Shown piece by piece: positions 1 through 62,889 of a stretch of 62,889 nt of DNA. How positions within the stretch are numbered: position 1 is the first letter of the stretch; the number at the start of each line of letters is the position of its first letter. The stretch lies in assembly GCA_013203045.1 (NCBI GenBank), contig JABMQN010000059.1, positions 1 to 62,889 of the forward strand, read 5' to 3'. This DNA comes from Chloroflexota bacterium (GTDB taxonomy: Bacteria; Chloroflexota; Dehalococcoidia; SZUA-161; SpSt-899). The position numbers and the translations under genes were made by a program. The notes beneath the pieces are model-generated. The model was not told the origin of the DNA, made no database searches, and was given only the letters and a program-made list of their open reading frames with translations.

Positions 1-56
1 CGAACCAACGACCAATCGGTTATGAGCCGACCGCTCTGCCGCTGAGCTACAGGCCC
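1..56 (-). tRNA. tRNA with CAT anticodon (elongator Met or Ile2). Only the 5' two-thirds is present; the 3' end lies beyond the window start.
   Basis: The reverse complement reads GGGCCTG-TA-GCTC-AGCGGC-AGAGC-G-GTCGG-CTCATAA-CCGAT-TGGTC-GTTGGTTCG. This gives an acceptor arm, D arm, anticodon stem-loop with CAT, variable loop and the start of the T arm. Confidence 0.7.
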
Positions 57-149
57 CTGATGACATATTGAAGTAAACAGAGGTTTCCCGGATTGCCATT
101 TTTACCTTCCTCCGGGACATGAAAAGTATAGTTCAATGACTAGCTGAAG

Positions 150-1307
150 TCAATCCGTCCTTTCCAGTATGATGGATGCACCCTGACCCATCCCTACGCC
201 AACCGTAACCAGGCCAAGATTAGCCTTTCTTCGTCCCATCTCATAAATCAAGGTCGTTACCAGTTTCACACCGGTAGCACCCATGGGATGCCCCAGCGCA
301 ACTGCTCCACCGTTGGGATTGACCTTCCCTTCATTAATTCCAAGTTCTTTCATACAAGCAAGCGCTACAACTGAAAACGCTTCATTTATTTCGAAAATGT
401 CGATATCATCTACGGTCAAGTCCGCCCGATCAAGTGCCTTCCTGGCTGCAGCAACCGTACCGATTCCCGTTATCTTCGGGTCGACTCCCGCAACCGCCAT
501 CGATCGTATCCGAAGTTTAGGTTTCAAACCTAATGATCTCGCTTTTTCCTCCGATGCGAGGAGTACCGCAGCGGCTCCATCGCTGGCAAACGAAACTGTT
601 GCTGACGTTATAGCGCCATCCTCTTTGGCGATCGGGTCGAAGGTGGCCATCATCTCCAGCGAGGTATATGGACGAGGATTCTGATCCCGATCAATAATTG
701 TTGTGGTACCATCTTCCTCCAAAACCTTTACCGGGACAATCTCCTCTGTGAATCGACCTTCCTCTTGAGCTGCCACAGCCTTTTGATGGCTCTTTAAAGC
801 AAATTCCTCTTGTTCCTTCCTGGAAATGCCATACAGATCAGCCAGGTTTTCCGCTGCTAGCCCCATCGAAGCAGCAGATTGATCGACGAAATCGAAACGC
901 CGGGGATTCAGATCAGCCCCGAAGCCTTCCGGAAGATGCGTCATGCTTTCGATTCCTCCGGCAATACACACGTCTCCACTCTCAGACATGATCGTCTGTG
1001 CTGCAATTTGAATAGCACTTGACCCGGAAGCACACTGTCGATTGACTGTCTGGGCGGCCACTCCGAAGGGAAGTCCCGCCATGAGAGTAATGTATCTGGC
1101 TACGTTCATCGCCTGCTCACCAGCCTGTGTAGCACATCCAATGATTACGTCTTCAATCTCAGCGGGATCGATCCTAACACGATTGAGCAACTCTTTAACA
1201 ACTAGCACACCAAGTTCATCAGATCGGATGTTTTTAAACCATCCTTTATCTGGATGTGCCCGGCATACCGGTGTCCTTACTGCATCAATGATTACAACAC
1301 TTTTCAT
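150..1307 (-). CDS. acetyl-CoA C-acetyltransferase (thiolase II)
   Basis: 385 aa with thiolase signatures: NRQCASGSSAI (active-site Cys), GHPMGATG near the C-terminus, and NPNGGAVALGHP. Confidence 0.9.
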   Translation of the reverse strand: MKSVVIIDAVRTPVCRAHPDKGWFKNIRSDELGVLVVKELLNRVRIDPAEIEDVIIGCATQAGEQAMNVARYITLMAGLPFGVAAQTVNRQCASGSSAIQIAAQTIMSESGDVCIAGGIESMTHLPEGFGADLNPRRFDFVDQSAASMGLAAENLADLYGISRKEQEEFALKSHQKAVAAQEEGRFTEEIVPVKVLEEDGTTTIIDRDQNPRPYTSLEMMATFDPIAKEDGAITSATVSFASDGAAAVLLASEEKARSLGLKPKLRIRSMAVAGVDPKITGIGTVAAARKALDRADLTVDDIDIFEINEAFSVVALACMKELGINEGKVNPNGGAVALGHPMGATGVKLVTTLIYEMGRRKANLGLVTVGVGMGQGASIILERTD

Positions 1308-1321
1308 GGCTATGAAAATAG

Positions 1322-1349
1322 CTGTCAGTTGTCAGCTATCGGCTGTCAG
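1322..1349. repeat. four tandem imperfect heptamers (CTGTCAG TTGTCAG CTATCGG CTGTCAG) just upstream of the thiolase start
   Basis: Read directly from the sequence. It is the same heptamer family as 10873..10900. Confidence 0.8.
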
Positions 1350-1462
1350 TTCTTCCATCCCCTCTTGAGAGGGGACCGAGGGGGGTGTCCTCCGTATGAG
1401 AGTTTATTTTCATCCTCCATGGTGCCGATTTCAAATCGACGTAGCAAATTTTACGTATCCAC

Positions 1463-1921
1463 CTATGATTGGAGCCGGGCCAGTATTTCAGACTCTATTG
1501 ATCGCATTTGCTCGTCATCTTCGGAAGATTCATGATCATATCCCAACAAGTGAAGCACGCCATGGACAACCAGAACAACCACTTCATTCTGAAGAGAATG
1601 TCCCATTTCCTCGGCCTGCTTTGCTGCCTGCGGGCACGAGATAATCACTTCACCAAGATGCGTTATTCCGTCCGAGATTGAGGGGAATTCTGTATCTTCC
1701 TGAAAAGCGAAGGCCAGCACATCCGTGGTTTTATCAATCCCCCGATATGTCCGGTTTAGCTCGTGCAGTGTGGTATCATCAGTGATCAGTAAACTCAACT
1801 CTACCGGATCGCTGCTCCCTTCGGAAATGACCACTTCCCGCACCGCTTGACGCACCCAGGATTCCTGCACAGGTTCCTGAAACGGTTCATCAATTCGAAT
1901 ATCTATTTGCCAATTCAACAT
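1463..1921 (-). CDS. ybeY: rRNA maturation endoribonuclease YbeY
   Basis: 152 aa with the HGVLHLLGYDH zinc-binding motif typical of YbeY. Confidence 0.9.
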   Translation of the reverse strand: MLNWQIDIRIDEPFQEPVQESWVRQAVREVVISEGSSDPVELSLLITDDTTLHELNRTYRGIDKTTDVLAFAFQEDTEFPSISDGITHLGEVIISCPQAAKQAEEMGHSLQNEVVVLVVHGVLHLLGYDHESSEDDEQMRSIESEILARLQS

Positions 1922-1968
1922 CCTGCTCCAACATTGCCATCATATCAATGGCTGATGGTACGGTCAAC

Positions 1969-1995
1969 AAAAAAAGCGAGGTCCTTCAACCTCGC
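1969..1995 (-). terminator. Rho-independent terminator after nuoN
   Basis: The minus strand has GCGAGG-ttgaagga-CCTCGC followed by TTTTTTT, about 35 nt after the nuoN stop. Confidence 0.6.
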
Positions 1996-2029
1996 CTCTT
2001 CTTAAAACACATATTGCTGCGAATTTTTC

Positions 2030-3457
2030 TTAAGGCAAAAGTACCGCTGCGATATCGGCCCACTTGGTCAGTGCATAAGGGTAGATACCGAGCAACAGCA
2101 CACCAAAAATCGATATCACCAATGCAGCCCTAATTCCACTATCGGAAGGTATTCCTACCAACGACTTCGCTTCACCAATAAACATAACCTTCATCACTTT
2201 GAAATAGTAGAACGCTGCTATTACTGAGTTGACCACACCAAAGACAACTAACCATAGCATTCCTTCATCCATAGCTGCCTTAAACACCACCAGTTTACCC
2301 ATGAATCCGGCTGTCGGCGGGATACCTGTTAAAGAGATTAAACAGACTCCAAGGACAAGAGCTAACACAGGGGCTCTCTTGAACATACCTGAGTAGTCGC
2401 TGATTTCATCGCTGCCGATTTTGTTACTTATCGCTATTACGGCTATAAATGCCCCCAGGTTTGCCAGAGAGTAAACAGCCAGGTAGAACATAATTCCGCT
2501 TTGCCCTGCTGCATTTGCAGCAGCCAGACCAACCAGAATATAGCCAACCTGTGCAACACCGGAATAGGCCAGAAGCCTTTTGATATTCGATTGTTGTATG
2601 GCCAGCAGATTACCTATCGACATCGTCACCACAGCCAGGACTCCCCACAGCACGCTCCAATCATCATAAAGCCATCCTGGCTCACCAAAGGCTTCAAAGA
2701 AGATGCGAAGGATTACGGCAAATCCGGCAGCTTTACTGGCAACGGAAAGATATGCGGTGACCGGTGTTGGGGCACCCTCGTATACATCCGGCATCCACAT
2801 GTGGAACGGAACTGCTCCGATCTTGAATGCAAATCCTGAAGCGATAAGTACCACGCCCAGCAGTAATCCAGGCTCACGCGCGCCTCCATCAGCCAACGCT
2901 GCTCCGATTCCGTCCAGATGGGTTGTTCCGGTAAACCCAAAGACCAGCACCATTCCGTAAAGCAATATGGCTGAAGCTATTCCACCCAGCAGAATATACT
3001 TCAAGCCTGATTCTGTCGATTTGCGGTCTTTGAGAAAAGCGGTCAACGCGTAGAGAGACATGCTGGAAAGTTCCAGCGAAACGTAGATTGTAATCATCTC
3101 CCGGGCTGCTGCCATGAGCATCAAACCCAGAGCCGAAAGTAAAATCAACGCATAGAACTCACCGCGAAGATGTTCGAATTTATCATTCACATATCGCCAT
3201 GATGACATGATCACCATCGCTGTGATACCGAGAATGAGGACCTTAAAGAATATGGCGAACTTATCAACGGCCAGCATGTCGTTCATAGCCAGGCCACCTT
3301 CGTTCCATAGATCGATAGCCAAAACCAGCGGAACGATCAAGCCAACCGCACTGACGATCGGCAGGTAATGTTTCTTCTCAACCACCAGGTCGAGAAGAAT
3401 TACCACTAATGCCAGTACGGCCATGGTAAGTTCCGGCGAAATTAAATGCCACTCCAA
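2030..3457 (-). CDS. nuoN: NADH-quinone oxidoreductase subunit N
   Basis: 475-aa polytopic antiporter-like protein and last gene of the nuo array. It carries the typical LAYSGVAQVGY motif. Confidence 0.9.
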   Translation of the reverse strand: MEWHLISPELTMAVLALVVILLDLVVEKKHYLPIVSAVGLIVPLVLAIDLWNEGGLAMNDMLAVDKFAIFFKVLILGITAMVIMSSWRYVNDKFEHLRGEFYALILLSALGLMLMAAAREMITIYVSLELSSMSLYALTAFLKDRKSTESGLKYILLGGIASAILLYGMVLVFGFTGTTHLDGIGAALADGGAREPGLLLGVVLIASGFAFKIGAVPFHMWMPDVYEGAPTPVTAYLSVASKAAGFAVILRIFFEAFGEPGWLYDDWSVLWGVLAVVTMSIGNLLAIQQSNIKRLLAYSGVAQVGYILVGLAAANAAGQSGIMFYLAVYSLANLGAFIAVIAISNKIGSDEISDYSGMFKRAPVLALVLGVCLISLTGIPPTAGFMGKLVVFKAAMDEGMLWLVVFGVVNSVIAAFYYFKVMKVMFIGEAKSLVGIPSDSGIRAALVISIFGVLLLGIYPYALTKWADIAAVLLP

Positions 3458-3483
3458 AATTCTCTCCTAAGAACCTTTCACAA

Positions 3484-4962
3484 TTATTGTCCTAACCAGG
3501 GCGCCATAAATTCTAGACTATTATCAATCAAATCGGTGAAATAGTGTGGCCTTATTCCTATCCACATTATCGATGCCACCAAGGAGAATATAACGAATCT
3601 CTCCATTACAGTCGCATCCGGTAGATGATCAAACTGGCTCTTCGGCTCATGGTAGAAGACTCGTTGAATCATCCATAAAATGTAACCGGCTGTTAGCACA
3701 ATCCCAACAATACCGAGTATAGTGTACACATGCATCCACGGAGTCACATCGCTATTGTAACTTCCGGTAAATATCAGGAATTCAGCCGCGAATCCACTGG
3801 TCAATGGCAACCCGAGCGACGCCATACCGGCAATTGAAAATACCACACAGGCAATCGGCATCTGGCGCGCCAGCCCTCCCAAATAGGGAATTCTTCTCTC
3901 ATGAGTCTTATCATAAACCACACCCACCATGGCAAACAGAAGACCAGTCACTACGCCGTGGCTGAGCAACTGCAGAGCTGCACCGGTCACACTGACCTGT
4001 TGAAGGGCGAATATGCCAAGCAAAACATAGCCCATGTGGCTCACGGAACTATATGCAATGAGTCTCTTTAGGTCAGTCTGCCGCAACGTAGCAGCCGCAC
4101 CATAGATAACCCCTATGATACCCAACAATATGAGTAGCCATGCATACTCTTTAGCTGGATCAGAGAACATACCCACCAAGCGGATCATCCCGTATCCACC
4201 CATCTTGATGAGCACACCAGCCAGCATCACGCTACCGGCTGTTGGAGCATCGGTATGAGCATCCGGCAACCAGGTGTGGAAGGGGAACATAGGCAACTTG
4301 ACACAGAAACAGAAGAATATAAGGAAAAATATCAATGTTGAATAATCCTTAACTTCGCTACCAATTTGTGTCATATCCCAAGTTCCACCCTGGAAGTAGG
4401 CAACCAGGATACCAGCCAGCAACCCCGCACTACCAAGCAATGTGTACAGCAAGTACTTGACCGCAGAATACTCCCTTCTACCTAATGGAGGTTTGGTGCC
4501 CCATACCGAAATGAGGAAGTACATCGGGATCAGCTCGATTTCCCAGAAGATAAAGAACAGCAGGAAGTCCTGAGCTACGAACACGCCCATAATACTGAAC
4601 TCCAGAATCAGTAACCAGGCGAAATGCTCACGAACCCTATCTTTAATGTTCCACGAAACGAAGACACACAGGAAACCAAGGAATGCGGTCAACAACAGCA
4701 GTGGCGCGCTCAGGCCGTCAACACCAAGGAAATACTCAGCATTAATGGAATCGATCCATGTATACCGTTCGATGAACTGCAATCCGCCATCAGATTTCTC
4801 AAAATCGATGAACATGAGGATCGCCAGCAAGAACGTTACCCCGGTAACCAGCGCGGCAAACTGCTTCAACCCCTTATCGGTGATACGAAACACTGCTATC
4901 AGGATTGCTCCGATAACCGGCAAAAACAATATTAGCGAGAGGATATTGATATCATCGAACAA
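3484..4962 (-). CDS. nuoM: NADH-quinone oxidoreductase subunit M
   Basis: 492-aa antiporter-like subunit with the motifs HTWLPDAH and LIAYSSVSHMG. Operon position supports the call. Confidence 0.9.
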   Translation of the reverse strand: MFDDINILSLILFLPVIGAILIAVFRITDKGLKQFAALVTGVTFLLAILMFIDFEKSDGGLQFIERYTWIDSINAEYFLGVDGLSAPLLLLTAFLGFLCVFVSWNIKDRVREHFAWLLILEFSIMGVFVAQDFLLFFIFWEIELIPMYFLISVWGTKPPLGRREYSAVKYLLYTLLGSAGLLAGILVAYFQGGTWDMTQIGSEVKDYSTLIFFLIFFCFCVKLPMFPFHTWLPDAHTDAPTAGSVMLAGVLIKMGGYGMIRLVGMFSDPAKEYAWLLILLGIIGVIYGAAATLRQTDLKRLIAYSSVSHMGYVLLGIFALQQVSVTGAALQLLSHGVVTGLLFAMVGVVYDKTHERRIPYLGGLARQMPIACVVFSIAGMASLGLPLTSGFAAEFLIFTGSYNSDVTPWMHVYTILGIVGIVLTAGYILWMIQRVFYHEPKSQFDHLPDATVMERFVIFSLVASIMWIGIRPHYFTDLIDNSLEFMAPWLGQ

Positions 4963-4983
4963 CCGAAAATCCTCCTGTTATCC

Positions 4984-7056
4984 TCATCCGTAGAATCCTA
5001 TGAGTACAGCCGCCAGCATCACAACCACTCCAAACCCCATGGCGATTCCGTATTCCTGTAATTGGCCTGTCTGCACTTTTCGGAACAAACCACCCACTTC
5101 GCTAGCAAGTCCTGCTGTTCCATTGACAATCCCATCCACAACATAAGTATCAAACGCAGCGCATAGCCAGAAGATACCTTTCATCAGTACGCCCCGAATG
5201 ATTACATCTTCATAGAGTTCATCCATGTAGTACTTGCGATACCACAGGGTTCGTATGGGTTTGAAGGCTCTACCGATTGCCTCGTTGGATACCCACTGAG
5301 CACCATAAATGGCATAGGCAACAAAGACGCCGAACAAGGCAACAATGAGCCCAATTAGCGGTAGACTGTGTTTGGCTTCATCAAGACTGAATTCTGTGAA
5401 GACCGAGAAAAATGCATGCGAGTGTCCACCCAGGAACGCATTGGCATCTATTGGGCCTAAGAATGCCCAGCCACTTCCAATAGCAAGCACACACAGGACC
5501 ACCATCGGGGCTACCATCACGAACGGTGATTCGTGCGGGTGGACTTCCTGATGACCGTGATCGTCGTGCTCATCTCCGTGATGGAGACCGGAAGGATCGC
5601 CACCTCTCCATTCCCCGAAGAAGGTCATGAAGATTGCCCGGAACATATAGAACGCCGTCATGAAGACAGTGATCATCGCCAGCCAGAAGAACCATGGCGT
5701 ATGGGCCCACGATTCAAGCAAAATTCCGTCCTTGCTCCAGAATCCAGCCAGTGGCCATATCCCTGAGAGAGACAATGAACCAATGATAAATATCCAGAAG
5801 GTCCAAGGCATATATTTGCGCACTCCACCCATCAGGCGGATATCAAATGTTCCCGTGGAATGTTGTAAACTTCCGGACGCAAGGAACAACATGGATTTGA
5901 AGAATGCATGAGTGAACAGATGGAACATGCCGATGGCAAACGCGAGCTCCATCAGATGCTCTGCTTCATGATGATCAGATGTATGAGCAGCACCATATGC
6001 TACAGCCCCCAAGCCTAACATCATATACCCTAACTGGCTCAGGGTCGAATACGCCAACACACGTTTGATATCGTACATTACCATTCCCATGCTTGCTGAG
6101 AAAATAGCCGTGAATCCTCCGAGCCCAGCCACAACCAGCGCAGCGGTTTCACCATATTCATGCATGGCGAACATAGGGAACAACCTCGCTACCAAATACA
6201 CTCCGGCACAGACCATGGTAGATGAATGGATCAAGGCACTGACGGGTGTGGGACCCTCCATCGCATCTGGTAACCATACATGCAGTGGGAATTGACCGGA
6301 CTTACCGGCAGCACCAGCAAATATGCCAAGAAGTATCCATGTAAAACCAGTTGTTGAAATCAATCCCATAGTGATAGCTTGATGAGCAATATCTGGGAGA
6401 TTCGCAATATCAAAGACATTGATACCTTCTTTTTGTACTAACTCGGTACCATTCATCCCAAAGTAAATGCCAACCAGGGCCATCACAAAGCCTAAATCTG
6501 CAAACCTGGTAACTACAAATGCTTTCTTGGCAGCCGCAGCAGCAGAGGGCTTATGGTACCAGAATCCAATCAGGAGGTATGAAGAAAGTCCCACCAGTTC
6601 CCAGCATACAAAAGTAAAGATCAAGTTGCCGGAAAGCGCAACGCCCAGCATGGCGGCGGTGAACAGCGGCATCCAGGTGTAATATCGCATGTACCCGGTG
6701 TCACCTTTCATGTAACCCTGACCATATATCTGAATCATCAAGCTACAAACACCAACTACCAGAGCCATAGTTGCGGAGAGTTTATCCAGCAGTATACTGA
6801 TCTCGATATTCAGATTGTCACCAACACCAAGCCAATGGGTACTGATCACATGAGAGAATTCTTTGGCCCCCTCATCCGCTACTGAATACACCGCCCAGAG
6901 CGCCAGCCCTAATGAACCAGCAATACTGAGAATGGTTATATAGCCGGAGTATTTGGCGTTCTTTTCTTTGGCCAATGGCCTCATGATAAGACCATTGATC
7001 AAGAAGGCCAAAACTGGCAAAAAGATTATGAGCCAGACGGCATAGTCGGGTATCAT
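4984..7056 (-). CDS. nuoL: NADH-quinone oxidoreductase subunit L
   Basis: 690 aa with the motifs HVWLPDAMEGPTPVSALIH and VLAYSTLSQLGYM. It has a long C-terminal lateral-helix region and a His-rich insert (HHGDEHDDHGHQEVHPHE). Confidence 0.9.
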   Translation of the reverse strand: MIPDYAVWLIIFLPVLAFLINGLIMRPLAKEKNAKYSGYITILSIAGSLGLALWAVYSVADEGAKEFSHVISTHWLGVGDNLNIEISILLDKLSATMALVVGVCSLMIQIYGQGYMKGDTGYMRYYTWMPLFTAAMLGVALSGNLIFTFVCWELVGLSSYLLIGFWYHKPSAAAAAKKAFVVTRFADLGFVMALVGIYFGMNGTELVQKEGINVFDIANLPDIAHQAITMGLISTTGFTWILLGIFAGAAGKSGQFPLHVWLPDAMEGPTPVSALIHSSTMVCAGVYLVARLFPMFAMHEYGETAALVVAGLGGFTAIFSASMGMVMYDIKRVLAYSTLSQLGYMMLGLGAVAYGAAHTSDHHEAEHLMELAFAIGMFHLFTHAFFKSMLFLASGSLQHSTGTFDIRLMGGVRKYMPWTFWIFIIGSLSLSGIWPLAGFWSKDGILLESWAHTPWFFWLAMITVFMTAFYMFRAIFMTFFGEWRGGDPSGLHHGDEHDDHGHQEVHPHESPFVMVAPMVVLCVLAIGSGWAFLGPIDANAFLGGHSHAFFSVFTEFSLDEAKHSLPLIGLIVALFGVFVAYAIYGAQWVSNEAIGRAFKPIRTLWYRKYYMDELYEDVIIRGVLMKGIFWLCAAFDTYVVDGIVNGTAGLASEVGGLFRKVQTGQLQEYGIAMGFGVVVMLAAVLIGFYG

Positions 7057-7251
7057 CTATATTTTCCTCAGAACCTCGTCGATAATGTGGGCCTTGTCGC
7101 TCGGAACATAGACTTTATATTCCACAGCTTCACGCATTTCAAGCGAACCATCCGCCGGAAACATTTTGGAAGGAATACCCTCACCTTCGAAAAGGTCCTT
7201 CCACATTTCCGCCATCATTCGATTCGGAGCGCTTTTAACTTCAACCCACAT
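7057..7251 (-). CDS. small soluble protein, DUF2007-like, embedded between nuoK and nuoL
   Basis: 64 aa. It starts 6 nt after the nuoK stop, and its stop codon abuts the nuoL start codon. The pattern (hydrophobic-E-A...L..EGIP ... YKVYVP..D...A) resembles DUF2007. Confidence 0.55.
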   Translation of the reverse strand: MWVEVKSAPNRMMAEMWKDLFEGEGIPSKMFPADGSLEMREAVEYKVYVPSDKAHIIDEVLRKI

Positions 7252-7257
7252 AATGGT

Positions 7258-7575
7258 TTAACCCTTCATGGAGTCGACTTTCTCGACGTCCACAGTCTCC
7301 CTGTTTCTATAAAGTGTTATTACAATTGCCAGGCCAACCGCTGCTTCAGCAGCCGCGACAACAATTACGAACAATGCAAATACATGCCCGGTCAGTACAA
7401 CCGTATCCTCGACTAAAAACCGTGAGAAAGCGACAACTGCAATATTCGCGGCATTTAGCATGATCTCAATACACATCAGGATACCCACGGCATTGTGCTT
7501 GGAAAGAGCACCAAATAGCCCGATGGAAAACAGAATGCCAGACAGTACCAGATAATGAGTGATATCTACTTCCAT
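7258..7575 (-). CDS. nuoK: NADH-quinone oxidoreductase subunit K
   Basis: 105 aa with three TM helices; operon position supports the call. Confidence 0.9.
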   Translation of the reverse strand: MEVDITHYLVLSGILFSIGLFGALSKHNAVGILMCIEIMLNAANIAVVAFSRFLVEDTVVLTGHVFALFVIVVAAAEAAVGLAIVITLYRNRETVDVEKVDSMKG

Positions 7576-8109
7576 CTACTTGTCCCTCACTAGCGCTATC
7601 GCACCAATGACTGCAGCCAAAATCATGGCCGCTGCGATTTCAAATGGCAGGAGAAAACCGAAATCCTTATCGAATATGGATTCAGCGATTGCAGAAGTGG
7701 TAGCTTCGTCTTTCCCAACTTGATTTACAGCCTCGACTTGTGTAGCTTCAATCGTGGGCCAAGAAGTATCGATGAACACGAAAACCAACAGTCCCATGAG
7801 TGCCGCGCAAATCACGAGCGCCCATGCCCAACCCCTGTTGAACGGGTTACCGTGTCTGAGGTCCCTGGTAAGCATAACAGCGAAAATGATAAGTACTGAT
7901 ATGGCTCCCATATAGACTAGCACTTGGGCAACTGCCATAAAATCGGCGCTCAAGCTTCCATAGATACCTGCTACTGTGAAGAAGCAGAATACCAGCAGCA
8001 ACGCAGCACGGAAGAGGTTTTTAACAGCTACAACACCGATAGCTGCTGTCACTCCCAACACTGCAAAAATCCAGAATGCTACGCTTTCGCCGGTTCCTAA
8101 TTGTTCCAT
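7576..8109 (-). CDS. nuoJ: NADH-quinone oxidoreductase subunit J
   Basis: 177-aa membrane protein; operon position supports the call. Confidence 0.85.
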   Translation of the reverse strand: MEQLGTGESVAFWIFAVLGVTAAIGVVAVKNLFRAALLLVFCFFTVAGIYGSLSADFMAVAQVLVYMGAISVLIIFAVMLTRDLRHGNPFNRGWAWALVICAALMGLLVFVFIDTSWPTIEATQVEAVNQVGKDEATTSAIAESIFDKDFGFLLPFEIAAAMILAAVIGAIALVRDK

Positions 8110-8117
8110 CTTTTATC

Positions 8118-8582
8118 TCAGATAATCTTCTTATGTTTCCGATAAATCAGCAAGGTCTGCTCAGGCAGATCATCATACAAGTCCGGTCTAAAGTATGCAC
8201 TTCTTTCCTTATCGTCGCCGGACATTTCATCCTTGTCAGCGATCAACTCGCCACGGCTATATTGTGACCGTTCATATCTCCGGCCGAAGAACAGCGCTTC
8301 ATATGGGCACGCCTCAACACACAACCCGCAGAAGATGCATCGTCCTTCATCATTTTCAAATTTTTCGACTATGTAGTTATTATTCGGACCCACCGAAGTT
8401 GTAACCTTGAGATTACCCTGAGGGCAAGCCTTCACACACGTTGCGCAACCGGTACATAGACCCGGGTCCCATACCAACTCCTGCGCTCGCGTCCGACGAG
8501 AGACAGTCAGCCTCTCTTCCGGATACTGTTCCGTGATCCGTTTCCGAGTAGCATGTTTGAAGACCACAAAGAGGCCCTGCAT
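8118..8582 (-). CDS. nuoI: NADH-quinone oxidoreductase subunit I (2x[4Fe-4S])
   Basis: Two CxxCxxCxxxCP motifs (CTGCATCVKACP, CIFCGLCVEACP). The track ORF extends to 8669 and overlaps nuoH by 68 nt. The internal ATG at 8582 (MQGLFVVFKH...) is the more likely start. Confidence 0.85.
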   Translation of the reverse strand: MQGLFVVFKHATRKRITEQYPEERLTVSRRTRAQELVWDPGLCTGCATCVKACPQGNLKVTTSVGPNNNYIVEKFENDEGRCIFCGLCVEACPYEALFFGRRYERSQYSRGELIADKDEMSGDDKERSAYFRPDLYDDLPEQTLLIYRKHKKII

Positions 8583-8601
8583 CAGGCCGATTCCGACAGG
8601 C

Positions 8602-9756
8602 TTAAGACTCAACTTGCGGCCCTCCCCTGAGTTTGAAGAAAGTGGCCCAGCCAGTGAGTAGCGCACCACAAATAACGATATTTATCGGCACTAGCCACCA
8701 GGTAACGGCATCCCCTTCAAACCATATCACTTCCAACGCCACGATCAGCAAGTTCACTATCGAAAGCGGCAACATATATTTCCATGCAAAACTCATAAGC
8801 TGATCAATACGAACACGAGGCCAAGTCGCTCGAATCCAAACGATCATGCCAAATACGGCAAACAGTTTGATCATGAACCAAAGGAATGGCGGTAAGAACG
8901 GACCTTTCCATCCAGCGAGGAATAACGTAGTAATTAGAGCGGATTGGATGATGGCACCACCGTATTCACCAAGATAGAACATGGCGAACTTCATCCCCGA
9001 ATACTCGATATGATATCCGGCGATGATTTCAGATTCCGCTTCCAATAAGTCAAAAGGTGTTCTCTGCAATTCCGCTAAAGCTCCGATAAAATATAAAATG
9101 AACGCCATCGGGAGTAATAATGCAAACGGTATAGTTTGAGCTTGCACGATCCCTTGAAGTGAAAGCGTTCCGGTAACCAGCACCACGGCAACCACGGCGA
9201 AAGCCATCGGCATCTCATAGCTCACCATCATGGCTACACTTCTCATGGCGCCAAGTATGGAGTATTTATTGTTCGATCCCCAACCGGCCATAAAAACAGC
9301 GATAGTCTCAATAGATCCCACGGCAATGACAAACAGAATACCGACGTTGAGATCGGGTATGAGACCAACTCCCTCATGGACGGGGATAACAGCAAACATT
9401 AGAAGTACGGGAACAAAAATGGCAATAGGTGCAATGAAGTGGACAACCTTGTCCGCCAGATTGGGGACAATATCTTCTTTCAACATCACCTTGACAGCAT
9501 CGGCAACAGGCTGAAGCAGACCAAACGGACCGCATCGGTTTGGTCCTATGCGCAGCTGCATGGGTGAGATGAATCTGCGTTCGAACCAGATAAAGCCCAT
9601 CACCACAAGTAAGACAAACCCGATAATCCCAACAGAGAACAATCCCCAGTGGGCCCAGAAATTATCGACAGCCCAACCGGAATCTAATGGATCGTCAAAC
9701 GGCTGCCATACTGATGCTGGCATCCTGGTAATTATCTCTTGTGGTGTGGTAATCAC
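8602..9756 (-). CDS. nuoH: NADH-quinone oxidoreductase subunit H
   Basis: 384-aa polytopic protein with conserved motifs RIGPNR.GP.GLLQP.AD and PFDL.EAESE. Confidence 0.9.
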   Translation of the reverse strand: MITTPQEIITRMPASVWQPFDDPLDSGWAVDNFWAHWGLFSVGIIGFVLLVVMGFIWFERRFISPMQLRIGPNRCGPFGLLQPVADAVKVMLKEDIVPNLADKVVHFIAPIAIFVPVLLMFAVIPVHEGVGLIPDLNVGILFVIAVGSIETIAVFMAGWGSNNKYSILGAMRSVAMMVSYEMPMAFAVVAVVLVTGTLSLQGIVQAQTIPFALLLPMAFILYFIGALAELQRTPFDLLEAESEIIAGYHIEYSGMKFAMFYLGEYGGAIIQSALITTLFLAGWKGPFLPPFLWFMIKLFAVFGMIVWIRATWPRVRIDQLMSFAWKYMLPLSIVNLLIVALEVIWFEGDAVTWWLVPINIVICGALLTGWATFFKLRGGPQVES

Positions 9757-10865
9757 CGGTCAACACTCCCCAGACAAATATCAATACTCGCAAGAGTTGC
9801 AATTAGGTCAGCGATCTTACTTCCGATGGCCATATCACGCAAAGCTCCCAGATTGATAAAATCAGGCGATCGGACATGCCATCGATAAGGAGCTATTGAA
9901 CCATCGCTAACGATGTAGAATCCCATCTCACCCTTCGGAGCTTCAATAGCTACATACACTTCCCCTACAGGGGGACGCAACAGATTAGGCACTTTAGCTT
10001 TTACCGGTCCCGGAGGCACTTCCTGCAATTGCTCCAATGCCTGCTGCACAATTCCGTAACTCTGCATTACTTCTTCCATGCGCACGCGGTAACGATCCCA
10101 GTTGTCCCCATTTTTGCCGGTAATCACATCGAACTTAAACCGGTCATAGATCGAATACGGAGCATCCCGGCGCAGGTCCCAATCAACATTAGCCGCCCGA
10201 AGACACGGGCCACTCATTGAGTAGTTTATGGCTTGCTCGGCAGATATCACGCCAGTACCTATTGCACGTGCCTGGATGATCTCGTTACCTATTAGCAGGT
10301 CTTCGAATTCCTGGAAATATGACGGGAACTCATCCATGAATTTGGTTACTGCCGGGAAAAACTCAGGTGGCAGATCATGGCTTACGCCGCCAATGCGCAT
10401 GTAATTGTACAGGAAGCGCTGTCCACACAGCATTTCATACAAGTCAACGAGCTTCTCACGTTCCCGGAACATAAGCAGAAACGGTGTCTGCATGGCACCC
10501 AAATCGGTGATGAAAAACCCGACTGCGAGCATGTGATTGATCATACGCTGCAGTTCACTGACTATCATTCGTATATATTCTGCTCGCTCCGGCACCTCAA
10601 TGCCTGCCAATGTCTCCACTGCCAAGCAGTATCCCCAGTTACCCTGCATAGACGATACGTAGTCGAGCCTGTCAGTAAAGGGGATAATCTGAGTGTAGGT
10701 TCTGCCTTCGGCCAGTTTCTCAAGGCCGCGATGCAGATAACCAAACATGGGCTCCACTTCACGTACCATTTCGCCGTCAAGCGTAACCCGCATGCGAAAG
10801 ACCCCGTGTGTCGACGGGTGATGCGGCCCGATATTCAAGGTGACCAGGTCAGTCTTCAGTGCCAT
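9753..10865 (-). CDS. nuoD: NADH-quinone oxidoreductase subunit D
   Basis: 370 aa with GPHHPSTHGV and a C-terminal DICLGSVDR typical of NuoD/49-kDa subunits. Confidence 0.95.
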   Translation of the reverse strand: MALKTDLVTLNIGPHHPSTHGVFRMRVTLDGEMVREVEPMFGYLHRGLEKLAEGRTYTQIIPFTDRLDYVSSMQGNWGYCLAVETLAGIEVPERAEYIRMIVSELQRMINHMLAVGFFITDLGAMQTPFLLMFREREKLVDLYEMLCGQRFLYNYMRIGGVSHDLPPEFFPAVTKFMDEFPSYFQEFEDLLIGNEIIQARAIGTGVISAEQAINYSMSGPCLRAANVDWDLRRDAPYSIYDRFKFDVITGKNGDNWDRYRVRMEEVMQSYGIVQQALEQLQEVPPGPVKAKVPNLLRPPVGEVYVAIEAPKGEMGFYIVSDGSIAPYRWHVRSPDFINLGALRDMAIGSKIADLIATLASIDICLGSVDR

Positions 10866-10872
10866 TTTTTTG

Positions 10873-10900
10873 CTATCAGCGATCAGGGATCAGGGATCGG
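10873..10900. repeat. four tandem heptamers (CTATCAG CGATCAG GGATCAG GGATCGG) between nuoC and nuoD
   Basis: Read directly from the sequence. They lie 8 nt upstream of the nuoD ATG, which has no Shine-Dalgarno sequence. Confidence 0.8.
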
Positions 10901-10919
10901 CCCCTTCCCCACCACATGT

Positions 10920-11357
10920 CTACAGAAAATCCTGTCTTAGTGGATGCCCTTCGAACCCTTCCCACAATGCGATGCGCTTAAGGTTCGGATGCCCGATAAA
11001 ACGGATTCCCAACAAGTCAAAAATCTCGCGCTCCTGAACATCAGCGCCCTGCCATAAATGAGTAATGGAGGGAATCTCAAGATTCTCTCGGCCACTCAGG
11101 TGAGACTTAACCATCAGGGTTTGCTTATTGTTCATGGAGGTCAAATTGTAAATCACTTCGAAGTATTGAAGGTAGTCAACTGCGGTCAGGTTATTCAGGT
11201 AATTGAAGTCAAACTCGGGAGTATCTTTAAGAAAGCGCATCACTCCAGGTATAGCCCGGCTATCAATCAAGATACTTTCCTGATCACTCTCGACAACCGA
11301 CTCTGGTATTTCTGCCTGAATTTTGGCCTCAATATCAAGACCCGCTAACACTTTCAT
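10920..11357 (-). CDS. nuoC: NADH-quinone oxidoreductase subunit C
   Basis: 145 aa with a 30-kDa-subunit-like C-terminal region (EREIFDLLGI.F.GHP.L.RI); operon position supports the call. Confidence 0.85.
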   Translation of the reverse strand: MKVLAGLDIEAKIQAEIPESVVESDQESILIDSRAIPGVMRFLKDTPEFDFNYLNNLTAVDYLQYFEVIYNLTSMNNKQTLMVKSHLSGRENLEIPSITHLWQGADVQEREIFDLLGIRFIGHPNLKRIALWEGFEGHPLRQDFL

Positions 11358-11364
11358 GCTGTCT

Positions 11365-11985
11365 TTAGTCCAACCTTGGCAAATGAACGTTATCTTTCAG
11401 GTAACCCTGCTTTTGTATCTTCTCATGAAGTTCCATCAAACCGTGATACAATCCTTCCGGTCTGGGGGGGCATCCCGGCACATACACATCAACCGGCAGG
11501 ATGCGGTTGATTCCCGGAACCACACTGTAGGATTCGGAGAAAGTGCCGCCACTGCATGCACAAGCGCCCATGGCCAGAACCCACTTGGGTTCCGCCATCT
11601 GATCATACAGTCGGCGAACCGCGGGAGCCATTTTCCAGGTCAATGTACCGGCGATAATCATCATGTCCGCCTGGCGCGGTGAAGGGCGGAATATCTCCAT
11701 TCCAAATCGAGAAATGTCCCATCGATTGCCTGCAGCGGCCATCATCTCAAACGCACAGCAGGCCAGCCCGAACATCATAGGCCACAGTGACCTTTTTCGG
11801 GCCCAACCCAATACAGCATCGAACGTAGTAAGCACCACGCCTCCGTGGTCAACCCCTAATAACCATTCATCCGGATCCGGTATGGGTTGCTGTGAACGAG
11901 CGATTATATCTTCAACGAGTAGGCCCTCGTCCTTATTGGCATCACCGCTTGAATATGGCAATATCAAATGATCATAATCCGGCAT
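11365..11985 (-). CDS. nuoB: NADH-quinone oxidoreductase subunit B
   Basis: 206 aa with N2-cluster ligand motifs ([23 protein letters not shown]) and an N-terminal extension of about 50 aa. Confidence 0.95.
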
Positions 11986-11986
11986 G

Positions 11987-12394
11987 TTACTTCCACTCCA
12001 GAGCTTTCTTCTTCCACGCGTACAGGAATCCGATTAATAGAATTACTACAAAAACGATCACTGCCACCAGCGCCCATATTTGATCTCCCCTCTCCCACAC
12101 TTGCACATCGCCCTTATCGATCCCGGCAAATCTAGCTGCCCAGGGAAATATGAACACTGACATGACATCTAAGACAACAAAAAGAATTGCAAACGTATAG
12201 TAATGGAAATTGAACTGGGTCCATGCTTCCTTGAACGGCTTCATGCCGCACTCATAGGTATCCTGCTTAGCCTCACTGGGGTTTTGGGGGATAACACCGC
12301 TATACCTTAATATCAAGGGAAGACCAATGAGTAAAAGGGGAAATATTATTGCTACCGCTAAGAAAAGTCCGAGTGTACCGAGGTTCTCTAGCAA
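11987..12394 (-). CDS. nuoA: NADH-quinone oxidoreductase subunit A
   Basis: 135 aa with three TM helices. TTG start with AAGGAG 8 nt upstream. First gene of the operon. Confidence 0.85.
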
Positions 12395-12426
12395 GAGTCT
12401 ATCTCCTTATCACACAAAACCTGCTT

Positions 12427-12456
12427 AGTATAGCATGGGCCAAAAGTCAGGGTCAA
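12427..12456 (-). promoter_or_regulatory. candidate sigma70-type promoter of the nuo operon
   Basis: The minus strand reads TTGACC-N18-TATACT, ending about 30 nt upstream of the nuoA start. Confidence 0.4.
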
Positions 12457-12629
12457 GGAATTTTCTAGGCATTTTGACCGATTTACGTTCATTTTTATTA
12501 AGTAACATCAGCATGTAAGGCATGAAATGGGAAAAGTGAAATATATCATTTTGTACGAAGCAAAGAATCCTCCCGATTGTCCATGAGATACTTCATCCTT
12601 CGCTGAATGATTCAGCATGACATACCATA

Positions 12630-12656
12630 GAAAAGGGGCGCGATTATCCGCACCCC
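12630..12656 (-). terminator. Rho-independent terminator after metK
   Basis: The minus strand has GGGGTGCG-gataat-CGCGCCCC followed by TTTTC, 38 nt after the metK stop. Confidence 0.6.
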
Positions 12657-12693
12657 CAGAGTTCCTAATCCCTGACCACCGATACCTAATCGT

Positions 12694-13902
12694 CTATAAT
12701 CCAGCTTCTTTCCTTAGGATTTCAGCCATATCAGTTTTTTCCCATGGCAAGTCAATATCTGTTCGGCCAAAGTGACCATAAGCCGCTGTCTGCTTGTAGA
12801 TTGGTCGGCGTAAATCTAATGTTTCAATAATCGCACCCGGACGAAAGTCAAAATGTTTATCAATAAGATCATAAATAATTTGGTCGTCTACTTTGGCAGT
12901 ACCAAAGGTTTCCGGTGAAACCGATAATGGATGAGCCACACCAATTGAATAGGCAACTTGCAACTCAAGCCGATCAGCCAGACCTGCTGCAACGATGTTC
13001 TTGGCAACGTATCGGGCCATGTAGCAACCAGTCCGGTCCACTTTCGTAGGGTCTTTGCCCGAAAAACATCCACCACCATGCCTACCGATCCCACCGTAGG
13101 TATCGACGATGATCTTACGGCCGGTAAGACCGCAGTCACCCATGGGACCACCAGTGACAAACCTGCCAGTAGCATTTATGAAGTATTTGGTATCACTATC
13201 CAGAAACTCACTCGGTATAACCGGCTTGATAACCTTCTCCAGTATATCCTTCCGTAGTGTATCAAGCTTTATAGCAGCATCGTGCTGAGAAGCAATAACT
13301 ACTGCCTGTACCCTTTTAGGTACACCATATTCATATTCCACTGTAACCTGCGATTTACCATCAGGCCTGAGATAAGGGAGGGTTTTATCTCTTCTCACTT
13401 TAGTAAGCTGTCTGGTGAGTTTATGAGCCAGGGAAATAGGCAGGGGCATCAACTCCGGTGTCTCGTTACAGGCAAATCCCACCATCATTCCCTGATCGCC
13501 CGCACCAAGGGTATCTTTTTCATTCTGTTTCTCTTTCGCCTTGATTTCCCACGATTCATTGACACCCATAGCGATATCAGCCGATTGTTCCTTAACTGAA
13601 ACGATCACTCCACAGGTTTCATAATCAAAACCATATTTCGCCCGAGTGTAGCCAATCTCTCTGACCGTATTTCGAACGATCGTTGGGATATCAACATAAC
13701 AGCTCGTGGTAATCTCTCCCATCACTGTCACCAGCCCGGTATTGGCCGTTACCTCACAGGCGACCCTGCCCATGGGATCCTCAGCCAAAATGGCATCCAG
13801 TACAGCATCAGAGATCATATCACAGAGTTTATCCGGGTGTCCTTCGGTCACCGATTCCGAGGTCATTAAAGCTGATTTCATATTCATAAAGGTCAAACTC
13901 AT
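12694..13902 (-). CDS. metK: S-adenosylmethionine synthetase
   Basis: 402 aa with [20 protein letters not shown] and [15 protein letters not shown]. The true start may be one of the internal Met codons at residues 6-8. Confidence 0.95.
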
Positions 13903-14399
13903 ATCCCGTTTTCCTCCCTGAGCATTAACTCAATTTTAGCTTACCGCAAGCATTAATTCAGGTCAAGGGAAGCGTTCGAAAACACGACCATTTTTGACAA
14001 CAGCCATGTGATATTCTACACTGTTAAAAGTAGAAAGACACCGGAAAAGGGAGCATTCATCCATACTTCTCTCAGGGTTTCTTTGTAAGCAAAGGAAAGT
14101 GATAATTAGTTAACCTTGCTGAGAGAAAATCAGCTTATGTTAGAATACCAGAGTAACTCTGCCCAAATTCCGCTAACGATCGGGGGCATCCCCCAGTACC
14201 CGTTCCACATCATAGATGGCTTCAATAGCAGGTTCAACCAAGGTTCAGTCAATCGACTCATAATAACCCTGATACTCCTCTGAACAAGCCAACTTTCACA
14301 GGGGTATTCTTTAATATGACTATACTTGCAGTTTGTAGATAGGACAGATGATCACCGAAAATTCTTTTTTAATAATTACATTGTGACAAAGGAGAGAAA

Positions 14400-15197
14400 A
14401 TGGAAATCGTAGGAGAATTGATAAACGCCAGCCGCCAGCCAATCAAAGAGGCCATCGAAGCACAAGATACCGATTATATAAAAAAGGTAGCCAAAGATCA
14501 GGAGGATCATGGGGCTAATTTCATTGATGTTAACGCCGGTGTTTTCGCCGACAAAGAAAGTGAATACCTCAAATGGTTGATATCCAACGTACAGGAAGTT
14601 GTAAGTGTACCCTGCTGCATCGATAGCCCTAATCCCAAAGCAATCGAGGATACGCTCGAAACACATAAAGGAATCCCACTGATCAATTCAATTTCGCTGG
14701 AGACGGAACGATATGACAAGCTCCTCCCCATCCTCTCCAATAGCGATTACAAAGTAGTCGCCCTATGCATCAGCGACAAGGGAATGCCAGACGGTGTTGA
14801 TGAGATCATGGCAAATGCCGACAAGCTGATAAACGGTCTAACCGGTGCCAATGTCCCCATCAATCATATCTATATCGATCCGTTAGTAAAGCCCATCTCC
14901 GTCAAGGATTCTCACGGAGTGGAAGCCCTGGATAGCATCCAGCGAATTATGAAGGAGTACCCCGGCGTGCACACAGTCTGGGGGAATTCGAATCTCTCCT
15001 TCGGCGTGCCCAAGCGATGGATACTCAACCAGGTTCTCGCCGTGGCGGCAATCACACGCGGTCTGGACGCCGCTATTTTGAATCCCCTCGATAAGCGCCT
15101 CATAGCCTTCATCACCGCCGCCGAAACACTTGCCGGAAAAGATGAGTGCTGCATGAATTATATGAAGGCCTATCGGAAAAAGAAGTTTGAAGTTTAG
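14400..15197 (+). CDS. pterin-binding methyltransferase (methyl-H4folate:corrinoid methyltransferase, AcsE/MtrH-like)
   Basis: 265-aa TIM-barrel pterin-binding pattern: FIDVNAG, IDSPNP, INSIS, DPL..P, SN.SFG.P.R..LN. GGAGAG lies 6 nt upstream of the ATG. Confidence 0.7.
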   Translation: MEIVGELINASRQPIKEAIEAQDTDYIKKVAKDQEDHGANFIDVNAGVFADKESEYLKWLISNVQEVVSVPCCIDSPNPKAIEDTLETHKGIPLINSISLETERYDKLLPILSNSDYKVVALCISDKGMPDGVDEIMANADKLINGLTGANVPINHIYIDPLVKPISVKDSHGVEALDSIQRIMKEYPGVHTVWGNSNLSFGVPKRWILNQVLAVAAITRGLDAAILNPLDKRLIAFITAAETLAGKDECCMNYMKAYRKKKFEV

Positions 15198-15251
15198 ATA
15201 AATCACCCTCACCCCAGCCCTCTCCCTTGAAGGGAAAGGGGGTTAAAATAA

Positions 15252-15938
15252 ATGCCTGCACTTTACTTGGTAGCAACGCCTATTGGCAACCTGGAGGATG
15301 TCACCTTCCGGGCCATCCGCATACTGCGGGAGGTCTCACTCATCGCGGCAGAGGATACCCGTAAAACCAAGCGACTCTTGTCTGCCTACGAAATCCAGAC
15401 ACCCACAACCAGCTACCATGAACACAATAAGAAATCTAAATTACCTCAGCTTTTAAAAGCCTTTGAAGAAGGTGATGTGGCTCTGGTTTCCGAGGCAGGC
15501 ATGCCCGGAATCAACGATCCTGGATACGATCTGGTGAAGTCAGCAATTGAGCACAATATCGACGTTGTCCCTATCCCCGGCCCATCCGCTATACCTACCG
15601 CTCTTGCAGCTTCAGGACTCACGGCTGAGCAATTTGTTCATCTAGGATTTCTACCACGAAAGACAGGACAGAGGAAAAAACTGCTGGAATCATTGGCTGA
15701 CCAGCAACGCAGCATCGTTGCCTTTGAATCGCCACACAGAATAATTGCTACACTCAAGGATGTTCAAGAAGTCATGGGGGATCGCCGGCTCTCCATCTGC
15801 CGTGAAATGACCAAGCTTCACGAAGAGATATACCGAGGAACGGCAGTAGAAGCTATTGAGCATTTCGCCAAACCCAAAGGCGAATTTACGCTGGTAATCG
15901 AGGGAAAACCACGTAAAAAGACAAATCCTAAACCCTAA
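15252..15938 (+). CDS. rsmI: 16S rRNA (cytidine1402-2'-O)-methyltransferase
   Basis: 228 aa. LYLVATPIGNLEDVT.RA...L and EDTR.T..LL are canonical RsmI N-terminal motifs. Confidence 0.9.
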   Translation: MPALYLVATPIGNLEDVTFRAIRILREVSLIAAEDTRKTKRLLSAYEIQTPTTSYHEHNKKSKLPQLLKAFEEGDVALVSEAGMPGINDPGYDLVKSAIEHNIDVVPIPGPSAIPTALAASGLTAEQFVHLGFLPRKTGQRKKLLESLADQQRSIVAFESPHRIIATLKDVQEVMGDRRLSICREMTKLHEEIYRGTAVEAIEHFAKPKGEFTLVIEGKPRKKTNPKP

Positions 15939-15954
15939 ACCCTAAACCCTAAAC
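15927..15954. repeat. four perfect tandem copies of CCTAAAC (complement of TTTAGGG)
   Basis: Read directly from the sequence. The repeat spans the stop codons of the convergent genes rsmI and 15949..16329. Confidence 0.9.
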
Positions 15955-16329
15955 TCCAATACTCCTTGATTTTCTCCAACTCCATAGAAACAGGATGCCA
16001 GTTAGAAGGTATGGGCCACCGGAAATGAGCATAGCAAACGCATGGTTATGCCCGGCAGCAAAACAGGCAAACGTACTGTGCGCGATAGCGCAGACCACTA
16101 ACACTACCCCACCCATCCACTCTCGCCACCAAGCAGTAATAACGCCCAACGTAGAAGCAATAATCAACACCATTATCACTGTACTTTCCCACGTCCACGG
16201 CTCGGATCCATCCGCAGCATAGCCAGTTACCATTAACAGCCAGAGTGCTGTTATTAATAGGCCTGCACCACGGGCAATCCAGCGTATCCGATTTGGTGTC
16301 CTGCCCTCGATATCATTGCTTTTAGACAT
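15949..16329 (-). CDS. hypothetical membrane protein (4 TM)
   Basis: 126 aa with four hydrophobic helices. I do not recognise the family. Confidence 0.5.
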   Translation of the reverse strand: MSKSNDIEGRTPNRIRWIARGAGLLITALWLLMVTGYAADGSEPWTWESTVIMVLIIASTLGVITAWWREWMGGVVLVVCAIAHSTFACFAAGHNHAFAMLISGGPYLLTGILFLWSWRKSRSIGV

Positions 16330-16363
16330 TGGTTAATCCCAACCTATACCATTGAATGTCATT

Positions 16364-16520
16364 CCCGACTCCGCAGACTGTGTCACAATACAAACAAAAC
16401 CGTATATTTGCAATGTCATTGCGAGCAAAGTGAAGCAATCTCCTCGAATGCGGTAAGATCGCCGCGTCGCCTGCGACTCCTCGCGATGACATTATGACAC
16501 AGTTTGTCCGATCAGGAATC
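16364..16520. repeat. composite palindromic REP/MITE-like element (about 155 nt)
   Basis: Inner inverted repeat AATGTCATTGCGAG ... CTCGCGATGACATT. Outer imperfect arms CATTCCCGACTCCGCAGACTGTGTCACAAT / ATTATGACACAGTTTGTCCGATCAGGAATC match at about 21 of 30 positions as reverse complement. ATGTCATTCC recurs at about 23171. Confidence 0.6.
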
Positions 16521-16637
16521 CAAGATGAGAGAGAAATTGGATTCCGGATCATTTTGGAATAATTATGTGAAAGCCTGGGATGGCTGAATTCAGCCATCTC
16601 TCCTAATAGTGTTACCTATTTTACATTACTTCTTCTG

Positions 16638-17177
16638 TTACCCAATCTTGTGAGCAACATAGGCCGGCACTGGGGGCTTCCTTTCCTCACGTTCTTTCAT
16701 CTGCTCGGCCAGCCACTGGAACCACTCCCAGGTAGTGTCTCGATGAAGCTTCTTACGTTCATCCCGCACATAGTCACCGAGCACATCCCAGGAAATCACT
16801 ATTGGGCCACTGAAGAAATCATCCACCATATCAAGACTCATCTCTCCACGATAGACCATGATTCCCAGGCTTTCCCATGTGGCCATCAGATCATATATAA
16901 GTCCAGGGTTCTGATGCACAGCATCAGCAACCTTTTGATTTGAAGGACCGTAATAGATATCGAATAACACTCTCATCGCTCTGGCAAACTCCGGTGTTTG
17001 CAACCTGTGAACCAACTCAAGCATCGCACCTCTCTCACGAGCTGCCCGCGCATGACGCAATTGTACGACCGTAAACCCGATTCCAGCAATCAGGATAACC
17101 GTTGAAATTATTGCAGCAATTGCTCTTACCATTTCCATCTTTTTCACCATTTCCCTAAAGTATCGTGCTTTTCTCAC
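16638..17177 (-). CDS. hypothetical membrane-anchored protein (possibly DUF4760-like)
   Basis: 179 aa with a single N-terminal TM helix followed by a helical soluble domain. The family assignment is from memory only. Confidence 0.45.
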   Translation of the reverse strand: MRKARYFREMVKKMEMVRAIAAIISTVILIAGIGFTVVQLRHARAARERGAMLELVHRLQTPEFARAMRVLFDIYYGPSNQKVADAVHQNPGLIYDLMATWESLGIMVYRGEMSLDMVDDFFSGPIVISWDVLGDYVRDERKKLHRDTTWEWFQWLAEQMKEREERKPPVPAYVAHKIG

Positions 17178-17284
17178 GCAAAGTATAAAGACGTAATGCT
17201 GCGATGGATAGTTCCACTAAAACGAAAAGAGGGCTGACCGGATACGGTCAGCCCTCTTTTCGGTATCTCTACCAGTGTTATTAT

Positions 17285-18073
17285 CTATAGGCCCTTAAAC
17301 TCGGGCTTTCGTCTCTCCATAAACGAAGCGATTCCCTCGCGAAAGTCATCGGTAAACGCATGCTGCGCGGTGGAGGCGATTTCCATCCTGAGCGCAGTGG
17401 TCAGATCTGCCTGAATACCCTTATTACACAACCACTTGATGGTCTTGGAAGCCATCGGGCTCTGCTTGGTCAGCTTTTCAGCCATATCCAGAGCGGCCTG
17501 TTCCAACTGGTCATCCGGGACCACCTTGTTGATAAAGCCCCATTCGTAGGCTTCAGCCGCGCTCATCCACTCGCCTGTAAGCAGGATTTCTTTGGCCTTG
17601 CGGAAGTTCATCTGCCGGATAAGCCTCTGAGTGCTGCCGCCTCCGGGGACAAGTCCGCGTGCTGAGTGCTGATCGCCAATGCGAGCCGATTCGCAGGCAA
17701 TGATGATATCGCATGATTCTATCAGTTCGATCCCACCGGCCAGACACATGCCGTGCACCTGGGCAATGGTAGGCTTGGTCAGCTCTTCGATACGGTTATA
17801 TGTTCGGTGGCACATCTCCAGATACTTAACGCACAGGCTTGCCTTCTCCAAACTGGGCTGCATAGCCTTGAGGTCGGCGCCAGCACAAAACGCTTTCCCT
17901 TCGCCCTTGAAGATCACAACCCGGACATCATCATCCTTGTCAATAATCTCCATTGCATCGTAGAGTTCAGCATACACATCAGGACTCAAAGCATTCAACT
18001 GGTCCGGCCGATTCAAAGTGATGGTAACCACCATATCCTTTTTTTCGTAAATAATGGTTTCGTAATTGCTCAA
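17285..18073 (-). CDS. enoyl-CoA hydratase/isomerase (crotonase family)
   Basis: 262 aa with the crotonase oxyanion-hole pattern FCAGADL and G.C.AGG.EL. Confidence 0.85.
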   Translation of the reverse strand: MSNYETIIYEKKDMVVTITLNRPDQLNALSPDVYAELYDAMEIIDKDDDVRVVIFKGEGKAFCAGADLKAMQPSLEKASLCVKYLEMCHRTYNRIEELTKPTIAQVHGMCLAGGIELIESCDIIIACESARIGDQHSARGLVPGGGSTQRLIRQMNFRKAKEILLTGEWMSAAEAYEWGFINKVVPDDQLEQAALDMAEKLTKQSPMASKTIKWLCNKGIQADLTTALRMEIASTAQHAFTDDFREGIASFMERRKPEFKGL

Positions 18074-18261
18074 AGGTTTCCTCCAGTAAGTTTTTTTACC
18101 GGATGCATTTTATCACGGAAGCACTACACCAATCAAACAGACGGTTCGTTTGTGAACTTGATGTACCAAACTGCATTGGTTGAACCGCTTGTATTACCCT
18201 CCATGCATATGTAGGTGACTAAGTGATATGGTGTGCTACTTTGAATGCGTTATGCCTTAAA

Positions 18262-19032
18262 TCACAAACTTCCGGCAGCGACCTCAGCAGCTTTTTTCCC
18301 GGAGAGAAGCATTCCGCCGAAGATTGCCCCCATTCTTGGAGAACCGTAAACCGCGTTAGCAGCCATACCAGTAACTAGCAAACCGGGATATACCTCACGG
18401 GTGTTATCGATCAGATCCTTCTCACCCACTTCGGCCAGCATTGATTTTTCGCCAATAACTTCACCGGTAGCAGTATTTAGTTTTGGTCCGAGCTTCCTGG
18501 TCACTACCCGGCATATTTCGGCGGCATGCCCGGTTGCATCAATCACTGCATTGGCCCTCACAGAGAGAGGGTCTACATGGAGGTTGGCCATGGTGACAGC
18601 GCTCCAATTTAGTACCAGCCCGATGATCCTTTCATCTTTACGAATAAGTACGTCTTCGACACTGATCAGGTTAAATATCTTTGCCCCAGCCTGTATTGCT
18701 TTTGAGCATATGGTTGAAACCGTCTCGATGGAGTCAGCGATATGATAACCAGGTTCGTACTCACTTGATCTGATGCCAAATTCATTCAGGATGGTCTTTC
18801 CCTCTTCCTGAAACACGATCCGGTTGAACATCATCCCGCCACCGGGCATTCCACCGCCAACACGAAGGCCTCTTTCGAAAATTACCGTTTTAATCCCTTT
18901 CTTGGCAAGGTAATAAGCCGCCACCATCCCGGAAGGACCAGCGCCTGCTATGGCCACATCCATTTCCATGGAATCCAGGAAGTCCTTCATAAAGCTGTCC
19001 GCTATTGCGCGGGATATTTTGATATCGTCCAT
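18262..19032 (-). CDS. thi4: thiazole synthase Thi4, archaeal/sulfide-dependent type
   Basis: 256 aa with the FAD/NAD fold [11 protein letters not shown] and GGGM..GG. It has DATGH where yeast THI4 carries the suicide Cys. Confidence 0.85.
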
Positions 19033-19093
19033 TAATTACTCTCCTTATGATCTTTGTTATCGAATATAATTATATGCCGAATCATGGCTATTC

Positions 19094-19346
19094 TCAATCG
19101 TCCTGGTTGTCAAGATTCTTTGCCAGATATACGCGTAGCGGGCATCGGTAGAAAAAAATGTTTACCAAAAGGTATTGAAAATCTGCATAGCCATGGATTA
19201 TCTTCAAAGCATTCGAGAAGGCTTTCCATACCAATGTCTTTTGTCTTGCAGAGTTTCTCAAATCCAGACTCAGCGCATACGAAATTTTTGGGACACTGCA
19301 TATCCCCAATTATCTGCTTGATCTGGTCCCTTTGAGCTTCATCCAT
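19094..19346 (-). pseudogene. small Cys-rich protein whose frame is broken at a T7 homopolymer (+1 shift needed)
   Basis: The frame from ATG 19346 gives MDEAQRDQIKQIIGDMQCPKNFVCAESGFEKLCKTKDIGMESLLECFEDNPWLCRFSIPFGKHFF. After the run of 7 T (plus-strand A 19152..19158) the other frame continues YRCPLRVYLAKNLDNQDD*. The span is 253 nt, which is 3n+1. Confidence 0.5.
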
Positions 19347-20223
19347 GACTTGTTCCTTCAACCGGATAACCGGCATCTTCCCATGCCTGCATCCCTCCTT
19401 CAATCGTTGTTACATTGTCGTATCCCGCTTCAATTAGTATTTGCACCGCCCGGGCGCTACTATTTTCATCCGGTCAGGTGCAATAGGTGATAATCTCGTC
19501 ATAATTCTCAAACTCATCGTATGGTTCTACCATATCGTCCAAGGGAATTGAAATAGCTCCGGGGATGTGGGCCTCATCATAGCTGTGCTGGTGGCGAGAA
19601 TCGATGATTATTACATTGACACCTTCATCCAAACGTGCCTTCACTGCGCGCACACTGATGCGAGGAATCTCCGGTAGATACTCACTTGGAGGTAACTCTG
19701 CATCAAGCTCAAGTTCTTCTATTGGATATCCAGCCTCTTTCCAAGCCCTGAACCCCCCTTCAATCGTTGTCACATTATCGTATCCTGCTTCAATTAGTAT
19801 TTGCGCCGCCCGGGCGCTACTATTTTCATCCGGTCAGGTGCAATAGGTGATGATTTCCTCATAGCCCTCCAGTTCAATGGATTCGGTCTTTGATACTGCT
19901 CCAATAATATGAGATTCATTGTAGTCCTCTATGGGGCGGGAATCGACGATCAGTATGTTGGCTCCAGCATCGAGTTTTGACTTCACTTCATGGATACTGA
20001 TTCGTGGCACTTCAGGAAGATAGGAGCTAGGCGGCAACTCTGTGATCGCAGGAGTTAACGATGTTTCTGTTGCGGGAATCCCTGTATTTGTACCAGGTGT
20101 TTGAGTATTAGCAGTATCGGTGATTTCTATTTCTCCGGTGCTTCCCCCATTGGAGCAGCTTGCAAATAGCAGGAAAAAGCAGACGGTTAGAATCCCAAGA
20201 GTTACAGTTTTTTTGTTTATCAC
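19339..20223 (-). CDS. tandem-rhodanese lipoprotein with two in-frame UGA (predicted selenocysteine) codons at 19834..19836 and 19474..19476
   Basis: Track ORFs 19834..20223 and 19474..19773 share one frame. Translation stays open through both TGAs to TGA 19339..19341, giving 294 codons. The sequence after each TGA completes the rhodanese fold. The N-terminus has a signal peptide and the lipobox LFASC. Confidence 0.75.
19432..19464 (-). promoter_or_regulatory. SECIS-like hairpin downstream of UGA-2
   Basis: It starts 12 nt after the UGA. Lower stem AGUA/UACU, 3' AAA bulge, upper stem GCGCC/GGUGC, and G-rich apical loop CGGGC. Confidence 0.55.
19792..19824 (-). promoter_or_regulatory. SECIS-like hairpin downstream of UGA-1
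   Basis: The geometry matches 19432..19464. The single stem difference (GGCGC versus GGUGC) turns a G.U pair into a G-C pair. Confidence 0.55.
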
Positions 20224-20275
20224 AATCTCCCTAATTTGGTGTCAGGGTATGACCGATTTCTATAGGGGACGAAGT

Positions 20276-20686
20276 TCAGAAACGAATCTCCATTGCCCTG
20301 GATGGGCAGGAGCGTACGCAAATCTCGCAAGCTATGCATTTAGTGTGATCGAAATTAACCTTCATAGTTGGACGTTCAACACTCAAAGCACCCCCGGTGC
20401 AGAGTACAACGCAGGAACCGCAATGGATGCATTTCTCCTCATCCCGGACAACATCCTTGCTTAATGGCTGAATTGCCACTCCTGTCTGCGCAAGATATTC
20501 ATTACCTTTATTATAGTTACTCTCTTCACCGCTCAGTTCCACCACCAGCACGCCTTCTTCATTAGGAGTTACGGAGGCCTTCAATATGTTGAAATCGATA
20601 TTATAATCCCTAGCTAACCGGCACAATATCGGTTGATCAACTAATTTACGAGGAAAGTGTAGAACTAATCTCTTCGAGACTGTCAT
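20276..20686 (-). CDS. NIL-domain / 2x[4Fe-4S] ferredoxin protein (MA1822-type homocysteine biosynthesis partner)
   Basis: N-terminal NIL-like domain (LVLHFP...QPIL..LA.....FNIL.A) plus CIHCGSCVVLC and CIACEICVRSCP. The likely start is ATG 20686, with GGAGGAG 8 nt upstream. The track ORF starts at 20710. Confidence 0.8.
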   Translation of the reverse strand: MTVSKRLVLHFPRKLVDQPILCRLARDYNIDFNILKASVTPNEEGVLVVELSGEESNYNKGNEYLAQTGVAIQPLSKDVVRDEEKCIHCGSCVVLCTGGALSVERPTMKVNFDHTKCIACEICVRSCPSRAMEIRF

Positions 20687-20690
20687 TGTA

Positions 20691-21896
20691 TCACTCCTCC
20701 CACCTTTCATTCAGAGGTTTGAACTGTATCCCATCCTCTAACCCCGGTAATGGAGTAACCGGATCGGTGAGCAGGAAATCGCCTTTGAGAATCCAATCTT
20801 TGAGTGTATGAGCAATTTCTACTGCCTTTGAGTAACTGGATATCGATGCCGTTGGAACCTCTTTGCCGGAAACCTCTATCTTCCCGCTCTTGAGGTCGGA
20901 ATAGCTTACTTCTCCCAGAACATCGGGTTTGCGTCCCGGGTATGCTTCAGAATAGTCCACGATTGGAGCGAATATCTCTTCATCTTTCACCGATGTGTAA
21001 CGCAGGACATCCTCGGACAGGATAGGTATAGGCACACCAACGCCCACAGCCATAGTGGTACCATAACCCCGCATACTTATTCCCCTGAGCCAAGCGGACT
21101 TCATTTGCTTCAGGTCACCAATTACAGCAAGTGTTCCCGATGGTCTGTGAGGCATGTCGTTTTCTCCTCTGGGAACGCCCGGGTTATGCTGGGTACCTTG
21201 CCAGGATACATAACCAATACCACCTCCCAGAAAGATCTTAGTGCCAATTCCAATGGTCTTGTAAAGAGGATCGTTCAATAACGGTGACAGCTGTCCTGCA
21301 CTACAGTAATTGGCGTTGCCCAGGTTTCGTTTAAGCGTGCCCATGTATGTATAGATTGTTTTGTCCGAGAGATTAACGCCCACATTGTAGTTCTGGTATG
21401 CATTTCTGATATTGAACAGCACAGCTTCATTCATCTCTTCAAGCCTGACCAAAGTCTCGACTTTCTTTCTGGGATAGCAATCGGTTCCATAAGCTGTTGC
21501 CTCTAGTTTTACATCTTTCCCTGCCACCAGTTCCTCGATCACATGCCCGCCGCCGTAGTCAAACGAGCCAGGATAAGTTTTATTCCTTGGATCATCCTCG
21601 GGCATGGCGGTTACTCCAAGGAAAACGTCTACCGCAGCAAGTCCGGTATAGAGAGGGACATCGTTCAGAGTAGCTTTTCCACCACCGATCTTAATGCGAG
21701 GTGCTGAATGACCCAGATTAAAGTATGCTCCTGAAGAACACATTGGACCAAAGGTTCCGGTGGTTACTACGTCGATTGCTTTCGCTGCTTCCTCAACACC
21801 CTTTTCTTCGACAATACCAATGATCTCTTCAGCAGTCACCACGACTGCCTGTCCGCTACGGATCTTTTCATTGATTTCCGAGATTGTTTTTGTCAC
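20691..21896 (-). CDS. COG1900/DUF39 homocysteine biosynthesis protein (MA1821-type)
   Basis: 401 aa. The N-terminal pattern T..EIN.KI..G.AVV.TAEE and TTGTFG.M.SSGA is as recalled for COG1900. It is adjacent to the NIL-ferredoxin gene. Confidence 0.8.
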   Translation of the reverse strand: MTKTISEINEKIRSGQAVVVTAEEIIGIVEEKGVEEAAKAIDVVTTGTFGPMCSSGAYFNLGHSAPRIKIGGGKATLNDVPLYTGLAAVDVFLGVTAMPEDDPRNKTYPGSFDYGGGHVIEELVAGKDVKLEATAYGTDCYPRKKVETLVRLEEMNEAVLFNIRNAYQNYNVGVNLSDKTIYTYMGTLKRNLGNANYCSAGQLSPLLNDPLYKTIGIGTKIFLGGGIGYVSWQGTQHNPGVPRGENDMPHRPSGTLAVIGDLKQMKSAWLRGISMRGYGTTMAVGVGVPIPILSEDVLRYTSVKDEEIFAPIVDYSEAYPGRKPDVLGEVSYSDLKSGKIEVSGKEVPTASISSYSKAVEIAHTLKDWILKGDFLLTDPVTPLPGLEDGIQFKPLNERWEE

Positions 21897-22026
21897 AATC
21901 TTACTCCTTATGGATTAGCTATTTTCTATTCGTTTGGCCCTTTCAGGCATAGCATGATCCATAACATTACACTATCCTTCTCTGAGACGACGTGGATACT
22001 TTCGGTAAAAATTTGGCTTAGCATCA

Positions 22027-22461
22027 CTATTTAGCAGCAATATCACGTAATTTCTTCTTCTGTCTTTCCACCAGATCCTGTAACGTTACCCCATCCAACA
22101 CTTCTTCCATTGCTTCTTTTACTTCTCCCCAAAGATCACAAGTGGCGCAGGAATCGGCACGTGGGCAAACGCTGGGATCATCCACACATTCAACAGGCGC
22201 TATTGAACCTTCGAGAAGTTCAATTACTTCCCGTACCTTGATGTCCTCTGGCCGTCGACCCAGCGCGACTCCTCCAGACGGACCACGAGTGCTTACTAGA
22301 AAACCTTCTCTTACGAGTGGAGCAATAATTCGCTCCAGGTAGTATAGAGAAATCTGTTGTCTTTCAGCGATATATTTTAATTGAACCAGACCTTCATCCT
22401 GGCTAAGAGCCACCTCCAACAATGCACGAGTACCATATCTACCTTTGGTGGATATTTTCAT
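22027..22461 (-). CDS. Rrf2-family transcriptional regulator (3-Cys, Fe-S type)
   Basis: 144 aa with the MKISTKGRYGTRALL.. wHTH and C-terminal Cys ligands (CVDDPSVCPRADSCATC). Confidence 0.85.
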   Translation of the reverse strand: MKISTKGRYGTRALLEVALSQDEGLVQLKYIAERQQISLYYLERIIAPLVREGFLVSTRGPSGGVALGRRPEDIKVREVIELLEGSIAPVECVDDPSVCPRADSCATCDLWGEVKEAMEEVLDGVTLQDLVERQKKKLRDIAAK

Positions 22462-22474
22462 ACGTTCAACCTCA

Positions 22475-22499
22475 ATTGTTGACCATCTTTATCAACAAT
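22475..22499. promoter_or_regulatory. 25-bp perfect dyad ATTGTTGA-N9-TCAACAAT, a candidate Rrf2 operator
   Basis: It lies 14 nt upstream of the Rrf2 start codon. The 8-9-8 dyad has the size typical of IscR-type sites. Confidence 0.4.
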
Positions 22500-22607
22500 A
22501 TCACAATGCAATAAAAACGTCAATTATTCGGTGTCATTCGTTCAAGATAACAACGATAGACGAGGATTTAGTCTTCTGTCATCTTGAGTATAAAACAGGT
22601 CAGTTCC

Positions 22608-23123
22608 CTAATCATTCTCTTTAATGAGCGTTTTCAGCGTTTCAATATCATGCCTCAACCGCTTTTGCCTCTGTTGAAGAAATAGAACGTATCCAAAGAT
22701 GACCACCCATACGATGGCGAAAGCTGCAAACAGATATTCGAGATTGTCATCTTCACCGGAATCAAATGGGAATACTGTTATCTCGACAGATTTGATATTT
22801 TCGCCGGATTCGAAAGTGATTGGCGAGCTGTGAAACTCCGAATCTCCATAATGAACCGAAACGAAATACGTGTAATCAGGGTCAGTCGGGAGGTTCGAAA
22901 AACTAAATGTGCCATCGTCATTGGTTCTGGTCCCATAAGAAGTTTCGATCTTCGCCCCGATAAACCAAGTTATTGTGGCTTCCAGATCAGATACATCTCC
23001 TTCCCCATTCGGTTCGATCTTTACCTGTCCCTCTATCTGTCCTTCCGGAGATCCTTGAGCGGCTACGGCACTGGGGATACATAAAATCAGTATGACTACA
23101 AAAACAACAATTGATCTTTTCAT
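22608..23123 (-). CDS. secreted beta-sandwich (carboxypeptidase-regulatory-like) domain fused to a CcmD-like C-terminal TM helix
   Basis: 171 aa with a signal peptide and DGTFSFSNLP..DY. The C-terminal LFAAFAIVWVVIFGYVLFLQQRQKRL resembles alternative CcmD proteins. It is the last gene of the ccm array. Confidence 0.45.
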   Translation of the reverse strand: MKRSIVVFVVILILCIPSAVAAQGSPEGQIEGQVKIEPNGEGDVSDLEATITWFIGAKIETSYGTRTNDDGTFSFSNLPTDPDYTYFVSVHYGDSEFHSSPITFESGENIKSVEITVFPFDSGEDDNLEYLFAAFAIVWVVIFGYVLFLQQRQKRLRHDIETLKTLIKEND

Positions 23124-23319
23124 AGGTAACTCCCTATGTCATGTTCGTTATTCATCAATTAGACCTCTAAACATGTCATTCCGTCTTTCCGGTATCGGAA
23201 GGATGATTCGGAATCCATCTCCCCGCACCCTGAAAACCAAGCATTCATGATCCCGCCACCCGCCCAGAGGGAGTGCCCTCTGGGCGCACCGATAGTTTGT
23301 TTTCATCTTCCGTGGGTGA

Positions 23320-23994
23320 TTATTCTTCAAGCAGCCCTCGCAGGCGCTTAACTTCGGCAATTCCACTCTTTAGCGAGACATTTCGCATGATGAGGAGGCA
23401 ATACAAAATGGTGAAAGTTGTTATGCTCACCAGCAAGGTCAGGAGCATCGATCCCTCAAGATCGCTAACAAGTTCCGGGGGATGTTGAGTTCGCCACAGG
23501 TTGACCGATAGGTACACAATGGGGACATTTATGAAGCCAACAATTCCGATCACTGCTGCAAATCTTGCGCCTTTTTCTTCCTCCTCGGCAAAACTCCGCA
23601 CTAGCAAATATGCAATATATGTCAGCCACAAAATAAGGCTTGAGGTCAGGCGGGCATCCCATGTCCACCAGGAACCCCATTCCGGTCGAGCCCAGATAGG
23701 TCCGGTGATTAGAACCAGGGTGGTGAACACAACGCCAATCTCTGCCGATGCATGCGCCAATGTGTCCCATTTTGTATCTCTCTTCCACAAGTAGAGAATA
23801 CTTGTTATGAAGACGACGAAAAATGCCAGGAAAGCCACCCAGGCCAGTGGTACGTGGAAGTAGAAAATCCGCTGAATTATGCCCATGCCTTTTTCTGTGG
23901 GGACATAGATAAACATGAGGTATAGAGAAATCATCATTAAGGCAAAACCTAGCCCCAACAATGTGTTGTTTCTCAGTGATCCTCGAATCTTCAT
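23320..23994 (-). CDS. ccmC: heme exporter protein CcmC
   Basis: 224 aa with a Trp-rich WGSWWTWDARL motif and flanking His residues. Confidence 0.85.
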   Translation of the reverse strand: MKIRGSLRNNTLLGLGFALMMISLYLMFIYVPTEKGMGIIQRIFYFHVPLAWVAFLAFFVVFITSILYLWKRDTKWDTLAHASAEIGVVFTTLVLITGPIWARPEWGSWWTWDARLTSSLILWLTYIAYLLVRSFAEEEEKGARFAAVIGIVGFINVPIVYLSVNLWRTQHPPELVSDLEGSMLLTLLVSITTFTILYCLLIMRNVSLKSGIAEVKRLRGLLEE

Positions 23995-24686
23995 TATTCC
24001 TCGATAACAAATTCAAAAACTAAAGCTGATACTACCAGAAAAATAACATCAAACGCTATCAATATCTCAAGCCACGAAGACATTTCATGCCATGTCCCGC
24101 TATTCAATATTAGATCAGTGGCTTTCACGGCTGCAATAATCACCGGCACAACAACAGGGAAGAAAATGATCGGCAAGGCCATATCCCTGGCTTTTGTATT
24201 AGCTGCCAGGGCAGAGAACAACGTGCCCACTGATGCAAAGCCCAATGTTCCAAGCAGAGCCACGATAGCAAGCCGGGGCATCCATAGTGGCAGGTCGAAA
24301 AGAATAAGGAAAATTGGAAATACGACAGCTTCAATGATCAGCATTAAAACTAGACTGCTGATCATCTTTCCCCAATATAGGACATCGCGACTTACCGGGC
24401 ACAGCATGAGACCTTCGAGGCATCCCTTTTCCTTTTCCACAACGAAAGTGCGATTCATGCTAAGCACCCCGGCAAACGTAAACGTTACCCATAGGACACC
24501 CGGTGCCACCAGCCCGATTGTATCGGAATCTGATTCAAACGCGAAGTTGAAAATGATTATTACCAGGATTGCAAAGAGGAGAACTGATGAAGCCACTGCC
24601 TTTGTCCTGAACTCAGACAGGAGGTCCTTGAAGAAAATCGTCATTACTTTACCCAGGTAATTGATCACGATCTTGCTCCAACACAA
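23994..24686 (-). CDS. ccmB: heme exporter permease CcmB
   Basis: 230-aa ABC-2-type 6-TM permease between ccmA and ccmC. The true start may be ATG 24644. Confidence 0.75.
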   Translation of the reverse strand: MCWSKIVINYLGKVMTIFFKDLLSEFRTKAVASSVLLFAILVIIIFNFAFESDSDTIGLVAPGVLWVTFTFAGVLSMNRTFVVEKEKGCLEGLMLCPVSRDVLYWGKMISSLVLMLIIEAVVFPIFLILFDLPLWMPRLAIVALLGTLGFASVGTLFSALAANTKARDMALPIIFFPVVVPVIIAAVKATDLILNSGTWHEMSSWLEILIAFDVIFLVVSALVFEFVIEE

Positions 24687-25399
24687 CGATTGTAGGTCTC
24701 TCGAAAGGTAGTCATATCTAAGCTTTGTTTGGAATCCTCGTAAACTATTTTACCTTTAACAAGAATTGCCAACCGATCTGCTAATGCGAATCCCCATTCA
24801 AGATTGTGCGTGGTCAACAAAACTGTCCGATTGCCCGCAACGAGTGTTTTCAAAAGCTCACTTAGAGTGCTGCGAGCTTGTTCATCCAAGCCCGTTTCCG
24901 GTTCATCCAGTAGCATGATGGGAGGATCATGAAGAATTGCTCGGGCGATGGAGAGCCTCTGCTGCATGCCGCGTGAAAAAATACCCACTCTATCCCGAAG
25001 ACGGCTTTCGAGTCCAACCTTCGTAATTACGTCTACAATGCGCTGCTCTAAATCAGGAACGTCATACATCTTGCCGTAGAACTTGAGGTTTTCGTAGGCA
25101 GTGAGGTTGTCGTAAAGGAAAGTCTGGTGACTCACTACACCAATTCTGCGCCGTACCGCTACGGCATTCTTTTTGATGTCTTCACCGGCAATAAGCACTT
25201 TACCGTTCGCTGGTCTGGAAAGAGTGGTGAGGACTTTGATGAGTGTGGTTTTCCCTGCGCCATTAGGACCAAACAGAGCGACGCATTCGCCCTCGTTGAT
25301 GCTGAGATCTATGCCTTTTAACGCGAAAAGACCTCCAAAAGACTTTGAAAGTCCTTTAGCTTCGATGGCGTATTTGATATCGTTTATATCGTCGCTCAA
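24665..25399 (-). CDS. ccmA: heme exporter ATP-binding protein CcmA
   Basis: 244 aa with Walker A (GPNGAGKTT), signature (FSRGMQQRL) and Walker B (LLLDEP). Confidence 0.8.
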   Translation of the reverse strand: MSDDINDIKYAIEAKGLSKSFGGLFALKGIDLSINEGECVALFGPNGAGKTTLIKVLTTLSRPANGKVLIAGEDIKKNAVAVRRRIGVVSHQTFLYDNLTAYENLKFYGKMYDVPDLEQRIVDVITKVGLESRLRDRVGIFSRGMQQRLSIARAILHDPPIMLLDEPETGLDEQARSTLSELLKTLVAGNRTVLLTTHNLEWGFALADRLAILVKGKIVYEDSKQSLDMTTFRETYNRCVGARS

Positions 25400-25430
25400 A
25401 GCTTCCTTCTTTGTTTTATCTCTTGACTAA

Positions 25431-25667
25431 CTAGTTTAGTTCGGCCTTGTATTTGGCGTCGAGCTCTCGGTATTCCTCGTCCGATATATGCCCCATTTCG
25501 TAATCCATTTCCAATTCTTCAAGTATCGAGTGTATAGTCGACTGCTTGACATGCAGCTGTTTTATGGTCTCTCTCTCTTCATCCTTTCTCTTTAATGGTC
25601 TGAACAAAGGATATGCAACGAACAAAATACCAATAATGAGCAGAATAACACTTACTGCAACAACCAT
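25431..25667 (-). CDS. small membrane-anchored protein in the ccm cluster (function unknown)
   Basis: 78 aa with an N-terminal TM helix and a charged helical tail. Its ATG lies directly after the ccmF stop. Confidence 0.4.
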   Translation of the reverse strand: MVVAVSVILLIIGILFVAYPLFRPLKRKDEERETIKQLHVKQSTIHSILEELEMDYEMGHISDEEYRELDAKYKAELN

Positions 25668-25668
25668 A

Positions 25669-27333
25669 TCAGTTTTGCCTCATTACTAACTGCACGTGCT
25701 TCCGGTCTGGCCAGAAAGCGATAATTGCTCCCAGGAGCAATACACCCCCGCCCGCCCACATTAGATTGACTAACGAATTGTCTGAATGTAAAGAAGAACC
25801 TATTACTCCAATCGTGATTAGGATGATACCGATGTGAACGATGAATCCACCATATCTGGGCCTATTCTTCCAGATCAACGATACGAATGCTTTTAGTGCA
25901 TACTCACCTTTCGTTCTGTGACGCGCTCTGGTTCCTCTGGTCCATTCCTGCATTATGGTGAAGAACGGGAAACCACACACAAAGGCTGCAAGAGCATACC
26001 AGTTACCGACTCCCGAAATCAGGACGACTATCGCCGCAACAGAGCTGGCAGCAAAGGGGAAAAGGGCATTGCGTCGAAACATTCCGGGAGATGATTTGCG
26101 CCAACCGAGGAGGGGGCAAATACCCATGAAAAAGACCAGTGCAAGGAGTACGGGACCGGCTGACTTATCAAAGAAGCCCCGGTTAATCGCCACTTCTTCG
26201 TTCCCCAAATATTCGGCTACACCTGGAATTATCGTGCCCAAGAAAACAATCAAGACAATTATCACCAGGACTAGATTTGTTAATAGGAATGCTCCTTCCC
26301 GTGAAATGAAAGACAATGGTTTGTGTTCATCTTTAAGGCTTCTTCGACGCCAGACAATCACACCAAGTGATCCCGCAAGAACGATGATAATAAATGTAAG
26401 GATATACGGGGGCACGGGAGAATTATCGAACCCGTGCAGAGGCGATTCTTCAAGTCCACCATGGGTGATGAAGGGGCTCAATAACGTGAATATAAAAGTG
26501 AAAATGGCTAAAGCAATATACCAATGTTTAAGATAGCCTCTTTTGCGATGGATGGCGATGGAATGGACGAGCGCAGTACCGAGTAGCCATGGCATCAAAC
26601 CGGCATTTTCCACGGGATCCCAGGCCCAGTACCCACCCCAGTTTCCCACATCCCATGCCCACCAGGCTCCGACGAGATTCGCGATTCCCAGTGTGCACCA
26701 GGAAAAAAGAGCCCATCTTCGTATTCCACCGATCCATTCACTACCTCTTTTCCCCAGAACAAGTGCTCCCAGAATACAGGCAAAAACGATTGCGAAACCC
26801 GCAAATCCAAGGAACAGTAATAAAGGATGCATCACCATTGCCACATGCTGGTATGTTTGTCCGAGTCCGTCTGTCACTGTTAATGGGCTCTTCTCGAAGA
26901 CATCCAATCCGATAGTGATTAAAATTAAGAAAAATGCAAGAATGGCAGCAAGAATACCGGTAGCAGACCGAGTCATTTCAATGGATGTTTTACGTTTCTG
27001 GAAAGCCAATACCATAGAAAATATCGATATCAGCCAACCCCAGAACATCAATGAACCCGCTTTGTCAGAGTATAGTGCGGTGAGTTTGTAGATGAGGGGC
27101 ATGTCTTCATTGGAATGGATGGCTACCAATTTTATATCAAAATCATTTGTTATCAGCGCATAGAGCATGATTTCGATAGCCAGAGTGAAAAGAACAAAAG
27201 TAGCGATCAGCGCATTCCTGGCGCTGGCAGCCAGGGATATGCTTCCTCTCCGTGTATTGGCTATAGAGACAACTGCAGAATAGACAGAGAATATGAGTGC
27301 AAGTATCAGAGAGGCATTTCCGATATCGGCCAT
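25669..27333 (-). CDS. ccmF: cytochrome c heme lyase subunit CcmF (short form)
   Basis: 554-aa polytopic protein with a WWAWDVGNWGGYWAWDPVENA WWD-type motif. Confidence 0.85.
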   Translation of the reverse strand: MADIGNASLILALIFSVYSAVVSIANTRRGSISLAASARNALIATFVLFTLAIEIMLYALITNDFDIKLVAIHSNEDMPLIYKLTALYSDKAGSLMFWGWLISIFSMVLAFQKRKTSIEMTRSATGILAAILAFFLILITIGLDVFEKSPLTVTDGLGQTYQHVAMVMHPLLLFLGFAGFAIVFACILGALVLGKRGSEWIGGIRRWALFSWCTLGIANLVGAWWAWDVGNWGGYWAWDPVENAGLMPWLLGTALVHSIAIHRKRGYLKHWYIALAIFTFIFTLLSPFITHGGLEESPLHGFDNSPVPPYILTFIIIVLAGSLGVIVWRRRSLKDEHKPLSFISREGAFLLTNLVLVIIVLIVFLGTIIPGVAEYLGNEEVAINRGFFDKSAGPVLLALVFFMGICPLLGWRKSSPGMFRRNALFPFAASSVAAIVVLISGVGNWYALAAFVCGFPFFTIMQEWTRGTRARHRTKGEYALKAFVSLIWKNRPRYGGFIVHIGIILITIGVIGSSLHSDNSLVNLMWAGGGVLLLGAIIAFWPDRKHVQLVMRQN

Positions 27334-27342
27334 ATACTAGTT

Positions 27343-27735
27343 TCAGTCCTCGGCTTCATATTTGGAAGCGCACTTCATCATAATATCATCTGCGCGAAAA
27401 ATGCCATCGTAGGTATACTCTCCTTCAACTACGATATCCTTGTCTTCCTCGAAGTTGTGAGGCGCATCACCTTTATAGACCACAGGCAAGTTTGCTGATT
27501 CATCTGTGATAGCGAACCAAAGTTCCGATGTAGTAGGGTCCCATCTGACGGAGCTTCCGACTACTTTCCCGGATACCCTGATGCTCTTGTCGTAAATGGA
27601 ATCACCTTTCTCTATGAGTTCACTGGGGGTATAGTAATAGGTGAGAGAATCGGAGAGTAAACTGTAGAACAGGAATCCCATTGCTGCGATGAGAATGATT
27701 CCGCCGATTAAGTACTTTTTCTTGATGCTCTGCAT
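27343..27735 (-). CDS. ccmE: heme chaperone CcmE, Cys-type (CxxxY) variant
   Basis: 130 aa with an N-terminal anchor and OB fold. The C-terminal MKCASKYEA sits where the canonical protein has KHDENY. Confidence 0.85.
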   Translation of the reverse strand: MQSIKKKYLIGGIILIAAMGFLFYSLLSDSLTYYYTPSELIEKGDSIYDKSIRVSGKVVGSSVRWDPTTSELWFAITDESANLPVVYKGDAPHNFEEDKDIVVEGEYTYDGIFRADDIMMKCASKYEAED

Positions 27736-27738
27736 GGC

Positions 27739-28647
27739 CTAATTAATTTCCATCATTCGATCAACAGCGCCTTGTGCCCGGATGCGAATATCTTCGGGGA
27801 CCTTCACTTCGGGAGCCATATTCTCCAGAGACGAAAGTACCTTTTCCAGTGTGATGCGTTTCATGTTGGGGCAAACGGCTTTTTCAGAAATTGGGATGAA
27901 TTTCTTAGAGGGGTTCTCCTTCTGTAACCGATGTATAATCCCCATTTCAGTCCCAACGATAACCTCTTGCACATCATCCTGCTGGCTAAAACGAAGTATC
28001 CCACTGGTACTGGCAACTTCATCAGCTAACTCGATGACATCCGGGCGGCACTCGGGATGAACCACGACCTTTGCATTGGGATGTTCCTGGCGCATTCGTT
28101 CAATATCCGGAGATATTATCCTGGCATGTGTTGGACAATAGCCGTGCCATGGTATTACTTCTCGGCCAGACTGGCTAGCTGCATAATGTCCCAGGTATTG
28201 GTCTGGAATAAATATGATCTCCTGATCAGCAGGAAATGAGGCCACTATTTTCGTCGCGTTGGCCGAAGTGCAACATATATCACTTTCCGCTTTTACTTCA
28301 GCACTAGAGTTGACATAACACACCACTTTGGCGTTGGGATGCTCTGATTTGAGTTTGCGTAATCCATCGACATCTATCATATCTGCCATGGGGCAACCAG
28401 CATCTGCATCAGGCAATAGGACTATTTTGTCGGGAGAGAGAATTGAAGCTGTCTCGGCCATAAAATGAACACCACAAAACACAATCACATCAGCATAGAT
28501 TTTGGCGGCCTTCCGGCTAAGCTCAAGAGAATCACCCACAAAATCGGCAATGTCCTGAACGTCACCGCGTTGGTAATTATGCGCGATTATTATAGCATTA
28601 CGCTCTTTGCGTAACTGGTTGATTCGCTCAATAATTTCACCGTTCAT
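27739..28647 (-). CDS. nadA: quinolinate synthase
   Basis: 302 aa with ..IIAHNYQ...VQDIADFVGDSL.LS and VHFMAE motifs. Confidence 0.9.
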   Translation of the reverse strand: MNGEIIERINQLRKERNAIIIAHNYQRGDVQDIADFVGDSLELSRKAAKIYADVIVFCGVHFMAETASILSPDKIVLLPDADAGCPMADMIDVDGLRKLKSEHPNAKVVCYVNSSAEVKAESDICCTSANATKIVASFPADQEIIFIPDQYLGHYAASQSGREVIPWHGYCPTHARIISPDIERMRQEHPNAKVVVHPECRPDVIELADEVASTSGILRFSQQDDVQEVIVGTEMGIIHRLQKENPSKKFIPISEKAVCPNMKRITLEKVLSSLENMAPEVKVPEDIRIRAQGAVDRMMEIN

Positions 28648-28685
28648 TAATCTTCCTCTAATGCTAAATGTTGTATCGATTCCCT

Positions 28686-28714
28686 GTAAGGGCGAGTTGA
28701 CAACTCGCCCCTAC
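28686..28714. repeat. intergenic palindrome of the GTA(A/G)GGGC...GCCCCTAC family
   Basis: GTAAGGGCGAGTTG-a-CAACTCGCCCCTAC with one mismatch. It overlaps the stop codon of the NifX-like gene. Confidence 0.7.
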
Positions 28715-29073
28715 CCACCTCTGGCAACCTTTCTGTAATTCATATAAGTTTTGATAGCGTTCTCAATGGAATCGTTTGACTCGAATGGAAGAATGCCGTT
28801 ACCCATCAAATCATCATAGGCACACTCACCGATTTTACCGGTCAGAACTGCCTCACAATCGGAGATAACAGAGGCCGCCTTTTCGATTGCATCATCATCG
28901 AATTTTGCGTCTGCGTCTTCTCCACACCAGGGAAGACTGGATCGTATTTCTGTTTGCTGTATTTTGTCGCCATCAACGTCGAAAATGAGGAAATCTCTGG
29001 CCATGCCGAAATGCACATTCACGTTTTTGCCGTCAGACGATGTTACTGCTATTCGCATAGTTGTTCTGATCAC
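28711..29073 (-). CDS. NifX/NifB-C-terminal-like (dinitrogenase FeMo-cofactor-binding fold) protein
   Basis: About 115-120 aa. The MRIAVTSSDGKNV..HFG.A..F.I.. pattern fits the family. The likely start is ATG 29058. Confidence 0.65.
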   Translation of the reverse strand: MIRTTMRIAVTSSDGKNVNVHFGMARDFLIFDVDGDKIQQTEIRSSLPWCGEDADAKFDDDAIEKAASVISDCEAVLTGKIGECAYDDLMGNGILPFESNDSIENAIKTYMNYRKVARGG

Positions 29074-29102
29074 CCTAACTCGGACAAGCCGGAACCAAAA
29101 AC

Positions 29103-29169
29103 CACAGAGAGCACAGAGACCACTGAGATAAAAACATAATTACTCCGCGATCTTTGCGGTCTTCGCGAG
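29103..29169. repeat. two sets of three tandem nonamers
   Basis: CACAGAGAG CACAGAGAC CACTGAGAT at 29103..29129, and CTCCGCGAT CTTTGCGGT CTTCGCGAG at 29143..29169. Both lie between fdhD and the NifX-like gene. Confidence 0.75.
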
Positions 29170-29210
29170 AAATCTTTTGCCATTTTACGCAAGACTTTAC
29201 TTTTTACGGA

Positions 29211-30020
29211 CTAACTCGTTATTCTCCGATCATTGGCATAGATGTTCATTCGTTTACCCCGAACAAAACCAATGAGGGTAATACCCAGGCTTTCAGCAGT
29301 GCGTATTGCCAGATCCGTAGGAGCCGAGCGGGAGACTACTATTGGAATTCCCCTTTTCGCCATCTTGGATAGAATTTCCGAGGAAATACGACCGCTGGTC
29401 AAAACGATGCGATCCTCAGTTGGGATTCCTTCCCAAAAGCATTGTCCCAGAATCTTGTCAACAGCATTATGCCTTCCGATATCTTCGCTGAAAATGAGGA
29501 TATCCTCTTTATCGCACAGAGCAGCGCTGTGAACCCCTCCGGTGAGTTTGAAAACCTCAGAATTGTGATGGAACTCCTTCATCAGAGAGAATAACGTTTG
29601 TGCTGAGATTTCGATCTTTGATTCCACCGGGACTTGATACAGCGTATCGGCAACTGAGTAAAAAGCAGTCCCTTTTCCGCATCCCGAGGTAATGGCCCGT
29701 TTGAAGATCATCTCCCCATCGATTGCCAATTCGCCTTTCGTCTCTACCCGTACCGCTCCGCGTCGCTCGTTGAGGAGTACTTTTTTAATATCCTCCTTAT
29801 TTCTGATCAATCCTTCGGAAGCCAGGAATCCAAGAGCCAGGTATTTCAGTTGTGTCGGGGAGCAGAGCATGGTAACCAATTCCTGCCCATTCAGGACGAT
29901 GGTCAAGGCAAACTCTCTCGCTACTACATCATCCTTCTCTTGGCGTTGGTTTTCCGTTATTTGAACTATACGAGCTTCTGTGGTTTCTTCGGACACGGTG
30001 ATATCTCCGGGACAATCCAA
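29211..30020 (-). CDS. fdhD: formate dehydrogenase accessory sulfurtransferase FdhD
   Basis: 269 aa. It has an FdhD-like TSGCG loop, and the HNAVDK and SGR.S.E motifs are conserved. Confidence 0.8.
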   Translation of the reverse strand: MDCPGDITVSEETTEARIVQITENQRQEKDDVVAREFALTIVLNGQELVTMLCSPTQLKYLALGFLASEGLIRNKEDIKKVLLNERRGAVRVETKGELAIDGEMIFKRAITSGCGKGTAFYSVADTLYQVPVESKIEISAQTLFSLMKEFHHNSEVFKLTGGVHSAALCDKEDILIFSEDIGRHNAVDKILGQCFWEGIPTEDRIVLTSGRISSEILSKMAKRGIPIVVSRSAPTDLAIRTAESLGITLIGFVRGKRMNIYANDRRITS

Positions 30021-30056
30021 GCCGCTGCAATCAAAGGGCGTTTTAAAAAAACGTCC

Positions 30057-30491
30057 CTACAATTCCAATATCTGATCTCCTGTCTTCACTTTGCCTCCAC
30101 TGATAACCCTGGCAAAAACGCCCTCTGTGGGCATGATACATTCGCCCACTTGCCTGTATATGGCACATTTGGTATGGCATTCCTTTCCGATTTGGCTTAT
30201 CTCAAGGAGAACTTCGTCACCCACCGTTAATCTGGTTCCAATCGGTAGCGATACTAGTTCAATTCCTTCGGTAGTCAGATTCTCAGCGAAATCACCAGGC
30301 TTCAGCTCCAAACCGAGTTCCCACATCTTATCGATGCTTTCCAGGGCTAACAGGCTTATCTGCCGATGCGTATTACAATCGGCATGGGCATCATTATCAA
30401 GGCCTTCCTCTTCCTTGAGCAAGCCCTCGGGGATTGGTTCCTTTCTGGTGCCTTTTTTATCGCTACGGCATATTGCGATTATTGTAGCCAT
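30057..30491 (-). CDS. MOSC-domain protein
   Basis: About 144 aa beta-barrel MOSC pattern (G.EGD.H, GDF.ENL...G, C..C). The likely start is MATIIAI at 30491. The track ORF begins at 30539. Confidence 0.7.
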   Translation of the reverse strand: MATIIAICRSDKKGTRKEPIPEGLLKEEEGLDNDAHADCNTHRQISLLALESIDKMWELGLELKPGDFAENLTTEGIELVSLPIGTRLTVGDEVLLEISQIGKECHTKCAIYRQVGECIMPTEGVFARVISGGKVKTGDQILEL

Positions 30492-30501
30492 CGATATCTC
30501 G

Positions 30502-31089
30502 TTACAGTTTTGCGCCGCACTCAGGGCATTCTGATGCATCCTGCGTCAGTATTTTCTTGCAGTTCGGGCAGGTGCGAAGCGTTATCTGGCATGGTCTGCA
30601 ATAGGGTGCCTCACCTTCTTCCAGTTTATCCCCACAGTTCGGACATGCGCATTCAGCATGCTCGCCAGCATCGACATGTGCCTCCCCCCATTCATGCACG
30701 TGCGCCGGTGCTTCTCCTCTTTGCCTGCCTTCGTAGTCAGCAATTGCCTTGCCCAATGCATCTGCGCCAAGATTGGAGCAATGGAATTTCTGTTTGGGTA
30801 AACCACCAAGCTCATCAGCTACCATTTTTGGAGTGATTTTTTTGGCTTCTTCTATGGTCTGTCCTTTAGCCATTTCGCTTACCATACTGGAGACGGCAAT
30901 GGCAGCTCCGCATCCGAACGTCTTGAATTTGACATCACTTAAACGGCCGTCGTCCACCTTGATATAAAACGTCATCATGTCTCCGCATACGGGATTGCCC
31001 TCTTCACCGATGCCATCTGCATCTTCAATCTCTCCCACATTGCGGGGATTCATGAAATATTCCATCACTTTTTCACTATAGGCGGGCAT
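30502..31089 (-). CDS. iscU: IscU/NifU-N-type Fe-S scaffold with a C-terminal double zinc-ribbon extension
   Basis: NPVCGD, FGCGAAIA and CSNLG scaffold cysteines. A tail of about 65 aa follows, with CPNCG...CRPC...CPNC...CPECG. Confidence 0.85.
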   Translation of the reverse strand: MPAYSEKVMEYFMNPRNVGEIEDADGIGEEGNPVCGDMMTFYIKVDDGRLSDVKFKTFGCGAAIAVSSMVSEMAKGQTIEEAKKITPKMVADELGGLPKQKFHCSNLGADALGKAIADYEGRQRGEAPAHVHEWGEAHVDAGEHAECACPNCGDKLEEGEAPYCRPCQITLRTCPNCKKILTQDASECPECGAKL

Positions 31090-31090
31090 A

Positions 31091-32278
31091 CTACTTTCCT
31101 CCTTTTTGGCTCTTCAGGTATTTATCATAAAGCGGCGATATTTGCCGTAACCTCTCCACTATGGGAGGGAATGATTCAATCACATAATTAATATCCTCAT
31201 CAGTATTCTCAGCTCCAATGGTGAATAGAAGAGATCCCTGAGCTATTTCGGGAGGATATCCCATGGCGTTGAGAACATGTGATGATTTTAACATTTTTGA
31301 GGTGCAAGCTGAACCACTGGCCGCAGCGATCCCCTGATTTTCCAGAAAGGCCAGCATGGCTTCACCTTCAATGAAATTGACACAAAGACTGACGTTCCCT
31401 GGAAGTCGTTGTGTTGGATGACCTGTCAAATTGATGTGTTTGATTTTTTCCTGCAGTCCTTCACGTAACCTGTCACGTAGCTTGGTAATTTGTTCATTTC
31501 GTGATTGCATATCCTGTTGCGCCAGTTCGGCCGCTTTGCCCAGTCCGACTACTCCCGGAACGTTGTGGGTTCCCGATCTCTTGTCTGATTCTTGAACTCC
31601 ACCTTCCAGCATCGGTATAATCTGAATTCCTCTTCGGAGCCAAAGGGCAGCAGCACCGGTAGGACCGTAGAACTCGTTGGCCGCCAAGCTGAGACAATCT
31701 ATACCAAGTTCCTGTACATCAACCGGGATCACTCCGGTAGTGGCAATAGCATCCGTATGAAATACCGCTCCTGATTCCTTAACAACTTCAGCGATTTCTT
31801 TCAGCGGCTGTATTGTGCCGACTTCCATATTCGCGTGCATCACTGAAACCAGAGTGGTATCTTGTCTGATATTCTTTTTCACCTGGTCTGGATCAACCAG
31901 GCCATATTCATCGACCGGGAGATAGGTGACCTCAAATCCGAATTTCTCCAGGGTACGGGCAGGGTGTAATACCGAGAAATGCTCGATGGAAGATATGATG
32001 ACATGTCTACCCCTTCCCCGACGTGCTACGGCCAACCCTTTGATAGCCATGTTATTGGACTCAGTTCCGCATGAGGTGAAGATGATTTCGTTTTCCGGAG
32101 CATTGATGAGACTACCAACTTGTGAACGGGCCTCCTCTATTGCATCACTGGCTCGATTACCCCTGTCACCGAAGGATACCGGATTGCCAAACAACTCTCT
32201 GCAATATGGGGACATCGCTTCGTGGACTCTTATATCAATCGGTGTTGCTGATCCATTGTCAAGGTATACTTCTCTCAT
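31091..32278 (-). CDS. cysteine desulfurase (NifS/IscS class)
   Basis: 395-aa PLP fold with SSIEH, a HTDA...G region and an active-site SGSACTS loop. Confidence 0.9.
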   Translation of the reverse strand: MREVYLDNGSATPIDIRVHEAMSPYCRELFGNPVSFGDRGNRASDAIEEARSQVGSLINAPENEIIFTSCGTESNNMAIKGLAVARRGRGRHVIISSIEHFSVLHPARTLEKFGFEVTYLPVDEYGLVDPDQVKKNIRQDTTLVSVMHANMEVGTIQPLKEIAEVVKESGAVFHTDAIATTGVIPVDVQELGIDCLSLAANEFYGPTGAAALWLRRGIQIIPMLEGGVQESDKRSGTHNVPGVVGLGKAAELAQQDMQSRNEQITKLRDRLREGLQEKIKHINLTGHPTQRLPGNVSLCVNFIEGEAMLAFLENQGIAAASGSACTSKMLKSSHVLNAMGYPPEIAQGSLLFTIGAENTDEDINYVIESFPPIVERLRQISPLYDKYLKSQKGGK

Positions 32279-32352
32279 CTCAAATCCTCCTTCGCTGGGT
32301 AGCTATAATTCTACTCCAATGCCACACATACATCTGCGACATTCATCACATA

Positions 32353-33447
32353 TCACTCTATACTAAACTTGTTTTTTAGTATTTCAGAAACTCGATTAAC
32401 GTATGAAAAAGCTGTCTCAACGATTTTCTCTTCAACACTAGAGATTGTACAGCTTCCAGTCTCCTGTTTACAATCTTCTTTTTCGGTACTCAGTACCTCG
32501 ATGTTCTTAAGGCAGCATCGTGCCGGTGCAATCAGCGCCTGACGGGCAATTTGCTCAGATGAAATATCTGAATTTTCGGCAACCACCTGCCAGTAGTTCA
32601 TGGTCCTTTGTGCCAGCATTTCCGGAGTCTCACGACTCATAGCCATTGAATCGGTGGGAACGATGCCCCAGGAAATAATCCCGCCGGATTTGATGAAATC
32701 CGCTACTGCGTCTGCATATCCCTTAGGCATTACTTCCATTTGATAGGCATCAAACGATACCATGTCTAATCCCAGCTCAAGAAGATAAGGTAAATTGACA
32801 TTGGCACATAGATGAATTGCTTTCAGCCCATCGATGCCTGCCATGAAATTCCTGTAGTCTTCCTTCGCCTGAACGTCATTATAACCTGAAAGTGAAGTGA
32901 AGACCCAACCCAGTCCCGGTTCATCCACCCAAACAAAGGCGTTTCTATTTTCTTGACGCATTTCTTCGCATTGCGAATTAACCTTTCGCTGGATGAAATC
33001 ATACAGGATCGATCTAACATCCTCATTGTAGATTATGGGTTTGAGGTTCTCATCGACAATCTTGAATCCAAAGCTCACTGGCCCGGTCGATTGCCCACGA
33101 ATAGACGGATAACCTGCGAGATCTCTATCCAGAAACTTGTGAAACACTACGGAATACTCAGGACTGAGGGCGAAGTTCTCCAGTCGATCCATCCATTCTG
33201 AGTAGTCACCAATGTCTTCCATGAATTTGGAAGTATCGAAGTTCACCCTTTCGTTCTCAACATCGATAGTGACTCCGGGAAATCCTTCGGATACCTGGGC
33301 ATACATATCTTCGTGATAGGTAATGTTTGGCAGTTGGGGCCAGTATGGAATATCCATGCTGAATACCAACTCAAGTGCTTTTTCAACATCAGTATGGGGC
33401 ATGATCCCCATGGCGGTAGTTCTACAATTGGCTTCCCACTCCATCAT
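32353..33447 (-). CDS. MetE-C-terminal-like (cobalamin-independent methionine synthase / URO-D superfamily) protein
   Basis: 364 aa. The N-terminal TTAMGIMPHTD...IPYWPQLP resembles the T.IGS.P / LP.LP start of short MetE-like proteins. Recalled from memory only. Confidence 0.45.
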   Translation of the reverse strand: MMEWEANCRTTAMGIMPHTDVEKALELVFSMDIPYWPQLPNITYHEDMYAQVSEGFPGVTIDVENERVNFDTSKFMEDIGDYSEWMDRLENFALSPEYSVVFHKFLDRDLAGYPSIRGQSTGPVSFGFKIVDENLKPIIYNEDVRSILYDFIQRKVNSQCEEMRQENRNAFVWVDEPGLGWVFTSLSGYNDVQAKEDYRNFMAGIDGLKAIHLCANVNLPYLLELGLDMVSFDAYQMEVMPKGYADAVADFIKSGGIISWGIVPTDSMAMSRETPEMLAQRTMNYWQVVAENSDISSEQIARQALIAPARCCLKNIEVLSTEKEDCKQETGSCTISSVEEKIVETAFSYVNRVSEILKNKFSIE

Positions 33448-33448
33448 C

Positions 33449-33964
33449 TTAACGTAGTATTTCTTGAGATTTGTCTTTTAGGTAAATCGTCCGAGCCAGT
33501 GCCTTGCCTGTCTGAGTGAGAAATACCCTATCAATGATATTTTCTAATTTTTGCTGGTCTTTTATATTATATTCATCCGATAGATTTACTAACCAATCGG
33601 CATCATAAAGCATACCAAAATTTCTTGTGGTAATCTTCCCGGGACTGTGATGGTGGGCGATGATCTCGCATATTTCATTGACCTGTCCAGCTTCAAATTC
33701 CAATTTGGCTAGAATTTCTCTCGCAATTGGAGGTCCTTCGATTTCCTGAAACTTACCACTATTACTACCATGTTTTCTTTCCGCCTCATGAATTCCGATA
33801 TCGTGAAGCACCGCTGCTCCCATCACAATGGAATAATTACCACCCTCGCCTTCCAGCAGTTTCTCAGCGTAATCGGTGACTTTGTGAGCATGGTCGATCC
33901 TTTTGGTATCTCCATTGAAATAGGACTCCATTGCTTGAATCAGTGCTACTTTTGTATCATTCAT
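33449..33964 (-). CDS. HD-domain phosphohydrolase
   Basis: 171 aa with H...HD motifs (HAHKV, LHDIG) and HHH. Confidence 0.75.
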   Translation of the reverse strand: MNDTKVALIQAMESYFNGDTKRIDHAHKVTDYAEKLLEGEGGNYSIVMGAAVLHDIGIHEAERKHGSNSGKFQEIEGPPIAREILAKLEFEAGQVNEICEIIAHHHSPGKITTRNFGMLYDADWLVNLSDEYNIKDQQKLENIIDRVFLTQTGKALARTIYLKDKSQEILR

Positions 33965-33966
33965 TT

Positions 33967-34320
33967 TTAAACCATCTGTCTCGGATTTGGCAGTTCCTTT
34001 TTTCTCCCATTAACGAGATGCCTGATTGCCTGAACAGGATGCCGATATGCCATACGTGGCCCGGCGTATCGCATCACCGATCGGACCTTTTCCCGCATCT
34101 CTGGTTTGTAGCAATGAATTGGGCACTTGGCACAGGTTGGTTTTTCCTCCCGGAATGGACACTTTTCAAGGCGTTCTCGGGCATAATCCAAAAGTTGCTG
34201 GCAATCATCACAAAGCTTGTTGTTACTGCTATGCAGATCATGACAGTACATCGTTATCATGGTCTCGACGGTCTTGATCTCTCGATCAATGCGAGATTGC
34301 TTACTAAACATGTTGAACAT
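33967..34320 (-). CDS. nitrous-oxide-stimulated-promoter (YgbA-like) Cys-rich protein
   Basis: 117 aa with the pattern YC...H....LC..C..L..YA..R...CP....KP.C..CP.HCY. Confidence 0.65.
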   Translation of the reverse strand: MFNMFSKQSRIDREIKTVETMITMYCHDLHSSNNKLCDDCQQLLDYARERLEKCPFREEKPTCAKCPIHCYKPEMREKVRSVMRYAGPRMAYRHPVQAIRHLVNGRKKELPNPRQMV

Positions 34321-34335
34321 CTTAGGACGTTATGG

Positions 34336-35130
34336 CTATCTTTGCCTGCCGGTATACTCAATAGCATCCGCGGGACAAATTTCTTTGCAACGATTGCACA
34401 GGTAGCACTCCTGTTTGCGATCGGTTTCACCCGCTTCATTTGTGGGGCAGACTGCTTCGCATTCTCCGCAATCGAGGCATTCATCAGTGCGCCTCAGTCT
34501 GAACCGGCTTTTGCCGGAAACCAGCGACAATATTGCCCCGTAAGGACAAAGCAAACGGCAAAATGGCCGATATATAAAGACCGCGATAATAACCAGAGAC
34601 AGGAACACGTAAAAATAACCCGATATCTCCAGGTGGAAGAAATCCTTAAGCCCCAGACGAATCAAAAGACCTTCGGAAAAAACCACCGCAAGGATAATGA
34701 ATACTGGCAGGAAAAGCAGGTGGAAGCCTATTGGCACAGCATTGTTTCGTATCTTCAGCTTCTTTGTCTTGATGCGATAAGCCAGTTCCTGCACTGCCCC
34801 GATGGGGCACACATATCCACAAAAAATCCTTCCCAAGATGAAAGTTATTATTACGAAAACCACCAGAATTAGCGCGGCAACCCCGGCTGGAACAGCCAGT
34901 TGCTTGGTTTTACCCAGAAGCAGAACCTGCATCTGATTGGGAAGCATCGGCGCGAAAATCAGGAATCCCAGCGTTGCCGAAACAGCAAGCAACAGGTACC
35001 CTATCCTTGTGTTCAACTTACCCTTATAGAATAAATATCCCAGAAAGAGAACCGCAACTATAGCATATATCATGCCGATTTCTTTCGGCGCATCTTCAAG
35101 CATGCTTCTCCTTTTGCTAACCTGTAGCAA
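34336..35130 (-). CDS. membrane-bound polyferredoxin (NapH/MauN-like 4Fe-4S binding protein)
   Basis: 264 aa with several TM helices carrying CGYVCP and CRLLCP motifs, plus a C-terminal CLDCGECEAVCP / CYLCNRCKEICP. Confidence 0.65.
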   Translation of the reverse strand: MLQVSKRRSMLEDAPKEIGMIYAIVAVLFLGYLFYKGKLNTRIGYLLLAVSATLGFLIFAPMLPNQMQVLLLGKTKQLAVPAGVAALILVVFVIITFILGRIFCGYVCPIGAVQELAYRIKTKKLKIRNNAVPIGFHLLFLPVFIILAVVFSEGLLIRLGLKDFFHLEISGYFYVFLSLVIIAVFIYRPFCRLLCPYGAILSLVSGKSRFRLRRTDECLDCGECEAVCPTNEAGETDRKQECYLCNRCKEICPADAIEYTGRQR

Positions 35131-35146
35131 ACACTTTGACAGGATA

Positions 35147-35193
35147 ACAGGATCAACAGGATGTGTTTATCCCATCAATCCTGTTGATCCTGT
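35147..35193. repeat. 16-bp perfect stem hairpin built from ACAGGAT repeats, between hcp and the polyferredoxin gene
   Basis: ACAGGATCAACAGGAT - 15 nt - ATCCTGTTGATCCTGT. There is no T-run, so it is not a classical terminator. Confidence 0.7.
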
Positions 35194-35221
35194 CCGATAA
35201 CACTGAACTTACTATAAAATT

Positions 35222-36850
35222 TTAGCCGAGGATAGTCTTCAAATCCTCATCTGCTGTGGTTATAGGCATGATGTTGAAATTATCCACCAGAACCTGCAAT
35301 ACATTCGGTGTAATGAAGGCAGGCAAACTCGGTCCTAGCCTTATATCCTTTATCCCGAGATGGAACAAAGTCAGCAAAATTGCTACGGCTTTCTGCTCAT
35401 ACCACGAAAGGACCATCGATAGCGGAAGGTCATTGACCTCGCACTCGAAAGCTCCTGCCAGCGCTACCGCGATTTGAATAGCGGAGTAGGCATCGTTACA
35501 CTGACCAACATCCAGCAGTCTAGGAATTCCGCCGATATCCCCGAGGTCCTTATCGAAGAAGCGGAATTTGCCGCATGCCAGTGTCAGGACTACGCAGTCT
35601 GATGGCACTTTCTCCACAAACTCGGTGTAGTAATTACGTCCCGGTTTGGCCCCATCGCATCCGGCGACGAGGAAGAAATGGCGAATTGCTTTGCCTTTGA
35701 CCGCTTCGATTATTTTATCGGCGACGCCTAGCACAGCATTGCGGGCAAATCCGACCATCACCGAACCCTTGTCCGTATCTTCGGCAAACCCAGGCATTGC
35801 TAATGCCTTTTCAATCAACGACGCATAGTTCTTATCCGCTATGTGAGTAACACCAGGCCAGCCCACTAATCCGGTTGTGAAAATGTTGCTCTGGTAGGAA
35901 TCCTGAGGTTTCTGGATACAATTGGTGGTCATCAGGATGGCACCGGGGAACTCAGCAAATTCAGCTTTCTGGTTCTGCCAGGCGGTCCCATAATGTCCGT
36001 AGAAATGTGCGTACTTCTTGAGCCCAGGGTATCCGTGACAGGGAAGCATTTCGCCGTGGGTGTAGACATTGATGCCCTTACCATCACTCTGCTTGAGAAC
36101 CTCTTCCAGGTCCATCAGGTCATGGCCCGAAACAAGAATAGCCTTTCCTTTTTTAGCACCAAGTGGCACTGACGTAGGAACCGGATGTCCGTAAGCACCG
36201 GTGTTGCCTGCATCGAGCAGTTCCATTGCTCTAAGATTGATTTCACCGCATTTGAGGACAAGCCCAACTAAATCATTCACACCCAGGTCTTTGTTGAGGG
36301 TAGCGGCCAGTCCCTCGTGGATGAAGGCATAAACCTTGTCATCTTCCTGCCCCAGTATCCGAGCATGATCGGCATAGGCAGCAACCCCTTTCAATCCATA
36401 GATTAAAACCTGTTGAAGCGAGAGGATATCGGGGTTGGCGTTAGGATCAGATTGAACCCCGACTTTTTCACCCTGGGCTACCAGTCCATCGATGGTATTT
36501 TCTGGAATAAAAGTAGCAGGACCTTCGCCCAAATCAACCTTTCCGCTGGCGGCACTGACCTTTCCTTTCAGTGCATCTCTGAGCCTGATAGCCTCATTGA
36601 TCATTAAGACGAACCTGTCAGCATCGAAATCCACATTGGTCAGTGTTGAGAAAACTGCCTCACAGGTGAATTTGTTAACCTCCGGATCACTAACCCAGAC
36701 CTTGCGTCCCTCGATGGCATACAGGGAAAGTCCTTTTACCGCATAAAGCAGCAAATCCTGCAAAGCTGCAACTTCCGGCTGCTTCCCGCATACTCCTACT
36801 TTGGTGCACCCTTCTCCCTTAGCTGTTTGTTCGCATTGATAGCAAAACAT
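35222..36850 (-). CDS. hcp: hybrid cluster protein / hydroxylamine reductase
   Basis: 542 aa. The N-terminal MFCYQCEQTAKGEGCTKVGVCGK is the Hcp signature. Confidence 0.95.
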   Translation of the reverse strand: MFCYQCEQTAKGEGCTKVGVCGKQPEVAALQDLLLYAVKGLSLYAIEGRKVWVSDPEVNKFTCEAVFSTLTNVDFDADRFVLMINEAIRLRDALKGKVSAASGKVDLGEGPATFIPENTIDGLVAQGEKVGVQSDPNANPDILSLQQVLIYGLKGVAAYADHARILGQEDDKVYAFIHEGLAATLNKDLGVNDLVGLVLKCGEINLRAMELLDAGNTGAYGHPVPTSVPLGAKKGKAILVSGHDLMDLEEVLKQSDGKGINVYTHGEMLPCHGYPGLKKYAHFYGHYGTAWQNQKAEFAEFPGAILMTTNCIQKPQDSYQSNIFTTGLVGWPGVTHIADKNYASLIEKALAMPGFAEDTDKGSVMVGFARNAVLGVADKIIEAVKGKAIRHFFLVAGCDGAKPGRNYYTEFVEKVPSDCVVLTLACGKFRFFDKDLGDIGGIPRLLDVGQCNDAYSAIQIAVALAGAFECEVNDLPLSMVLSWYEQKAVAILLTLFHLGIKDIRLGPSLPAFITPNVLQVLVDNFNIMPITTADEDLKTILG

Positions 36851-36949
36851 GGTTGATTTTCCTCCTTTATTTTTTCTGAAGAGACTTCAAAAGTGAGTTC
36901 GCTTTTGTTCTCCTTGTCAACAGGATAAGCTATCCGGAGTATGATCTTA

Positions 36950-36965
36950 TATGATTTACATCATA
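36950..36965. promoter_or_regulatory. perfect dyad TATGAT-TTAC-ATCATA (FNR/CRP-type TGAT-N4... geometry) about 100 nt upstream of hcp
   Basis: Read directly from the sequence. The core matches the TTGAT-N4-ATCAA class except for the outermost base. Confidence 0.4.
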
Positions 36966-37093
36966 ATGTTGATCGAACTAGTATGAGATATGTAATTACT
37001 CCTCAAACAGACTAATGTAAAGGTAATATCAAAGTTATAAAACCAGTTTAGGAAATGTTGCAAAAGCATAACGTTTGGGGGAAAAGGGGAGGG

Positions 37094-37136
37094 ATAAAAA
37101 GAAGCGCCAGGTGATACTAGGCTCACCTGGCGCTTC
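37094..37136 (-). terminator. Rho-independent terminator after the HdrD-like gene
   Basis: A 14-bp stem GAAGCGCCAGGTGA/TCACCTGGCGCTTC with an 8-nt loop, followed on the minus strand by TTTTTAT. Confidence 0.75.
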
Positions 37137-37173
37137 TGTCTCATCTCGTGATAAGGTTTTCCGCAATTTGCGC

Positions 37174-38349
37174 TTATAATGTTTCCAGCATGAAGGTGTT
37201 AATATCAACGATCTTGATCGACTCGTCGCCTTCGTTTCTAGCGGCCCTCTTCAGGTTCCAGTCACAGAAAGAACAGGCGGTAACAACGGTGTTAGCGCCC
37301 TCATCACGAACATCCTGCAATCGGTCCTTGCCTGTATGCATGGATAGTTCCGGCTGTTCCACAGGATTGCGGCCACAACACTGAGTAACTCTCTTAGTGG
37401 CATGCATATCTTTGTAATCGATTCCCGGCACGCTCTGGATGATCTCCCTCGGCTCTTTGTAGACCTTACTTCCAAGCCTGACCATGTGACACGGATCATG
37501 ATAGGTTACTTTACCTTCGACACCTTTGGTCGGCTTGATCTTGCCATCTCTGATAGCCTCGGCGATGATCTGAGTCTGATGAACAACCTGGAACGGAAGC
37601 TCACCGAGAACCTTGGGATACTCTACCGCCAGATTATGATAACAGCAGGCACATGATGTGACCACGGTTTTGGCTCCAGCCGCTTTAATGGCCTCGACGT
37701 TCTTCGCGGCGATCTCTTTATAAGCCTTGGATTGACCAGACTGGTCCAGTGGGTTGCCACAGCAAAGTTCGTTTTCGCCCAGAATGGCGAAGTCTACTCC
37801 GGCAGCCTTGAGCATCTTGGCGGATGACTGGGCAAGCTCCTGCGCTCGGAAAGAGGCAACACAACCTGCAAAATATACAATCTCTCCCTTATTGGGGATG
37901 TTCATCCCTTCAGCCCATTTCGCTCGATCTTTCTGATCGCGCCCAAATCGGTTGCCACCCTTTTCAATAACGGCGGCATCCTTCTTCCAAGGCTCAGTGG
38001 GGCCATGCCCGAGGTCAACCAAATCTTCTCGCCATGCTTTGATGATGTTGACCTGATCGCCATTAACTACGCAGCGGGAGTTGCAGCAAGAACCGCAAAG
38101 ACTGCATTCGTAAACATACTCGACGAACTTAGGCTCCATTTCCAGCTTGCCTTCGAGCAAAGTTCGACCTGCCTGAATCCATCCCTGAGCGGAATAGGAT
38201 ATTTTGCGATGTTGCTCCCAGGTGGGACAAAGTCGATTAGGAGCAGGGCCTCGCGGTGGATAGGGAGTCCAAGGACCCCTCTGGCAGACGCCACAAGCCT
38301 GGTCGTTCCATAATTTAAGATGATATTCGTTTAATTTCGGATAATCCAT
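37174..38349 (-). CDS. Fe-S oxidoreductase with two CCG domains (HdrD/GlcF/LldE-like)
   Basis: 391 aa with CSLCGSCC, and CCG-type motifs (ELCCGNP, TQCCGRNP) plus flanking CxxC. Confidence 0.7.
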   Translation of the reverse strand: MDYPKLNEYHLKLWNDQACGVCQRGPWTPYPPRGPAPNRLCPTWEQHRKISYSAQGWIQAGRTLLEGKLEMEPKFVEYVYECSLCGSCCNSRCVVNGDQVNIIKAWREDLVDLGHGPTEPWKKDAAVIEKGGNRFGRDQKDRAKWAEGMNIPNKGEIVYFAGCVASFRAQELAQSSAKMLKAAGVDFAILGENELCCGNPLDQSGQSKAYKEIAAKNVEAIKAAGAKTVVTSCACCYHNLAVEYPKVLGELPFQVVHQTQIIAEAIRDGKIKPTKGVEGKVTYHDPCHMVRLGSKVYKEPREIIQSVPGIDYKDMHATKRVTQCCGRNPVEQPELSMHTGKDRLQDVRDEGANTVVTACSFCDWNLKRAARNEGDESIKIVDINTFMLETL

Positions 38350-38358
38350 AACGCCTCC

Positions 38359-39720
38359 TTAGTCCTCCATATCCGGTGGCATGCCACGATGCATGATGTT
38401 ATTTGGATCAATGGACCTCTTGACCGTCCGATAGAGTTCGAGGTATGACTTCTCGATGTGTTTGGTCATATTCGGGAAAGGTCCCGGATAATCGGGTACA
38501 TAGCCGGCTTCGATCCAGCCATCGTGGACTTCCTGAATGATATCAAAAATCCTGTCCATATCGGTCTCTTCATCGTAGACATAGATGGGGAAATTATTGG
38601 CGTAGTTGCCATCTACCCACCAGCCCATACCTCGGTTCAGCCCATACTTTTCACCAACTGCGTTGTAATGGTCAAAGATCTCTTTCGTCTTGTGAATGGG
38701 ATGGAATCCACCGCAAGATATCTGCCTGCGAGAAGGTTCGTACGGCAGAGAAATTGAAGCAGCCGAGCCCCACTCAGCGGTTCGCTCACCTTCAACAAAT
38801 GCTCGTCCGCCAGCCTGCAGACAAAGCTCATGAGCTTTTTTAACTCGGAAATCAACTTCTTCCTGCCAACCCTCTGCTAACATGGAAAGAATCCACTTAC
38901 CTGGAGCGGGAGGTAACTGGTTGGTGATGCTCATCTGATCGTCAGTCACGCAGATGCCATATGAGATATTTGCTTCAACCAGAAGCCTAACTGCTTCCTG
39001 TACGGTCTCCTCATCCGGAAAAGCAAAGTCGACTTGCTGCTTGGCCTCAGGAATGCGGTACATGCGCATATAAACTTCTGTGATTACACCCATTGTGCCC
39101 AACGATTCAAGGAATAGTCCGGTCAGGTCAGGACCAGTGCCCTGATACCGAGTGAACTTGGCTGCTTTACCGAAGTGAGAAGATCCGGTATGGACAATCT
39201 CTCCGGTAGGTGTTACAACTTCCAGTCCTAGCAGGAAATCGCCTACTCGGCCATAAACCGATCCGCCCACGCCCATGCCATTGAAATTGACCCAAGCTGC
39301 AAGTGTCACTGCATTTCCGAATTCGGGTTTCCACGGGATTTTCCAACCTTTGGCGGCCAGGTCTTTGATAATCCTATAAACAGTAACTCCACCCTGCGCT
39401 GAAAATGACTGTGAACCTTCATCGAGCTCGATAGGATTATCCATGCGACACAGGTCGAGAGTAATTCCACCCTCGCGGGGAAGAGCTGCACCAGTATTGG
39501 TGGTTCCGCCTGCGCGGACATTCACCGGGGTAATAGTTTCGTTTGCCAGCTTCATGATTTCGGAAACTTCCTGCGTCGAACCCGGGTTGACGATCACTTC
39601 CGGCCTGCGATGAAGCTCATAGCTCCAGGCTCTCGCGTAGGCGCAAAGTTCCCATGGATCATCAGTGACCCATTGTTCACCAACGATTTCTTTGAGTCTA
39701 TTGACTAGTTTCTGATCCAA
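38359..39720 (-). CDS. FAD-binding oxidase (GlcD / D-lactate dehydrogenase-like, FAD_binding_4)
   Basis: 453 aa. It has a PCMH-type FAD domain (V.P.S..EV..I...A......V..RAGGT). It is adjacent to a GlcF/HdrD-like partner. Confidence 0.8.
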   Translation of the reverse strand: MDQKLVNRLKEIVGEQWVTDDPWELCAYARAWSYELHRRPEVIVNPGSTQEVSEIMKLANETITPVNVRAGGTTNTGAALPREGGITLDLCRMDNPIELDEGSQSFSAQGGVTVYRIIKDLAAKGWKIPWKPEFGNAVTLAAWVNFNGMGVGGSVYGRVGDFLLGLEVVTPTGEIVHTGSSHFGKAAKFTRYQGTGPDLTGLFLESLGTMGVITEVYMRMYRIPEAKQQVDFAFPDEETVQEAVRLLVEANISYGICVTDDQMSITNQLPPAPGKWILSMLAEGWQEEVDFRVKKAHELCLQAGGRAFVEGERTAEWGSAASISLPYEPSRRQISCGGFHPIHKTKEIFDHYNAVGEKYGLNRGMGWWVDGNYANNFPIYVYDEETDMDRIFDIIQEVHDGWIEAGYVPDYPGPFPNMTKHIEKSYLELYRTVKRSIDPNNIMHRGMPPDMED

Positions 39721-39812
39721 ATCGTTCCTCCTTTTCTAGATAATGTATTTAAGTTTCTCATTACTGCTCTAATAGTTCTGCGTGTATTGTTTTATTCCAG
39801 TCCCTCCTTGAT

Positions 39813-40268
39813 CTATTTTGTAGTGTCATCAGATACACAATCGACTCGAAACGAACCTTTTTCATGTTGTCGATCCACCAGGTCCTGCAAGGTGGTTGAT
39901 TCCAATATTTCGTCAGTAGCCTTCTTGATTCGGACCCATATATCATGGGTTACGCAGGAGCCTGAACTAGGACAGATTCCCGGATCATCAGCGCATTCTG
40001 TCGGGGAAATGGAACCCTCCATGATTTGAACTATCTCGCGTAATGTGATTTCAGAAGGTGCTCTGGTGAGTGTGAATCCACCGTGTGCACCACGCATGGA
40101 ACGGATCATCCCTGCTGCTTTGGGCGCAAGAAGCAATTGCTCAAGATATCGAGCAGACATTTTTTGCCGTTGAGCGATGTCTTTGACTAAAACAGGCCCA
40201 TTTCCCGAAAAAATAGCCAGATCTATCATTGCTCTGATGACATATCTAGATTTGGTGGTTAGCTGCAT
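39813..40268 (-). CDS. Rrf2-family transcriptional regulator
   Basis: 151 aa with MQLTTKSRYVIRAMIDLA wHTH and C-terminal CADDPGICPSSGSC ligands. Confidence 0.85.
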   Translation of the reverse strand: MQLTTKSRYVIRAMIDLAIFSGNGPVLVKDIAQRQKMSARYLEQLLLAPKAAGMIRSMRGAHGGFTLTRAPSEITLREIVQIMEGSISPTECADDPGICPSSGSCVTHDIWVRIKKATDEILESTTLQDLVDRQHEKGSFRVDCVSDDTTK

Positions 40269-40322
40269 TCTGACTTACCTTATCAATATGATTAATTACA
40301 TCGAGTGCATGAATATCATCGG

Positions 40323-40361
40323 AATACTGATAATAGTACCATCAACCATTTTCAGTGTCAA
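40323..40361 (-). promoter_or_regulatory. candidate promoter of the minus-strand Rrf2 gene, with an operator-like box
   Basis: The minus strand reads TTGACA-N17-TACTAT. It is followed or overlapped by ATTATCAGTATT (reverse complement of AATACTGATAAT) and GATGATATT. Confidence 0.5.
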
Positions 40362-40440
40362 TAGTTTTTCCCTGTTTTTCTCCGTCATCAGACAGTTGAT
40401 TTCCTAACACTCCACCCAATGTTACATAGTGATTCCACCC

Positions 40441-40497
40441 TTGACAACGCAATACAAGCGATACATAATTATTATGATGATAATACTGATAATTAGG
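40441..40497 (+). promoter_or_regulatory. candidate promoter of the plus-strand Rrf2/11-gene operon, with an operator-like box
   Basis: TTGACA-N17-CATAAT is followed by TATTATGATGATAATACTGATAATTAGG. This is nearly identical to the box at 53679..53711. Confidence 0.55.
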
Positions 40498-40505
40498 TTA
40501 GGCGC

Positions 40506-40925
40506 ATGAGGCTATCAACCAGATCAAGATATGCTGTACGTGCTTTGATAGACCTCGCTATGCACTTAGGTGAGGGGCCCGTTCTCGTCAGGGAAATCGC
40601 TGACCGTGAAGATATTTCCGTCCGCTACCTCGAGCAGCTGCTCCTGCCACTAAAAGCCGCGGGCTTAGTTAGGGCAACCCGGGGCGCTAATGGCGGCTTT
40701 ACCCTTGCCAAAGATCCTGCCGAGGTTAACCTCCGTGAGATAATTAAGATCATGGAAGGATCGACTGCGTTCACCGAATGTGTTGACAGCGCTGAAGTCT
40801 GCTCTCGTTCCGATACCTGCATCCTTCGTTCGTCGTGGATTGAAGTGACCGATGCGGCCAACAAGGTGATGGAGAAAACATCATTGCAAGTCATAGTTGA
40901 TCGTCAAAACCTGAAATCAAAATAA
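40506..40925 (+). CDS. Rrf2-family transcriptional regulator
   Basis: 139 aa with MRLSTRSRYAVRALIDLA wHTH and CVDSAEVCSRSDTC ligands. Confidence 0.85.
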   Translation: MRLSTRSRYAVRALIDLAMHLGEGPVLVREIADREDISVRYLEQLLLPLKAAGLVRATRGANGGFTLAKDPAEVNLREIIKIMEGSTAFTECVDSAEVCSRSDTCILRSSWIEVTDAANKVMEKTSLQVIVDRQNLKSK

Positions 40926-40935
40926 AAGGTAGCCA

Positions 40936-41406
40936 GTGGAAAACCAATTAACTAATCTGCTTGCTCCGTATATGGGGCAAAAAGGTGTTACCATACAGGT
41001 CCTTCAAAAAGTTCAGGAAGAACTGGGATACCTGCCTCGTGAAGCCATTGATGAAATAGCCCGAAGCCTGCGTATACCGCCTTCGGAAATCTTTGGGGTC
41101 ATTTCTTTTTATTCCCAGTTCCGAACCACGCCCCGAGGTAAGCATATTGTCAGAGTTTGCCGCGGTACGGCATGCCATGTACGCGGTGGCGGCGCAGTCC
41201 TGGATCAGATTAAAAGGGAGTTGAATATTGAAGAGAATGAAACAACTCCCGATCTTGAATATACAATTGAAACCGTGGCCTGTATCGGCGCCTGCGCGTT
41301 AGCCCCGGCGATGGTAATTGATGAAGATACCTTTGGCCAGATGACCCCGGGAAAAATTCCGAATCTATTTGTCGCTCAAAAGCAGGGGGAGGGGCAGGAT
41401 GCCTGA
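40936..41406 (+). CDS. NuoE/HydC-like [2Fe-2S] thioredoxin-fold subunit
   Basis: 156 aa with a GTG start. It has VCRGTACHVRGG and ACIGACALAP cluster motifs. Confidence 0.85.
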   Translation: MENQLTNLLAPYMGQKGVTIQVLQKVQEELGYLPREAIDEIARSLRIPPSEIFGVISFYSQFRTTPRGKHIVRVCRGTACHVRGGGAVLDQIKRELNIEENETTPDLEYTIETVACIGACALAPAMVIDEDTFGQMTPGKIPNLFVAQKQGEGQDA

Positions 41407-43291
41407 TCACGAGAACCCCTCCGAGCAATCTGATGGAAAACGCTCTATTCTTATCTGTCAGGCTCTGGGGTGTCTTTCCAGCCATTCGGACAGGATTCAA
41501 ACGGCGATTGAAGCAGAAATATCCCAATTGGAACTTGCGGATTCAGTCAATGTCAAACTTACCGGATGCCCCGGCCTTTGCCAGGAAGGCCCCATCGTTC
41601 TCATCGAACCGGAGGGCACTTTCTACGCCAGAGTTAAACCGGAGGATGCGCCGGATATTGCTCAATCGATGCTGCCCGATGGTCAGGTAGTGGAAAGACT
41701 CCTGTATCACGGTGATGACGGCCAGCCGATTCGTAACTATGCTGATATTCCCTACTATGTCAAACAGCAGCATATCGTCTTGCGCAATTGCGGTCATATC
41801 AATCCCGAAGAAATCGATGATTACATTGCCGTTAGCGGTTACGAGGCGCTGAAGAAAGTGCTAGCTGATATGGCTCCGGAACAGGTAGTCGAAGAGGTCA
41901 CCAAATCCGGAATACGCGGCAGGGGCGGAGCCGGTTTCCCCGCAGGCAGAAAATGGGCCGAAGCGCGGAAATCCACCAAAGAGCCCAAGTACGTCATCTG
42001 CAATGCTGATGAGGGCGACCCCGGCGCTTTTATGGATCGGAGCACTCTGGAAAGTGACCCTCATACTGTTATCGAAGGAATGATCATTGCTGGTTATGCC
42101 ATTGGCAGTGATACCGGCTACATTTATGTCCGTGCCGAGTATCCCCTGGCAATCAAACGCCTCAAAATTGCATTGAAACAGGCTGAAGGGAGGGGGTTGC
42201 TGGGAGATAATATCCTCGGTTCCGGTTTCAGTTTCACACTTCAAATCAGGGAAGGAGCCGGAGCCTTTGTTTGTGGCGAAGCAAGCGCTTTGATGTACTC
42301 TATCGAAGGCAAGCGCGGAATGCCACGGGTAAAGCCTCCAAGATCGGTTGAATCGGGACTGTGGGGTCTGCCTACTTCATTGAACAATGTTAAAACATTT
42401 GCCAGTGTCCCGGTGATCATTCTCCGTGGTGCGGACTGGTATGCCGGTATCGGAACACCTAACAGCACAGGCACCGCTGTTTTTGCTTTAACAGGCAAGA
42501 TCGTCAATAGCGGATTAATTGAAGTGCCGATGGGCATGACCCTGCGAGAGATCATTTTTGATATTGGTGGCGGACTTATCGGTGGCAAGGAGTTTAAGGC
42601 AGTACAGACCGGGGGTCCATCCGGTGGCTGCCTTCCAGCCAGCGCACTCGATCTGCCTGTCGATTTCGATTCCCTCAATGAAGCTGGCTCGATAATGGGT
42701 TCCGGTGGAATGGTGGTGGTTGACGAAGATACCTGCATGGTCGACCTGGCCCGATACTTCCTGGAGTTTACTCAGGAGGAATCCTGCGGAAAATGCGTGC
42801 CCTGCCGCATCGGGACGGAACTGGTGCTGGAAATCTTGGACCGCATTACCAACGGCGAAGGAAAACCCGGCGACATAGAATTACTTGAAGAATACGGGGA
42901 CGTGATTGCCAAGGGTTCGCTCTGTGGATTGGGGAAATCAGCTCCGAATCCGGTTCTTTCCACCATCAAATATTTTAGAGATGAATACGAGGCTCATATT
43001 AATGAAAAACGCTGTCCGGCCGGCGCGTGCCGCGCGCTTACCAGTTTCTATATCAATCCCGAAGCCTGCCGAGCCTGCATGCTCTGTTTCGAAAGCTGCC
43101 CGGTAGAGGCAGTCGATGGCTGGCTCAGGACAATTCACATTGTACTTCAGGAGAAATGCATCAAATGCGGTTCATGTTATGATGTCTGTCCATCTCTTTA
43201 CAACGCTATCGTGAAAGTGCCTGTAATAGAGGTTCCCCAACCACCTATGCCGGGGACGAAGGTACCGCGTAAGAAGAGGTCGAAATGTTAG
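41399..43291 (+). CDS. NuoF/HydB-like NAD(H)-binding FMN/Fe-S flavoprotein with N-terminal [2Fe-2S] and C-terminal 2x[4Fe-4S] domains
   Basis: GRGGAGFP.G.KW, NADEGDPGAF and ESCGKCVPCR motifs. The ATG at 41399 overlaps the NuoE-like stop as ATGCCTGA. The track ORF starts at 41369. Confidence 0.9.
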   Translation: MPDHENPSEQSDGKRSILICQALGCLSSHSDRIQTAIEAEISQLELADSVNVKLTGCPGLCQEGPIVLIEPEGTFYARVKPEDAPDIAQSMLPDGQVVERLLYHGDDGQPIRNYADIPYYVKQQHIVLRNCGHINPEEIDDYIAVSGYEALKKVLADMAPEQVVEEVTKSGIRGRGGAGFPAGRKWAEARKSTKEPKYVICNADEGDPGAFMDRSTLESDPHTVIEGMIIAGYAIGSDTGYIYVRAEYPLAIKRLKIALKQAEGRGLLGDNILGSGFSFTLQIREGAGAFVCGEASALMYSIEGKRGMPRVKPPRSVESGLWGLPTSLNNVKTFASVPVIILRGADWYAGIGTPNSTGTAVFALTGKIVNSGLIEVPMGMTLREIIFDIGGGLIGGKEFKAVQTGGPSGGCLPASALDLPVDFDSLNEAGSIMGSGGMVVVDEDTCMVDLARYFLEFTQEESCGKCVPCRIGTELVLEILDRITNGEGKPGDIELLEEYGDVIAKGSLCGLGKSAPNPVLSTIKYFRDEYEAHINEKRCPAGACRALTSFYINPEACRACMLCFESCPVEAVDGWLRTIHIVLQEKCIKCGSCYDVCPSLYNAIVKVPVIEVPQPPMPGTKVPRKKRSKC

Positions 43292-44364
43292 AAAAAGAAC
43301 TCAAAGAAATATACGAACTTTGTGTTAATTGCAGACTCTGCTTGAAAGAGTGCGAATTCCTGAAGAGTCTTTTTGAAACCCGTGATAGTATCATCGTGGA
43401 TCTGGAAGCCGAGGGGGCGAACAATAAAACCCTTTACTCCTGCACGATGTGTGATTTATGTGAGACCATTTGTCCCAGCGAATTGAATATCGGCAGGGCT
43501 TATTTGAAGTTGCGCCAGCAAAAGGGGCCTCTTCCGGTGCAGAAGAAATTCATCGATAAGGACCAGGAATGGGTCCTTTCCGATAACTTTGCCCTGGCCC
43601 TCCCTGACCCTGACAGCAGTGAATGCCAGCGAGTTTTCTTCCCCGGTTGTCATCTGGTAGGGTATTCCGCCGACCTGGTCATGAAAACCTACGAACATCT
43701 TAAAGCCAAATTGCCCGGCACTGCCATTTTACTGGGATGCTGCGGCGCTTCCAGGAGAGAATGCGGGGATGACGCCCTTTTCAAGGAAACAGCGGATAAT
43801 GTGGAGGCTGAAGTGAAAAAGCTGGGGGCTTCCGAGATCATCGTGGCCTGCCCGAACTGTCGCTACGCTTTCACTGAGCATGAACGTTCCCTGAAGATAA
43901 GGTCTATCTACGAAGTGCTGGACGAAATCGAATTACCTGAGATGGCCAGTAATGGTGAGCGGACATTCACTGTTCACGATCCCTGCCGGGCCAGGTGGCA
44001 GGATGAAATGCAGGATGCTGCGAGGAACCTTATTTCCAAGGCCGGGCATAAGATTGAAGAGATGCGGTATTCCAGAGATTTAACCATGTGTTGCGGACTT
44101 GGTGGGCAGATTCCCTATGCCAACGCGCCATTGTCGAAGACTATGGCAAAGCTACGGGCCGAACAGGCGGAGGTTGATATAGTAACATATTGTGCCAGTT
44201 GCCGGGATGCGCTTGCTCCCCATAAACCAACTTTGCACGTCCTTGATCTGATTTTCAATCCTGATTGGGATGAAGCCAGAACCAAACCGGCTGAAAAACC
44301 ATCCGAGAAACGGGAACATCAGTCGGCGCTCCGGGCACAACTGCTGGAGAAATTCGGCGGATAG
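43285..44364 (+). CDS. HdrD-like Fe-S protein (N-terminal 2x[4Fe-4S] plus two CCG domains)
   Basis: 359 aa with CVNCRLCLKEC and CTMCDLCETICP, then LLGCCGAS and TMCCGLGG. Its start overlaps the NuoF-like stop. Confidence 0.7.
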   Translation: MLEKELKEIYELCVNCRLCLKECEFLKSLFETRDSIIVDLEAEGANNKTLYSCTMCDLCETICPSELNIGRAYLKLRQQKGPLPVQKKFIDKDQEWVLSDNFALALPDPDSSECQRVFFPGCHLVGYSADLVMKTYEHLKAKLPGTAILLGCCGASRRECGDDALFKETADNVEAEVKKLGASEIIVACPNCRYAFTEHERSLKIRSIYEVLDEIELPEMASNGERTFTVHDPCRARWQDEMQDAARNLISKAGHKIEEMRYSRDLTMCCGLGGQIPYANAPLSKTMAKLRAEQAEVDIVTYCASCRDALAPHKPTLHVLDLIFNPDWDEARTKPAEKPSEKREHQSALRAQLLEKFGG

Positions 44365-44455
44365 CCAGGAAACCACATTTGCGAGGTATCTACAAACAGC
44401 CTATAATTATATTGACATGTTTTGAATTTTTACCATAAGGAGGCAAACCGCTGAA

Positions 44456-44710
44456 ATGAATCTGGAAAAAAGTCCTGAATTAAGCGCGCTCATGGAAGAA
44501 CGGGGCATCCGAGACGAAGAGGTGACCAAGGTCATCTCCGAAGCAGAATCCTCCGGTGACAAAATGTACAAACCGGATACCCCCGACTGCCTGGCCAAAC
44601 TGAAGATCGATGAAGCCACCTATTTTGTGGAATACTCCGTGATCGATGCTGACAATTTCAAAGTCAACAAAGCCTACAGCATGAAAACGGATTTCGCGGA
44701 GGAGTTGTAA
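44456..44710 (+). CDS. hypothetical small acidic protein
   Basis: 84 aa with AAGGAGG 8 nt upstream of the ATG. I do not recognise the family. Confidence 0.5.
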   Translation: MNLEKSPELSALMEERGIRDEEVTKVISEAESSGDKMYKPDTPDCLAKLKIDEATYFVEYSVIDADNFKVNKAYSMKTDFAEEL

Positions 44711-44712
44711 TC

Positions 44713-44904
44713 ATGGCAGAGTGGCATTGTCACAAGTGCAAAGTCCCCACCGAAGAAAAAGAGATCGAACTGCTTTATATGGATATGCCGGGATTCCAGA
44801 TGGCCTTTGTCTGCCCCAGCTGCAACGGCAAGTGGGTTTCCGAGGAAGTGGTCATCGGCAACATCATCCCGGGCGAGGAAGAACTGGAAGCCAAACTGGA
44901 ATAA
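44713..44904 (+). CDS. small CxxC...CxxC zinc-ribbon/rubredoxin-like protein
   Basis: 63 aa with CHKC ... CPSC. It starts 2 nt after the previous stop. Confidence 0.55.
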   Translation: MAEWHCHKCKVPTEEKEIELLYMDMPGFQMAFVCPSCNGKWVSEEVVIGNIIPGEEELEAKLE

Positions 44905-44919
44905 TTCAATCATCTTCCA

Positions 44920-45717
44920 ATGCAAGATGCTGATAAGGCAACAAAACAAACCATAACCCAGGCCTACGAATCCAACCATTTCAATGAGGTATTGGCAGAG
45001 ACCTTACATCTCGGCGGTTTGGAACTTACCGCCAGAGTTGCCGAGATCGCCGGGATCAATGAAAATTTACACGTTCTGGATATCGCCTCCGGTCGCGGGA
45101 CTACCGCCTGTTTTCTGGCACGGCAGTATGGCTGTCGGGTAACGGGAATCGACCTTTCTGATATCTCAACAAAGCTATCCACCCACAAAGCTACAGTTCA
45201 AGGCTTGGCTCCCGACACCGGTTTTCTTACCGCCGATGCTGAATATCTCCCGTTTGCAGATTGCTCCTTTGACGTGATTGTCAGCGAGTGTTCGTTTTCA
45301 CTGCTGACGAATAAGGAGATCGGGGCACAAGAGATTGCCCGGGTTCTCAAGCCGGGTGGGACGTTTGCCTTCACCGATGTGCTGTTAACGTTTCCCCTCA
45401 GCCAGGATTTGAAGACGAACCTGACCTTTAGTTGCTGCTTTTCCGGCGCAGAGACGAAAGCCGGATATCTGGAGCTGCTGGAGCATGCCGGATTGGCGCA
45501 AACCTATTTTGAAGATCACTCTAAGACGCTCAAAAAAGCCACTTATCAGGTGATCACCGGCTATGGTTCCCTTTCGGCTTTCTGGGATCAGTTCGGTTCA
45601 AAAGCTGATTCTTGCTGTCCAGTAAGTGGAGATACATCCGGGTCCCGCAAACTATGGCTGCGGATGTTTCGGGAAGGGAAACCGGGGTATGGCTTATTTT
45701 CATTTATCAAACCATAG
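44920..45717 (+). CDS. class I SAM-dependent methyltransferase, ArsM-like
   Basis: 265 aa with SAM motif I VLDIASGRG. Cysteines fall at the three positions that bind As(III) in ArsM: GRGTTAC, VSECSFSL and SCCFSGA. Confidence 0.75.
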   Translation: MQDADKATKQTITQAYESNHFNEVLAETLHLGGLELTARVAEIAGINENLHVLDIASGRGTTACFLARQYGCRVTGIDLSDISTKLSTHKATVQGLAPDTGFLTADAEYLPFADCSFDVIVSECSFSLLTNKEIGAQEIARVLKPGGTFAFTDVLLTFPLSQDLKTNLTFSCCFSGAETKAGYLELLEHAGLAQTYFEDHSKTLKKATYQVITGYGSLSAFWDQFGSKADSCCPVSGDTSGSRKLWLRMFREGKPGYGLFSFIKP

Positions 45718-45761
45718 TAGGGGCACATTGCAATGTGCCATTAATAATCAGGAGGCAACCA

Positions 45762-46136
45762 GTGATCACGCCAGAAATTGCAGTAACCGAATTTAGACGG
45801 CGGACCGTTGTGAAATCGTTAGCCTGGCGATTTATTGGAATCATCTGGACCTGGGTTGGCGCTTATCTGATCCTATTGTTTGTTCCTGATAAACATGCTT
45901 CAGCGGCACTGATCGCCACACTTATAGTGGTATACCATCACTCGACGCGCATGGTCATGTATTATTTCTACGAACGTCTTTGGACATCGATTAATTGGGG
46001 GAAAGTGGCTAAGAATCACGAAGTCGGCTTTGCCATGTCCGGGCGTGACAAAATCATGTGGATATCAGCCACGGTAACTGCCACGGTAATCATATTTACT
46101 CTAATACTGGTGGTAAGCCCGATGATAAACAAGTAG
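45762..46136 (+). CDS. DUF2061-like membrane protein
   Basis: Probable GTG start at 45762 preceded by AGGAGG. It has K.L.WR..G and a YY.YER.W pattern. The track ORF starts at 45612 inside the previous gene. Confidence 0.55.
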   Translation: MITPEIAVTEFRRRTVVKSLAWRFIGIIWTWVGAYLILLFVPDKHASAALIATLIVVYHHSTRMVMYYFYERLWTSINWGKVAKNHEVGFAMSGRDKIMWISATVTATVIIFTLILVVSPMINK

Positions 46137-46160
46137 GGGCAAGTTTCAAATTTGCCCCTA
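46134..46160. repeat. hairpin TAGGGGCAA...TTGCCCCTA (GTAGGGGC family)
   Basis: Read directly from the sequence. It starts at the DUF2061 stop codon. Confidence 0.7.
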
Positions 46161-46175
46161 TCGCAGTGAATCACT

Positions 46176-47564
46176 ATGAAAGAAATTCTCGCAAATACCA
46201 AAAGCCTTTGTCCGATATGTCTACAGGTTGTTCCTGCTCAGCGAGTGCAAGAAGGGCAGGATGTGTTTATTGAGAAAACATGTCCTGACCACGGTGAATT
46301 CAAAACGATCACCTGGCGGGGGGAGCCATCCTATCAGGATTGGAACGTGGGCGTATTCGCGCCCGGACCGAAATTGCGATTGACGGAAACCGTCAATGGT
46401 TGCCCCAATGACTGCGGAATCTGTCCTGAACACAAAGCGCAAAGCTGCACCATTTTGATGGAAGTCACCAGCCGCTGCAACTTGCAATGTCCGGTATGTT
46501 TTGCTAGTTCGGAAGACTCACCGGATGCCGAGCCGGCCATTGATGAAATCCGGGGAATGCTGGAAACGGTAATTGAAACTGCCGATGTCTGCCCCCTTCA
46601 GTTGAGCGGCGGAGAACCGACACTGCGGGATGATCTTCCTGATATTATCTCTCTGGCTAAACAGATGGGCTTTCCTCATGTTCAGGTCAATACTCATGGG
46701 TTAAGGCTGGCGAAAGACATTGAATATCTGGAGCGTTTGAGGGATGCGGGAGTGGATTTAATCTATCTCCAGTTCGACGGAGTTTCCGATGATGTGTATC
46801 TGCGGATTCGCGGGGCCAATCTGTTCGATTCGAAAGTGAGAGCCATTGAAAACTGCGCTCAAGTCAAAGTCGGAGTGCAACTGGTCCCAACGCTGATTCC
46901 CGGCATCAACGACCATCAGATTGGCGGGATAATACAATTTGCCTGCAAATATATCCCGGTGATCAAAGGGGTTCATTTTCAACCGGTCAGTTACTTCGGA
47001 AGATATCCGGTTGCTCCTGCTGATAAAGACCGAATCACTACACCGGATGTGCTCCGTGTGCTGGAAGAACAAACTGGCGGGGAAATCAAAGCCAGTAACT
47101 TCCTGCCGCGCCGTCGGCATGATTCTCATTGTGGCTTTTCCGGGTTCTTTGTACTGGATGAAGAGGACAAACTGGTAGCGACCACTGTTTTCAAACCAAG
47201 GCAACCATCTGCTGCTGATTGTAACGAAACCGCTGGACGTGTTTCCGAGGCAAATCAACCATCCGAGCATGTGCGCAAGTTTATAACTGAGAAGTCAAAG
47301 TATATCGAGCCGAACCCGGAACTGTTGGAGCAGCAACAGAAAGGCACATTGAAGAGGTTCATTCAGAGGGCTAAAACACATTTTCTCTCCATTTCCGGTA
47401 TGCCGTTTCAGGATGCCTGGACTGTAGATCTGGAACGATTGCAGGGATGTTGCATCCATGTGATCACGCGTGAGAAAAAACTGGTGCCGTTTTGCGCTCA
47501 CTATATTACCAACGCTGATGGGGAAAGGCTACATGGAGTGCGGAAGCCAAGCTTCCGCAAATAA
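46176..47564 (+). CDS. radical SAM enzyme with N-terminal Zn-ribbon and auxiliary Cys clusters (architecture like MJ0619/GDGT-MAS 'Tes' family)
   Basis: 462 aa with CPIC...CPDHG, CPNDCGICPEHKAQSC, the radical-SAM CNLQCPVC, and C-terminal CGFSG / GCCIH...PFCAHY. Confidence 0.8.
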   Translation: MKEILANTKSLCPICLQVVPAQRVQEGQDVFIEKTCPDHGEFKTITWRGEPSYQDWNVGVFAPGPKLRLTETVNGCPNDCGICPEHKAQSCTILMEVTSRCNLQCPVCFASSEDSPDAEPAIDEIRGMLETVIETADVCPLQLSGGEPTLRDDLPDIISLAKQMGFPHVQVNTHGLRLAKDIEYLERLRDAGVDLIYLQFDGVSDDVYLRIRGANLFDSKVRAIENCAQVKVGVQLVPTLIPGINDHQIGGIIQFACKYIPVIKGVHFQPVSYFGRYPVAPADKDRITTPDVLRVLEEQTGGEIKASNFLPRRRHDSHCGFSGFFVLDEEDKLVATTVFKPRQPSAADCNETAGRVSEANQPSEHVRKFITEKSKYIEPNPELLEQQQKGTLKRFIQRAKTHFLSISGMPFQDAWTVDLERLQGCCIHVITREKKLVPFCAHYITNADGERLHGVRKPSFRK

Positions 47565-47603
47565 AAGCGACAGTTCGACTGTCGCACTCCAGGAACCAAA
47601 ACA

Positions 47604-48734
47604 ATGACGGATAATCCATTACACGACGGCTTTATCACCGATGAGGCGCTGGCGACTTTTCGAAGTCGTGTTGGCTCAAAGCTGCGCATAAAAAACATTT
47701 TCAATGAGTTAGCCTCGAAAGATGCGATTCGAAAGTTTTGCGACGGCATCGGTGATCCCAATCCCCTCTGGCGTGACGAAGAATATGCCGAATCGTCGCG
47801 TTATGGATCGCTGATAGCGCCGCCTTCATGGCTGGCCAGCGTATTCCCGACCTGGGTTCTTCAGGGCCTGCCCGGGGTCCATGCTTTTCAGACCAGCACT
47901 GACTGGGAATTTTTGGAACCGGTATTGCTGAATGATCGCATCGTCCCTGAAAGTACGTTCCTTGATTTTCGAATAACCAAAAGCGAATTTGCCGGCAAAT
48001 CGATTCTGGAACGACAGGAGGCCCGGTATTTCAATCAGGACGGCAATCTTGTGGCTCGAGCCAGGGTTGCCGGGTTAAGAGCCGAAAGACCCTCCACCCG
48101 TGAGAAAGGCAAATATGACAGTATTCAACTTCCTCATCCGTGGACTGAAAAGGAGCTAAGAGCAGTTGAAGAAGAAGTGCTTGCTGAGGAGATTCGGGGT
48201 AGTATCACTCGGTATTGGGAAGATGTTGAGGTAGGAGAGAAATTGCCCCAAATAGTCAGGGGGCCGTTAGGCCTTTCTGATACCATCGCCTATTGCATCG
48301 GGGCCTCTCCGGTGCAGATCAAGGCTCACGGGCTGGCACTTCAGGAATATCGAAAACATCCAGCCTGGGCTTTCCGCGATTTGAGCACTTGTGCCTTGGA
48401 ACCTATTTATGGTGTGCATTATAACAAAGCGGCTGCCAATTCAGCAGGGCTTCCTTATCCATACGATACGGCGGTACAGAGACATTGCTGGCTTATGCAA
48501 CTCATGACGAACTGGATGGGCGATGATGGATGGCTCATGCGCAGCTTCGCCAAATACCGCAACTTCGTCTACCTTTCCGATGTTCTCTGGATTCGTGGCA
48601 AAGTGGCCCGCAAGTATATCGACGAAAACGGTGAACATTGCGTGGTCATCAAAACAACAGCAACCAATCAGCGAGATGAAGAGGTGATGCCCGGGCTTTC
48701 GACAGTGATCCTGCCTTCTCGTGAAAACGGTTAA
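47604..48734 (+). CDS. double hot-dog (MaoC-like N- and C-terminal) acyl dehydratase/hydratase
   Basis: 376 aa. The N-terminal part has FCDGIGDPNPLW, and there is a second hot-dog half. The family is recalled from its pattern. Confidence 0.65.
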   Translation: MTDNPLHDGFITDEALATFRSRVGSKLRIKNIFNELASKDAIRKFCDGIGDPNPLWRDEEYAESSRYGSLIAPPSWLASVFPTWVLQGLPGVHAFQTSTDWEFLEPVLLNDRIVPESTFLDFRITKSEFAGKSILERQEARYFNQDGNLVARARVAGLRAERPSTREKGKYDSIQLPHPWTEKELRAVEEEVLAEEIRGSITRYWEDVEVGEKLPQIVRGPLGLSDTIAYCIGASPVQIKAHGLALQEYRKHPAWAFRDLSTCALEPIYGVHYNKAAANSAGLPYPYDTAVQRHCWLMQLMTNWMGDDGWLMRSFAKYRNFVYLSDVLWIRGKVARKYIDENGEHCVVIKTTATNQRDEEVMPGLSTVILPSRENG

Positions 48735-48756
48735 TGCCCATCGTATATAAGATAAA

Positions 48757-50106
48757 ATGAACTTTGAAAACTGGATTCATGATAAAATCTGCCAAGCCAC
48801 AGGGAAATCCAACGTAACGCGAAGTGATATTGAAAGCTACCAGCTTCAGCGGTTAAACCATACGCTTGGTTACGTAAAAGAAAACAGCCCATTCTATCGC
48901 GATCTACTGGCTGATGTGGCTGAAATCCGTTCACTGAATGAAATTAGCCGGATTCCCTTCACCAATCCGCTGGATTTGGAACAGAGTCCATACAAACTGC
49001 TGTGTGTCTCCACGGGAGGAATTGCCCGGATATTCAGTCATTTCACCACCGGCACCATGTCCGGCAGACCAAAAAAGATATTCTTCACTTATAATGATGC
49101 GGAGGCAATCGTTGATTCGATGGCAGCGATCATGGAGACCGTAATCGATGGTGTGGGATTGAAGACGAGTGGGTGTAAAGTTCACATATTCCTGCCGAAC
49201 AACGGCCCCCCGATGAGCATGGCAGGGCTTATTTCCAGAGGAGTGGAACAGCTCGGCGGAATTCCGATTGTAGGCGATTGTACCGCGATGACACCGGAGC
49301 AAATTGAGCAGATAGAAGAGACAAAACCCAATATGCTGATGGGTTCGGCGTTTCGTATCTGGCGAATTACTCAGAAAGCAAGGGAACCTCATAATCTGGC
49401 TAGTATCGGAGTAAAGGCTGTTTTCGTTACTTCTGAATATCTTTCCAGGGCTATGCGGGAGAGGCTGGAAGAGTACTGGCAGGCGGAAGTATTTCATCAT
49501 TACGGGATGACCGAACCCGGATTTGTCATCGGGGTTGAATGCCGGGCACATGACGGATTCCATTTCAATGAAACCCAACTTTTGTTTGAAGTGGTCGACC
49601 CGGAAACCGGGCAGGTGCTGGGAGATGGAGAGGAAGGGGAACTGGTCTTCACTACCCTGCAAAGAGATGGCATGCCATTGATCCGCTACCGGACGGGAGA
49701 TGTTGCCTCTTTGCGCCGGGAGCCCTGCGGGTGTGGAGCTTCAACATTGACGAAGATCGGCACGTTACCAAAACGGGTCGGGCTGATCGTGAAAATCGGA
49801 GATGGGGAACAAATATATACCTCCCTGTTTGATGAGGTATTATATCAGATTCCAGAATTGATTGATTACCGGATATTCATTGACAGGGATGGTGATGTCG
49901 ATGCTTTGAATTGCAAGGTGGAAGTGCTGGGAAATCCTTCGGATATCGAGGAAAGAGCGCTTCAGCAATTGCTTGCAATTTCGCCGGTTCAAAAGAGCGT
50001 ACAGGCAGGTCTATTGGCAAACCCTGTGATCGAACTGGTTGAACGAGGGGTGTTGAGAAGGGGGGGGCGGAGAATGAAAAGAAGAATTGTGGATAATAGA
50101 GCGTAG
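48757..50106 (+). CDS. PaaK/coenzyme F390 synthetase-like AMP-forming CoA ligase
   Basis: 449 aa with SSGTTG replaced by HFTTGTMSGRPK, plus YGMTE and RYRTGD motifs typical of the phenylacetate-CoA ligase family. Confidence 0.8.
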   Translation: MNFENWIHDKICQATGKSNVTRSDIESYQLQRLNHTLGYVKENSPFYRDLLADVAEIRSLNEISRIPFTNPLDLEQSPYKLLCVSTGGIARIFSHFTTGTMSGRPKKIFFTYNDAEAIVDSMAAIMETVIDGVGLKTSGCKVHIFLPNNGPPMSMAGLISRGVEQLGGIPIVGDCTAMTPEQIEQIEETKPNMLMGSAFRIWRITQKAREPHNLASIGVKAVFVTSEYLSRAMRERLEEYWQAEVFHHYGMTEPGFVIGVECRAHDGFHFNETQLLFEVVDPETGQVLGDGEEGELVFTTLQRDGMPLIRYRTGDVASLRREPCGCGASTLTKIGTLPKRVGLIVKIGDGEQIYTSLFDEVLYQIPELIDYRIFIDRDGDVDALNCKVEVLGNPSDIEERALQQLLAISPVQKSVQAGLLANPVIELVERGVLRRGGRRMKRRIVDNRA

Positions 50107-50131
50107 AGACGACCCGACGGGTCGTCTCTAC
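50103..50131. terminator. bidirectional hairpin GTAGAGACGACCC-gac-GGGTCGTCTCTAC between convergent operons
   Basis: A 13-bp perfect stem followed by TTATTTT on the plus strand. It overlaps the ligase stop codon and abuts the activase stop. Confidence 0.7.
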
Positions 50132-50905
50132 TTATTTTGGCGCAATCTGCGCGATCAATGCCGCTCCAAGGGCCCCCATGATTTGGGGCTCATCACCAAC
50201 CACCACTTCCATCCCCAGCTCTTTTTCCAGAAAGTATTTAATACCTATATTTTTCGCCACCCCGCCGGTGAATACAATCTTGTCTTTGTAGCCAACTGTC
50301 TTTCCCATAATGATGACCCGGCGCGCCACGGCCCGGTGTATCCCGGCCACTATGTCTTCACGGTTTACATTTTCTGCGCGTAACGAGATCATCTCGGATT
50401 CGGCAAAGATAGTGCAGGTGCTGGTGACAGTGGCCGGAGCATGGCTCAGGAGGGCTTCAGGCCCCATTTCATCTATGGTGAGTTCCAGTACGTTGGCCAT
50501 AACTTCCAGGAATCTGCCGGTGCCCGCGGCGCACTTGTCATTCATAACAAAGTCGGCTACGGTTCCATCTTCACGCGGGCCGATAACCTTGCTGTCCTGC
50601 CCACCGATATCGATGATGGTCCTGGCATCAGGGATCAGGTGGTGCACGCCCTTGGCATGACAGATGATCTCGCTGACCCCCCGGTTCGAAAAAGATACCA
50701 CGTGTCGGGCGTAGCCCGTTGAAATGATAGCATCAAGATCTGACATGGTGAGTCCGGCTATTGCCAGTGCGTCTTCGGTCACTTTCAGGGCCGATTCCTG
50801 AACCTTGGAGCCAGTTGGTATGACTTTGTGGGCAATCATCTCACCATCTCTGACGATGGCGGTTTTGGCTGTGGCTGCGCCGACATCAACTCCTGCTGTT
50901 AACAT
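50132..50905 (-). CDS. BcrAD/BadFG/HgdC-type ATPase (dehydratase activase)
   Basis: 257 aa with AGVDVGA, IDIGGQD, a CAAGTGRF cluster-bridging Cys and FTGGVA. Confidence 0.85.
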   Translation of the reverse strand: MLTAGVDVGAATAKTAIVRDGEMIAHKVIPTGSKVQESALKVTEDALAIAGLTMSDLDAIISTGYARHVVSFSNRGVSEIICHAKGVHHLIPDARTIIDIGGQDSKVIGPREDGTVADFVMNDKCAAGTGRFLEVMANVLELTIDEMGPEALLSHAPATVTSTCTIFAESEMISLRAENVNREDIVAGIHRAVARRVIIMGKTVGYKDKIVFTGGVAKNIGIKYFLEKELGMEVVVGDEPQIMGALGAALIAQIAPK

Positions 50906-50958
50906 TGTCTAAAACCTCCGATAAGTCTCAATCCTGATTATACACCTTACATGTTATG

Positions 50959-51026
50959 AGGGGCACGATATTTCGTGCCCCTACGTTTCAATTTTTCACC
51001 TAACCCTCTCCCATTGAAGGAGAGGG
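50959..51026. repeat. two adjacent hairpins: AGGGGCACG-atattt-CGTGCCCCT and CCCTCTCC-cattgaa-GGAGAGGG
   Basis: Read directly from the sequence, between the activase gene and the Hgd-like subunit gene. Confidence 0.7.
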
Positions 51027-51043
51027 AATACTACCACGATTTT

Positions 51044-52453
51044 CTAGGCCGCTGCCTTCATTTCCTTGTTCATCTTGACAACTTCGGCAAACGATTCCAG
51101 CCTGGTCCTCAACTGTTCTGCGCTGTAGTTACGTGTATCGTAGCCATCGGTTTCCAGTACGATGGCCGGAATGCCCAGTTCTTTCTGAAGATCCAGCTTT
51201 GCCATAATTGGGTCGACAGCCCAGGGCCGGCAATTATAAGCATAAGAGATTATGGCTGCATCCATGTTGAAATCTTTGCAGAGTGTTTTCCAGTACATAA
51301 GAGCGGCAGAAGCATCGCAAAGCTGTGGCCTCCGGTACAGGCCTTCCGCGATCTTGTCGACCATATCGGTGTAGGTGCTCTTGGTAAGCTCTTGTGGACA
51401 TAGCCAGTCTACGAATACGGTGGGCAGGCAAAGTCCGAGTTCTTCCACCATTCTGATGGGTGTGGTATCGACATTGGTTCTCAGAGCAAGGTATACACGA
51501 GGAGCGCCCTTGGGAACCACGCCTTCGCCCTCATCGATCTTCCTTTTCACTTCCCTGACCATTGTGGCAAGACCATCAACTGCCTGATCCGGGTAATCGG
51601 TAGCTATTGCCCAGAGTCCGTATGGCAAATTGACATTCGCCTGGCTGATAGGTTGAGGATCAGCAGCTCCGATCATTCGGGTGATATTCTGCATCCCGTA
51701 GAGCCATTTGGCTACATATTTGAAACCGGCTTTCAATTGATCTTCGGTGGTCTCGATGCCGGTTATCTCTTTCACTCGTTTGAGGGCCAGCTTGATAGTG
51801 TTGGCGCTGTATTTCACAGCTCGTTCGTCGAGATTCGGCCAAGCATTCCAAGCCCAGTCGTTCACTCCATCGAGATAAGCAATCTCAAAATTATAGAGTT
51901 CACTCATCATCTCTTCGGTCTCGGCTGCCTGGTCACAGAACCAGCCGGAGCCGATTCCCAGGTCCGGCTTGGGGAGAATGCCCAGATCAATAGCGCCAGT
52001 GTAAATCTGGTACTGGGAGCAATGCGCCTTTCCGACTGGTTGACCGATAAGCTCGCCTCTCTCCAGCATGGGAGTAAGGATGTCGAAGACGGTTCCCCCC
52101 ACCATCCAGAGGACCTGTACCGGCATGCCAACCCAGGTCTTGCCGCCAGCCTCTCTGGCGGCAGCGATCATCGCCAGGGTCATTTGCACCGGGAAAGGCC
52201 AGTTGCAATTGATCACATAGTCGTGTTCGTCCCGGGCCAGCACCCCGTCGATACAACTGTGCATGAAGACCCAGAGAAGCTTTTGCACCGATACCATCTC
52301 GACATCATAGTTTGCCTGAACGGTCTTTTCGGCGTGCTCGATGGCAGCTTCGTTGAAGACGCCCATCCGCTCCAGCGCCTTCTCAATCCGAGGCCGCTGT
52401 TCCTCTATTTCTTCATCGGTATAACCGCACATCTTGAAAAGATTGCTATACAT
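51044..52453 (-). CDS. 2-hydroxyacyl-CoA dehydratase / benzoyl-CoA reductase BcrB-BadE-HgdA-like subunit
   Basis: 469 aa. The assignment rests on family-level resemblance, on pairing with the upstream HgdB-like gene (ATG overlaps its stop) and on the adjacent activase. Confidence 0.7.
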   Translation of the reverse strand: MYSNLFKMCGYTDEEIEEQRPRIEKALERMGVFNEAAIEHAEKTVQANYDVEMVSVQKLLWVFMHSCIDGVLARDEHDYVINCNWPFPVQMTLAMIAAAREAGGKTWVGMPVQVLWMVGGTVFDILTPMLERGELIGQPVGKAHCSQYQIYTGAIDLGILPKPDLGIGSGWFCDQAAETEEMMSELYNFEIAYLDGVNDWAWNAWPNLDERAVKYSANTIKLALKRVKEITGIETTEDQLKAGFKYVAKWLYGMQNITRMIGAADPQPISQANVNLPYGLWAIATDYPDQAVDGLATMVREVKRKIDEGEGVVPKGAPRVYLALRTNVDTTPIRMVEELGLCLPTVFVDWLCPQELTKSTYTDMVDKIAEGLYRRPQLCDASAALMYWKTLCKDFNMDAAIISYAYNCRPWAVDPIMAKLDLQKELGIPAIVLETDGYDTRNYSAEQLRTRLESFAEVVKMNKEMKAAA

Positions 52454-53604
52454 TAGTTCCCCCTCTGTTTCATGATTTCAACGAAAGTTTCCACCCTCGT
52501 TTTGAACTGGCCTCGCTCGGAGGTGTCGTAGTCAGATTCAAGTTTGAGGAATGGGAGACCGGTTACCTCCTCAAACTCCTTTTTGAAGGAGTATGACTGA
52601 ATATCGTATCCGTCGCGGTAGAGCAACTGGTACCACATGAGTCCATCCACCTTGAGTTCTTTGGCTTTGTTGATGAGGTAATCCACCCGTTCCCTCGTGG
52701 GCCTGAACCAGGCCGGCACCACCCGCTTCATAAAGAAGGTATCGGCCATCGCCAGTATGGGATCGCCATCTAAAGATACTTCGTGTTCGTATGGCATCAT
52801 CCCCTCGGCAGCTTCCTCAAAGATAAACTCGCCTCCGACCTCATTCATGATGTTGAAAATCTTGTAATCGCCCATAGCCAGGGTTGAAGCGGTCAGCAGG
52901 ACTTTCGGCTTGCCTGTTTCTTCCACCTGCTTTTGCTTGAGTTCCTCATACAAGGTCTCCAGTATTTCCCTCAGGGTAGCCCTGTCAGCATAGAAAGAAG
53001 CATGATGCAATTTAAGGAAATCTTGCGTGCTGATGGCCGGGGTTTTGCCGGGCTGGCGTAACTGAGAGATATTGCGGAAAAGTTCTCTCATCCGGTTTTG
53101 AGTCTTGATCTCTTCCTTTAATTTGTCCTCGGTAATGGTAATGCCAGTGAAGCTTTCCAACTTCTCTTTCAAGAGGCGAAGGCTTCCTATGTAGTAGTCA
53201 AGAGCATCCTGCCGCTTGTTGTGCGGGACTCCGTAGCGGAAGGTCTTAACATCTGTGTAGTAGTCCCAAACATCGGCAATGCCTCTCATGTTGATATCGG
53301 TTACGGGAACGACAATAAGGTCCGGGAGCTGGTAGAGAACTTCCTCTCCCATCACCCGGTACCCAATCTGGCATCTGCAAAACGTATCGATAAAACGAGG
53401 GATGTAAGCCAGGCTTTCCGCCACTGGCTCCGGGTCTCCGCCACGTGCCAGGCAAAGCGGTAACGCGCCGCTGGCATAGATCATTTCTTCGGGCAAATAC
53501 CCTCCCGGTGGATAGCCAATAATTTTTTGCCCGTCCTTTTTGATTTGACGCAGTTCCGGGCGTCTCTTTGAAAGATGTTCTGCTAGTCTTTCCATTGCAT
53601 CCAT
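52453..53604 (-). CDS. 2-hydroxyacyl-CoA dehydratase subunit (BcrC/BadD/HgdB family)
   Basis: 383 aa. The N-terminal K.G.K.IGY.P..Y.PEE...A.G and C-terminal LESDY pattern fit the HgdB/BcrC family. Confidence 0.75.
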   Translation of the reverse strand: MDAMERLAEHLSKRRPELRQIKKDGQKIIGYPPGGYLPEEMIYASGALPLCLARGGDPEPVAESLAYIPRFIDTFCRCQIGYRVMGEEVLYQLPDLIVVPVTDINMRGIADVWDYYTDVKTFRYGVPHNKRQDALDYYIGSLRLLKEKLESFTGITITEDKLKEEIKTQNRMRELFRNISQLRQPGKTPAISTQDFLKLHHASFYADRATLREILETLYEELKQKQVEETGKPKVLLTASTLAMGDYKIFNIMNEVGGEFIFEEAAEGMMPYEHEVSLDGDPILAMADTFFMKRVVPAWFRPTRERVDYLINKAKELKVDGLMWYQLLYRDGYDIQSYSFKKEFEEVTGLPFLKLESDYDTSERGQFKTRVETFVEIMKQRGN

Positions 53605-53678
53605 ATGTATTCATCCCTCCACTGTTCGTTTGGTTTACAGTTACGTGTAGAATCACCAATATCAGCACGCAAATTCAG

Positions 53679-53735
53679 CCTAATATTAGTAATATCATCA
53701 TAATTATTATGTTACTTCCACACCTTGGTTGTCAA
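53679..53735 (-). promoter_or_regulatory. candidate promoter of the Hgd-like operon, with the same operator-like box as 40441..40497
   Basis: The minus strand reads TTGACA-N18-CATAAT followed by AATTATGATGATATTACTAATATTAGG. Confidence 0.55.
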
Positions 53736-53836
53736 TACTTGGGCTGAACGTAAAGAGGAAGGAGGGAAGCAAGAAGAAACCGAGGTTGGTATACCCTTGA
53801 TTTGTATGAAGGAACTATAACAAATATGGGATTTGG

Positions 53837-54571
53837 TCAGTTGTCCGGATCATCCTCTGATTTGCCAAGCACGATCTCTAGCAATCTGGCTTCTTCAGCA
53901 GAACATGCAGTTTCTGAGGTTTGTTCCAATTTGCTTATTCTTTCAACCAGTTTAGCTTGTTCAGTAATAATCCGTCGGATCGCATCGATTATCGGATCAG
54001 GCAACTTGCCATGTTCCAAAGCCTCGATAGGGCCTTCTTTTTGTCCCACAATTCTACCCGGAACACCAACCACTGTTTTACCTGGGGGAACCGACTTCAC
54101 CACCACGGAGTTGGCACCAATCCTGCCACCTTCACCGATAGTGATGGGCCCCAGCAAAATCGCCGCCGAACCGATTACCACATTATTGCCAAGCGTGGGG
54201 TGACGTTTCTTCTTTTCAAAAGTCGTCCCACCCAGGACGACCCCCTGATAGAGCAGACAATCATCGCCGATTTCCGATGTCTCTCCTATCACTACGCCCA
54301 TTCCATGATCGATAAAGAATCGTCGTCCTATTTTGGCGCCGGGATGAATTTCGACGCCTGTGAAGAATCGGCTGTTCTGCGAGATGATTCGCGCCAACAG
54401 GCGCAGCTGATGCCGCCAGAAAAAATGAGCAAATCGATGTGACCAGAGGGCTTGAAGTCCGGGATAGCAGCAAATCACCTCGACCCAGTTACGCGCTGCA
54501 GGATCTTTGTTAAAAACAGTTCGAATATCTTCTCTTAGCGTGCCGAACATATTATGCGCCCTACTCCTCAA
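53837..54571 (-). CDS. cysE: serine O-acetyltransferase
   Basis: Hexapeptide-repeat protein with DPAA.....V..YPG..A...HR.AH and GIEIHPGA-type motifs. The likely start is ATG 54550 (MFGTLRED). Confidence 0.9.
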
Positions 54572-55499
54572 ACAGCCAGGTGCTCAAATATCTCTCGCCA
54601 GTATCCGGTAAAATCGCTACGACGAGCTTCCCTTCATTTTCTGGTCTCTTGGCAATCTCCAGAGCTGCCCATACTGCTGCACCAGATGATATTCCGGCTA
54701 GAATACCCTCCTCTTTAGCCAACCGTCTGGTTATTGTGCCTGCATCCTCACTACGCACTTTGATGATCTCATCGAGAAGGTCCATCTTTAACACATCAGG
54801 CACAAAACCCGCTCCGATGCCCTGTATCTTGTGAGGTCCCGGGTTCCCTCCTGAAAGAACAGGTGAATCAAGGGGTTCCACTGCAATGGCTTTGAAATCA
54901 GGTTTTCTTGCTTTCAGTACCTCAGCAATGCCGGTGATCGTTCCTCCGGTACCCACTCCTGCTATAACATAATCAACCTTGCCATCGGTATCCCGCCATA
55001 TTTCTTCTGCAGTGGTATCCCGATGTATTTTGGGATTCGCAGGATTCTTGAATTGTTGTGGCATGAAGGCGTTCGGAGTATTGGCAACCAGTTCTTCCGC
55101 TTTTCGGATAGCGCCTGGGATTCCCTCTGCTCCTGGTGTCAGCACAAGTTCAGCACCCAGAGCGGTGAGTAATTGTCTTCGCTCCACAGACATGGTATCA
55201 GGCATAGTAATAATGAGCCGATAACCCTTTGCCGCACACACGAAAGCAAGCCCAACACCTGTGTTTCCGCTGGTAGACTCGATGATCACTGTTTCATTGC
55301 CGATTAGTCCTCTTTCTTCGGCATCCCTGATCATCGAAACACCAATGCGATCCTTTACATTCCCAACGGGATTGAACGATTCGAGCTTCGCTACCACGTC
55401 CGCATTCACCCCCTGCGCTACACGCCTAAGACGAACCAAAGGAGTGTTGCCGATCAACTCAGTGATATCGTCAGCTATATTTGACATTTGCTGCTCCAA
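54561..55499 (-). CDS. cysK: cysteine synthase A (O-acetylserine sulfhydrylase)
   Basis: 312 aa with [19 protein letters not shown] and GVGTGGT motifs. Confidence 0.95.
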
Positions 55500-55571
55500 G
55501 ACGGATTACCGATAATTGTACTGGAAATCCTGGGGATCGTCCACATATTTGATGAACAGCCTGCGGCCTGT

Positions 55572-56252
55572 CTACCCTAAAGATGCACCATCGCTCAAGG
55601 CGCGAAGCTTCTCTTCATCAACAATGGTTATCTCCCCTCGGGTGGTGCTGATGATGTGTTGGTCCTTAAGCTTTGTGGTTACCCGGATAACGGTTTCCGT
55701 GGTAATACCAGACATGTCAGCGATTTCCTGCCTGGTGAAGGGGATAACAGGTCCAATCTTGGCCGAGATCATGAGAAGGGCGTTAGCAATTCGTTGTTCC
55801 ACTCTCTCGCCGGCCATATCTCTCAATCGATCATGAGCATCACGCAGGCGTGACCCGAGCAGATTGATCATTTTCAGAGCCACAGATGGATTTTGCCCAA
55901 GAAACGTCAGCAAATCAGTTTTCTTCATACCCAAAACTGTAGAGTCAATCTGTGCCATAGCTGATGCCGGATAGGGAATCCCGTCAAAAACAGCAACCTC
56001 ACCGAAAACATTCCCGGGTGGGAATATAGCTATAATCAGCTCTTTTCCTGATGAAGCATATTTAGCTACTTTCACTTTGCCTTCAGAGACCACGTAGAGC
56101 CAATCCGCAGGATCGCCTTCCCATATGATAGTTTCTCCGGCGGAGATGTACCGTTCAAGCGCAAAAGATGCCACTTTTTCCAGTTCCTCGTTATTCAAGG
56201 CTGAAAAGAGGGTGGTTTGTTTAAGTAAAGCAATCGTTTCAGAAGTGTCCAT
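55572..56252 (-). CDS. Crp/Fnr-family transcriptional regulator
   Basis: 226 aa with a cNMP-binding beta-barrel (GE.A.F) and a C-terminal HTH (T.QEIADMSG.T.ETV.R). There is no N-terminal Fnr Cys cluster. Confidence 0.85.
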   Translation of the reverse strand: MDTSETIALLKQTTLFSALNNEELEKVASFALERYISAGETIIWEGDPADWLYVVSEGKVKVAKYASSGKELIIAIFPPGNVFGEVAVFDGIPYPASAMAQIDSTVLGMKKTDLLTFLGQNPSVALKMINLLGSRLRDAHDRLRDMAGERVEQRIANALLMISAKIGPVIPFTRQEIADMSGITTETVIRVTTKLKDQHIISTTRGEITIVDEEKLRALSDGASLG

Positions 56253-56261
56253 CTTTTTGTC

Positions 56262-57212
56262 TCAAGCCACCCGGACCTCAAGGCCTGTTGATTCAAGTCT
56301 GAATTTTATCTCATCAAGCTGTTCTTCGGTATAGGGTTTTGCGTCCGGTAAGGGATACTCCATATCCAGCCTTTCATATTTGCCCGTTCCTAACCTGTGA
56401 TAGGGAAGGATATCTATTTGCTTTAATCCAAGATCAAATACGAATTCCCCGACGGCAGTGATATTCTCGTTGCTATCGTTGCATCCGGGGATCAAAGGGA
56501 ACCTGGCCCACATCGGTTTGCCGGATTGCGCTATCTTGCGGGCATTTTCCAGGATCAGGTTATTATCCAGTCCGGTGAGTTCTTTATGCTTTGTTGGATC
56601 TATGTGCTTCATATCGAAGAGTACCAGATCAGTGTATTCTAGTATTTTTTCAAGTGTATCCCACTTCACATGTCCAGTGGTATCCAAGGTTGTGTGGATA
56701 CCATTTTCTCGGCATCGTTTGAAAAGCTCGGTGAGGAATTCCGGTTGAGAGCCTGCTTCTCCCCCGGAAGCAGTCATTCCACCGTCGGAATTGCGGTAGA
56801 AAGGCGCATCCTGTTTAATCACTTCCAGAACTTCGGCTACGGTCATTAGTCGCCCCGTTATAACTCTGGCTTCATTAGGGCAAACCTCTGTGCAAGTCCC
56901 ACATGCATTGCAGAGTTCCCGGTTGGTGATCACCGAGTTGTCAGGACCCACTGAAATAGCGTTGTTGGGACAGACAGGTATACAACGGTGACATTTGGTG
57001 CACAGCGATTCAAAATAGAAAAGCTGGGGCAATTGATACTGAGATTCCGGGTTATCACACCAGAGGCATCTTAACGGACAACCTTTGAAAAACACAGTGG
57101 TCCGAATTCCCGGACCGTCATTAATGGAATAGCGCTGAATATCAAAAATCCAGGCCTTCAGTTCTTGACTGTCTTCAGTGGAGTTTTGTTGAGAGGGTTC
57201 GATAGTTTCCAT
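56262..57212 (-). CDS. glycyl-radical enzyme activating protein (with two extra ferredoxin-like clusters)
   Basis: 316 aa with DGPGIRT.VF.KGCPLRCLWCDNPES, plus CTKCHRCIPVCP and CNACGTCTEVCP. Confidence 0.85.
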   Translation of the reverse strand: METIEPSQQNSTEDSQELKAWIFDIQRYSINDGPGIRTTVFFKGCPLRCLWCDNPESQYQLPQLFYFESLCTKCHRCIPVCPNNAISVGPDNSVITNRELCNACGTCTEVCPNEARVITGRLMTVAEVLEVIKQDAPFYRNSDGGMTASGGEAGSQPEFLTELFKRCRENGIHTTLDTTGHVKWDTLEKILEYTDLVLFDMKHIDPTKHKELTGLDNNLILENARKIAQSGKPMWARFPLIPGCNDSNENITAVGEFVFDLGLKQIDILPYHRLGTGKYERLDMEYPLPDAKPYTEEQLDEIKFRLESTGLEVRVA

Positions 57213-57247
57213 ATACTTAAACGGTATACGACCTTTGAGATTCTGTT

Positions 57248-59161
57248 TTACTCACTCACCATTATTCTGTCAGGGGTGTCTGAAGTATCAGAGATGGCCC
57301 CGCTGTTGCGCCGACCATTATAATAACTCCAACCAACAATTCCAAACAGGAAAATAAAGGAGAAGATCATCGTGATAATGGTATCACTCTTGATTGCAGA
57401 GACGAAATCGTCAGCGATATTCCCGATTATCTCCTGGCCTTTCTCGGCTGCTACGAGTTCCACTCCATTGAGATCGGACTGATCGATTGCATCTTGGATA
57501 TCGGATTCACCACCAAGAGAATAAGCTGCCGATACTGATATGAGAATAACCAGAGAAACCCCGAACAGAACACCAAGCGCCCATATAGACCGGCCACGCC
57601 ACGCTTGGCCAGCCAGGAATCCAATACCGATCAGGAATATGATCGGAAGAACCCACCAGGCCCATAGCCATGTTCTGAACGTATCTACCGATTTGCGTGA
57701 GTCATCGAAATCCTCAAGAGCTTCTTCATCTCTTTCTTCATCTGATATTTCATCACGGATATCTTCCTGGGTGAGTGTATAGTCATTTCCTATCCAATCT
57801 CGTACATCATTAAGTTGGTCTTCGTCGTCCGGTTCAAGTTCGTCAAGGAAGTCGACTTCGGTAAATATCCAGCCATCTGAGACGTAATCACGAGCTGTTT
57901 GAAGAAAGTCTTCATTCTCCTCACCCAATGATTCTTGCAGGTCTTCTTTAGAAAAAGTCCACTGATCCGGTATCTCTTCTGAGATCGACTGATTGATTGC
58001 ATCAGCGATGATTGCATCAATATCAGTACCGAGGGCACTCTTGAATTGTGAGTAAGATACACCGGAAGGGCGACAGTCTGGCAAGTTCCGCGAGGACATG
58101 GCCTGCAATTGAGAAGCGAATTCTGTGGGAGTACACGTTGGAAGACCATTGAATAAGCTTTCTAATTTCTGGCCTGCGAGATCACCCAGAATTTCCATGG
58201 CTTGTGTCTTCTGATCAGCGAGGTCAATTGCCAAATCAATAGAATCGACTTCTCCCTTTGCATATGAGGCGATACTGTTTAAAATATCTCGCATGCGTGC
58301 GTCTACCCAGGGTTGTGGCATTACTTTTTTAATGGTGGTAGAAATCTCCTCCTGGGTCAAAATGATCCCGTAAGGAAGGTCAACGGTTATCCCGATGTTA
58401 TCCTCAACAATCGGTGTAATCAAAGTATCCAGCACATATTCATAAGTCTCCTCGCCAGTGAGTACTTCGATTGTGCCTTCAGCAATGGCATCGATTCTCC
58501 CTTTGAGGTCAAAGGCAACGGTGAAATGATCTGAATCGTCAGTAAAGTAAGGTATCACGGAATCGATGACTGACGCGAATTCGGAAGCCAGCCATTTTTC
58601 AGGCAACGCTTTCTCAAGGGATTCCTTAAGTTCTGATTTTTGAAGAGTGAGCGTGTAGGGAAGGTTTTCAAGTTTGTCGAGGATTTGATCTGCTATGTAA
58701 TCAATCATATCATCGTAAACACTGGTGAAAGCCGGACCTTGGAGGATATCGTCTTTGATCACGGTTGCGGCGGTATCCACTCTTTCTCGAAGCGGCAAAG
58801 TGTAGGTGAACTCATCTGTACTACCCATGAAATACGGTAAAGAGGCGTCAATTGCAGCTACGAACTGTTCCTGGAGCCATTCTGGTGGCAGTATGCTTTT
58901 TGCTGCCGAAATTAATTCATCCTGGATAGGGGATAGTTTAATTGGGATATCACCTGAAGTGTCATCATCTTCTACTTCATCCAGTGCTGCGGGTAAAACT
59001 TCATCATAGAAAAAATTATATACATCTGCCTTTTCCGTATGGTGGTTATAGAATCCCGTGTCATCCAATTTGTCGTTTACCTGGGTGACAAATAGTGCGA
59101 CAGTGAAGAAAACGAAGAAGAGGATGATCAAGGGAATGGCGAGAATTCGTCTGATCCACAT
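57248..59161 (-). CDS. large acidic membrane protein with internal repeats (1 N-terminal and about 4 C-terminal TM helices)
   Basis: 637 aa with a repeated module LP(P/E)(E/K)WL...F...ID...PYF...D.FT....L..R.D. I do not recognise the family. Confidence 0.6.
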   Translation of the reverse strand: MWIRRILAIPLIILFFVFFTVALFVTQVNDKLDDTGFYNHHTEKADVYNFFYDEVLPAALDEVEDDDTSGDIPIKLSPIQDELISAAKSILPPEWLQEQFVAAIDASLPYFMGSTDEFTYTLPLRERVDTAATVIKDDILQGPAFTSVYDDMIDYIADQILDKLENLPYTLTLQKSELKESLEKALPEKWLASEFASVIDSVIPYFTDDSDHFTVAFDLKGRIDAIAEGTIEVLTGEETYEYVLDTLITPIVEDNIGITVDLPYGIILTQEEISTTIKKVMPQPWVDARMRDILNSIASYAKGEVDSIDLAIDLADQKTQAMEILGDLAGQKLESLFNGLPTCTPTEFASQLQAMSSRNLPDCRPSGVSYSQFKSALGTDIDAIIADAINQSISEEIPDQWTFSKEDLQESLGEENEDFLQTARDYVSDGWIFTEVDFLDELEPDDEDQLNDVRDWIGNDYTLTQEDIRDEISDEERDEEALEDFDDSRKSVDTFRTWLWAWWVLPIIFLIGIGFLAGQAWRGRSIWALGVLFGVSLVILISVSAAYSLGGESDIQDAIDQSDLNGVELVAAEKGQEIIGNIADDFVSAIKSDTIITMIFSFIFLFGIVGWSYYNGRRNSGAISDTSDTPDRIMVSE

Positions 59162-59398
59162 CTTGGCGATACCTAGTTTATTTATGTTGGACGATCGAGA
59201 TGGGAACTTGCTGAAAAGGTATTAGTTACGTATGACAGAAAGATTCTATACGTGTTTTGTGTATTCTGTCAAACGTTGGTAGATTGCCTGGGTCAGGTTA
59301 TCAGATATAGTTAAGTGGGACCCTTGTGGAGTTTGACTATGCTGGGGTACAATCAAAGCTACTAAACGCCCACGTAATTCAAAGATGGGGGGTAGACC

Positions 59399-60703
59399 TT
59401 GGAGAAGCTGTTAGATCAAGCAAGAAAAGTAAGTCAGGACGCCGAGGTATTCTTTGTATCTAGCCAGAGCACAGAAGCGGTTTTTGAAGCTAACCGATTA
59501 AAACAGGTGCAGACCAAAGAGTCCAATGGTACCGCGTTACGAATAATCAAGGAAGGTAGGATTGGGTTTGCGGCGACCACAAAGGTTGGCAGCGAGAATG
59601 AGCTTGTTGAGATGGCTTTGGATATGGCCCCATTTGGTGCTGAGGCGAAATTCGAGTTTCCCGGGTCTCAATCATATCCCTCGGTTGCGGTTTTTGATTC
59701 CGAAGTGGAATCGGTTACTGAAGAGACAATGGTCGAGTTAGGGCAATCAATGATTGACAGGATAAAAAGAGCGGAGCCGGAAATCGTCTGCGAAGGATCG
59801 GTGAGCAGGCGAACTACGAACGTAATTTTGAGAAATTCAAGAGGGGGAGAAGTAAACTATCAAAAAAGCGTTTTCAGTGTTGCCATGGAAGGGGTGCTGG
59901 TGCGTGGGACCGACATGCTCTTTGTAGGTGACTATGAAAGTTCCTGTCATCCGGTTACTTCGCCTGACTACATAGTGCAGTTTGTACTCCAACAGTTGGA
60001 AAGAGCAAAAGAAGTTGCTCCGTCTCTATCGGGCAACATTCCGGTGGTATTCACTCCACATGGCGTTGCCAGTGCTTTGATTTCTCCACTTGCGGTGGCT
60101 TTTAATGGCAAGACCGTGCTAAGAGGAGCCTCACCGGTAAGTCACAGAAGGGGTGAGAAAATATTCGTATCAGAATTCACCCTATGCGATGATTCCACGA
60201 TCGATTTTTGTCCAGCATGTTCCATTTGTGATCATGAAGGAATTCCCAGTCAGCGTACTCCGTTGGTTCAGGGTGGAACGGTGAGTAACTTTATATATGA
60301 TTTACAGACGGCTGGTGAGGCTGGTGCTGAGAGTACCGGCAGTGCCAGTAGATCAGTTGGAAGCCTGCCGAGCCCATCCACCAGTGCTCTCATTGTTGAT
60401 GAGGGTGAAGCAGGTTTTGAGGAGATGTTATCCGATATAAAGGAAGGTCTGGTTGTCGAGCAACTTATGGGTGCTACTCAAGGGAATATTCTGGGCGGTT
60501 ATTTCAGTGGCAACGTCCTTCTTGGTTACAAAGTTGAAAATGGACAAATTGTGGGCCGCGTAAAAAACACAATGGTTTCCGGAAATGTCTATGAATTGCT
60601 GAAGGAAGGAATCGTCATTGGCAGTGATTCCCGATGGCTCGGTGGTTCTCTGAGAACACCTTCGATTTATTGTCCATCGGTTTCGGTGGCTGCGAAGGAT
60701 TAA
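59399..60703 (+). CDS. TldD/PmbA-family metalloprotease
   Basis: 434 aa with a TTG start. It shows a PmbA/TldD-like pattern throughout (e.g. GG.VSNF.YD, GNV..LL). Confidence 0.75.
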   Translation: MEKLLDQARKVSQDAEVFFVSSQSTEAVFEANRLKQVQTKESNGTALRIIKEGRIGFAATTKVGSENELVEMALDMAPFGAEAKFEFPGSQSYPSVAVFDSEVESVTEETMVELGQSMIDRIKRAEPEIVCEGSVSRRTTNVILRNSRGGEVNYQKSVFSVAMEGVLVRGTDMLFVGDYESSCHPVTSPDYIVQFVLQQLERAKEVAPSLSGNIPVVFTPHGVASALISPLAVAFNGKTVLRGASPVSHRRGEKIFVSEFTLCDDSTIDFCPACSICDHEGIPSQRTPLVQGGTVSNFIYDLQTAGEAGAESTGSASRSVGSLPSPSTSALIVDEGEAGFEEMLSDIKEGLVVEQLMGATQGNILGGYFSGNVLLGYKVENGQIVGRVKNTMVSGNVYELLKEGIVIGSDSRWLGGSLRTPSIYCPSVSVAAKD

Positions 60704-60725
60704 CTGAAGTTCAGTTGATCGAGTC

Positions 60726-60767
60726 CGAACGCTATTGCGCCGTAGATACCCGAATCGTCCCCCAACT
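60726..60767. repeat. 42-bp perfect direct repeat, left copy (orphan ROK 3'-end remnant)
   Basis: CGAACGCTATTGCGCCGTAGATACCCGAATCGTCCCCCAACT is identical to 61752..61793. Confidence 0.95.
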
Positions 60768-60784
60768 GTTTGTTGTCTTGAGAA

Positions 60785-61351
60785 CTATAGGGTTTCCGCT
60801 TCATCTTGCAGTTTGTCCAGCATTTGCTCGACCCCTAGTTCTTGGGCCCATAGACCCAGGTATGTCAAGTCAAGTTTCTCAAACTGTACTTCGAAAACAC
60901 GCAGAGCGTCGATGAATTGCTTCTCGCTGCCCCCGGATAATTTCGCCCAGTTTAACTTTGCCAGGATGGTATCCTCCGGACTTGAGACGGCGATTTGCAG
61001 ACCCATAACTTTTTCGGTGTATTTACGTTCAAATCGGGAACAATCAAAAGGTTCGTCTGTTAGTATCCAGAAATCGACTTTGTCACCTGTATTCACGTCG
61101 ATCAGGTTGAACATTCCTCGATGGATTATGGCATCAAGGATACTCTCTTGAGATAAGTAGTAATCGGCGGAAGCAAATGCCTCTACCAAATCTAACGCGG
61201 ACGCTTGTTCGATCGCGACGATAATATCTATATCATGGGTTGATCGTGGTTCTCCCTGCAGACTTGATACCACGGAACCCGTCAACATGTACTGAATTCC
61301 GGAGTCATCAAGAGTCTGCACGACACGTTTTAATAATTCCTGTTGTGACAT
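60785..61351 (-). CDS. minimal nucleotidyltransferase-fold protein (pol-beta superfamily)
   Basis: 188 aa with the G-S...(x)n...D-I-D motif (LTGSVVSSLQGEPRSTHDIDIIV) followed by a helical C-terminal domain. Confidence 0.6.
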   Translation of the reverse strand: MSQQELLKRVVQTLDDSGIQYMLTGSVVSSLQGEPRSTHDIDIIVAIEQASALDLVEAFASADYYLSQESILDAIIHRGMFNLIDVNTGDKVDFWILTDEPFDCSRFERKYTEKVMGLQIAVSSPEDTILAKLNWAKLSGGSEKQFIDALRVFEVQFEKLDLTYLGLWAQELGVEQMLDKLQDEAETL

Positions 61352-61545
61352 TTTTCGAGGCGCTCCAAATACAGCTTCCTGAATGTTTCATCTGAGAGAT
61401 CAGGAAACCTCTTTCTCAGACCATGTAAGAATAACTCCTTCGAGAATTCGGACAACTCAAATGACTTCAGAAGTCTGTCTTCCGGGGTCATACGACGAAG
61501 GGTTTGAATGTATAATTGATGGTTTGGACGTTGTTTTATATTCAT
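61330..61545 (-). CDS. small helical partner protein (antitoxin-like position)
   Basis: 71 aa from ATG 61545 (MNIKQRPNHQ...). It overlaps the nucleotidyltransferase start by 22 nt. The longer track ORF runs through a palindromic repeat. Confidence 0.4.
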   Translation of the reverse strand: MNIKQRPNHQLYIQTLRRMTPEDRLLKSFELSEFSKELFLHGLRKRFPDLSDETFRKLYLERLEKCHNRNY

Positions 61546-61614
61546 ATTTCTTGGGGTGATTTTAGCACGTTCTTCTACTGATGGATACTGGGCTGCGCAG
61601 AACTTTTTGAAACA

Positions 61615-61643
61615 GTAGAGACGCCCCGCCGGGACGTCTCTAC
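61615..61643. repeat. hairpin GTAGAGACG-N11-CGTCTCTAC (same family as 50103..50131)
   Basis: Read directly from the sequence. It lies inside the cassette near its right boundary. Confidence 0.7.
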
Positions 61644-61725
61644 TGGATTGTATTACAGATTGGATCACTCATACATTCTATTCTTCGTGTACTTCGTGGT
61701 TAATGAAAAAGCCCAGATGTGACGA

Positions 61726-62694
61726 TCAAGGCACTTTCAGTTGGCCCAGCGCGAACGCTATTGCGCCGTAGATACCCGAATCGTCCCCCAACTCCGAGCG
61801 GACTATCTTGGTTCGATCCTTAAAATCAGCCATGACACGTTCCGCGACGGATTCACGAACAGGTTTCAGGATCAGTTCTCCCGCATTTGATACTCCCCCG
61901 CCAATCACCACAACATCAGGATCGAAGATGTGTATCAGCGAAGCGACCGCGAGGCCGAGGTTAGTTCCTGCCTCATTAAAAACCCCTATGGCTACAGGGT
62001 CTCCTGAGAAAGCCGCCTTGGTCACCATTTCGGCAGTCAGTCTGGAAGGATCGTTACCACAGAGTTCAGAGAGAATACTGGTATTACCGTATGGTATCCT
62101 TTCCCGTGCCATGCGTGAAATAGCAGTTCCGGAAGCCATTACTTCTACGTGTCCTTTTCCACCGCAATTACATTGGGGTCCGTTAGGATCGATGACAATA
62201 TGCCCAACTTCGGCAGCTGAAATCTTTATGCCATGAAGAGGTTGGCCATCGATGATGATTCCTCCTCCAATACCAGTGCTTACAGTAATATATATGACAC
62301 GATCGAAGCCCCTGGCAGCGCCAAAACGATGCTCTCCCACAGCGGCCATATCAGCATCGTTCTCAACCCATATTGGGATATCAAACTCCTTTTTCAGCTT
62401 TGATTTCAGTGGTACATTGTGCCAGGTGGGGAGACTGGGAGGGGTGAGGAATATGCCTTCGTTAGGATCGATGGGGCCTGCTGCGGCTACTGCTATCCCT
62501 TTTACTCTATCCATGCCGATGCTCGAAGCGGTTTTACGAATGGTTTCTATGAGTCGCTGAATACCGCTTTCCGGGCCATCGGATGCCAGAGTAGGTTCGG
62601 AGTTTCTAGAGAGGATATTTCTGTTCGCATCAGCCAACGCTACACGAAAACTTGTTCCCCCGATGTCTATGGCTATGACGTGAGGCTCATCCAT
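61726..62694 (-). CDS. ROK-family sugar kinase (glucokinase-like)
   Basis: 322 aa with DIGGTSFR, a ENDA..A..GE pattern and the zinc motif CNCGGKGHVE. Confidence 0.85.
   Translation of the reverse strand: MDEPHVIAIDIGGTSFRVALADANRNILSRNSEPTLASDGPESGIQRLIETIRKTASSIGMDRVKGIAVAAAGPIDPNEGIFLTPPSLPTWHNVPLKSKLKKEFDIPIWVENDADMAAVGEHRFGAARGFDRVIYITVSTGIGGGIIIDGQPLHGIKISAAEVGHIVIDPNGPQCNCGGKGHVEVMASGTAISRMARERIPYGNTSILSELCGNDPSRLTAEMVTKAAFSGDPVAIGVFNEAGTNLGLAVASLIHIFDPDVVVIGGGVSNAGELILKPVRESVAERVMADFKDRTKIVRSELGDDSGIYGAIAFALGQLKVP
61752..61793. repeat. 42-bp perfect direct repeat, right copy (inside the ROK CDS)
   Basis: Identical to 60726..60767. It encodes LGDDSGIYGAIAF of the ROK C-terminus. Confidence 0.95.
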
Positions 62695-62757
62695 GGTATA
62701 TTTTTCCCCTTGAGTTTAGCCTAGAATAGCATAATAGAAAATCTTTATGAAGTTGTT

Positions 62758-62889
62758 TGGGGTGGTCAAGTCCAAACGGACACATAGTTAAGCAGCGATG
62801 CCCCCCTTTTCAAAACTCTCTGGACTGGTATATCCCAGATATGAATGCAGCCTTCTGCGGTTATAAAATATCTCAATGTAATCGAAGAG
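62758..62889 (-). mobile_element. right end of an IS3-family insertion sequence (continues beyond the window)
   Basis: The transposase C-terminus is followed by TGTGTCC-N18-CA. This geometry matches the IS3 right terminal repeat as I recall it, and the plus strand begins TG at 62758. Confidence 0.6.
62788..62889 (-). CDS. IS3-family transposase OrfB, C-terminal 33 aa (partial)
   Basis: [33 protein letters not shown] matches the conserved end of rve-domain IS3 transposases (F.YIE.FYNR.R.HS.LGY.SP..FE). Confidence 0.75.

Follow-up and report, generated by a model that had tools for sequence, protein, structure and literature searches.

A predicted selenoprotein rhodanese within an Rrf2-headed sulfur-assimilation gene cluster of a Dehalococcoidia bacterium

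Gene content and transcription signals of the cluster

The window analysed in this study (the whole 62,889-nucleotide stretch of DNA, referred to as the 63-kb window) contains six consecutive open reading frames (ORFs) on the minus strand, which encode an Rrf2-family regulator, HcyBio, a NIL-ferredoxin, a rhodanese, a small Cys-rich protein and a Thi4 thiazole synthase (Table 1). This array and all of its family assignments had been proposed in a first-pass annotation, and both were upheld, with the genes lying where they had been placed and the HMM matches holding. Its use of co-directionality as evidence carries no weight, because nearly every gene between positions 150 and 40268 is located on the minus strand.

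Table 1. Genes and sequence features of the cluster and its flanks
Feature	Position	Strand	Basis or remarks
Promoter-like site 5' of the Rrf2 gene, TTGACG-17-TATTGT with TG	22495..22523	-	Consensus scan, pattern match only
Perfect 8+8 dyad, ATTGTTGA-N9-TCAACAAT, 25 bp	22475..22499	.	Sole perfect copy in the window
Rrf2-family regulator, 144 aa, Cys92/99/105/108	22027..22461	-	PF02082, E 9e-39
HcyBio/COG1900a, catalytic subunit of L-aspartate semialdehyde sulfurtransferase, 401 aa	20691..21896	-	PF01837, E 5e-153
NIL domain plus 2x[4Fe-4S] ferredoxin, MA1822-like	20276..20710	-	PF09383 and Fer4 families
Tandem two-domain rhodanese, lipoprotein-like export signal, 294 codons	19339..20223	-	YCT-U-PDENSS in each domain
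UGA (Sec) codon, domain 1	19834..19836	-	In-frame TGA
SECIS-like hairpin, domain 1, GCGCC-CGGGC-GGCGC	19802..19818	-	18-34 nt past the UGA
UGA (Sec) codon, domain 2	19474..19476	-	In-frame TGA
SECIS-like hairpin, domain 2	19442..19458	-	One G-C pair changed to G-U
Small Cys-rich protein gene, uncharacterised ~80-aa 7-Cys family	19094..19346	-	Frameshifted; ORF as read 19346-19110
Promoter-like site just upstream of Thi4, TTGAGA-17-TATAAT (11/12 matches)	19069..19097	-	Consensus scan
Thi4 thiazole synthase, non-Cys type (His152)	18262..19032	-	PF01946, TIGR00292
Terminator-like hairpin after enoyl-CoA hydratase gene, 18-bp stem then T run	17223..17262	-	

A scan of the window sequence revealed no minus-strand terminator-like site between positions 22461 and 17285, and the gap between the NIL-ferredoxin and rhodanese genes is only 52 nt. 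The hairpin behind the enoyl-CoA hydratase gene is the first strong minus-strand terminator-like site past the cluster, and plausibly marks the furthest end of its transcript. The hexamers of the promoter-like site preceding Thi4 are identical, and found in the same place, in the related locus L175, and Thi4 may be transcribed from this site. Co-transcription, as judged by promoters and terminators, finds agreement in the lack of an internal terminator-like site, but not in the conserved promoter-like site before Thi4.

The Rrf2 regulator and its putative operator

The regulator scores below both the CymR and the IscR equivalog cut-offs (121.2 versus 195 and 117.6 versus 207.6, respectively), and is filed here as a member of the Rrf2 family only, not as an equivalog of either protein. 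Its nearest solved structures are an IscR-like Rrf2 protein (4cic) and CymR, whose fold it shares. The domain carries three Cys residues and a fourth ligand position at a spacing that mirrors that of the IscR ligands, which we take to be C92/C98/C104/H107; however, the fourth ligand is Cys rather than His.

The dyad overlaps the -10 element and transcription start region of the Rrf2 promoter-like site. In many relatives, the leader of the orthologous Rrf2 gene retains the core of the dyad, TGTTGA-N9-TCAACA, or a close variant, and the dyad is likely to be the Rrf2 operator. The placement of a palindromic operator at the gene's own promoter is shared with IscR and CymR, although the operator sequence is distinct; a further likeness is that in relatives the Rrf2 gene heads cysK, cysE and iscSU genes. 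These results bear out the earlier description of an Fe-S-type Rrf2 regulator with a dyad in its own leader heading the array. By binding this element over its own promoter, the protein would probably make expression of the genes downstream depend on sulfur or Fe-S status.

Homocysteine and thiazole synthesis genes

HcyBio matches PF01837 with a score of 509 bits (gathering threshold 26.2), and its Cys53, within GPMCSSG, is the counterpart, by position only, of Cys54 of Methanosarcina MA1821, which is essential (PMC12068725). It is directly followed by the NIL-domain gene with two Fer4 stretches, whose start lies at 20710 or, in the JGI gene call (136 aa), at 20686. By homology, the two products would form L-aspartate semialdehyde sulfurtransferase, which would convert aspartate semialdehyde, sulfide and electrons from ferredoxin into homocysteine.

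The MA1821, MA1822 and MA1715 proteins of Methanosarcina acetivorans and their homologues in Desulfovibrio vulgaris likewise comprise an HcyBio with an N-terminal Cys (PMC12068725, PMC5764234) and a NIL plus two-cluster ferredoxin gene next downstream. MA1821 contains a CBS domain (PMC12068725), whereas PF01837 is the only Pfam match here, with no CBS domain. The present cluster also differs in having Rrf2 at its head and the Sec-rhodanese after the NIL-ferredoxin. Finally, DUF39 is known to associate with NIL/ferredoxin and COG2122 (PMC5764234), but no tblastn match to the COG2122 partner was found within the 63-kb window.

Thi4 was recognized by TIGR00292 (332.5 bits versus a cut-off of 148.3) and PF01946 (283 bits). 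The first-pass annotation had classified it as the non-suicide type through its DATGH motif. The His type stands, but DATGH does not discriminate between the types; this is done by His152 (NLHVDP), whose counterparts in the alignment are the GLHIDP His of the methanogen structures 4y4n/4y4m and the SCMDP Cys of the plant structure 1rp0. In the cases characterised, His-type Thi4 uses free sulfide (PMC8454699), and the enzyme would, by homology, use NAD, glycine and sulfide to produce thiamin thiazole.

Prokaryotic Cys-type Thi4 genes were reported in 2026 to cluster with HcyBio, CysK, CysE, NifS/NifU and the rhodanese-family SseA (PMC13325395). Similarly, Thi4 clusters with HcyBio here, and in relatives with CysK, CysE, NifS/IscS, NifU/IscU and ThiF. 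In contrast to that survey of suicide enzymes, the present Thi4 is of the His type, and its sulfurtransferase partner is a predicted exported selenoprotein instead of SseA or ThiI.

The rhodanese is a predicted selenoprotein with two Sec codons

The rhodanese matches the family NF041203 'rhodanese-related (seleno)protein' with 149.6 bits, above the cut-off of 115. The first-pass prediction of a selenoprotein is well founded, although the protein has two domains with a Sec codon in each, rather than a single one. In each of the two domains, and in 12 further loci, a TGA falls exactly at the active-site position, and the reading frame is open on each side. L082 and L175 retain both TGAs and L178, with its single domain, retains one; the domain 1 codon is unchanged across related populations, and Cys forms exist (L088 and L095, reading YC[ST]CPN). 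Of the six pairs in the SECIS-like hairpin, four show compensatory changes across 11 sequences; no Rfam model matches these hairpins. The domains are duplicated with a period of 360 nt; the sister population L178 lacks this duplication.

This evidence identifies the product, as predicted from its sequence, as a genuine selenoprotein of an already catalogued family. The alternative that the TGAs are not Sec codons, the gene being a pseudogene or its stops being read otherwise, could draw on a broken adjoining small gene and on the fact that neither Sec machinery nor a tRNA-Sec turned up in the 63-kb window (in which ARAGORN found no complete tRNA), but is hardly credible given the position of the TGAs, the open frame, the Cys orthologues and the covarying hairpin after each TGA, the use of TGA as an ordinary stop, which closes 12 of the window's 49 stop-to-stop open frames with 200 or more codons, and the abundance of selenoproteins in Dehalococcoidia (PMC13326102).

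The rhodanese family is listed as a selenoprotein with a CxU motif (PMC13188914). The present protein resembles this form (selenoprotein rhodanese form 3, NF041203) in its score, the CxU motif, the location of Sec at the catalytic Cys position and the existence of Cys homologues. It differs in its tandem pair of domains and its two Sec residues, where the family is listed with one Sec, and in being encoded inside a sulfur-assimilation operon.

Predicted location and chemistry of the rhodanese

The N-terminus of the rhodanese consists of a basic start, a hydrophobic segment, a Cys and a Thr/Pro-rich linker, a pattern that recurs across the family. Given this lipoprotein-like export signal, the protein is probably extracytoplasmic, and thus sits away from its proposed cytoplasmic clients. 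Sequence reading revealed no export or anchor signal in the other five products, HcyBio, NIL-ferredoxin and Thi4 included, and the cluster contains no transporter gene.

Characterised thiosulfate sulfurtransferases carry basic active-site loops, whereas the loop found here, U-PDENSS, is acidic, and classical rhodanese chemistry is therefore not assured. Exported single-fold rhodanese domains that handle extracytoplasmic sulfane sulfur are known in Sud, the polysulfide-sulfur transferase of Wolinella, and PspE of E. coli. Both use Cys instead of Sec and are not known to be linked to biosynthetic operons; in sequence, the present protein gave weak NCBIfam PspE matches.

The small Cys-rich gene is frameshifted

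An 8-nt overlap joins the ATG of the small gene to the rhodanese stop codon. The product, described in the first-pass annotation as a small 7-Cys protein, does belong to a 7-Cys family, but a frameshift interrupts the gene at a T7 run (19152-19158), and the true family C-terminus (RCPLRVYLAKNLDNQDD) is encoded in another frame. An independent JGI assembly and two Logan assemblies show the identical frameshift. The gene carries an internal deletion in the sister population L178 and is intact in the two other lineages of the clade. It is decaying in this population, and being lost in two of the four lineages. Members of the small-protein family occur in varied, unrelated gene contexts.

The rhodanese module is a clade-specific insertion

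The neighbourhood was compared in 76-80 related genomes. Within 3 kb of HcyBio, the 76 loci counted contained NIL-ferredoxin (44), COG2122 (37), CysK (33), Rrf2 (24), IscS (18), Thi4 (13) and CysE (10). The set of Rrf2, HcyBio, NIL-ferredoxin and Thi4 is the local version of a recurrent sulfur-assimilation neighbourhood. Related arrays combine HcyBio with NIL-ferredoxin, COG2122, CysK, CysE, IscS/IscU and Thi4, often with Rrf2 at the head.

The order HcyBio, NIL-ferredoxin, rhodanese, (small gene), Thi4 recurs in three further lineages (L082, L175-177 and L178-180). The rhodanese adjoins HcyBio only in this narrow clade of four lineages, whose HcyBio proteins are at least 86% identical, and is kept in all four. 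Among 80 species representatives at 70-78% HcyBio identity, none showed linkage of the rhodanese or small gene to HcyBio, and a rhodanese-domain ORF of any kind was found near HcyBio in one. Since the linkage is limited to close lineages, shared ancestry rather than selection could explain it.

COG2122 follows the NIL-ferredoxin in 29 of the 40 related loci with an adjacent NIL-ferredoxin and enough downstream sequence. The rhodanese module occupies this position. No COG2122 was found in the fetched loci L082, L175 and L178, which represent the loci only, and the gene may lie elsewhere in these genomes. Flanking genes vary among the module-bearing lineages, with Thi4 versus an AIRS-related gene and an ABC insertion in L175. 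Relatives of the Sec-rhodanese in other contexts adjoin a sigma/anti-sigma pair, a vWA lipoprotein, a metal ATPase or thioredoxin-like genes, or are fused to DedA.

As to novelty, the first-pass annotation considered the gene combination undescribed, which holds only in part. No paper joining 'aspartate semialdehyde sulfurtransferase' with 'rhodanese' was found, but constituents of the combination, namely DUF39/NIL/COG2122 (PMC5764234) and Thi4 clusters (PMC13325395), are known.

Discussion

We favour, with a probability of about 0.6, the view that the locus is, in an uncultured member of the Dehalococcoidia, an Rrf2-controlled sulfide-assimilation operon carrying a clade-specific module whose extracytoplasmic Sec-rhodanese would yield sulfide. 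Comparison of the loci indicates that a two-gene module, encoding a putatively membrane-tethered, extracytoplasmic Sec-rhodanese and a cytoplasmic small 7-Cys protein, was inserted after the NIL-ferredoxin gene. In the weakest step of the scheme, the Sec-rhodanese would be co-expressed with the operon and would turn extracellular sulfane sulfur (thiosulfate, polysulfide, persulfides) into sulfide. The sulfide so released could diffuse into the cell and feed the cytoplasmic enzymes, with no direct hand-over of persulfide.

It is somewhat unlikely that the Sec-rhodanese is a passenger, i.e. a selenoprotein that serves redox or detoxification purposes outside the cytoplasm and is functionally unconnected to homocysteine and thiazole synthesis. 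The absence of the module from 80 relatives, the unrelated neighbours of family members elsewhere and the resemblance of CxU to redox motifs are consistent with such an insertion, but the same site, short spacing and lack of a predicted terminator are shared by lineages down to 86% HcyBio identity, and the rhodanese has stayed while its flanks changed.

An improbable explanation is that the rhodanese and small protein displace COG2122, the MA1715 homologue, in making sulfide assimilation by L-aspartate semialdehyde sulfurtransferase efficient. The module lies at exactly the usual position of COG2122, which was found neither in the window nor in the three fetched loci. However, besides a possible location of COG2122 elsewhere in these genomes, the rhodanese and COG2122 would act in different compartments, and two lineages can dispense with the small gene.

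More improbable still is the capture-and-relay module envisaged in the first-pass annotation, in which the Sec-rhodanese and Cys-rich protein would directly hand persulfide or selenide on to HcyBio and Thi4. The rhodanese gene lies between those for NIL-ferredoxin and Thi4 in four lineages, its stop overlaps the small-gene start, sulfur-relay genes are frequent neighbours of Thi4 genes (PMC13325395), and HcyBio of Methanosarcina is persulfidated in vivo, as PMC5764234 relays from Rauch and colleagues. Against this, the rhodanese has an export signal that its clients lack, and the cluster, as read from its sequence, offers neither a shared compartment for donor and acceptors nor an encoded membrane-spanning link such as a transporter. 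Moreover, the gene for the proposed carrier has a frameshift here and a deletion in L178 while the rest is kept, its family occurs in varied contexts, and characterised His-type Thi4 uses free sulfide.

For the preferred reading, in which the rhodanese would supply sulfide, it is gene position only that suggests a tie of the Sec-rhodanese to the homocysteine and thiazole pathway. The operon itself is a regulator-headed unit for the synthesis of homocysteine and thiamin thiazole from sulfide, and is ordinary for Dehalococcoidia save for the inserted rhodanese.

Gene content of the cluster

HMM searches confirmed the six consecutive minus-strand genes recognized in the first-pass annotation, together with their family assignments (see table). 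Their shared orientation carries no evidential weight, since nearly all genes between positions 150 and 40268 lie on the minus strand. Neither a TPP or SAM riboswitch nor a match to a SECIS model was detected in the cluster region with Rfam, at gathering and E-value thresholds. The 171-aa protein encoded between ccmC and the Rrf2 gene has a signal-like N-terminus and, at its C-terminus, a membrane segment; it also shows a weak CarboxypepD_reg-like beta-sandwich. It occupies the same place in two loci of related genomes, L175 and L178.

Features of the analyzed sequence
Feature	Position	Strand	Assignment or remark
Partial tRNA gene	1-56	minus	Rfam RF00005, 40.7 bits; cut at window end
Thi4	19032-18262	minus	TIGR00292 'sulfide-dependent ADP-thiazole synthase', 332 bits (cut-off 148)
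Small Cys-rich ORF	19346-19110	minus	ORF; no Pfam or NCBIfam model
T7 run	19152-19158	minus	within small Cys-rich ORF
Rhodanese	20223-19339	minus	NF041203, 149.6 bits (cut-off 115)
NIL-ferredoxin	20710 or 20686 to 20276	minus	NIL domain and two 4Fe-4S motifs (HMM searches)
HcyBio/COG1900	21896-20691	minus	PF01837, E 5e-153
Rrf2 regulator	22461-22027	minus	PF02082, E 9e-39
25-bp dyad	22475-22499		ATTGTTGA-N9-TCAACAAT
171-aa protein	22608-23123	minus	between ccmC and Rrf2
IscS-IscU-like pair	30502-32278	minus	
CysE-CysK pair	53837-55499		

The Thi4 protein had been typed from its DATGH motif. This motif does not discriminate between the two Thi4 types, but the assignment itself stands. His152 (NLHVDP) aligns with the His of methanogen enzymes of solved structure (GLHIDP; 4y4n, 4y4m), and the plant Thi4 (SCMDP; 1rp0) has Cys at the aligned position. 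The protein is therefore of the non-Cys, sulfide-dependent type, its activity being predicted from sequence. A promoter-like site, TTGAGA-17-TATAAT (11 of 12 matches), is located directly upstream of Thi4 and is identical in L175; Thi4 may therefore also have its own transcription.

The core neighbourhood and its probable Rrf2 operator

When one genome per species was scanned, 80 HcyBio loci (70-78% identity) were identified; most belong to Dehalococcoidia, and some carry the label Omnitrophota or that of another phylum. The neighbours within 3 kb, counted over the 76 loci with a clustered HcyBio ORF, were NIL-ferredoxin (44 loci), COG2122 (PRK04334; 37), CysK (33), Rrf2 (24), IscS (18), Thi4 (13), an AIR-synthase-related protein (11), CysE (10), ThiF (9), IscU and LarE (7 each) and Nfu (6). 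The usual gene order is Rrf2-CysK-(CysE)-(Thi4)-HcyBio-NIL-ferredoxin-COG2122. The 25-bp dyad in the Rrf2 leader has a promoter-like site directly upstream, and TGTTGA-N9-TCAACA or a near variant is found in the Rrf2 leaders of many orthologues. Thus, the neighbour counts, gene order and operator define a recurrent, regulator-headed sulfur-assimilation neighbourhood. This agrees with the DUF39/NIL-ferredoxin/COG2122 pathway described earlier (PMC5764234, PMC12068725), as well as with a report that Thi4 clusters with HcyBio, CysK, CysE and NifS/NifU (PMC13325395).

The structures nearest to the Rrf2 protein are an IscR-like one and CymR, and its Cys92, Cys99, Cys105 and Cys108 mirror the IscR ligands. 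It probably autoregulates the operon in response to sulfur or Fe-S status. Two sites in the window with two mismatches, at 9745 and 35182, were rejected as additional operators because such sites occur at chance level (3 found, 3.2 expected). Locus L022 has a perfect operator core (1775-1795) in the interval from Thi4 to CysE, which suggests that the regulator may also act within the cluster in some relatives.

Several variations in gene content were observed. The CysE-CysK and IscS-IscU-like pairs, which flank HcyBio in relatives, are dispersed here, 10-33 kb away. In L175, Rrf2 and HcyBio are separated by an insertion (1761-4186) that encodes an FtrD-like protein, an ABC ATPase and a permease of the MacB/FtsX type. 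The PurM/AIR-synthase-like protein encoded near HcyBio (e.g. L050, 5808-6872) does not reach the cut-offs for HypE, ThiL and SelD; a gene of this kind (L082, 11169-12221) replaces Thi4 behind the small gene in that locus.

A rhodanese with two Sec codons

The rhodanese ORF comprises 294 codons when its TGAs are read through. The basic N-terminus is followed by a hydrophobic segment with Cys at its end, a Thr/Pro-rich linker, and two rhodanese domains, each with YCT-TGA-PDENSSARA at the catalytic-Cys position. The family, NF041203 'rhodanese-related (seleno)protein', corresponds to 'form 3, CxU' of a 2026 review (PMC13188914), and Dehalococcoidia are selenoprotein-rich (PMC13326102). The earlier proposal of a selenoprotein was borne out, with two Sec codons, by conserved TGAs, Cys homologues and a covarying hairpin. 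TGA is retained at the homologous position in L082, L175, L178, L083-087, L089, L090, L094, L112, L113, L147 and L157, and is replaced by Cys in L088 and L095. A six-pair hairpin located 18-34 nt past the UGA shows compensatory changes in four of its six pairs among 11 sequences; the support is purely comparative, as single-sequence folding of the post-UGA regions did not outperform shuffled sequences (z -0.8 and -1.0). An alternative genetic code was rejected because TGA also terminates ordinary ORFs of the window, in which no further convincing in-frame TGA candidates were found.

The second rhodanese domain is the product of a 360-nt tandem duplication, which the window shares with L082 and L175 and which is missing from the sister marine population L178-180. 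A tandem variant with two Sec residues is thereby defined within a catalogued selenoprotein family. Elsewhere in this family, the Sec-rhodanese is fused to DedA or has as its genomic neighbours sigma/anti-sigma genes, a vWA lipoprotein, a metal ATPase or thioredoxin-like genes. The L094 gene at 4559-5485 encodes a DedA-family membrane protein whose C-terminal rhodanese domain includes an in-frame TGA (YCT*PNEASSARVA), and adjoins genes for a thioredoxin and a second rhodanese. Locus L112 (9552-10649) combines an Rrf2 gene with those of a heavy-metal P-type ATPase and a Sec-rhodanese lipoprotein. The TlpA/thioredoxin-like ORF that comes next stops just after ...LLNFWTTW, where a CxxC-type motif would start, and may encode a second selenoprotein.

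The small Cys-rich gene

A full HMMER scan recovered approximately 400 cluster representatives of a family of ~80 aa with seven conserved Cys (consensus CPKxFxC..SGFxxLCKAxDxG..LxC..C.F..FG..CxCPLRxYxAKxL), which these data define as a previously unannotated protein family. The protein had no Pfam or NCBIfam match, even at E up to 10, and a word-indexed search returned only itself. Nor did the structure predicted by AF2 for a homologue (pLDDT 81) match any PDB fold at E up to 0.001. In seven contexts, the family had neither a constant partner nor a rhodanese neighbour; the adjacent genes were MetY-MetX-MetW, a CysK-like gene, NiFeSe hydrogenase, RpoD with a binding protein and anion symporter, or unrelated.

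The 7-Cys protein noted in the first-pass annotation belongs to this family, but its gene in the window is frameshifted. At the T7 run the ORF departs from the frame of the family, and deletion of one T restores ...GKHFFYRCPLRVYLAKNLDNQDD, the family C-terminus, as in the intact orthologues of L082 and L175. The same frameshift occurs in one JGI assembly/contig and two Logan assemblies. Transcriptional or translational slippage on the homopolymer could bring the sequence back into frame; alternatively, this may be no more than a pseudogene. Only a 3' remnant of it is left in L178-180. Given the frameshift and the remnant, two of the four lineages either can dispense with the small gene or are losing it.

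An insertion limited to four lineages

Conservation of the neighbourhood applies to the core, but not to the rhodanese/small-gene insertion, which is confined to four lineages. No homologue of the rhodanese or small gene was found in any of the 80 HcyBio loci, of which only L071 has any rhodanese-domain ORF. The arrangement Rrf2 ... HcyBio-NIL-ferredoxin-Sec-rhodanese is shared by the window, L178-180 (97% HcyBio identity to the window), L175-177 (92%) and L082 (86%). The downstream gene is Thi4 in the first three and an AIR-synthase-related gene in L082. COG2122 is absent from the 63-kb window and from the fetched 12-21-kb loci of the other three lineages, and the module of rhodanese and small gene occupies a position that in 29 of 40 comparable outgroup loci belongs to COG2122.

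Downstream of the cluster, at a distance of a few kb, L082 (13890-16491) and L175 (9705-12387) carry two DsrC/TusE-like genes as well as a gene that fuses a DsrK/HdrD-like protein with a DsrC-like domain; a NarI/DsrM-like gene is also present in L175. Of these genes, only the fusion (11707-12390) is seen in the part of L178 that was fetched. In L178, an HMA-domain protein and an ABC pair resembling that of L175 follow Thi4. The window lacks the Dsr-like genes at this place.

Possible role of the rhodanese

Overall, the operon is of a known kind, into which a selenoprotein gene has been inserted in this clade alone. Co-transcription of the rhodanese is probable, because a gap of only 52 nt separates it from NIL-ferredoxin and no minus-strand terminator-like site is predicted before 17262. 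Judging from its N-terminus, it probably acts outside the membrane. The simplest coupling to the pathway would be mobilization of extracellular sulfane sulfur into diffusible sulfide. The U-PDENSS loop is acidic, and the chemistry may not be that of a classical rhodanese. A wider reading, in which a surface-tethered double-Sec rhodanese, once paired with the 7-Cys protein, took over the sulfur-trafficking role of COG2122 and supplies activated sulfur to homocysteine and thiazole synthesis under Fe-S Rrf2 control, is improbable in our estimation (roughly 0.15).

Among the alternatives, a passenger selenoprotein functionally unconnected with the pathway remains, as does displacement of COG2122 by the module. 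The first-pass interpretation is partly supported: its gene families, Sec-rhodanese and sulfide-dependent Thi4 were upheld, whereas its direct persulfide relay remains as an improbable third rival, since the predicted location of the rhodanese argues against hand-off to the cytoplasmic HcyBio and Thi4.

We found no paper linking L-aspartate semialdehyde sulfurtransferase with a rhodanese. The data define a conserved Rrf2 operator for Dehalococcoidia sulfur-assimilation genes. Should the rhodanese turn out to have no part in the pathway, what remains is a sulfur-assimilation operon of the ordinary type. The clade with a Sec-rhodanese and without COG2122 at this locus is a concrete lead on sulfide delivery in strict anaerobes, the recipients concerned being the DUF39/NIL-ferredoxin homocysteine enzyme and catalytic Thi4.

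Follow-up and report, generated by a model that had tools for sequence, protein, structure and literature searches.

Two TGA codons interrupt a minus-strand frame in the Chloroflexota contig analysed here, and the locus raises the question of whether they stop translation, are read as sense under a changed genetic code, or encode selenocysteine (Sec). We refer to the whole stretch of DNA analysed, 62.9 kb in length, as the window. From 20223 to 19339 the minus strand translates as a single 294-codon gene with two in-frame TGAs, each directly preceded by EIITYCT (Table 1). A first-pass annotation had placed ORFs 19834..20223 and 19474..19773 in one frame and had read the GTG that opens the latter as an internal Val of DNVTT, and the translation agrees on both counts. 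Past both TGAs the frame reads PDENSSARA(A/V)QILIEAGYDNVTTIEGG(F/M)(R/Q)AW(K/E)(E/D)AGYP, the C-terminal half of a rhodanese, and it closes at a third TGA in the coupled junction that the annotation had also described. A direct repeat of 161 nt, spaced by 360 nt (120 codons), takes in both TGA regions. No other TGA in a coding context with long open stretches on both sides was found in the window, and no further selenoprotein gene; the remaining open-flanked TGAs there fall between neighbouring genes or in frames that do not encode protein.

Table 1. Features of the two-TGA locus and its neighbours, in window coordinates.
Feature	Coordinates	Strand	Evidence
Read-through CDS, predicted lipoprotein with two rhodanese domains and two Sec codons	19339..20223	-	translation; Pfam; NF041203
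Ribosome-binding site GGGAG, 5 nt 5' of the GTG start (20221-20223)	20227..20231	-	read from sequence
Predicted signal peptide and lipobox LFAS-C; lipidated Cys is residue 23 (codon 20155-20157)	20155..20223	-	rule match
Rhodanese domain 1, residues about 68-171, active site YC-T-U-PDENS-S	19711..20022	-	Pfam, NCBIfam
UGA 1, predicted Sec 130	19834..19836	-	homologs with Cys or TGA; catalytic Cys of 1yt8 and 6mxv aligned
SECIS 1 core hairpin GCGCC-CGGGC-GGCGC, nt 20-34 from the U of UGA 1	19803..19817	-	fold; covariation, 123 sites
Rhodanese domain 2, residues about 182-294, active site YC-T-U-PDENS-S	19342..19680	-	Pfam, NCBIfam
UGA 2, predicted Sec 250	19474..19476	-	as for UGA 1
SECIS 2 core hairpin GCGCC-CGGGC-GGUGC	19443..19457	-	fold; comparative pairing
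True terminator TGA, overlapping the ATG (19344-19346) of the next ORF as ATGGATGA	19339..19341	-	sequence
Coupled downstream ORF, 78 aa, Cys-rich, without known family	19110..19346	-	profile search
Sulfide-dependent ADP-thiazole synthase (Thi4), next gene downstream	18262..19032	-	TIGR00292, 332 bits
NIL and 4Fe-4S ferredoxin gene, immediately upstream	20276-20710	-	profile match
COG1900/methanogenesis-marker-16-like gene, upstream	20691-21896	-	profile match

Pfam matched Rhodanese (PF00581) twice in the read-through product (E=5e-32, 110.8 bits). The domains span the TGAs, and the better match, which runs over the second TGA, extends from position 3 to 101 of the 102 in the profile. In profile alignments the U position fell, ungapped, on the catalytic Cys of 1yt8 domain 2 (C-AGRTR-S) and of both 6mxv domains (C-GGGFR-S and C-GSGFR-S), the position proposed in the first-pass annotation, so that a full-length PF00581 domain carries its nucleophile at the first position of the loop. 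The annotation had named an alternative, in which the catalytic residue is the Cys of YCT; that Cys instead aligns two residues earlier, is invariant, and forms a CxU pair with the U (YC-T-U in both domains). The active-site loop, U-P-D-E-N-S, is acidic (P-D-E) and does not have the Arg typical of thiosulfate sulfurtransferases. Membership of the thiosulfate:cyanide sulfurtransferase type (GlpE/PspE) was not supported, the basic loop C-x-x-G-x-R/T being absent and both models scoring below their cutoffs (GlpE 82 bits against 102; PspE, a weak match, 37 bits against 102). The best NCBIfam family for every domain tested was NF041203, rhodanese-related (seleno)protein.

If the TGAs encode Sec, homologs are expected to carry either Cys or TGA at the same column and to run on past it. 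Cys occupies the UGA column in P0001, P0003 and P0010, and YCxCP occurs in 30 genome loci, compared with the at least two Cys homologs asked for by a published criterion (PMC1088965). TGA occupies the same column in L001 (two sites, in tandem), L002, L003 (two genes), L004, L159 and L160, and at least 130 further TGA sites were found in metagenomes, after each of which the C-terminal half of the domain is conserved. Because the TGA position recurs at so many other sites, and because no other coding-context TGA in the window is flanked in this way, the layout is not a product of chance. A DNA search pattern containing the TGA returned at least 120 metagenomic matches, and all those listed are rhodanese domains that stay open past the TGA; the tandem architecture with two Sec sites accounts for 2 of about 125 genes among the matches listed, the query and one other contig. 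A profile search of genome contigs returned Cys forms, mostly from Acidobacteriota, because the alignment used had Cys at the Sec column, and these Cys forms served as the control set for the hairpin comparison below. In the closest tandem relative (L005/P0001) both sites are Cys, and therefore replacement of Sec by Cys does occur in this clade. A representative search with P0001 turned up no additional close tandem relatives; most of what it found were generic multi-domain rhodaneses of about 30% identity.

Were translation to end at the TGAs, we would be looking at a pseudogene in decay, or at several short, separate ORFs that yield truncated rhodanese fragments. ORF finding and public gene callers do yield such fragments (P0169, P0007, P0011, P0244, P0253), and no Sec machinery was found in the window. 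Yet a fragment ending at YCT would have neither the catalytic loop nor the helix and strand at the C-terminus that the Pfam match extends into, and the pieces downstream lack both a start codon and a ribosome-binding site of their own. The nonsense position moreover occurs twice here and at the many sites elsewhere with the downstream sequence always intact and conserved, and a hairpin with compensatory substitutions is retained only beside the TGA. We give genuine termination a very small chance.

The hairpin has the consensus GCGCC-CGKGC-GGYGC, with a stem of 5 bp, and lies at nt 20-34 after every UGA of the Sec set, overlapping the codons for Ser-Ala-Arg-Ala-Ala/Val. At our locus the second copy differs from the first by a single C-to-U change that keeps a G-U pair, an optional lower stem (UAGUA/UACUA) lengthens the first hairpin to 19795-19822, and the terminator TGA has no such hairpin downstream. 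All five stem pairs are kept in 122 of 125 unique Sec sites among the matches listed, compared with 2 of the 6 Cys forms that share the SARA[AV] peptide (p=4e-5) and 3 of 34 Cys forms overall (p=4e-26). At the fixed register of nt 20-34, 99.3% of cells in the Sec sites are paired, against 21-65% in slid registers, and none of 500 shuffles matched the observed pairing. Changes on both sides of the stem were seen at three of the five pairs: 20:34 (GC/CG), 21:33 (CG/UA) and 24:30 (CG/UA/AU/GC). The search pattern that collected these sites, while containing TGA, left the 3' arm of the hairpin and all synonymous stem positions unconstrained. The loop of 5 nt, C-G-(U/G)-G-C, has an invariant G at positions 2 and 4, in agreement with the small apical loop with a guanosine described for bacterial SECIS elements (PMC1088965).

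Single-sequence folding energies of the two hairpins were unexceptional (z about -1 and 0), and the case for a SECIS therefore rests on the comparative analysis. Searches of Rfam at gathering and permissive thresholds gave no SECIS-type match to the hairpins, only noise. On these comparative grounds, the hairpin following each UGA is a bacterial SECIS. The E. coli fdhF-type SECIS has a small apical loop with G(U), about 20-25 nt from the UGA, and like the hairpins described here it lies within the coding sequence just 3' of the UGA. The hairpins here differ from it in a conserved core of 5 bp only, in the C-G-K-G-C loop, and in standing one codon farther from the UGA, tied to SARA(A/V). By analogy with E. 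coli fdhF, SelB with Sec-tRNA(Sec) would bind each hairpin and Sec would be inserted instead of termination, while the third TGA, where the hairpin is absent, would terminate the chain.

A changed code, in which UGA is sense (Trp as in code 4 or Gly as in code 25), is the reading that some annotation pipelines adopt in writing W at the site (P0002, P0004, P0005, P0154, P0175). TGA is nonetheless the terminator of 19 of the 69 well-supported ORFs in the window, this gene included, and its use as an ordinary stop there means that the code is unchanged; no further gene in the window is interrupted by a TGA in its coding frame. In L003, two genes that each have an internal TGA are separated by real stops, TGA TGA. 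Homologs carry Cys at the site, never a TGG-encoded Trp, and the host belongs to the Chloroflexota. We rejected a changed code on stop-codon usage in the window and leave it next to no chance. As to the host lineage, the bacterium is a Dehalococcoidia-like member of the Chloroflexota: MetK shares 96% identity with a Chloroflexota protein and 84% with Dehalococcoidia proteins. A 673-aa 'MetK' (P0033) was set aside as an unrelated, internally duplicated sequence.

The search for Sec machinery covered the 62.9-kb window, at the edges of which the public contigs stop, and found no selA, selB, selD or tRNA-Sec within it: no SelA, SelB or SelD among its large ORFs, and no tRNA-Sec by ARAGORN; a partial tRNA at 1-56 has anticodon CAU. 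Identical genes occur in JGI samples 3300032737 and 3300032731. The missing Sec genes would suit a lineage that has lost Sec decoding, in which the UGAs are relics that near-cognate tRNAs (Cys or Trp) read with low efficiency, if at all, and the closest tandem relative has indeed converted both sites to Cys. The state of the gene speaks against such a loss, however. Both SECIS hairpins are intact, their one difference retaining the G-U pair, the ORF is free of other lesions, and the decay of hairpin and SARA peptide seen in Cys forms, the pattern of relaxed selection, is absent here. Very selenoprotein-rich genomes also occur among the Dehalococcoidia, where metagenome-assembled genomes with 49 and 46 selenoproteins have been reported (PMC13326102). 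A relic thus has only a small chance of being the right description.

We conclude that 19339-20223 on the minus strand is very probably one gene, encoding a membrane-anchored extracytoplasmic lipoprotein with two rhodanese domains in which Sec, directed by a SECIS, stands for each catalytic Cys. The claim of one gene with two UGA-encoded Sec residues made in the first-pass annotation is thus borne out by the pairing of Sec with Cys among homologs, by the at least 130 sites conserved past the TGA, and by the covarying SECIS hairpins. With both in-frame TGAs read as Sec signals, the three annotated fragments become one lipid-anchored enzyme. The predicted anchor comes from the N-terminus, MINKKTVTLGILTVCFFLLFASC; signal peptide and linker together take up 67 residues ahead of domain 1. 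This N-terminus obeys a PROSITE-type lipoprotein rule, with K4/K5 and the Cys at residue 23 that closes the LFASC lipobox already noted in the first-pass annotation. The rule was applied as the regular expression {DERK}(6)-[LIVMFWSTAG](2)-[LIVMFYSTAGCQ]-[AGS]-C, matched by TVCFFLLFASC, and the lipoprotein criterion comprised an N-terminal basic residue, a hydrophobic stretch, and a lipobox [LVI..][AST..][GAS]-C within residues 15-35. Lipoboxes are present in close relatives too.

How new is such a protein? CxU rhodanese selenoproteins are already catalogued, always with one Sec (NF041203; PMC13188914; PMC9312934). The nearest of these is NF041203, 'rhodanese_LYCAU' or form 3, which shares with our protein the rhodanese fold with Cys-x-Sec at the end of the central strand and is likewise a computationally predicted selenoprotein without an assigned function. 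Form 3 is tabulated with one Sec (PMC13188914), and the NF041203 profile describes a single domain of 126 positions, whereas here two domains with two Sec residues are fused behind a lipoprotein signal. The whole-protein NF041203 score of 149.6 bits (cutoff 115) is the sum of two domains, at 76.6 and 78.4 bits, and sampled single-domain relatives with YCxUPxE..SARA scored 64-101 bits, all under 115. With single domains below the cutoff, the clade is probably a sister or wider group rather than a core member of NF041203.

Other two-Sec proteins of the rhodanese family differ in where the Sec residues stand. In the delta-proteobacterial symbionts of Olavius algarvensis, a UxU variant of a rhodanese-related sulfurtransferase has two Sec (PMC1976440); it shares the C/U-x-U motif, but both Sec belong to one active site in one domain, while here each duplicated domain has one Sec with its own SECIS and a Cys at -2. 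TsoB (NF045694; 'form 5', UxxxxU; rhodanese/DsbD fusion-like) also combines two Sec with a rhodanese-like domain, but it has a different motif in a DsbD fusion of about 570 aa, and its model gave 55.6 bits against a cutoff of 805. E. coli PspE and Wolinella succinogenes Sud are single rhodanese domains outside the cytoplasm, with sulfane sulfur bound to the nucleophile of the active site; both rely on Cys, their loops are basic, and they are soluble with one active site per chain, unlike the lipid-anchored query. The best PDB sequence matches, 1yt8 and 6mxv, likewise repeat rhodanese domains within a chain, but they are cytoplasmic Cys enzymes with C-x-G-x-R-type loops and no CxU. The tandem, lipid-anchored architecture with two Sec is new and absent from the tables cited above, and the first-pass annotation, which knew of no described secreted tandem form with two Sec, had judged its novelty well.

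As a rhodanese, the protein would use Sec as the nucleophile that opens the loop U-P-x-E-x-(S/T). Most likely, a Se-S adduct would transfer or reduce sulfane sulfur (or selenium), and the neighbouring Cys would resolve this adduct into a selenenylsulfide, with the outer face of the membrane as the probable reaction site. In this lineage the reduced sulfur may go to the adjoining sulfide-dependent enzymes (COG1900/NIL-ferredoxin and Thi4). Related loci offer some of the same context, with Thi4 and a NifS-like gene adjoining the Cys form in L005 and a NIL gene preceding the relative in L159. This context is limited to three closely related loci, and no neighbour is conserved across the family, in which the commonest Pfam family occurred 6 times in 149 flanking ORFs. 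Sequence context of this kind weakly suggests a sulfur-supply function for the tandem rhodanese. In its fullest form, the suggestion is that the two-Sec lipoprotein is an extracytoplasmic sulfur/selenium harvester of marine or subsurface Dehalococcoidia, stripping sulfane sulfur (or selenium) from polysulfide, thiosulfate or S0 in the surroundings and feeding co-transcribed, sulfide-dependent homocysteine (COG1900/NIL-ferredoxin) and thiazole (Thi4) synthases, an unlikely reading as matters stand. Since the gene stands beside sulfide-dependent sulfur-insertion enzymes, it does offer a testable functional lead.

The domains may instead be CxU thiol/selenol-disulfide oxidoreductases or metal(loid)-binding modules, acting on extracytoplasmic protein thiols, polysulfides, selenite, arsenite or metals, in which case they would be no sulfurtransferases and would be unrelated to the adjoining biosynthetic genes. 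As a redox motif, CxU is typical of predicted bacterial selenoproteins (PMC9312934), and the acidic loop without the sulfurtransferase Arg and the unconserved neighbourhood point the same way, as does the fusion of the same module to DedA-family and cation/H+ antiporter-like membrane proteins. Set against this are the placement of Sec exactly at the position that carries the persulfide in rhodaneses and the association with sulfur-insertion genes in the three related loci. We regard such a redox or metal-binding role as a real possibility, though short of probable.

Rhodanese selenoproteins, multi-Sec bacterial proteins and selenoprotein-rich Dehalococcoidia were all documented before, and current understanding is not overturned by adding a tandem form. 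Genes with one or two TGAs in rhodanese domains appear abundant in metagenomes, where gene callers cut the family at UGA and other pipelines wrongly switch to code 4 and write Trp. Such genes could be recovered with a simple signature, the fixed-register SECIS (nt 20-34, AGC GCC CGK GCG GYG C). Comparing Sec with Cys forms also makes the family a clear case in nature of RNA structure constraining protein sequence: the SECIS holds the SARA(A/V) peptide and its codon choice fixed in Sec forms, while in Cys forms, which drift, the hairpin has decayed and even the SARA peptide decays. If the harvester reading were true, the protein would be the first rhodanese selenoprotein with a functional tie to a biosynthetic pathway, and also an exported protein of bacteria whose synthesis requires two SECIS-directed recoding events.

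Two in-frame TGA codons, at 19834-36 and 19474-76, interrupt a minus-strand frame that opens with GTG at 20223 and runs through 294 sense or UGA codons to a TGA stop at 19339-41. Each comes directly after EIITYCT and leads into PDENSSARA(A/V)QILIEAGYDNVTTIEGG..AW..AGYP. The ORF finder's two entries (19834..20223 and 19474..19773) belong to this single frame, and the nominal start of the second is a Val codon within DNVTT. With Cys substituted at both TGAs, Pfam detects Rhodanese twice (E=5e-32), and the stronger match spans profile positions 3-101 of 102 and therefore crosses the second TGA. A ribosome-binding site (GGGAG) lies 5 nt ahead of the GTG, the N-terminus satisfies the lipoprotein rule with the Cys at residue 23, and the stop overlaps the ATG of the next ORF as ATGGATGA. 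A first-pass annotation made from the sequence alone had described the single frame, the two TGAs after EIITYCT, the internal Val 'start', the coupled junction and the export signal, and was correct in all of its sequence statements. Its reading of one gene with two selenocysteine (Sec) residues is supported by Sec/Cys pairs among homologs, covariation in the SECIS (the hairpin 3' of the UGA that directs Sec insertion) and alignment with the catalytic Cys. We consider it very likely that this one gene encodes a lipid-anchored tandem rhodanese with two Sec, each directed by its own SECIS. The gene and other features of the window are listed in the table.

Minus-strand features in and around the two-Sec rhodanese gene and elsewhere in the window
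Feature	Position	Strand	Evidence or remark
Rrf2 regulator	22027-22461	-	
COG1900/methanogenesis-marker-16-like protein	20691-21896	-	
NIL + 4Fe-4S ferredoxin	20276-20710	-	
Two-Sec rhodanese	19339-20223	-	read-through frame, Pfam
78-aa Cys-rich ORF (MDEAQRDQIKQIIGDMQCPKNFVCAESGFEKLCKTKD...), translationally coupled	19110-19346	-	no Pfam/NCBIfam match
Sulfide-dependent thiazole synthase Thi4	18262-19032	-	
ORF, 637 aa	57248-59161	-	no Pfam family at E<=1e-5 to 1e-6
ORF, 364 aa	32353-33447	-	no Pfam family at E<=1e-5 to 1e-6
Partial tRNA gene, cut by window edge	1-56	-	

When the family profile is aligned with solved structures, the Sec column coincides, in an ungapped alignment, with the catalytic Cys in domain 2 of 1yt8 (C-AGRTR-S) and in each of the two domains of 6mxv (C-GGGFR-S and C-GSGFR-S), which bears out the earlier assignment of the TGA to that position. 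The 'YC' Cys precedes Sec by two positions, at the strand end, and the active site therefore reads C-x-[U-P-x-E-x-(S/T)]-S. By this alignment, Sec is predicted to be at the canonical rhodanese nucleophile position, with an invariant Cys at -2. The active-site loop is acidic and without Arg, and the GlpE and PspE models score under their cutoffs.

Homologous public proteins either have Cys at the TGA column, as YCTCPDE (P0001, P0003 and P0010, of which P0001 is a tandem protein 50% identical to the window protein over its full length), have Trp written there (P0002, P0004 and P0005), or stop exactly after YCT (P0007 and P0011). The DNA behind every 'Trp' homolog has TGA at that codon, and the DNA of the truncated homologs runs on in frame beyond the TGA, so that the site is Cys or TGA. 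The family is systematically mis-annotated in public protein sets: UGA is rendered as Trp (code-4 model, short contigs) also in P0154 and P0175, and proteins are cut off after YCT also in P0169 (the window's own second fragment), P0244 and P0253. P0005 (331 aa) is a merger, by a code-4 gene caller, of two neighboring single-domain Sec-rhodanese genes at L003:670-1665 that encode a secreted protein and a lipoprotein; both genes have the internal TGA, and true TGA-TGA stops lie between them. Among other loci of relatives, the gene of L001 is likewise tandem and carries a pair of TGAs, and L002 and L004 hold single-domain genes. In domain 1 of P0001 (L005:1990) the motif is Y-G-C-C-D-D-E, in which the -2 Cys is gone, a Cys stands at -1 and the Sec-equivalent Cys is retained, a pattern that fits the Sec position being the essential residue.

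A DNA pattern, TAY-TGY-NNN-TGA-CCN..GAR..(Ser-Ala-Arg-Ala), run over JGI metagenomes gave at least 120 stretches. Every one of the 120 matches listed contains a rhodanese domain by the family profile (E 5e-15 to 9e-48), stays in frame across the TGA into the conserved ..GG..AW.. half, and has one domain with one Sec. Protein similarity added three more Sec forms (L159, L160 and L161), which have UGA-UCG and hence lie outside the reach of the pattern. The metagenomic Sec forms are lipoproteins or secreted proteins (~150 aa), DedA-family membrane-domain fusions (~320 aa) or cation/H+ antiporter-like fusions (~530 aa), and a few are cytoplasmic (110-126 aa). The Sec-rhodanese module is C-terminal on the DedA/antiporter-like proteins of L049 (U268), L062 (U487) and ~35 similar loci among L039-L158 from soil metagenomes. 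Tandem forms comprise the window gene and L001, with two Sec each, and P0001/L005, with two Cys; L159 is a possible fourth, since the contig breaks off in the linker that follows domain 1. No further close tandem relative came up in an exhaustive search of representative sequences.

The sequence GCGCC-CG(U/G)GC-GG(C/U)GC occupies nt 20-34, counted from the U of UGA, in all eight first-found sites, and all five pairs are kept in 122/125 unique Sec-site RNAs; the search pattern imposed nothing on nt 30-34, the 3' arm, or on positions 21 and 24, which are synonymous. Across a 123-sequence alignment, 99.3% of cells hold a standard pair and 26 cells show changes on both sides (pair 20:34: GC 106, CG 8, GU 6; pair 21:33: CG 106, UA 15; pair 24:30: CG 118, plus UA, AU and GC). 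The observed pairing values were matched by 0/500 shuffles, and sliding the 3' partner by 1-3 columns lowers pairing to 21-65%. Codon choice in Sec forms is nearly frozen (Ala GCC 120/125, Ala GCG 122/125; loop Arg CGU or CGG only, plus one AGG), giving a C-G-K-G-C loop in which positions 2 and 4 are always G. As a control, the five pairs occur in only 3/34 Cys-form genome sites (p=4e-26) and in only 2/6 Cys forms encoding SARA[AV] (p=4e-5); in most Cys forms the peptide itself has drifted (SAAVGH, SGQAAM, SNYYVS and others). The L159 loop has changed Arg to Leu (CGU to CUU) with the stem unbroken, the two L001 copies share a hairpin identical over 16 nt with synonymous differences piling up on both flanks, and both hairpins of the window gene are intact. 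Single-sequence folding gave z of about -1 and 0, not significant alone, and no Rfam family matches the hairpin. The comparative argument supports its identification as a putative bacterial SECIS. Compared with E. coli fdhF, its loop sits an extra codon away from the UGA. Bacterial SECIS elements are hairpins with a small G-containing apical loop (PMC1088965), and the hairpin here, directly 3' of the UGA and with such a loop, has the same geometry.

Both TGA regions lie within a 161-nt direct repeat at a spacing of 360 nt (120 codons). DNA identity between domains 1 and 2 is 69% overall, 90-100% from just before the UGA to ~85 nt past it (19400-19500 against 19760-19860, minus strand) and 45-70% elsewhere. 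The highly identical stretch exceeds the 15-nt SECIS core, and the comparison suggests recent gene conversion between the domains on top of SECIS constraint.

An altered genetic code is ruled out: TGA terminates 19 of the 69 long non-overlapping ORFs of the window, the two-Sec rhodanese included, and no further gene across the window is split by a coding-frame TGA. We also rejected a pseudogene reading of the gene. The window is bacterial DNA, with a MetK of bacterial type and Nuo subunits, and the closest named MetK homologs are from Chloroflexota (96% identity) and Dehalococcoidia (~84%). A further MetK homolog, P0033 (ENA, 673 aa), has an internal duplication of ~270 residues, probably an assembly artefact and unrelated to the rhodanese finding. 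The window contains no tRNA-Sec (the tRNA at its edge carries anticodon CAU), and SelA, SelB and SelD were not found in it; public contigs with identical genes, from two JGI samples, stop at the same points at both window edges. Indirect support for Sec decoding comes from the intact state of both SECIS elements and from Dehalococcoidia MAGs that reportedly encode 49 and 46 selenoproteins (PMC13326102).

Around the selenoprotein gene, sulfide-dependent sulfur-insertion genes form an operon-like series (18262-22461, minus strand); these are archaeal-style pathways in a Chloroflexota genome. Downstream of the Cys-form tandem L005 come Thi4, at 79% identity, and a NifS-like gene, at 80%; the 78-aa ORF is missing there and the rhodanese gene directly overlaps Thi4. 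A NIL gene precedes the L159 rhodanese. In the L160:249-5300 region, a single-domain Sec-rhodanese lipoprotein (YCT-U-SDEQTSARA) lies close to genes for DsrC, for a CCG/Fer4 protein that includes a DsrC domain, and for a nitrate-reductase-gamma-like (DsrM-like) protein. No neighbor is conserved family-wide, the commonest Pfam family accounting for 6/149 flanking ORFs. Tentatively, the tandem rhodanese might handle sulfane sulfur or selenium outside the cytoplasm through a Se-S intermediate on Sec, which the -2 Cys would resolve, and could possibly supply the adjacent sulfide-dependent enzymes. About equally likely, the CxU pair would act in redox chemistry or bind metal(loid)s.

The best NCBIfam model for the protein is NF041203 ('rhodanese_LYCAU, rhodanese-related (seleno)protein'; cutoff 115 bits). 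The full-length window protein scores 149.6 bits (domain 1 alone 76.6, domain 2 alone 78.4), the tandems P0001 and P0002 score 148.2 and 140.5, and seven single-domain Sec forms from other contigs and P0004 score 64-101. As the tandem proteins exceed the cutoff only via the two-domain sum, the YCxUPxE..SARA clade is, on these scores, best regarded as sister to the curated NF041203 equivalog, or as a wider group around it, with the motif in common. In reviews, NF041203 is entered as a predicted CxU selenoprotein with one Sec, under the names 'COG0607 form 2' (PMC9312934) and 'form 3' (PMC13188914). Knowledge of rhodanese selenoproteins goes back to the Sargasso Sea survey (PMC1088965), and they include a UxU variant in Olavius symbionts (PMC1976440); TsoB is a catalogued double-Sec rhodanese/DsbD fusion. 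The window gene belongs to, or adjoins, an already catalogued predicted selenoprotein family, to which it adds a duplicated, two-Sec exported architecture and a sulfur-gene context.

Follow-up and report, generated by a model that had tools for sequence, protein, structure and literature searches.

The Fe-S repressors of the Rrf2 family (IscR, NsrR and RsrR), and also CymR, share a common fold (Pfam, TIGR00738). In autoregulated members, the Rrf2 gene leads or diverges from its operon and the site lies in its own promoter, where repressor sites usually overlap the -10 element and +1. The site of ScNsrR is 23 bp long, and its central 7 bp are free of base contacts (PMC9338935). Here we describe a comparable arrangement in a 62,889-nucleotide stretch of Dehalococcoidia DNA (the window), in which an Rrf2-family gene, Rrf2p, leads one operon and diverges from a second, Rrf2m. 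The box in their promoters sits in the usual repressor position and is likewise 23 bp long, with conserved ends and a variable centre, as in ScNsrR (PMC9338935). Rrf2p has the Rrf2 fold, with cysteines 92, 99 and 105 against 92/98/104 in IscR. The closest solved structures are Thermincola IscR 4CIC, followed by CymR 2Y75/3T8R and IscR 4HF0, whereas Rrf2p scores below the NCBIfam cutoffs of the IscR, CymR and NsrR equivalogs, the SUF regulator and RirA.

Three promoters with an operator-like box

The features of the locus are collected in Table 1. Ahead of Rrf2p, the plus strand reads TTGACA-N17-CATAAT-TATTATGATGATAATACTGATAATTAGG (40441-40497), and ahead of the Hgd-like genes the minus strand reads TTGACA-N18-CATAAT-AATTATGATGATATTACTAATATTAGG (53735-53679). 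Our own recount reproduces the original match between the two boxes, with 24 of 28 columns equal, 3 mismatches and one 1-nt gap. Both are assigned to type A; the first ends 12 nt 5' of the Rrf2p ATG. The box at the Rrf2m promoter had been described as rearranged. The quoted hexamers (minus strand, TTGACA 40361-40356, N17, TACTAT 40338-40333) and sub-motifs (ATTATCAGTATT and GATGATATT) are all present, but they belong to one whole inverted box: a repeat search found 40309-40334 to be 77% identical to 40468-40493, so that the third copy is colinear on the plus strand. It thus runs opposite to the minus-strand Rrf2m gene and represents a conserved subtype of its own (type B). In all three promoters the box lies at or just past the -10 element, as originally proposed, starting 1 nt after it in both type A copies.

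Table 1. Features of the locus (positions in the window)
Feature	Position	Strand	Remarks
Terminator closing Rrf2m unit	37137-37100	-	
Rrf2m unit (Rrf2m, GlcD-like FAD oxidase, CCG Fe-S protein)	37174..40268	-	domain searches
CCG Fe-S protein	37174-38349	-	
GlcD-like FAD oxidase	38359-39720	-	
Rrf2m	39813-40268	-	
Type B box, Rrf2m promoter, AATATCATCGGAATACTGATAAT	40312..40334	+	27.4 bits; overlaps Rrf2m -10 by 2 nt
Promoter of Rrf2m unit, TTGACA-N17-TACTAT	40333..40361	-	10/12 vs consensus; TG before -10
Promoter of Rrf2p-headed operon	40441..40469	+	-35 TTGACA 40441-46, N17, -10 CATAAT 40464-69; 11/12 vs consensus
Type A box, Rrf2p operon, ATTATGATGATAATACTGATAAT	40471..40493	+	36.9 bits
Rrf2p, Rrf2-family regulator, 139 aa, Cys92/99/105	40506..40925	+	Pfam PF02082 E 7.5e-39; TIGR00738 above cutoff
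NuoE-like, NuoF-like (+2x4Fe-4S), HdrD-like (Fer4+CCG)	40936..44364	+	NADH-input and CCG-domain redox module
Probable box-less internal promoter P2, TTGCGA-N17-TATAAT, ahead of 84-aa gene	44379..44407	+	10/12
84-aa protein to CoA ligase	44456..50106	+	domain/family searches
TrsS radical SAM	46176-47564	+	
Bidirectional terminator hairpin between convergent operons	50103..50131	both	13-bp stem, detected on both strands
Hgd-like operon	50132..53604	-	HgdC-like activase + two HGD-D family subunits
HgdC-like activase	50132-50905	-	
HGD-D family subunits	51044-52453 and 52453-53604	-	
Type A box, Hgd-like operon, ATTATGATGATATTACTAATATT	53682..53704	-	38.8 bits; 1 nt past -10
Promoter of Hgd-like operon, TTGACA-N18-CATAAT	53706..53735	-	11/12 vs consensus

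A degenerate 26-nt version of the box, allowing up to 3 mismatches, occurs in the 62.9 kb only at the two type A sites, while shuffles expect 0. Within 36-56 kb, no inverted repeat is longer than the one formed by the paired promoter and box (29 nt, 90% complementary). Further, the two type A promoters are the two best sigma-70-like sites in 37-54 kb (11/12), and the Rrf2m promoter is within the top six. A 23-nt weight matrix gives 25.5-39.3 bits for true sites compared with 17.6 for the best unrelated match in 1.38 Mb of fetched DNA, and no match of at least 20 bits was found in 20 Mb of random sequence at window GC. Seven of the sites that came to light later than the matrix (L206, L207, L209, L210, two in L211, and L212) score 25.7-39.3 bits with it. 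Neither the rest of the window nor about 1.4 Mb of related loci yielded a further box in the matrix scan, and the concern that it might occur at many unrelated AT-rich promoters is thus not borne out there.

Conservation of the box in related Dehalococcoidia

That the box exists, where it sits, how well it is conserved and that it occurs on unlinked units of a single genome are all shown in silico; the 20 distinct type A promoters come from uncultured Dehalococcoidia MAGs and metagenome contigs. Among the related loci fetched, type A boxes are found at 9/9 Rrf2p gene starts, at all seven distinct Hgd-like operon starts and at the four operon starts without an Rrf2 gene; orthologous loci retain the box at the same promoters, as the original prediction required. 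The consensus is ATTATGATGrnwwTACTrATAww, starting 1-3 nt past the -10 element, and to our knowledge it matches neither the IscR type 1/2 nor the E. coli-type NsrR consensus. Columns of the box carry 1.46 bits of information on average, whereas the mean is 0.13 for the -35/-10 spacer and 0.33 for the sequence that follows the box; the hexamers of the Rrf2p promoter, but not its spacer, are kept in 9 orthologous loci.

The type A dyad is weak, with ends of the form A-T-T-A-T-n-A ... T-n-A-T-A-w-T. Positions 1, 3, 4, 5 and 7 partly complement 23, 21, 20, 19 and 17, position 6 never complements position 18, and the centre (10-13) is variable. Shared ancestry of duplicated promoters, rather than contact with a protein, may explain part of the conservation of the central TAC and GAT. 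Type B is more palindromic than type A and is inverted at all four Rrf2m promoters (window, L082, L211 and L212), yet it keeps the same place relative to -10, which suggests that the box can function in both orientations.

The box tracks the starts of transcription units, not a constant neighbour gene. In L207, L208 and L209 the NuoE/NuoF/HdrD-like genes make up an operon of their own that bears the box (L210 ends after NuoE), and the stretch from the 84-aa gene onwards begins with its own box in L001, L003, L004 and L005. The location of the Rrf2p gene of L003 and L004 was not found. In two MAGs, Rrf2p-NuoEF-HdrD lies on another contig of the same assembly with the same box (L001+L207 and L005+L209), and all three units (Rrf2-NuoEF-HdrD, trsS and hgd) have it. 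The three units, expected to stay together in relatives, are co-localised there, and where they are apart, as in these MAGs, each still has the box. Its presence on unlinked units implies a trans-acting factor. In the window, the box-bearing Rrf2p promoter heads what was called an 11-gene operon, but this set probably contains an internal promoter without a box, P2, whose hexamers, though not spacer, are kept in the leaders of L001, L004 and L005. P2 may let the trsS half escape control by the box.

A candidate regulator and competing explanations

The box is very probably bound by an Rrf2-type repressor. We consider it likely that it serves as operator for a clade-specific factor of this family, with Rrf2p acting as an autoregulated repressor that co-regulates three gene sets and Rrf2m controlling its own unit. 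Rrf2p is the sole regulator gene always associated with the type A box and is the better candidate for binding it, because a box lies in the promoter of every Rrf2p orthologue gene. The three conserved cysteines suggest that it probably holds an Fe-S cluster. An Rrf2p dimer would bind just past -10, across the transcription start, and block RNA polymerase, thereby repressing its own gene. It would co-regulate the NuoEF/HdrD-like genes for electron input, the trsS set (encoding the small redox proteins, the methyltransferase, a Tes-like radical SAM enzyme, a hot-dog hydratase and the CoA ligase) and, in the convergent operon, the genes of the ATP-dependent Hgd-like enzyme and its activase. Rrf2m, which has the same recognition helix, would control the Rrf2m-GlcD-like-CCG unit via the inverted, more palindromic box, with possible cross-talk between the two. 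A third paralogue group (L213), located among cysteine-metabolism genes, shows the same pattern: a related box occupies the equivalent place at the promoter of the paralogue and recurs twice ahead of an ABC transporter. Cys92/99/105 and the helix RYLEQLLL are common to all three groups. From sequence we infer the identity of the binding protein, its role as a repressor and a putative signal in the state of its cluster (redox, NO or Fe-S supply). The idea that Rrf2 proteins co-regulate three units is supported for the Rrf2p-headed and Hgd-like operons, and is less certain for the Rrf2m unit because its box is inverted and distinct, and the unit is absent beside the operon in L206 and stands alone in L212. 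The Rrf2m and GlcD-like pair is retained in L211 and L212.

The box might instead be bound by Rrf2m, by both paralogues or by a third, cysteine-metabolism-type paralogue, with cross- or hierarchical control, rather than by Rrf2p alone. We regard this as unlikely, although the recognition helix (S-x-RYLEQLLL) is identical in the three groups, as are the three cysteines, their boxes are related, and Rrf2m lies divergently beside Rrf2p in the window, in L211 and probably in L082. However, type A boxes persist in L206, L207 and L209, where Rrf2m does not adjoin the operon. Box subtype also follows the paralogue (A with Rrf2p, B with Rrf2m, a TTAGT variant with the third group), and residues 33-39, just before and at the helix start, differ systematically among the groups.

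A dedicated regulator is dispensable if the shared sequence arose by duplication of a strong promoter whose first transcribed stretch has been kept for its effect on promoter escape, mRNA stability or translation; the box would then be an RNA or 5'-leader element and would not bind a protein. The box spans the expected +1 to about +18 and would therefore be mostly transcribed, and in the hgd leader of the window its 3' half can form a 14-bp stem with a downstream segment. This explanation is nevertheless improbable: at Rrf2m promoters the opposite orientation means that the RNA would be the complement, folding z-scores (-0.55, -1.10 and +0.38) are not unusual, no Rfam match was obtained, the leader from box to start codon varies from about 12 to about 100 nt, and the 14-bp partner was not seen by eye in the differing hgd leaders of L001, L002, L005 and L085. 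Least credible of all is a functionless chance match in AT-rich DNA or an assembly artefact. The 21-nt core pattern does arise by chance in very AT-rich DNA, and 117/120 metagenome matches lie in low-GC, apparently coding sequence without promoter context; however, neither the window shuffles nor the random sequence yield a comparable site, and the recurrence of box plus promoter context in independent assemblies from different studies already contradicts it.

Candidate target genes and known systems

The genes placed under Rrf2p by the operator model encode oxygen-sensitive redox and radical enzymes of a widespread system. The stretch from 44456 to 50106 encodes, in order, the 84-aa protein, a DVU_1557-like 63-aa CxxC protein, a DVU_1556-family methyltransferase (156 bits, cutoff 155), a small membrane protein with a weak DUF2061 match, TrsS (581.7, cutoff 490), a double hot-dog protein and a DVU_1553-family CoA ligase (323.7, cutoff 300). 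The original prediction could not map the three-unit set to a described pathway and named it a candidate for an undescribed system. Its core is in fact a curated NCBIfam neighbourhood (TrsS, DVU_1553, DVU_1556 and DVU_1557), but function is unassigned there, and our literature search found no paper on the function or regulation of these families. The TrsS/DVU/'diclust_near_Sec' neighbourhood is named after the Desulfovibrio vulgaris DVU_1553-1557 loci, and the trsS gene order is maintained across phyla: HdrD-like, 84 aa, 63 aa, methyltransferase, TrsS and ligase in Chloroflexota, Desulfobacterota-like, Acidobacteriota, Firmicutes and archaeal MAGs. In place of the FAD/NAD(P) N-terminal part of the 759-aa 'diclust_near_Sec' protein, this locus has separate NuoE/NuoF-like genes, and the counterpart of the C-terminal part is divided between the HdrD-like and 84-aa genes. 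This TrsS has no selenocysteine codon, and hot-dog and Rrf2 genes are added to the neighbourhood.

The Hgd-like operon resembles 2-hydroxyacyl-CoA dehydratases and class I benzoyl-CoA reductases that have an ATP-dependent activase (HgdABC, HadBC-I and BzdNOPQ) in its two HGD-D subunits and BcrAD/HgdC-type activase (TIGR00241, 265 bits, cutoff 125). Its best solved matches are 7YYL/6ENO ('Dehydratase family protein'; we take 6ENO to be DCCP, the double-cubane cluster protein), then HadC 3O3M and BzdN 8S02. It falls below the double-cubane cutoff (183.5 vs 350), far below the HadB/HadC and Bcr equivalog cutoffs, and the smaller subunit has 3 cysteines only (C51, C76 and C78) compared with the 7-Cys motif quoted in bioRxiv 10.1101/2022.07.06.499078. 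In 20/80 loci (Chloroflexota, Desulfobacterota-like and Firmicutes MAGs), Hgd-like genes are no more than 10 kb away from trsS, and this cross-phylum linkage supports a functional connection.

TrsS shares the N-terminal zinc ribbon and radical SAM domains with the tetraether lipid synthase Tes/GDGT-MAS (PDB 7TOL; residues 7-311 vs 24-330, E 5e-100) and also matches Pfam Zn_ribbon_HMPTM. The best-scoring stretch of TrsS aligned to 7TOL is limited to 7-311, TrsS is below the Tes cutoff (374.8 vs 450), and its neighbours are redox, CoA and methyltransferase genes instead of genes for lipid synthesis. A role as brGDGT synthases has been proposed for bacterial homologues of Tes (PMC8941075), but this should not be extended to TrsS as it stands. 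As for regulation, the locus departs from the known autoregulated Rrf2 repressors in two respects: its candidate targets are not genes for Fe-S assembly, NO detoxification or cysteine synthesis, and the lineage harbours two to three close paralogues side by side, with related subtypes of the operator.

The box and its conservation

The original prediction described a shared promoter and operator-like box at two sites, one ahead of Rrf2p, the plus-strand Rrf2 protein heading the NuoEF/HdrD/trsS operon, and one ahead of the convergent Hgd-like operon. Both sequences were re-read exactly as quoted, and a recount again gave 24 of 28 matching columns after the identical CATAAT. No inverted repeat in 36-56 kb is longer than the one formed by the two modules (29 nt, 90% complementary), and in a simple promoter scan their promoters rank top in 37-54 kb (11/12 matches each). 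A 26-nt degenerate box with up to three mismatches was matched at these two sites alone in the 62.9-kb window, where shuffles expect 0. The promoter of Rrf2m, the divergent minus-strand paralogue, is among the top six in 37-54 kb in the same scan; its box had been read as rearranged, and is instead one colinear copy on the plus strand, therefore inverted relative to the minus-strand gene that it precedes. Upstream of hcp, cysK/cysE and the Crp/Fnr gene in the window no box scored above 8 bits, and a 12.2-bit match lies within an ORF.

Coordinates and composition of features in the window and in related loci (L numbers; MAG or metagenome contigs)
Locus	Feature	Position	Strand	Remarks
Window	Partial tRNA gene	1-56	minus	cut by window edge; Rfam RF00005, 40.7 bits
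Window	hcp (hybrid cluster protein) and Fer4_5 ferredoxin-like gene	34336-36850	minus	directly downstream of Rrf2m unit
Window	12.2-bit box match	34847-34869		within an ORF
Window	Strong terminator	37137-37100		end of minus-strand unit
Window	Minus-strand unit		minus	Rrf2m, GlcD-like FAD oxidase, CCG Fe-S protein
Window	Rrf2m	39813-40268	minus	first gene of unit
Window	Third box (type B)	40312-40334	plus	colinear copy
Window	Promoter of Rrf2m	40361-40333	minus
Window	Promoter and box, plus-strand unit	40441-40497	plus
Window	Rrf2p	40506-40925	plus	first gene of unit
Window	Plus-strand unit, first part		plus	Rrf2p, NuoE-like, NuoF-like, HdrD-like (Fer4+CCG)
Window	Box-less promoter-like element	44379-44407	plus	TTGCGA-N17-TATAAT
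Window	Plus-strand unit, second part		plus	84-aa, 63-aa CxxC (DUF7479, DVU_1557-like), DVU_1556-family methyltransferase, small membrane protein
Window	DVU_1556-family methyltransferase	44920-45717	plus
Window	Cys-Cys pairs of methyltransferase	45462-45470, 45633-45641		FSCCFSG, DSCCPVSG
Window	Plus-strand unit, last part		plus	TrsS radical SAM, double hot-dog protein, DVU_1553-family CoA ligase
Window	Bidirectional terminator	50103-50131		divides plus-strand and convergent units
Window	Convergent (Hgd-like) unit		minus	HgdC-type activase, two HGD-D subunits
Window	Promoter and box, Hgd-like operon	53735-53679	minus
Window	Crp/Fnr-type regulator, activase-type ferredoxin-domain radical SAM protein, 637-aa ORF	55572-59161	minus	beyond cysK
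L207	Rrf2p-Nuo-HdrD			CAZWIP01 contig 7; box 36.1 bits
L001	84-aa gene (p84) and hgd operons			CAZWIP01 contig 1; p84 box 37.7 bits, hgd box 36.0 bits
L001	Hexamers of box-less element	~835-870		p84 leader
L209	Rrf2p-NuoE-NuoF-HdrD			JAWOBB01 contig 57; box 39.3 bits
L005	Boxes			JAWOBB01 contig 28; 35.5 and 34.3 bits
L081	Mosaic relative	1-10177
L212	Weak forward box-like site GTATTCATCATATTACTAATATA	430-452		11.1 bits
L213	Related boxes ATTATCACTAAnnnGATGATATT	806-828, 889-911, 5958-5980
L215	Seawater relative	389-4059		TrsS 65%

From a TrsS homologue alignment 80 genome loci were retrieved. The closest belong to uncultured Dehalococcoidia (89-66% identity), and the window therefore belongs to that lineage. 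The same promoters carry the box in close relatives, where the module reads TTGACA, a 17-21 nt spacer, a -10 element (CATAAT/TATACT/TATAAT), 1-3 nt and ATTATGATGrnwwTACTrATAww. In L001-L006 and L082 it precedes the operon start, and in L001, L002, L005, L006, L081, L082 and L085 the first Hgd-like gene. The predicted specificity was likewise borne out with a 23-nt weight matrix built from 17 sites, which score 25.5-39.2 bits: the best unrelated match in 1.38 Mb of fetched DNA from related loci (both strands) reached just 17.6 bits, and 20 Mb of random sequence held none at or above 20 bits at window GC and none at or above 25 bits at 35% GC.

Over 20 distinct type A promoters, as we call those of Rrf2p, trsS and Hgd-like units, the information per column averages 1.46 bits within the box and 1.10 bits over the 12 nt that include the -10 element, against 0.13 bits for the -35/-10 spacer and the sequence further upstream and 0.33 bits for the sequence downstream. 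Judged by this profile, the type A box is a clean phylogenetic footprint. At more distant trsS loci (TrsS <=65% identity; L008-L080, L215) the box was not found, and among the loci compared it is restricted to the Rrf2p-bearing Dehalococcoidia subclade.

Unlinked units and Rrf2 paralogues

In L001, L003, L004 and L005 the trsS operon begins at the 84-aa gene with the box present, and Rrf2/NuoEF/HdrD genes are not nearby. For L001 and L005, a look-up of Rrf2p orthologues located Rrf2p-NuoE-NuoF-HdrD elsewhere in the respective assembly, as an operon of its own on a different contig (L207 and L209). The boxes of the separate Rrf2p operons lie directly after the -10 element (L207, L209 and also L210, 35.9 bits), and the Rrf2p gene carries a box in 9/9 distinct loci, including L206, L211 and L216. 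In the assemblies CAZWIP01 and JAWOBB01, the same operator-like box is present at three unlinked transcription units of one genome, the regulator's own gene among them. A box shared by unlinked units, with an Rrf2p gene that is always boxed, implies a trans-acting factor and points to an autoregulated Rrf2p. The original observation is confirmed, and the proposal of one regulon is supported and extended.

NuoF and HdrD of L207 are 97% and 95% identical to those of the window, whose operon looks like a fusion of an Rrf2p-NuoEF-HdrD unit and a unit running from the 84-aa gene to the ligase. The fused arrangement is present in the window and L002; in L006, L082 and L206 the 84-aa to ligase unit is headed by Rrf2p and an HdrD-like gene, without NuoEF. 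Each separate unit has retained its own box after operon fission or fusion. The HdrD-like and 84-aa genes of the window are separated by 91 nt, within which the box-less element is located. Its hexamers, not its spacer, are kept in the p84 leaders of L001, L004 and L005, where it follows the box promoter by ~60 nt. The element probably serves the trsS half as a second, box-less promoter, and looks like a survivor from the downstream unit of the fusion.

The two Rrf2 proteins score 133.3 and 128.1 bits with PF02082 (cutoff 30) and 126.1 and 128.3 bits with TIGR00738 (cutoff 73.3), and by these profiles are clear Rrf2 family members with Cys92/99/105; the three C-terminal cysteines, of the kind that ligates an Fe-S cluster in the Fe-S subgroup of the family, are invariant in 10/10 aligned members of three paralogue groups. 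Rrf2m orthologues (~80% identical) occur in two loci, L211, where a divergent Rrf2p/Rrf2m pair is followed by a GlcD-like gene, and L212, where Rrf2m and the GlcD-like gene stand alone after a terminator. All four Rrf2m promoters (window, L082, L211, L212) carry the type B box, AwTATCATCGGrwTACTrATrAw, inverted relative to the gene and overlapping the -10 element. This is a distinct, more palindromic subtype (AWTATCA-N9-TGATAWT), and the box would appear to function in both orientations, its distance from -10 being unchanged. Both types span 23 bp with a variable centre, and their ends are complementary at 5/7 positions in type A (positions 1, 3, 4, 5 and 7 with 23, 21, 20, 19 and 17) and 6-7/7 in type B. 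In L206, L207 and L209 the Rrf2m unit does not adjoin the operon; it thus belongs to the set more loosely and may answer mainly to Rrf2m. In L212, the leader of the lone Rrf2m unit also contains the weak site, which follows the type B box after ~14 nt.

L213 represents a third paralogue group (147 aa), surrounded by genes for cysteine and sulfur metabolism: an NMT1-type ABC transporter, two CysK, ThiF, a class-V aminotransferase and CysE. Related boxes directly follow the -10 element at the promoter of the Rrf2 gene itself and at two tandem promoters that precede the transporter. In Dehalococcoidia this looks like a candidate regulon for cysteine. The helix S-x-RYLEQLLL and the three cysteines are common to all three groups. 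Residues 33-39 vary between the groups, in parallel with the G/C changes at positions 6, 9 and 16 of the box.

Other accounts of the box may be weighed against a DNA operator bound by Rrf2p. Chance similarity draws on the bare 21-nt core, which does match AT-rich DNA: a metagenome scan with ATTATGATGRNNWTACTRATA, seeking further regulon members, gave at least 120 matches, among which, as listed, only L132 and L206 are real, and 117 of the 120 listed are low-GC, apparently coding DNA without TTGACA or -10 context. The bare core thus arises by chance in AT-rich DNA and promoter context matters; for the box itself, chance is contradicted by conservation and is excluded. An RNA or leader element is unlikely, since the inversion of the box at Rrf2m promoters argues for a DNA-level site; moreover, an Rfam search returned no match, folding z-scores were unremarkable, and conserved pairing was not seen by eye in hgd leaders. 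Binding of the box by another Rrf2 paralogue is possible.

Identity and neighbourhood of the putatively regulated genes

The gene set had been put forward as one that could not be mapped to a described pathway. Databases know its core, however, as a curated conserved neighbourhood (NCBIfam). The radical SAM enzyme is TrsS (NF045646, 581.7 bits vs cutoff 490). Its identity as Tes (NF045702) was rejected (374.8 vs cutoff 450), the match being confined to the N-terminal ~310 residues, with the best stretch at residues 8-311 on profile positions 2-308 of 486. The ligase belongs to the DVU_1553 family (323.7 bits vs cutoff 300), and the methyltransferase is barely above the cutoff of the DVU_1556 family (156 vs 155 bits). 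The 63-aa protein scores 40.8 bits with the DVU_1557 redox protein family, below the cutoff of 60, and 46.7 bits with Pfam DUF7479, above the cutoff of 27. The two Cys-Cys pairs of the methyltransferase, near its C-terminus, are reminiscent of metalloid-binding cysteines in ArsM-type enzymes. Papers on function or regulation were sought for TrsS, for DVU_1553-1557 and for Rrf2 of Dehalococcoidia, and none was found.

With PF06050 scores of 230.3 and 107.4 bits for the HGD-D subunits, and 190.4 (PF01869) and 265.3 bits (TIGR00241, cutoff 125.4) for the activase, the Hgd-like operon is assigned to the 2-hydroxyacyl-CoA dehydratase/BCR superfamily with a BcrAD/HgdC-type ATPase. The smaller subunit (383 aa) is nearest to the 7YYL/6ENO proteins, which we take to be double-cubane DCCP; a double-cubane identity (NF040772) was rejected at 183.5 vs cutoff 350, and the subunit has 3 cysteines, not 7. 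The terminator after the CCG Fe-S gene makes hcp beyond it a separate unit; the hcp/Fer4_5 pair has no box upstream of hcp.

The order HdrD-like, 84 aa, 63 aa, methyltransferase, TrsS, (hot-dog), ligase recurs in Chloroflexota, Desulfobacterota-like, Acidobacteriota, Firmicutes and archaeal MAGs. With the window proteins mapped onto the retrieved loci, Hgd-like genes lie <=10 kb from trsS in 20/80, in several phyla; as gene-order evidence, this proximity is a functional link independent of the box.

Several further arrangements were observed. In the seawater relative, which lacks both Rrf2 and box, an activase gene directly upstream of 84-aa-like, DUF7479, methyltransferase and TrsS genes links Hgd-type activase to trsS in another way. 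The mosaic relative L081 has TrsS, hot-dog and small membrane genes 93-95% identical to the window, lower identities for the methyltransferase (69%), 84-aa (62%), HdrD (55%), NuoF (57%) and NuoE (35%) proteins, and an extra Fer2 gene, which suggests a recombination breakpoint between the methyltransferase and membrane genes. The Crp/Fnr-type, radical SAM and 637-aa genes follow in L081 and L082 too; the 637-aa ORF has no Pfam match. A PFL-like glycyl radical enzyme lies near the operon in L216, with its activase, and in one JGI locus.

Proposed regulation and comparison with known systems

Where the box lies, how well it is conserved and with which genes it occurs are direct sequence observations; what binds it, whether the effect is repression and to which signal it responds we infer as follows. 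An Rrf2p dimer would sit across the -10/+1 region and repress its own gene with the NuoEF/HdrD-like module, the trsS core (84-aa gene to ligase) and the Hgd-like enzyme, and the state of its presumed Fe-S cluster would relieve or impose repression. Rrf2m would act likewise at its own unit via the type B box, with cross-talk possible. The parts suggest what may be an anaerobic pathway, with acid activation by the ligase, 2-hydroxyacyl-CoA or aryl-CoA type radical chemistry (Hgd-like enzyme with activase, hot-dog hydratase), NADH-fed CCG-type reduction, an ArsM-like methyltransferase with Cys-Cys pairs and a Tes-like radical SAM enzyme. A joint reading, tentative and on balance doubtful, is that a small dedicated box regulon ties Hgd-like, NADH-fed HdrD-like, GlcD-like (via the sister regulator) and TrsS components into one undescribed pathway, which would combine thiol/metalloid-type methyltransfer and radical C-H chemistry on a CoA-activated acid under a pair of recently diverged Fe-S Rrf2 sensors with co-diverged operators.

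TrsS-type clusters occur in many uncultured anaerobes, including Dehalococcoidia, Desulfobacterota, Acidobacteriota, gut Firmicutes, Methanomassiliicoccales and Bathyarchaeota, and have curated names and no assigned function. Where unlinked units share a conserved operator, this tells independently which genes act together; in the present case these are the electron input of NuoEF/HdrD-like type, the trsS core and the Hgd-like enzyme plus activase. The value of the locus lies in this functional linkage for the uncharacterized TrsS system and in a directly testable operator/regulator pair, a defined 23-bp candidate site with two candidate sensor proteins. The locus is also an evolutionary case of operon fission and fusion with the operator kept, and its paralogous regulators, with operator subtypes differing at few positions, are useful for specificity determinants in the family.

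The regulatory logic, an autoregulated Rrf2 repressor at the -10 element, is ordinary. Operators of the Rrf2 family are dyad-symmetric, roughly 19-29 bp long and bound by a dimer. The ScNsrR site also spans 23 bp, with no base contacts by the central 7 bp (PMC9338935). GAATATCATC occurs both in the box and in the ScNsrR hmpA1 operator, but in another register; this is treated as coincidence, and homology of the two sites was rejected. The window Rrf2 proteins fall below the equivalog cutoffs for IscR (110-119 bits, cutoff 207.55), CymR (111-119, 195), NsrR (38-42, 182), RirA (61-73, 193) and the SUF regulator (69-82, 110.65). TrsS resembles the tetraether synthase GDGT-MAS (7TOL) solely over residues 7-311, and is easily mistaken for the bacterial 'Tes homologues' invoked for brGDGT lipids.
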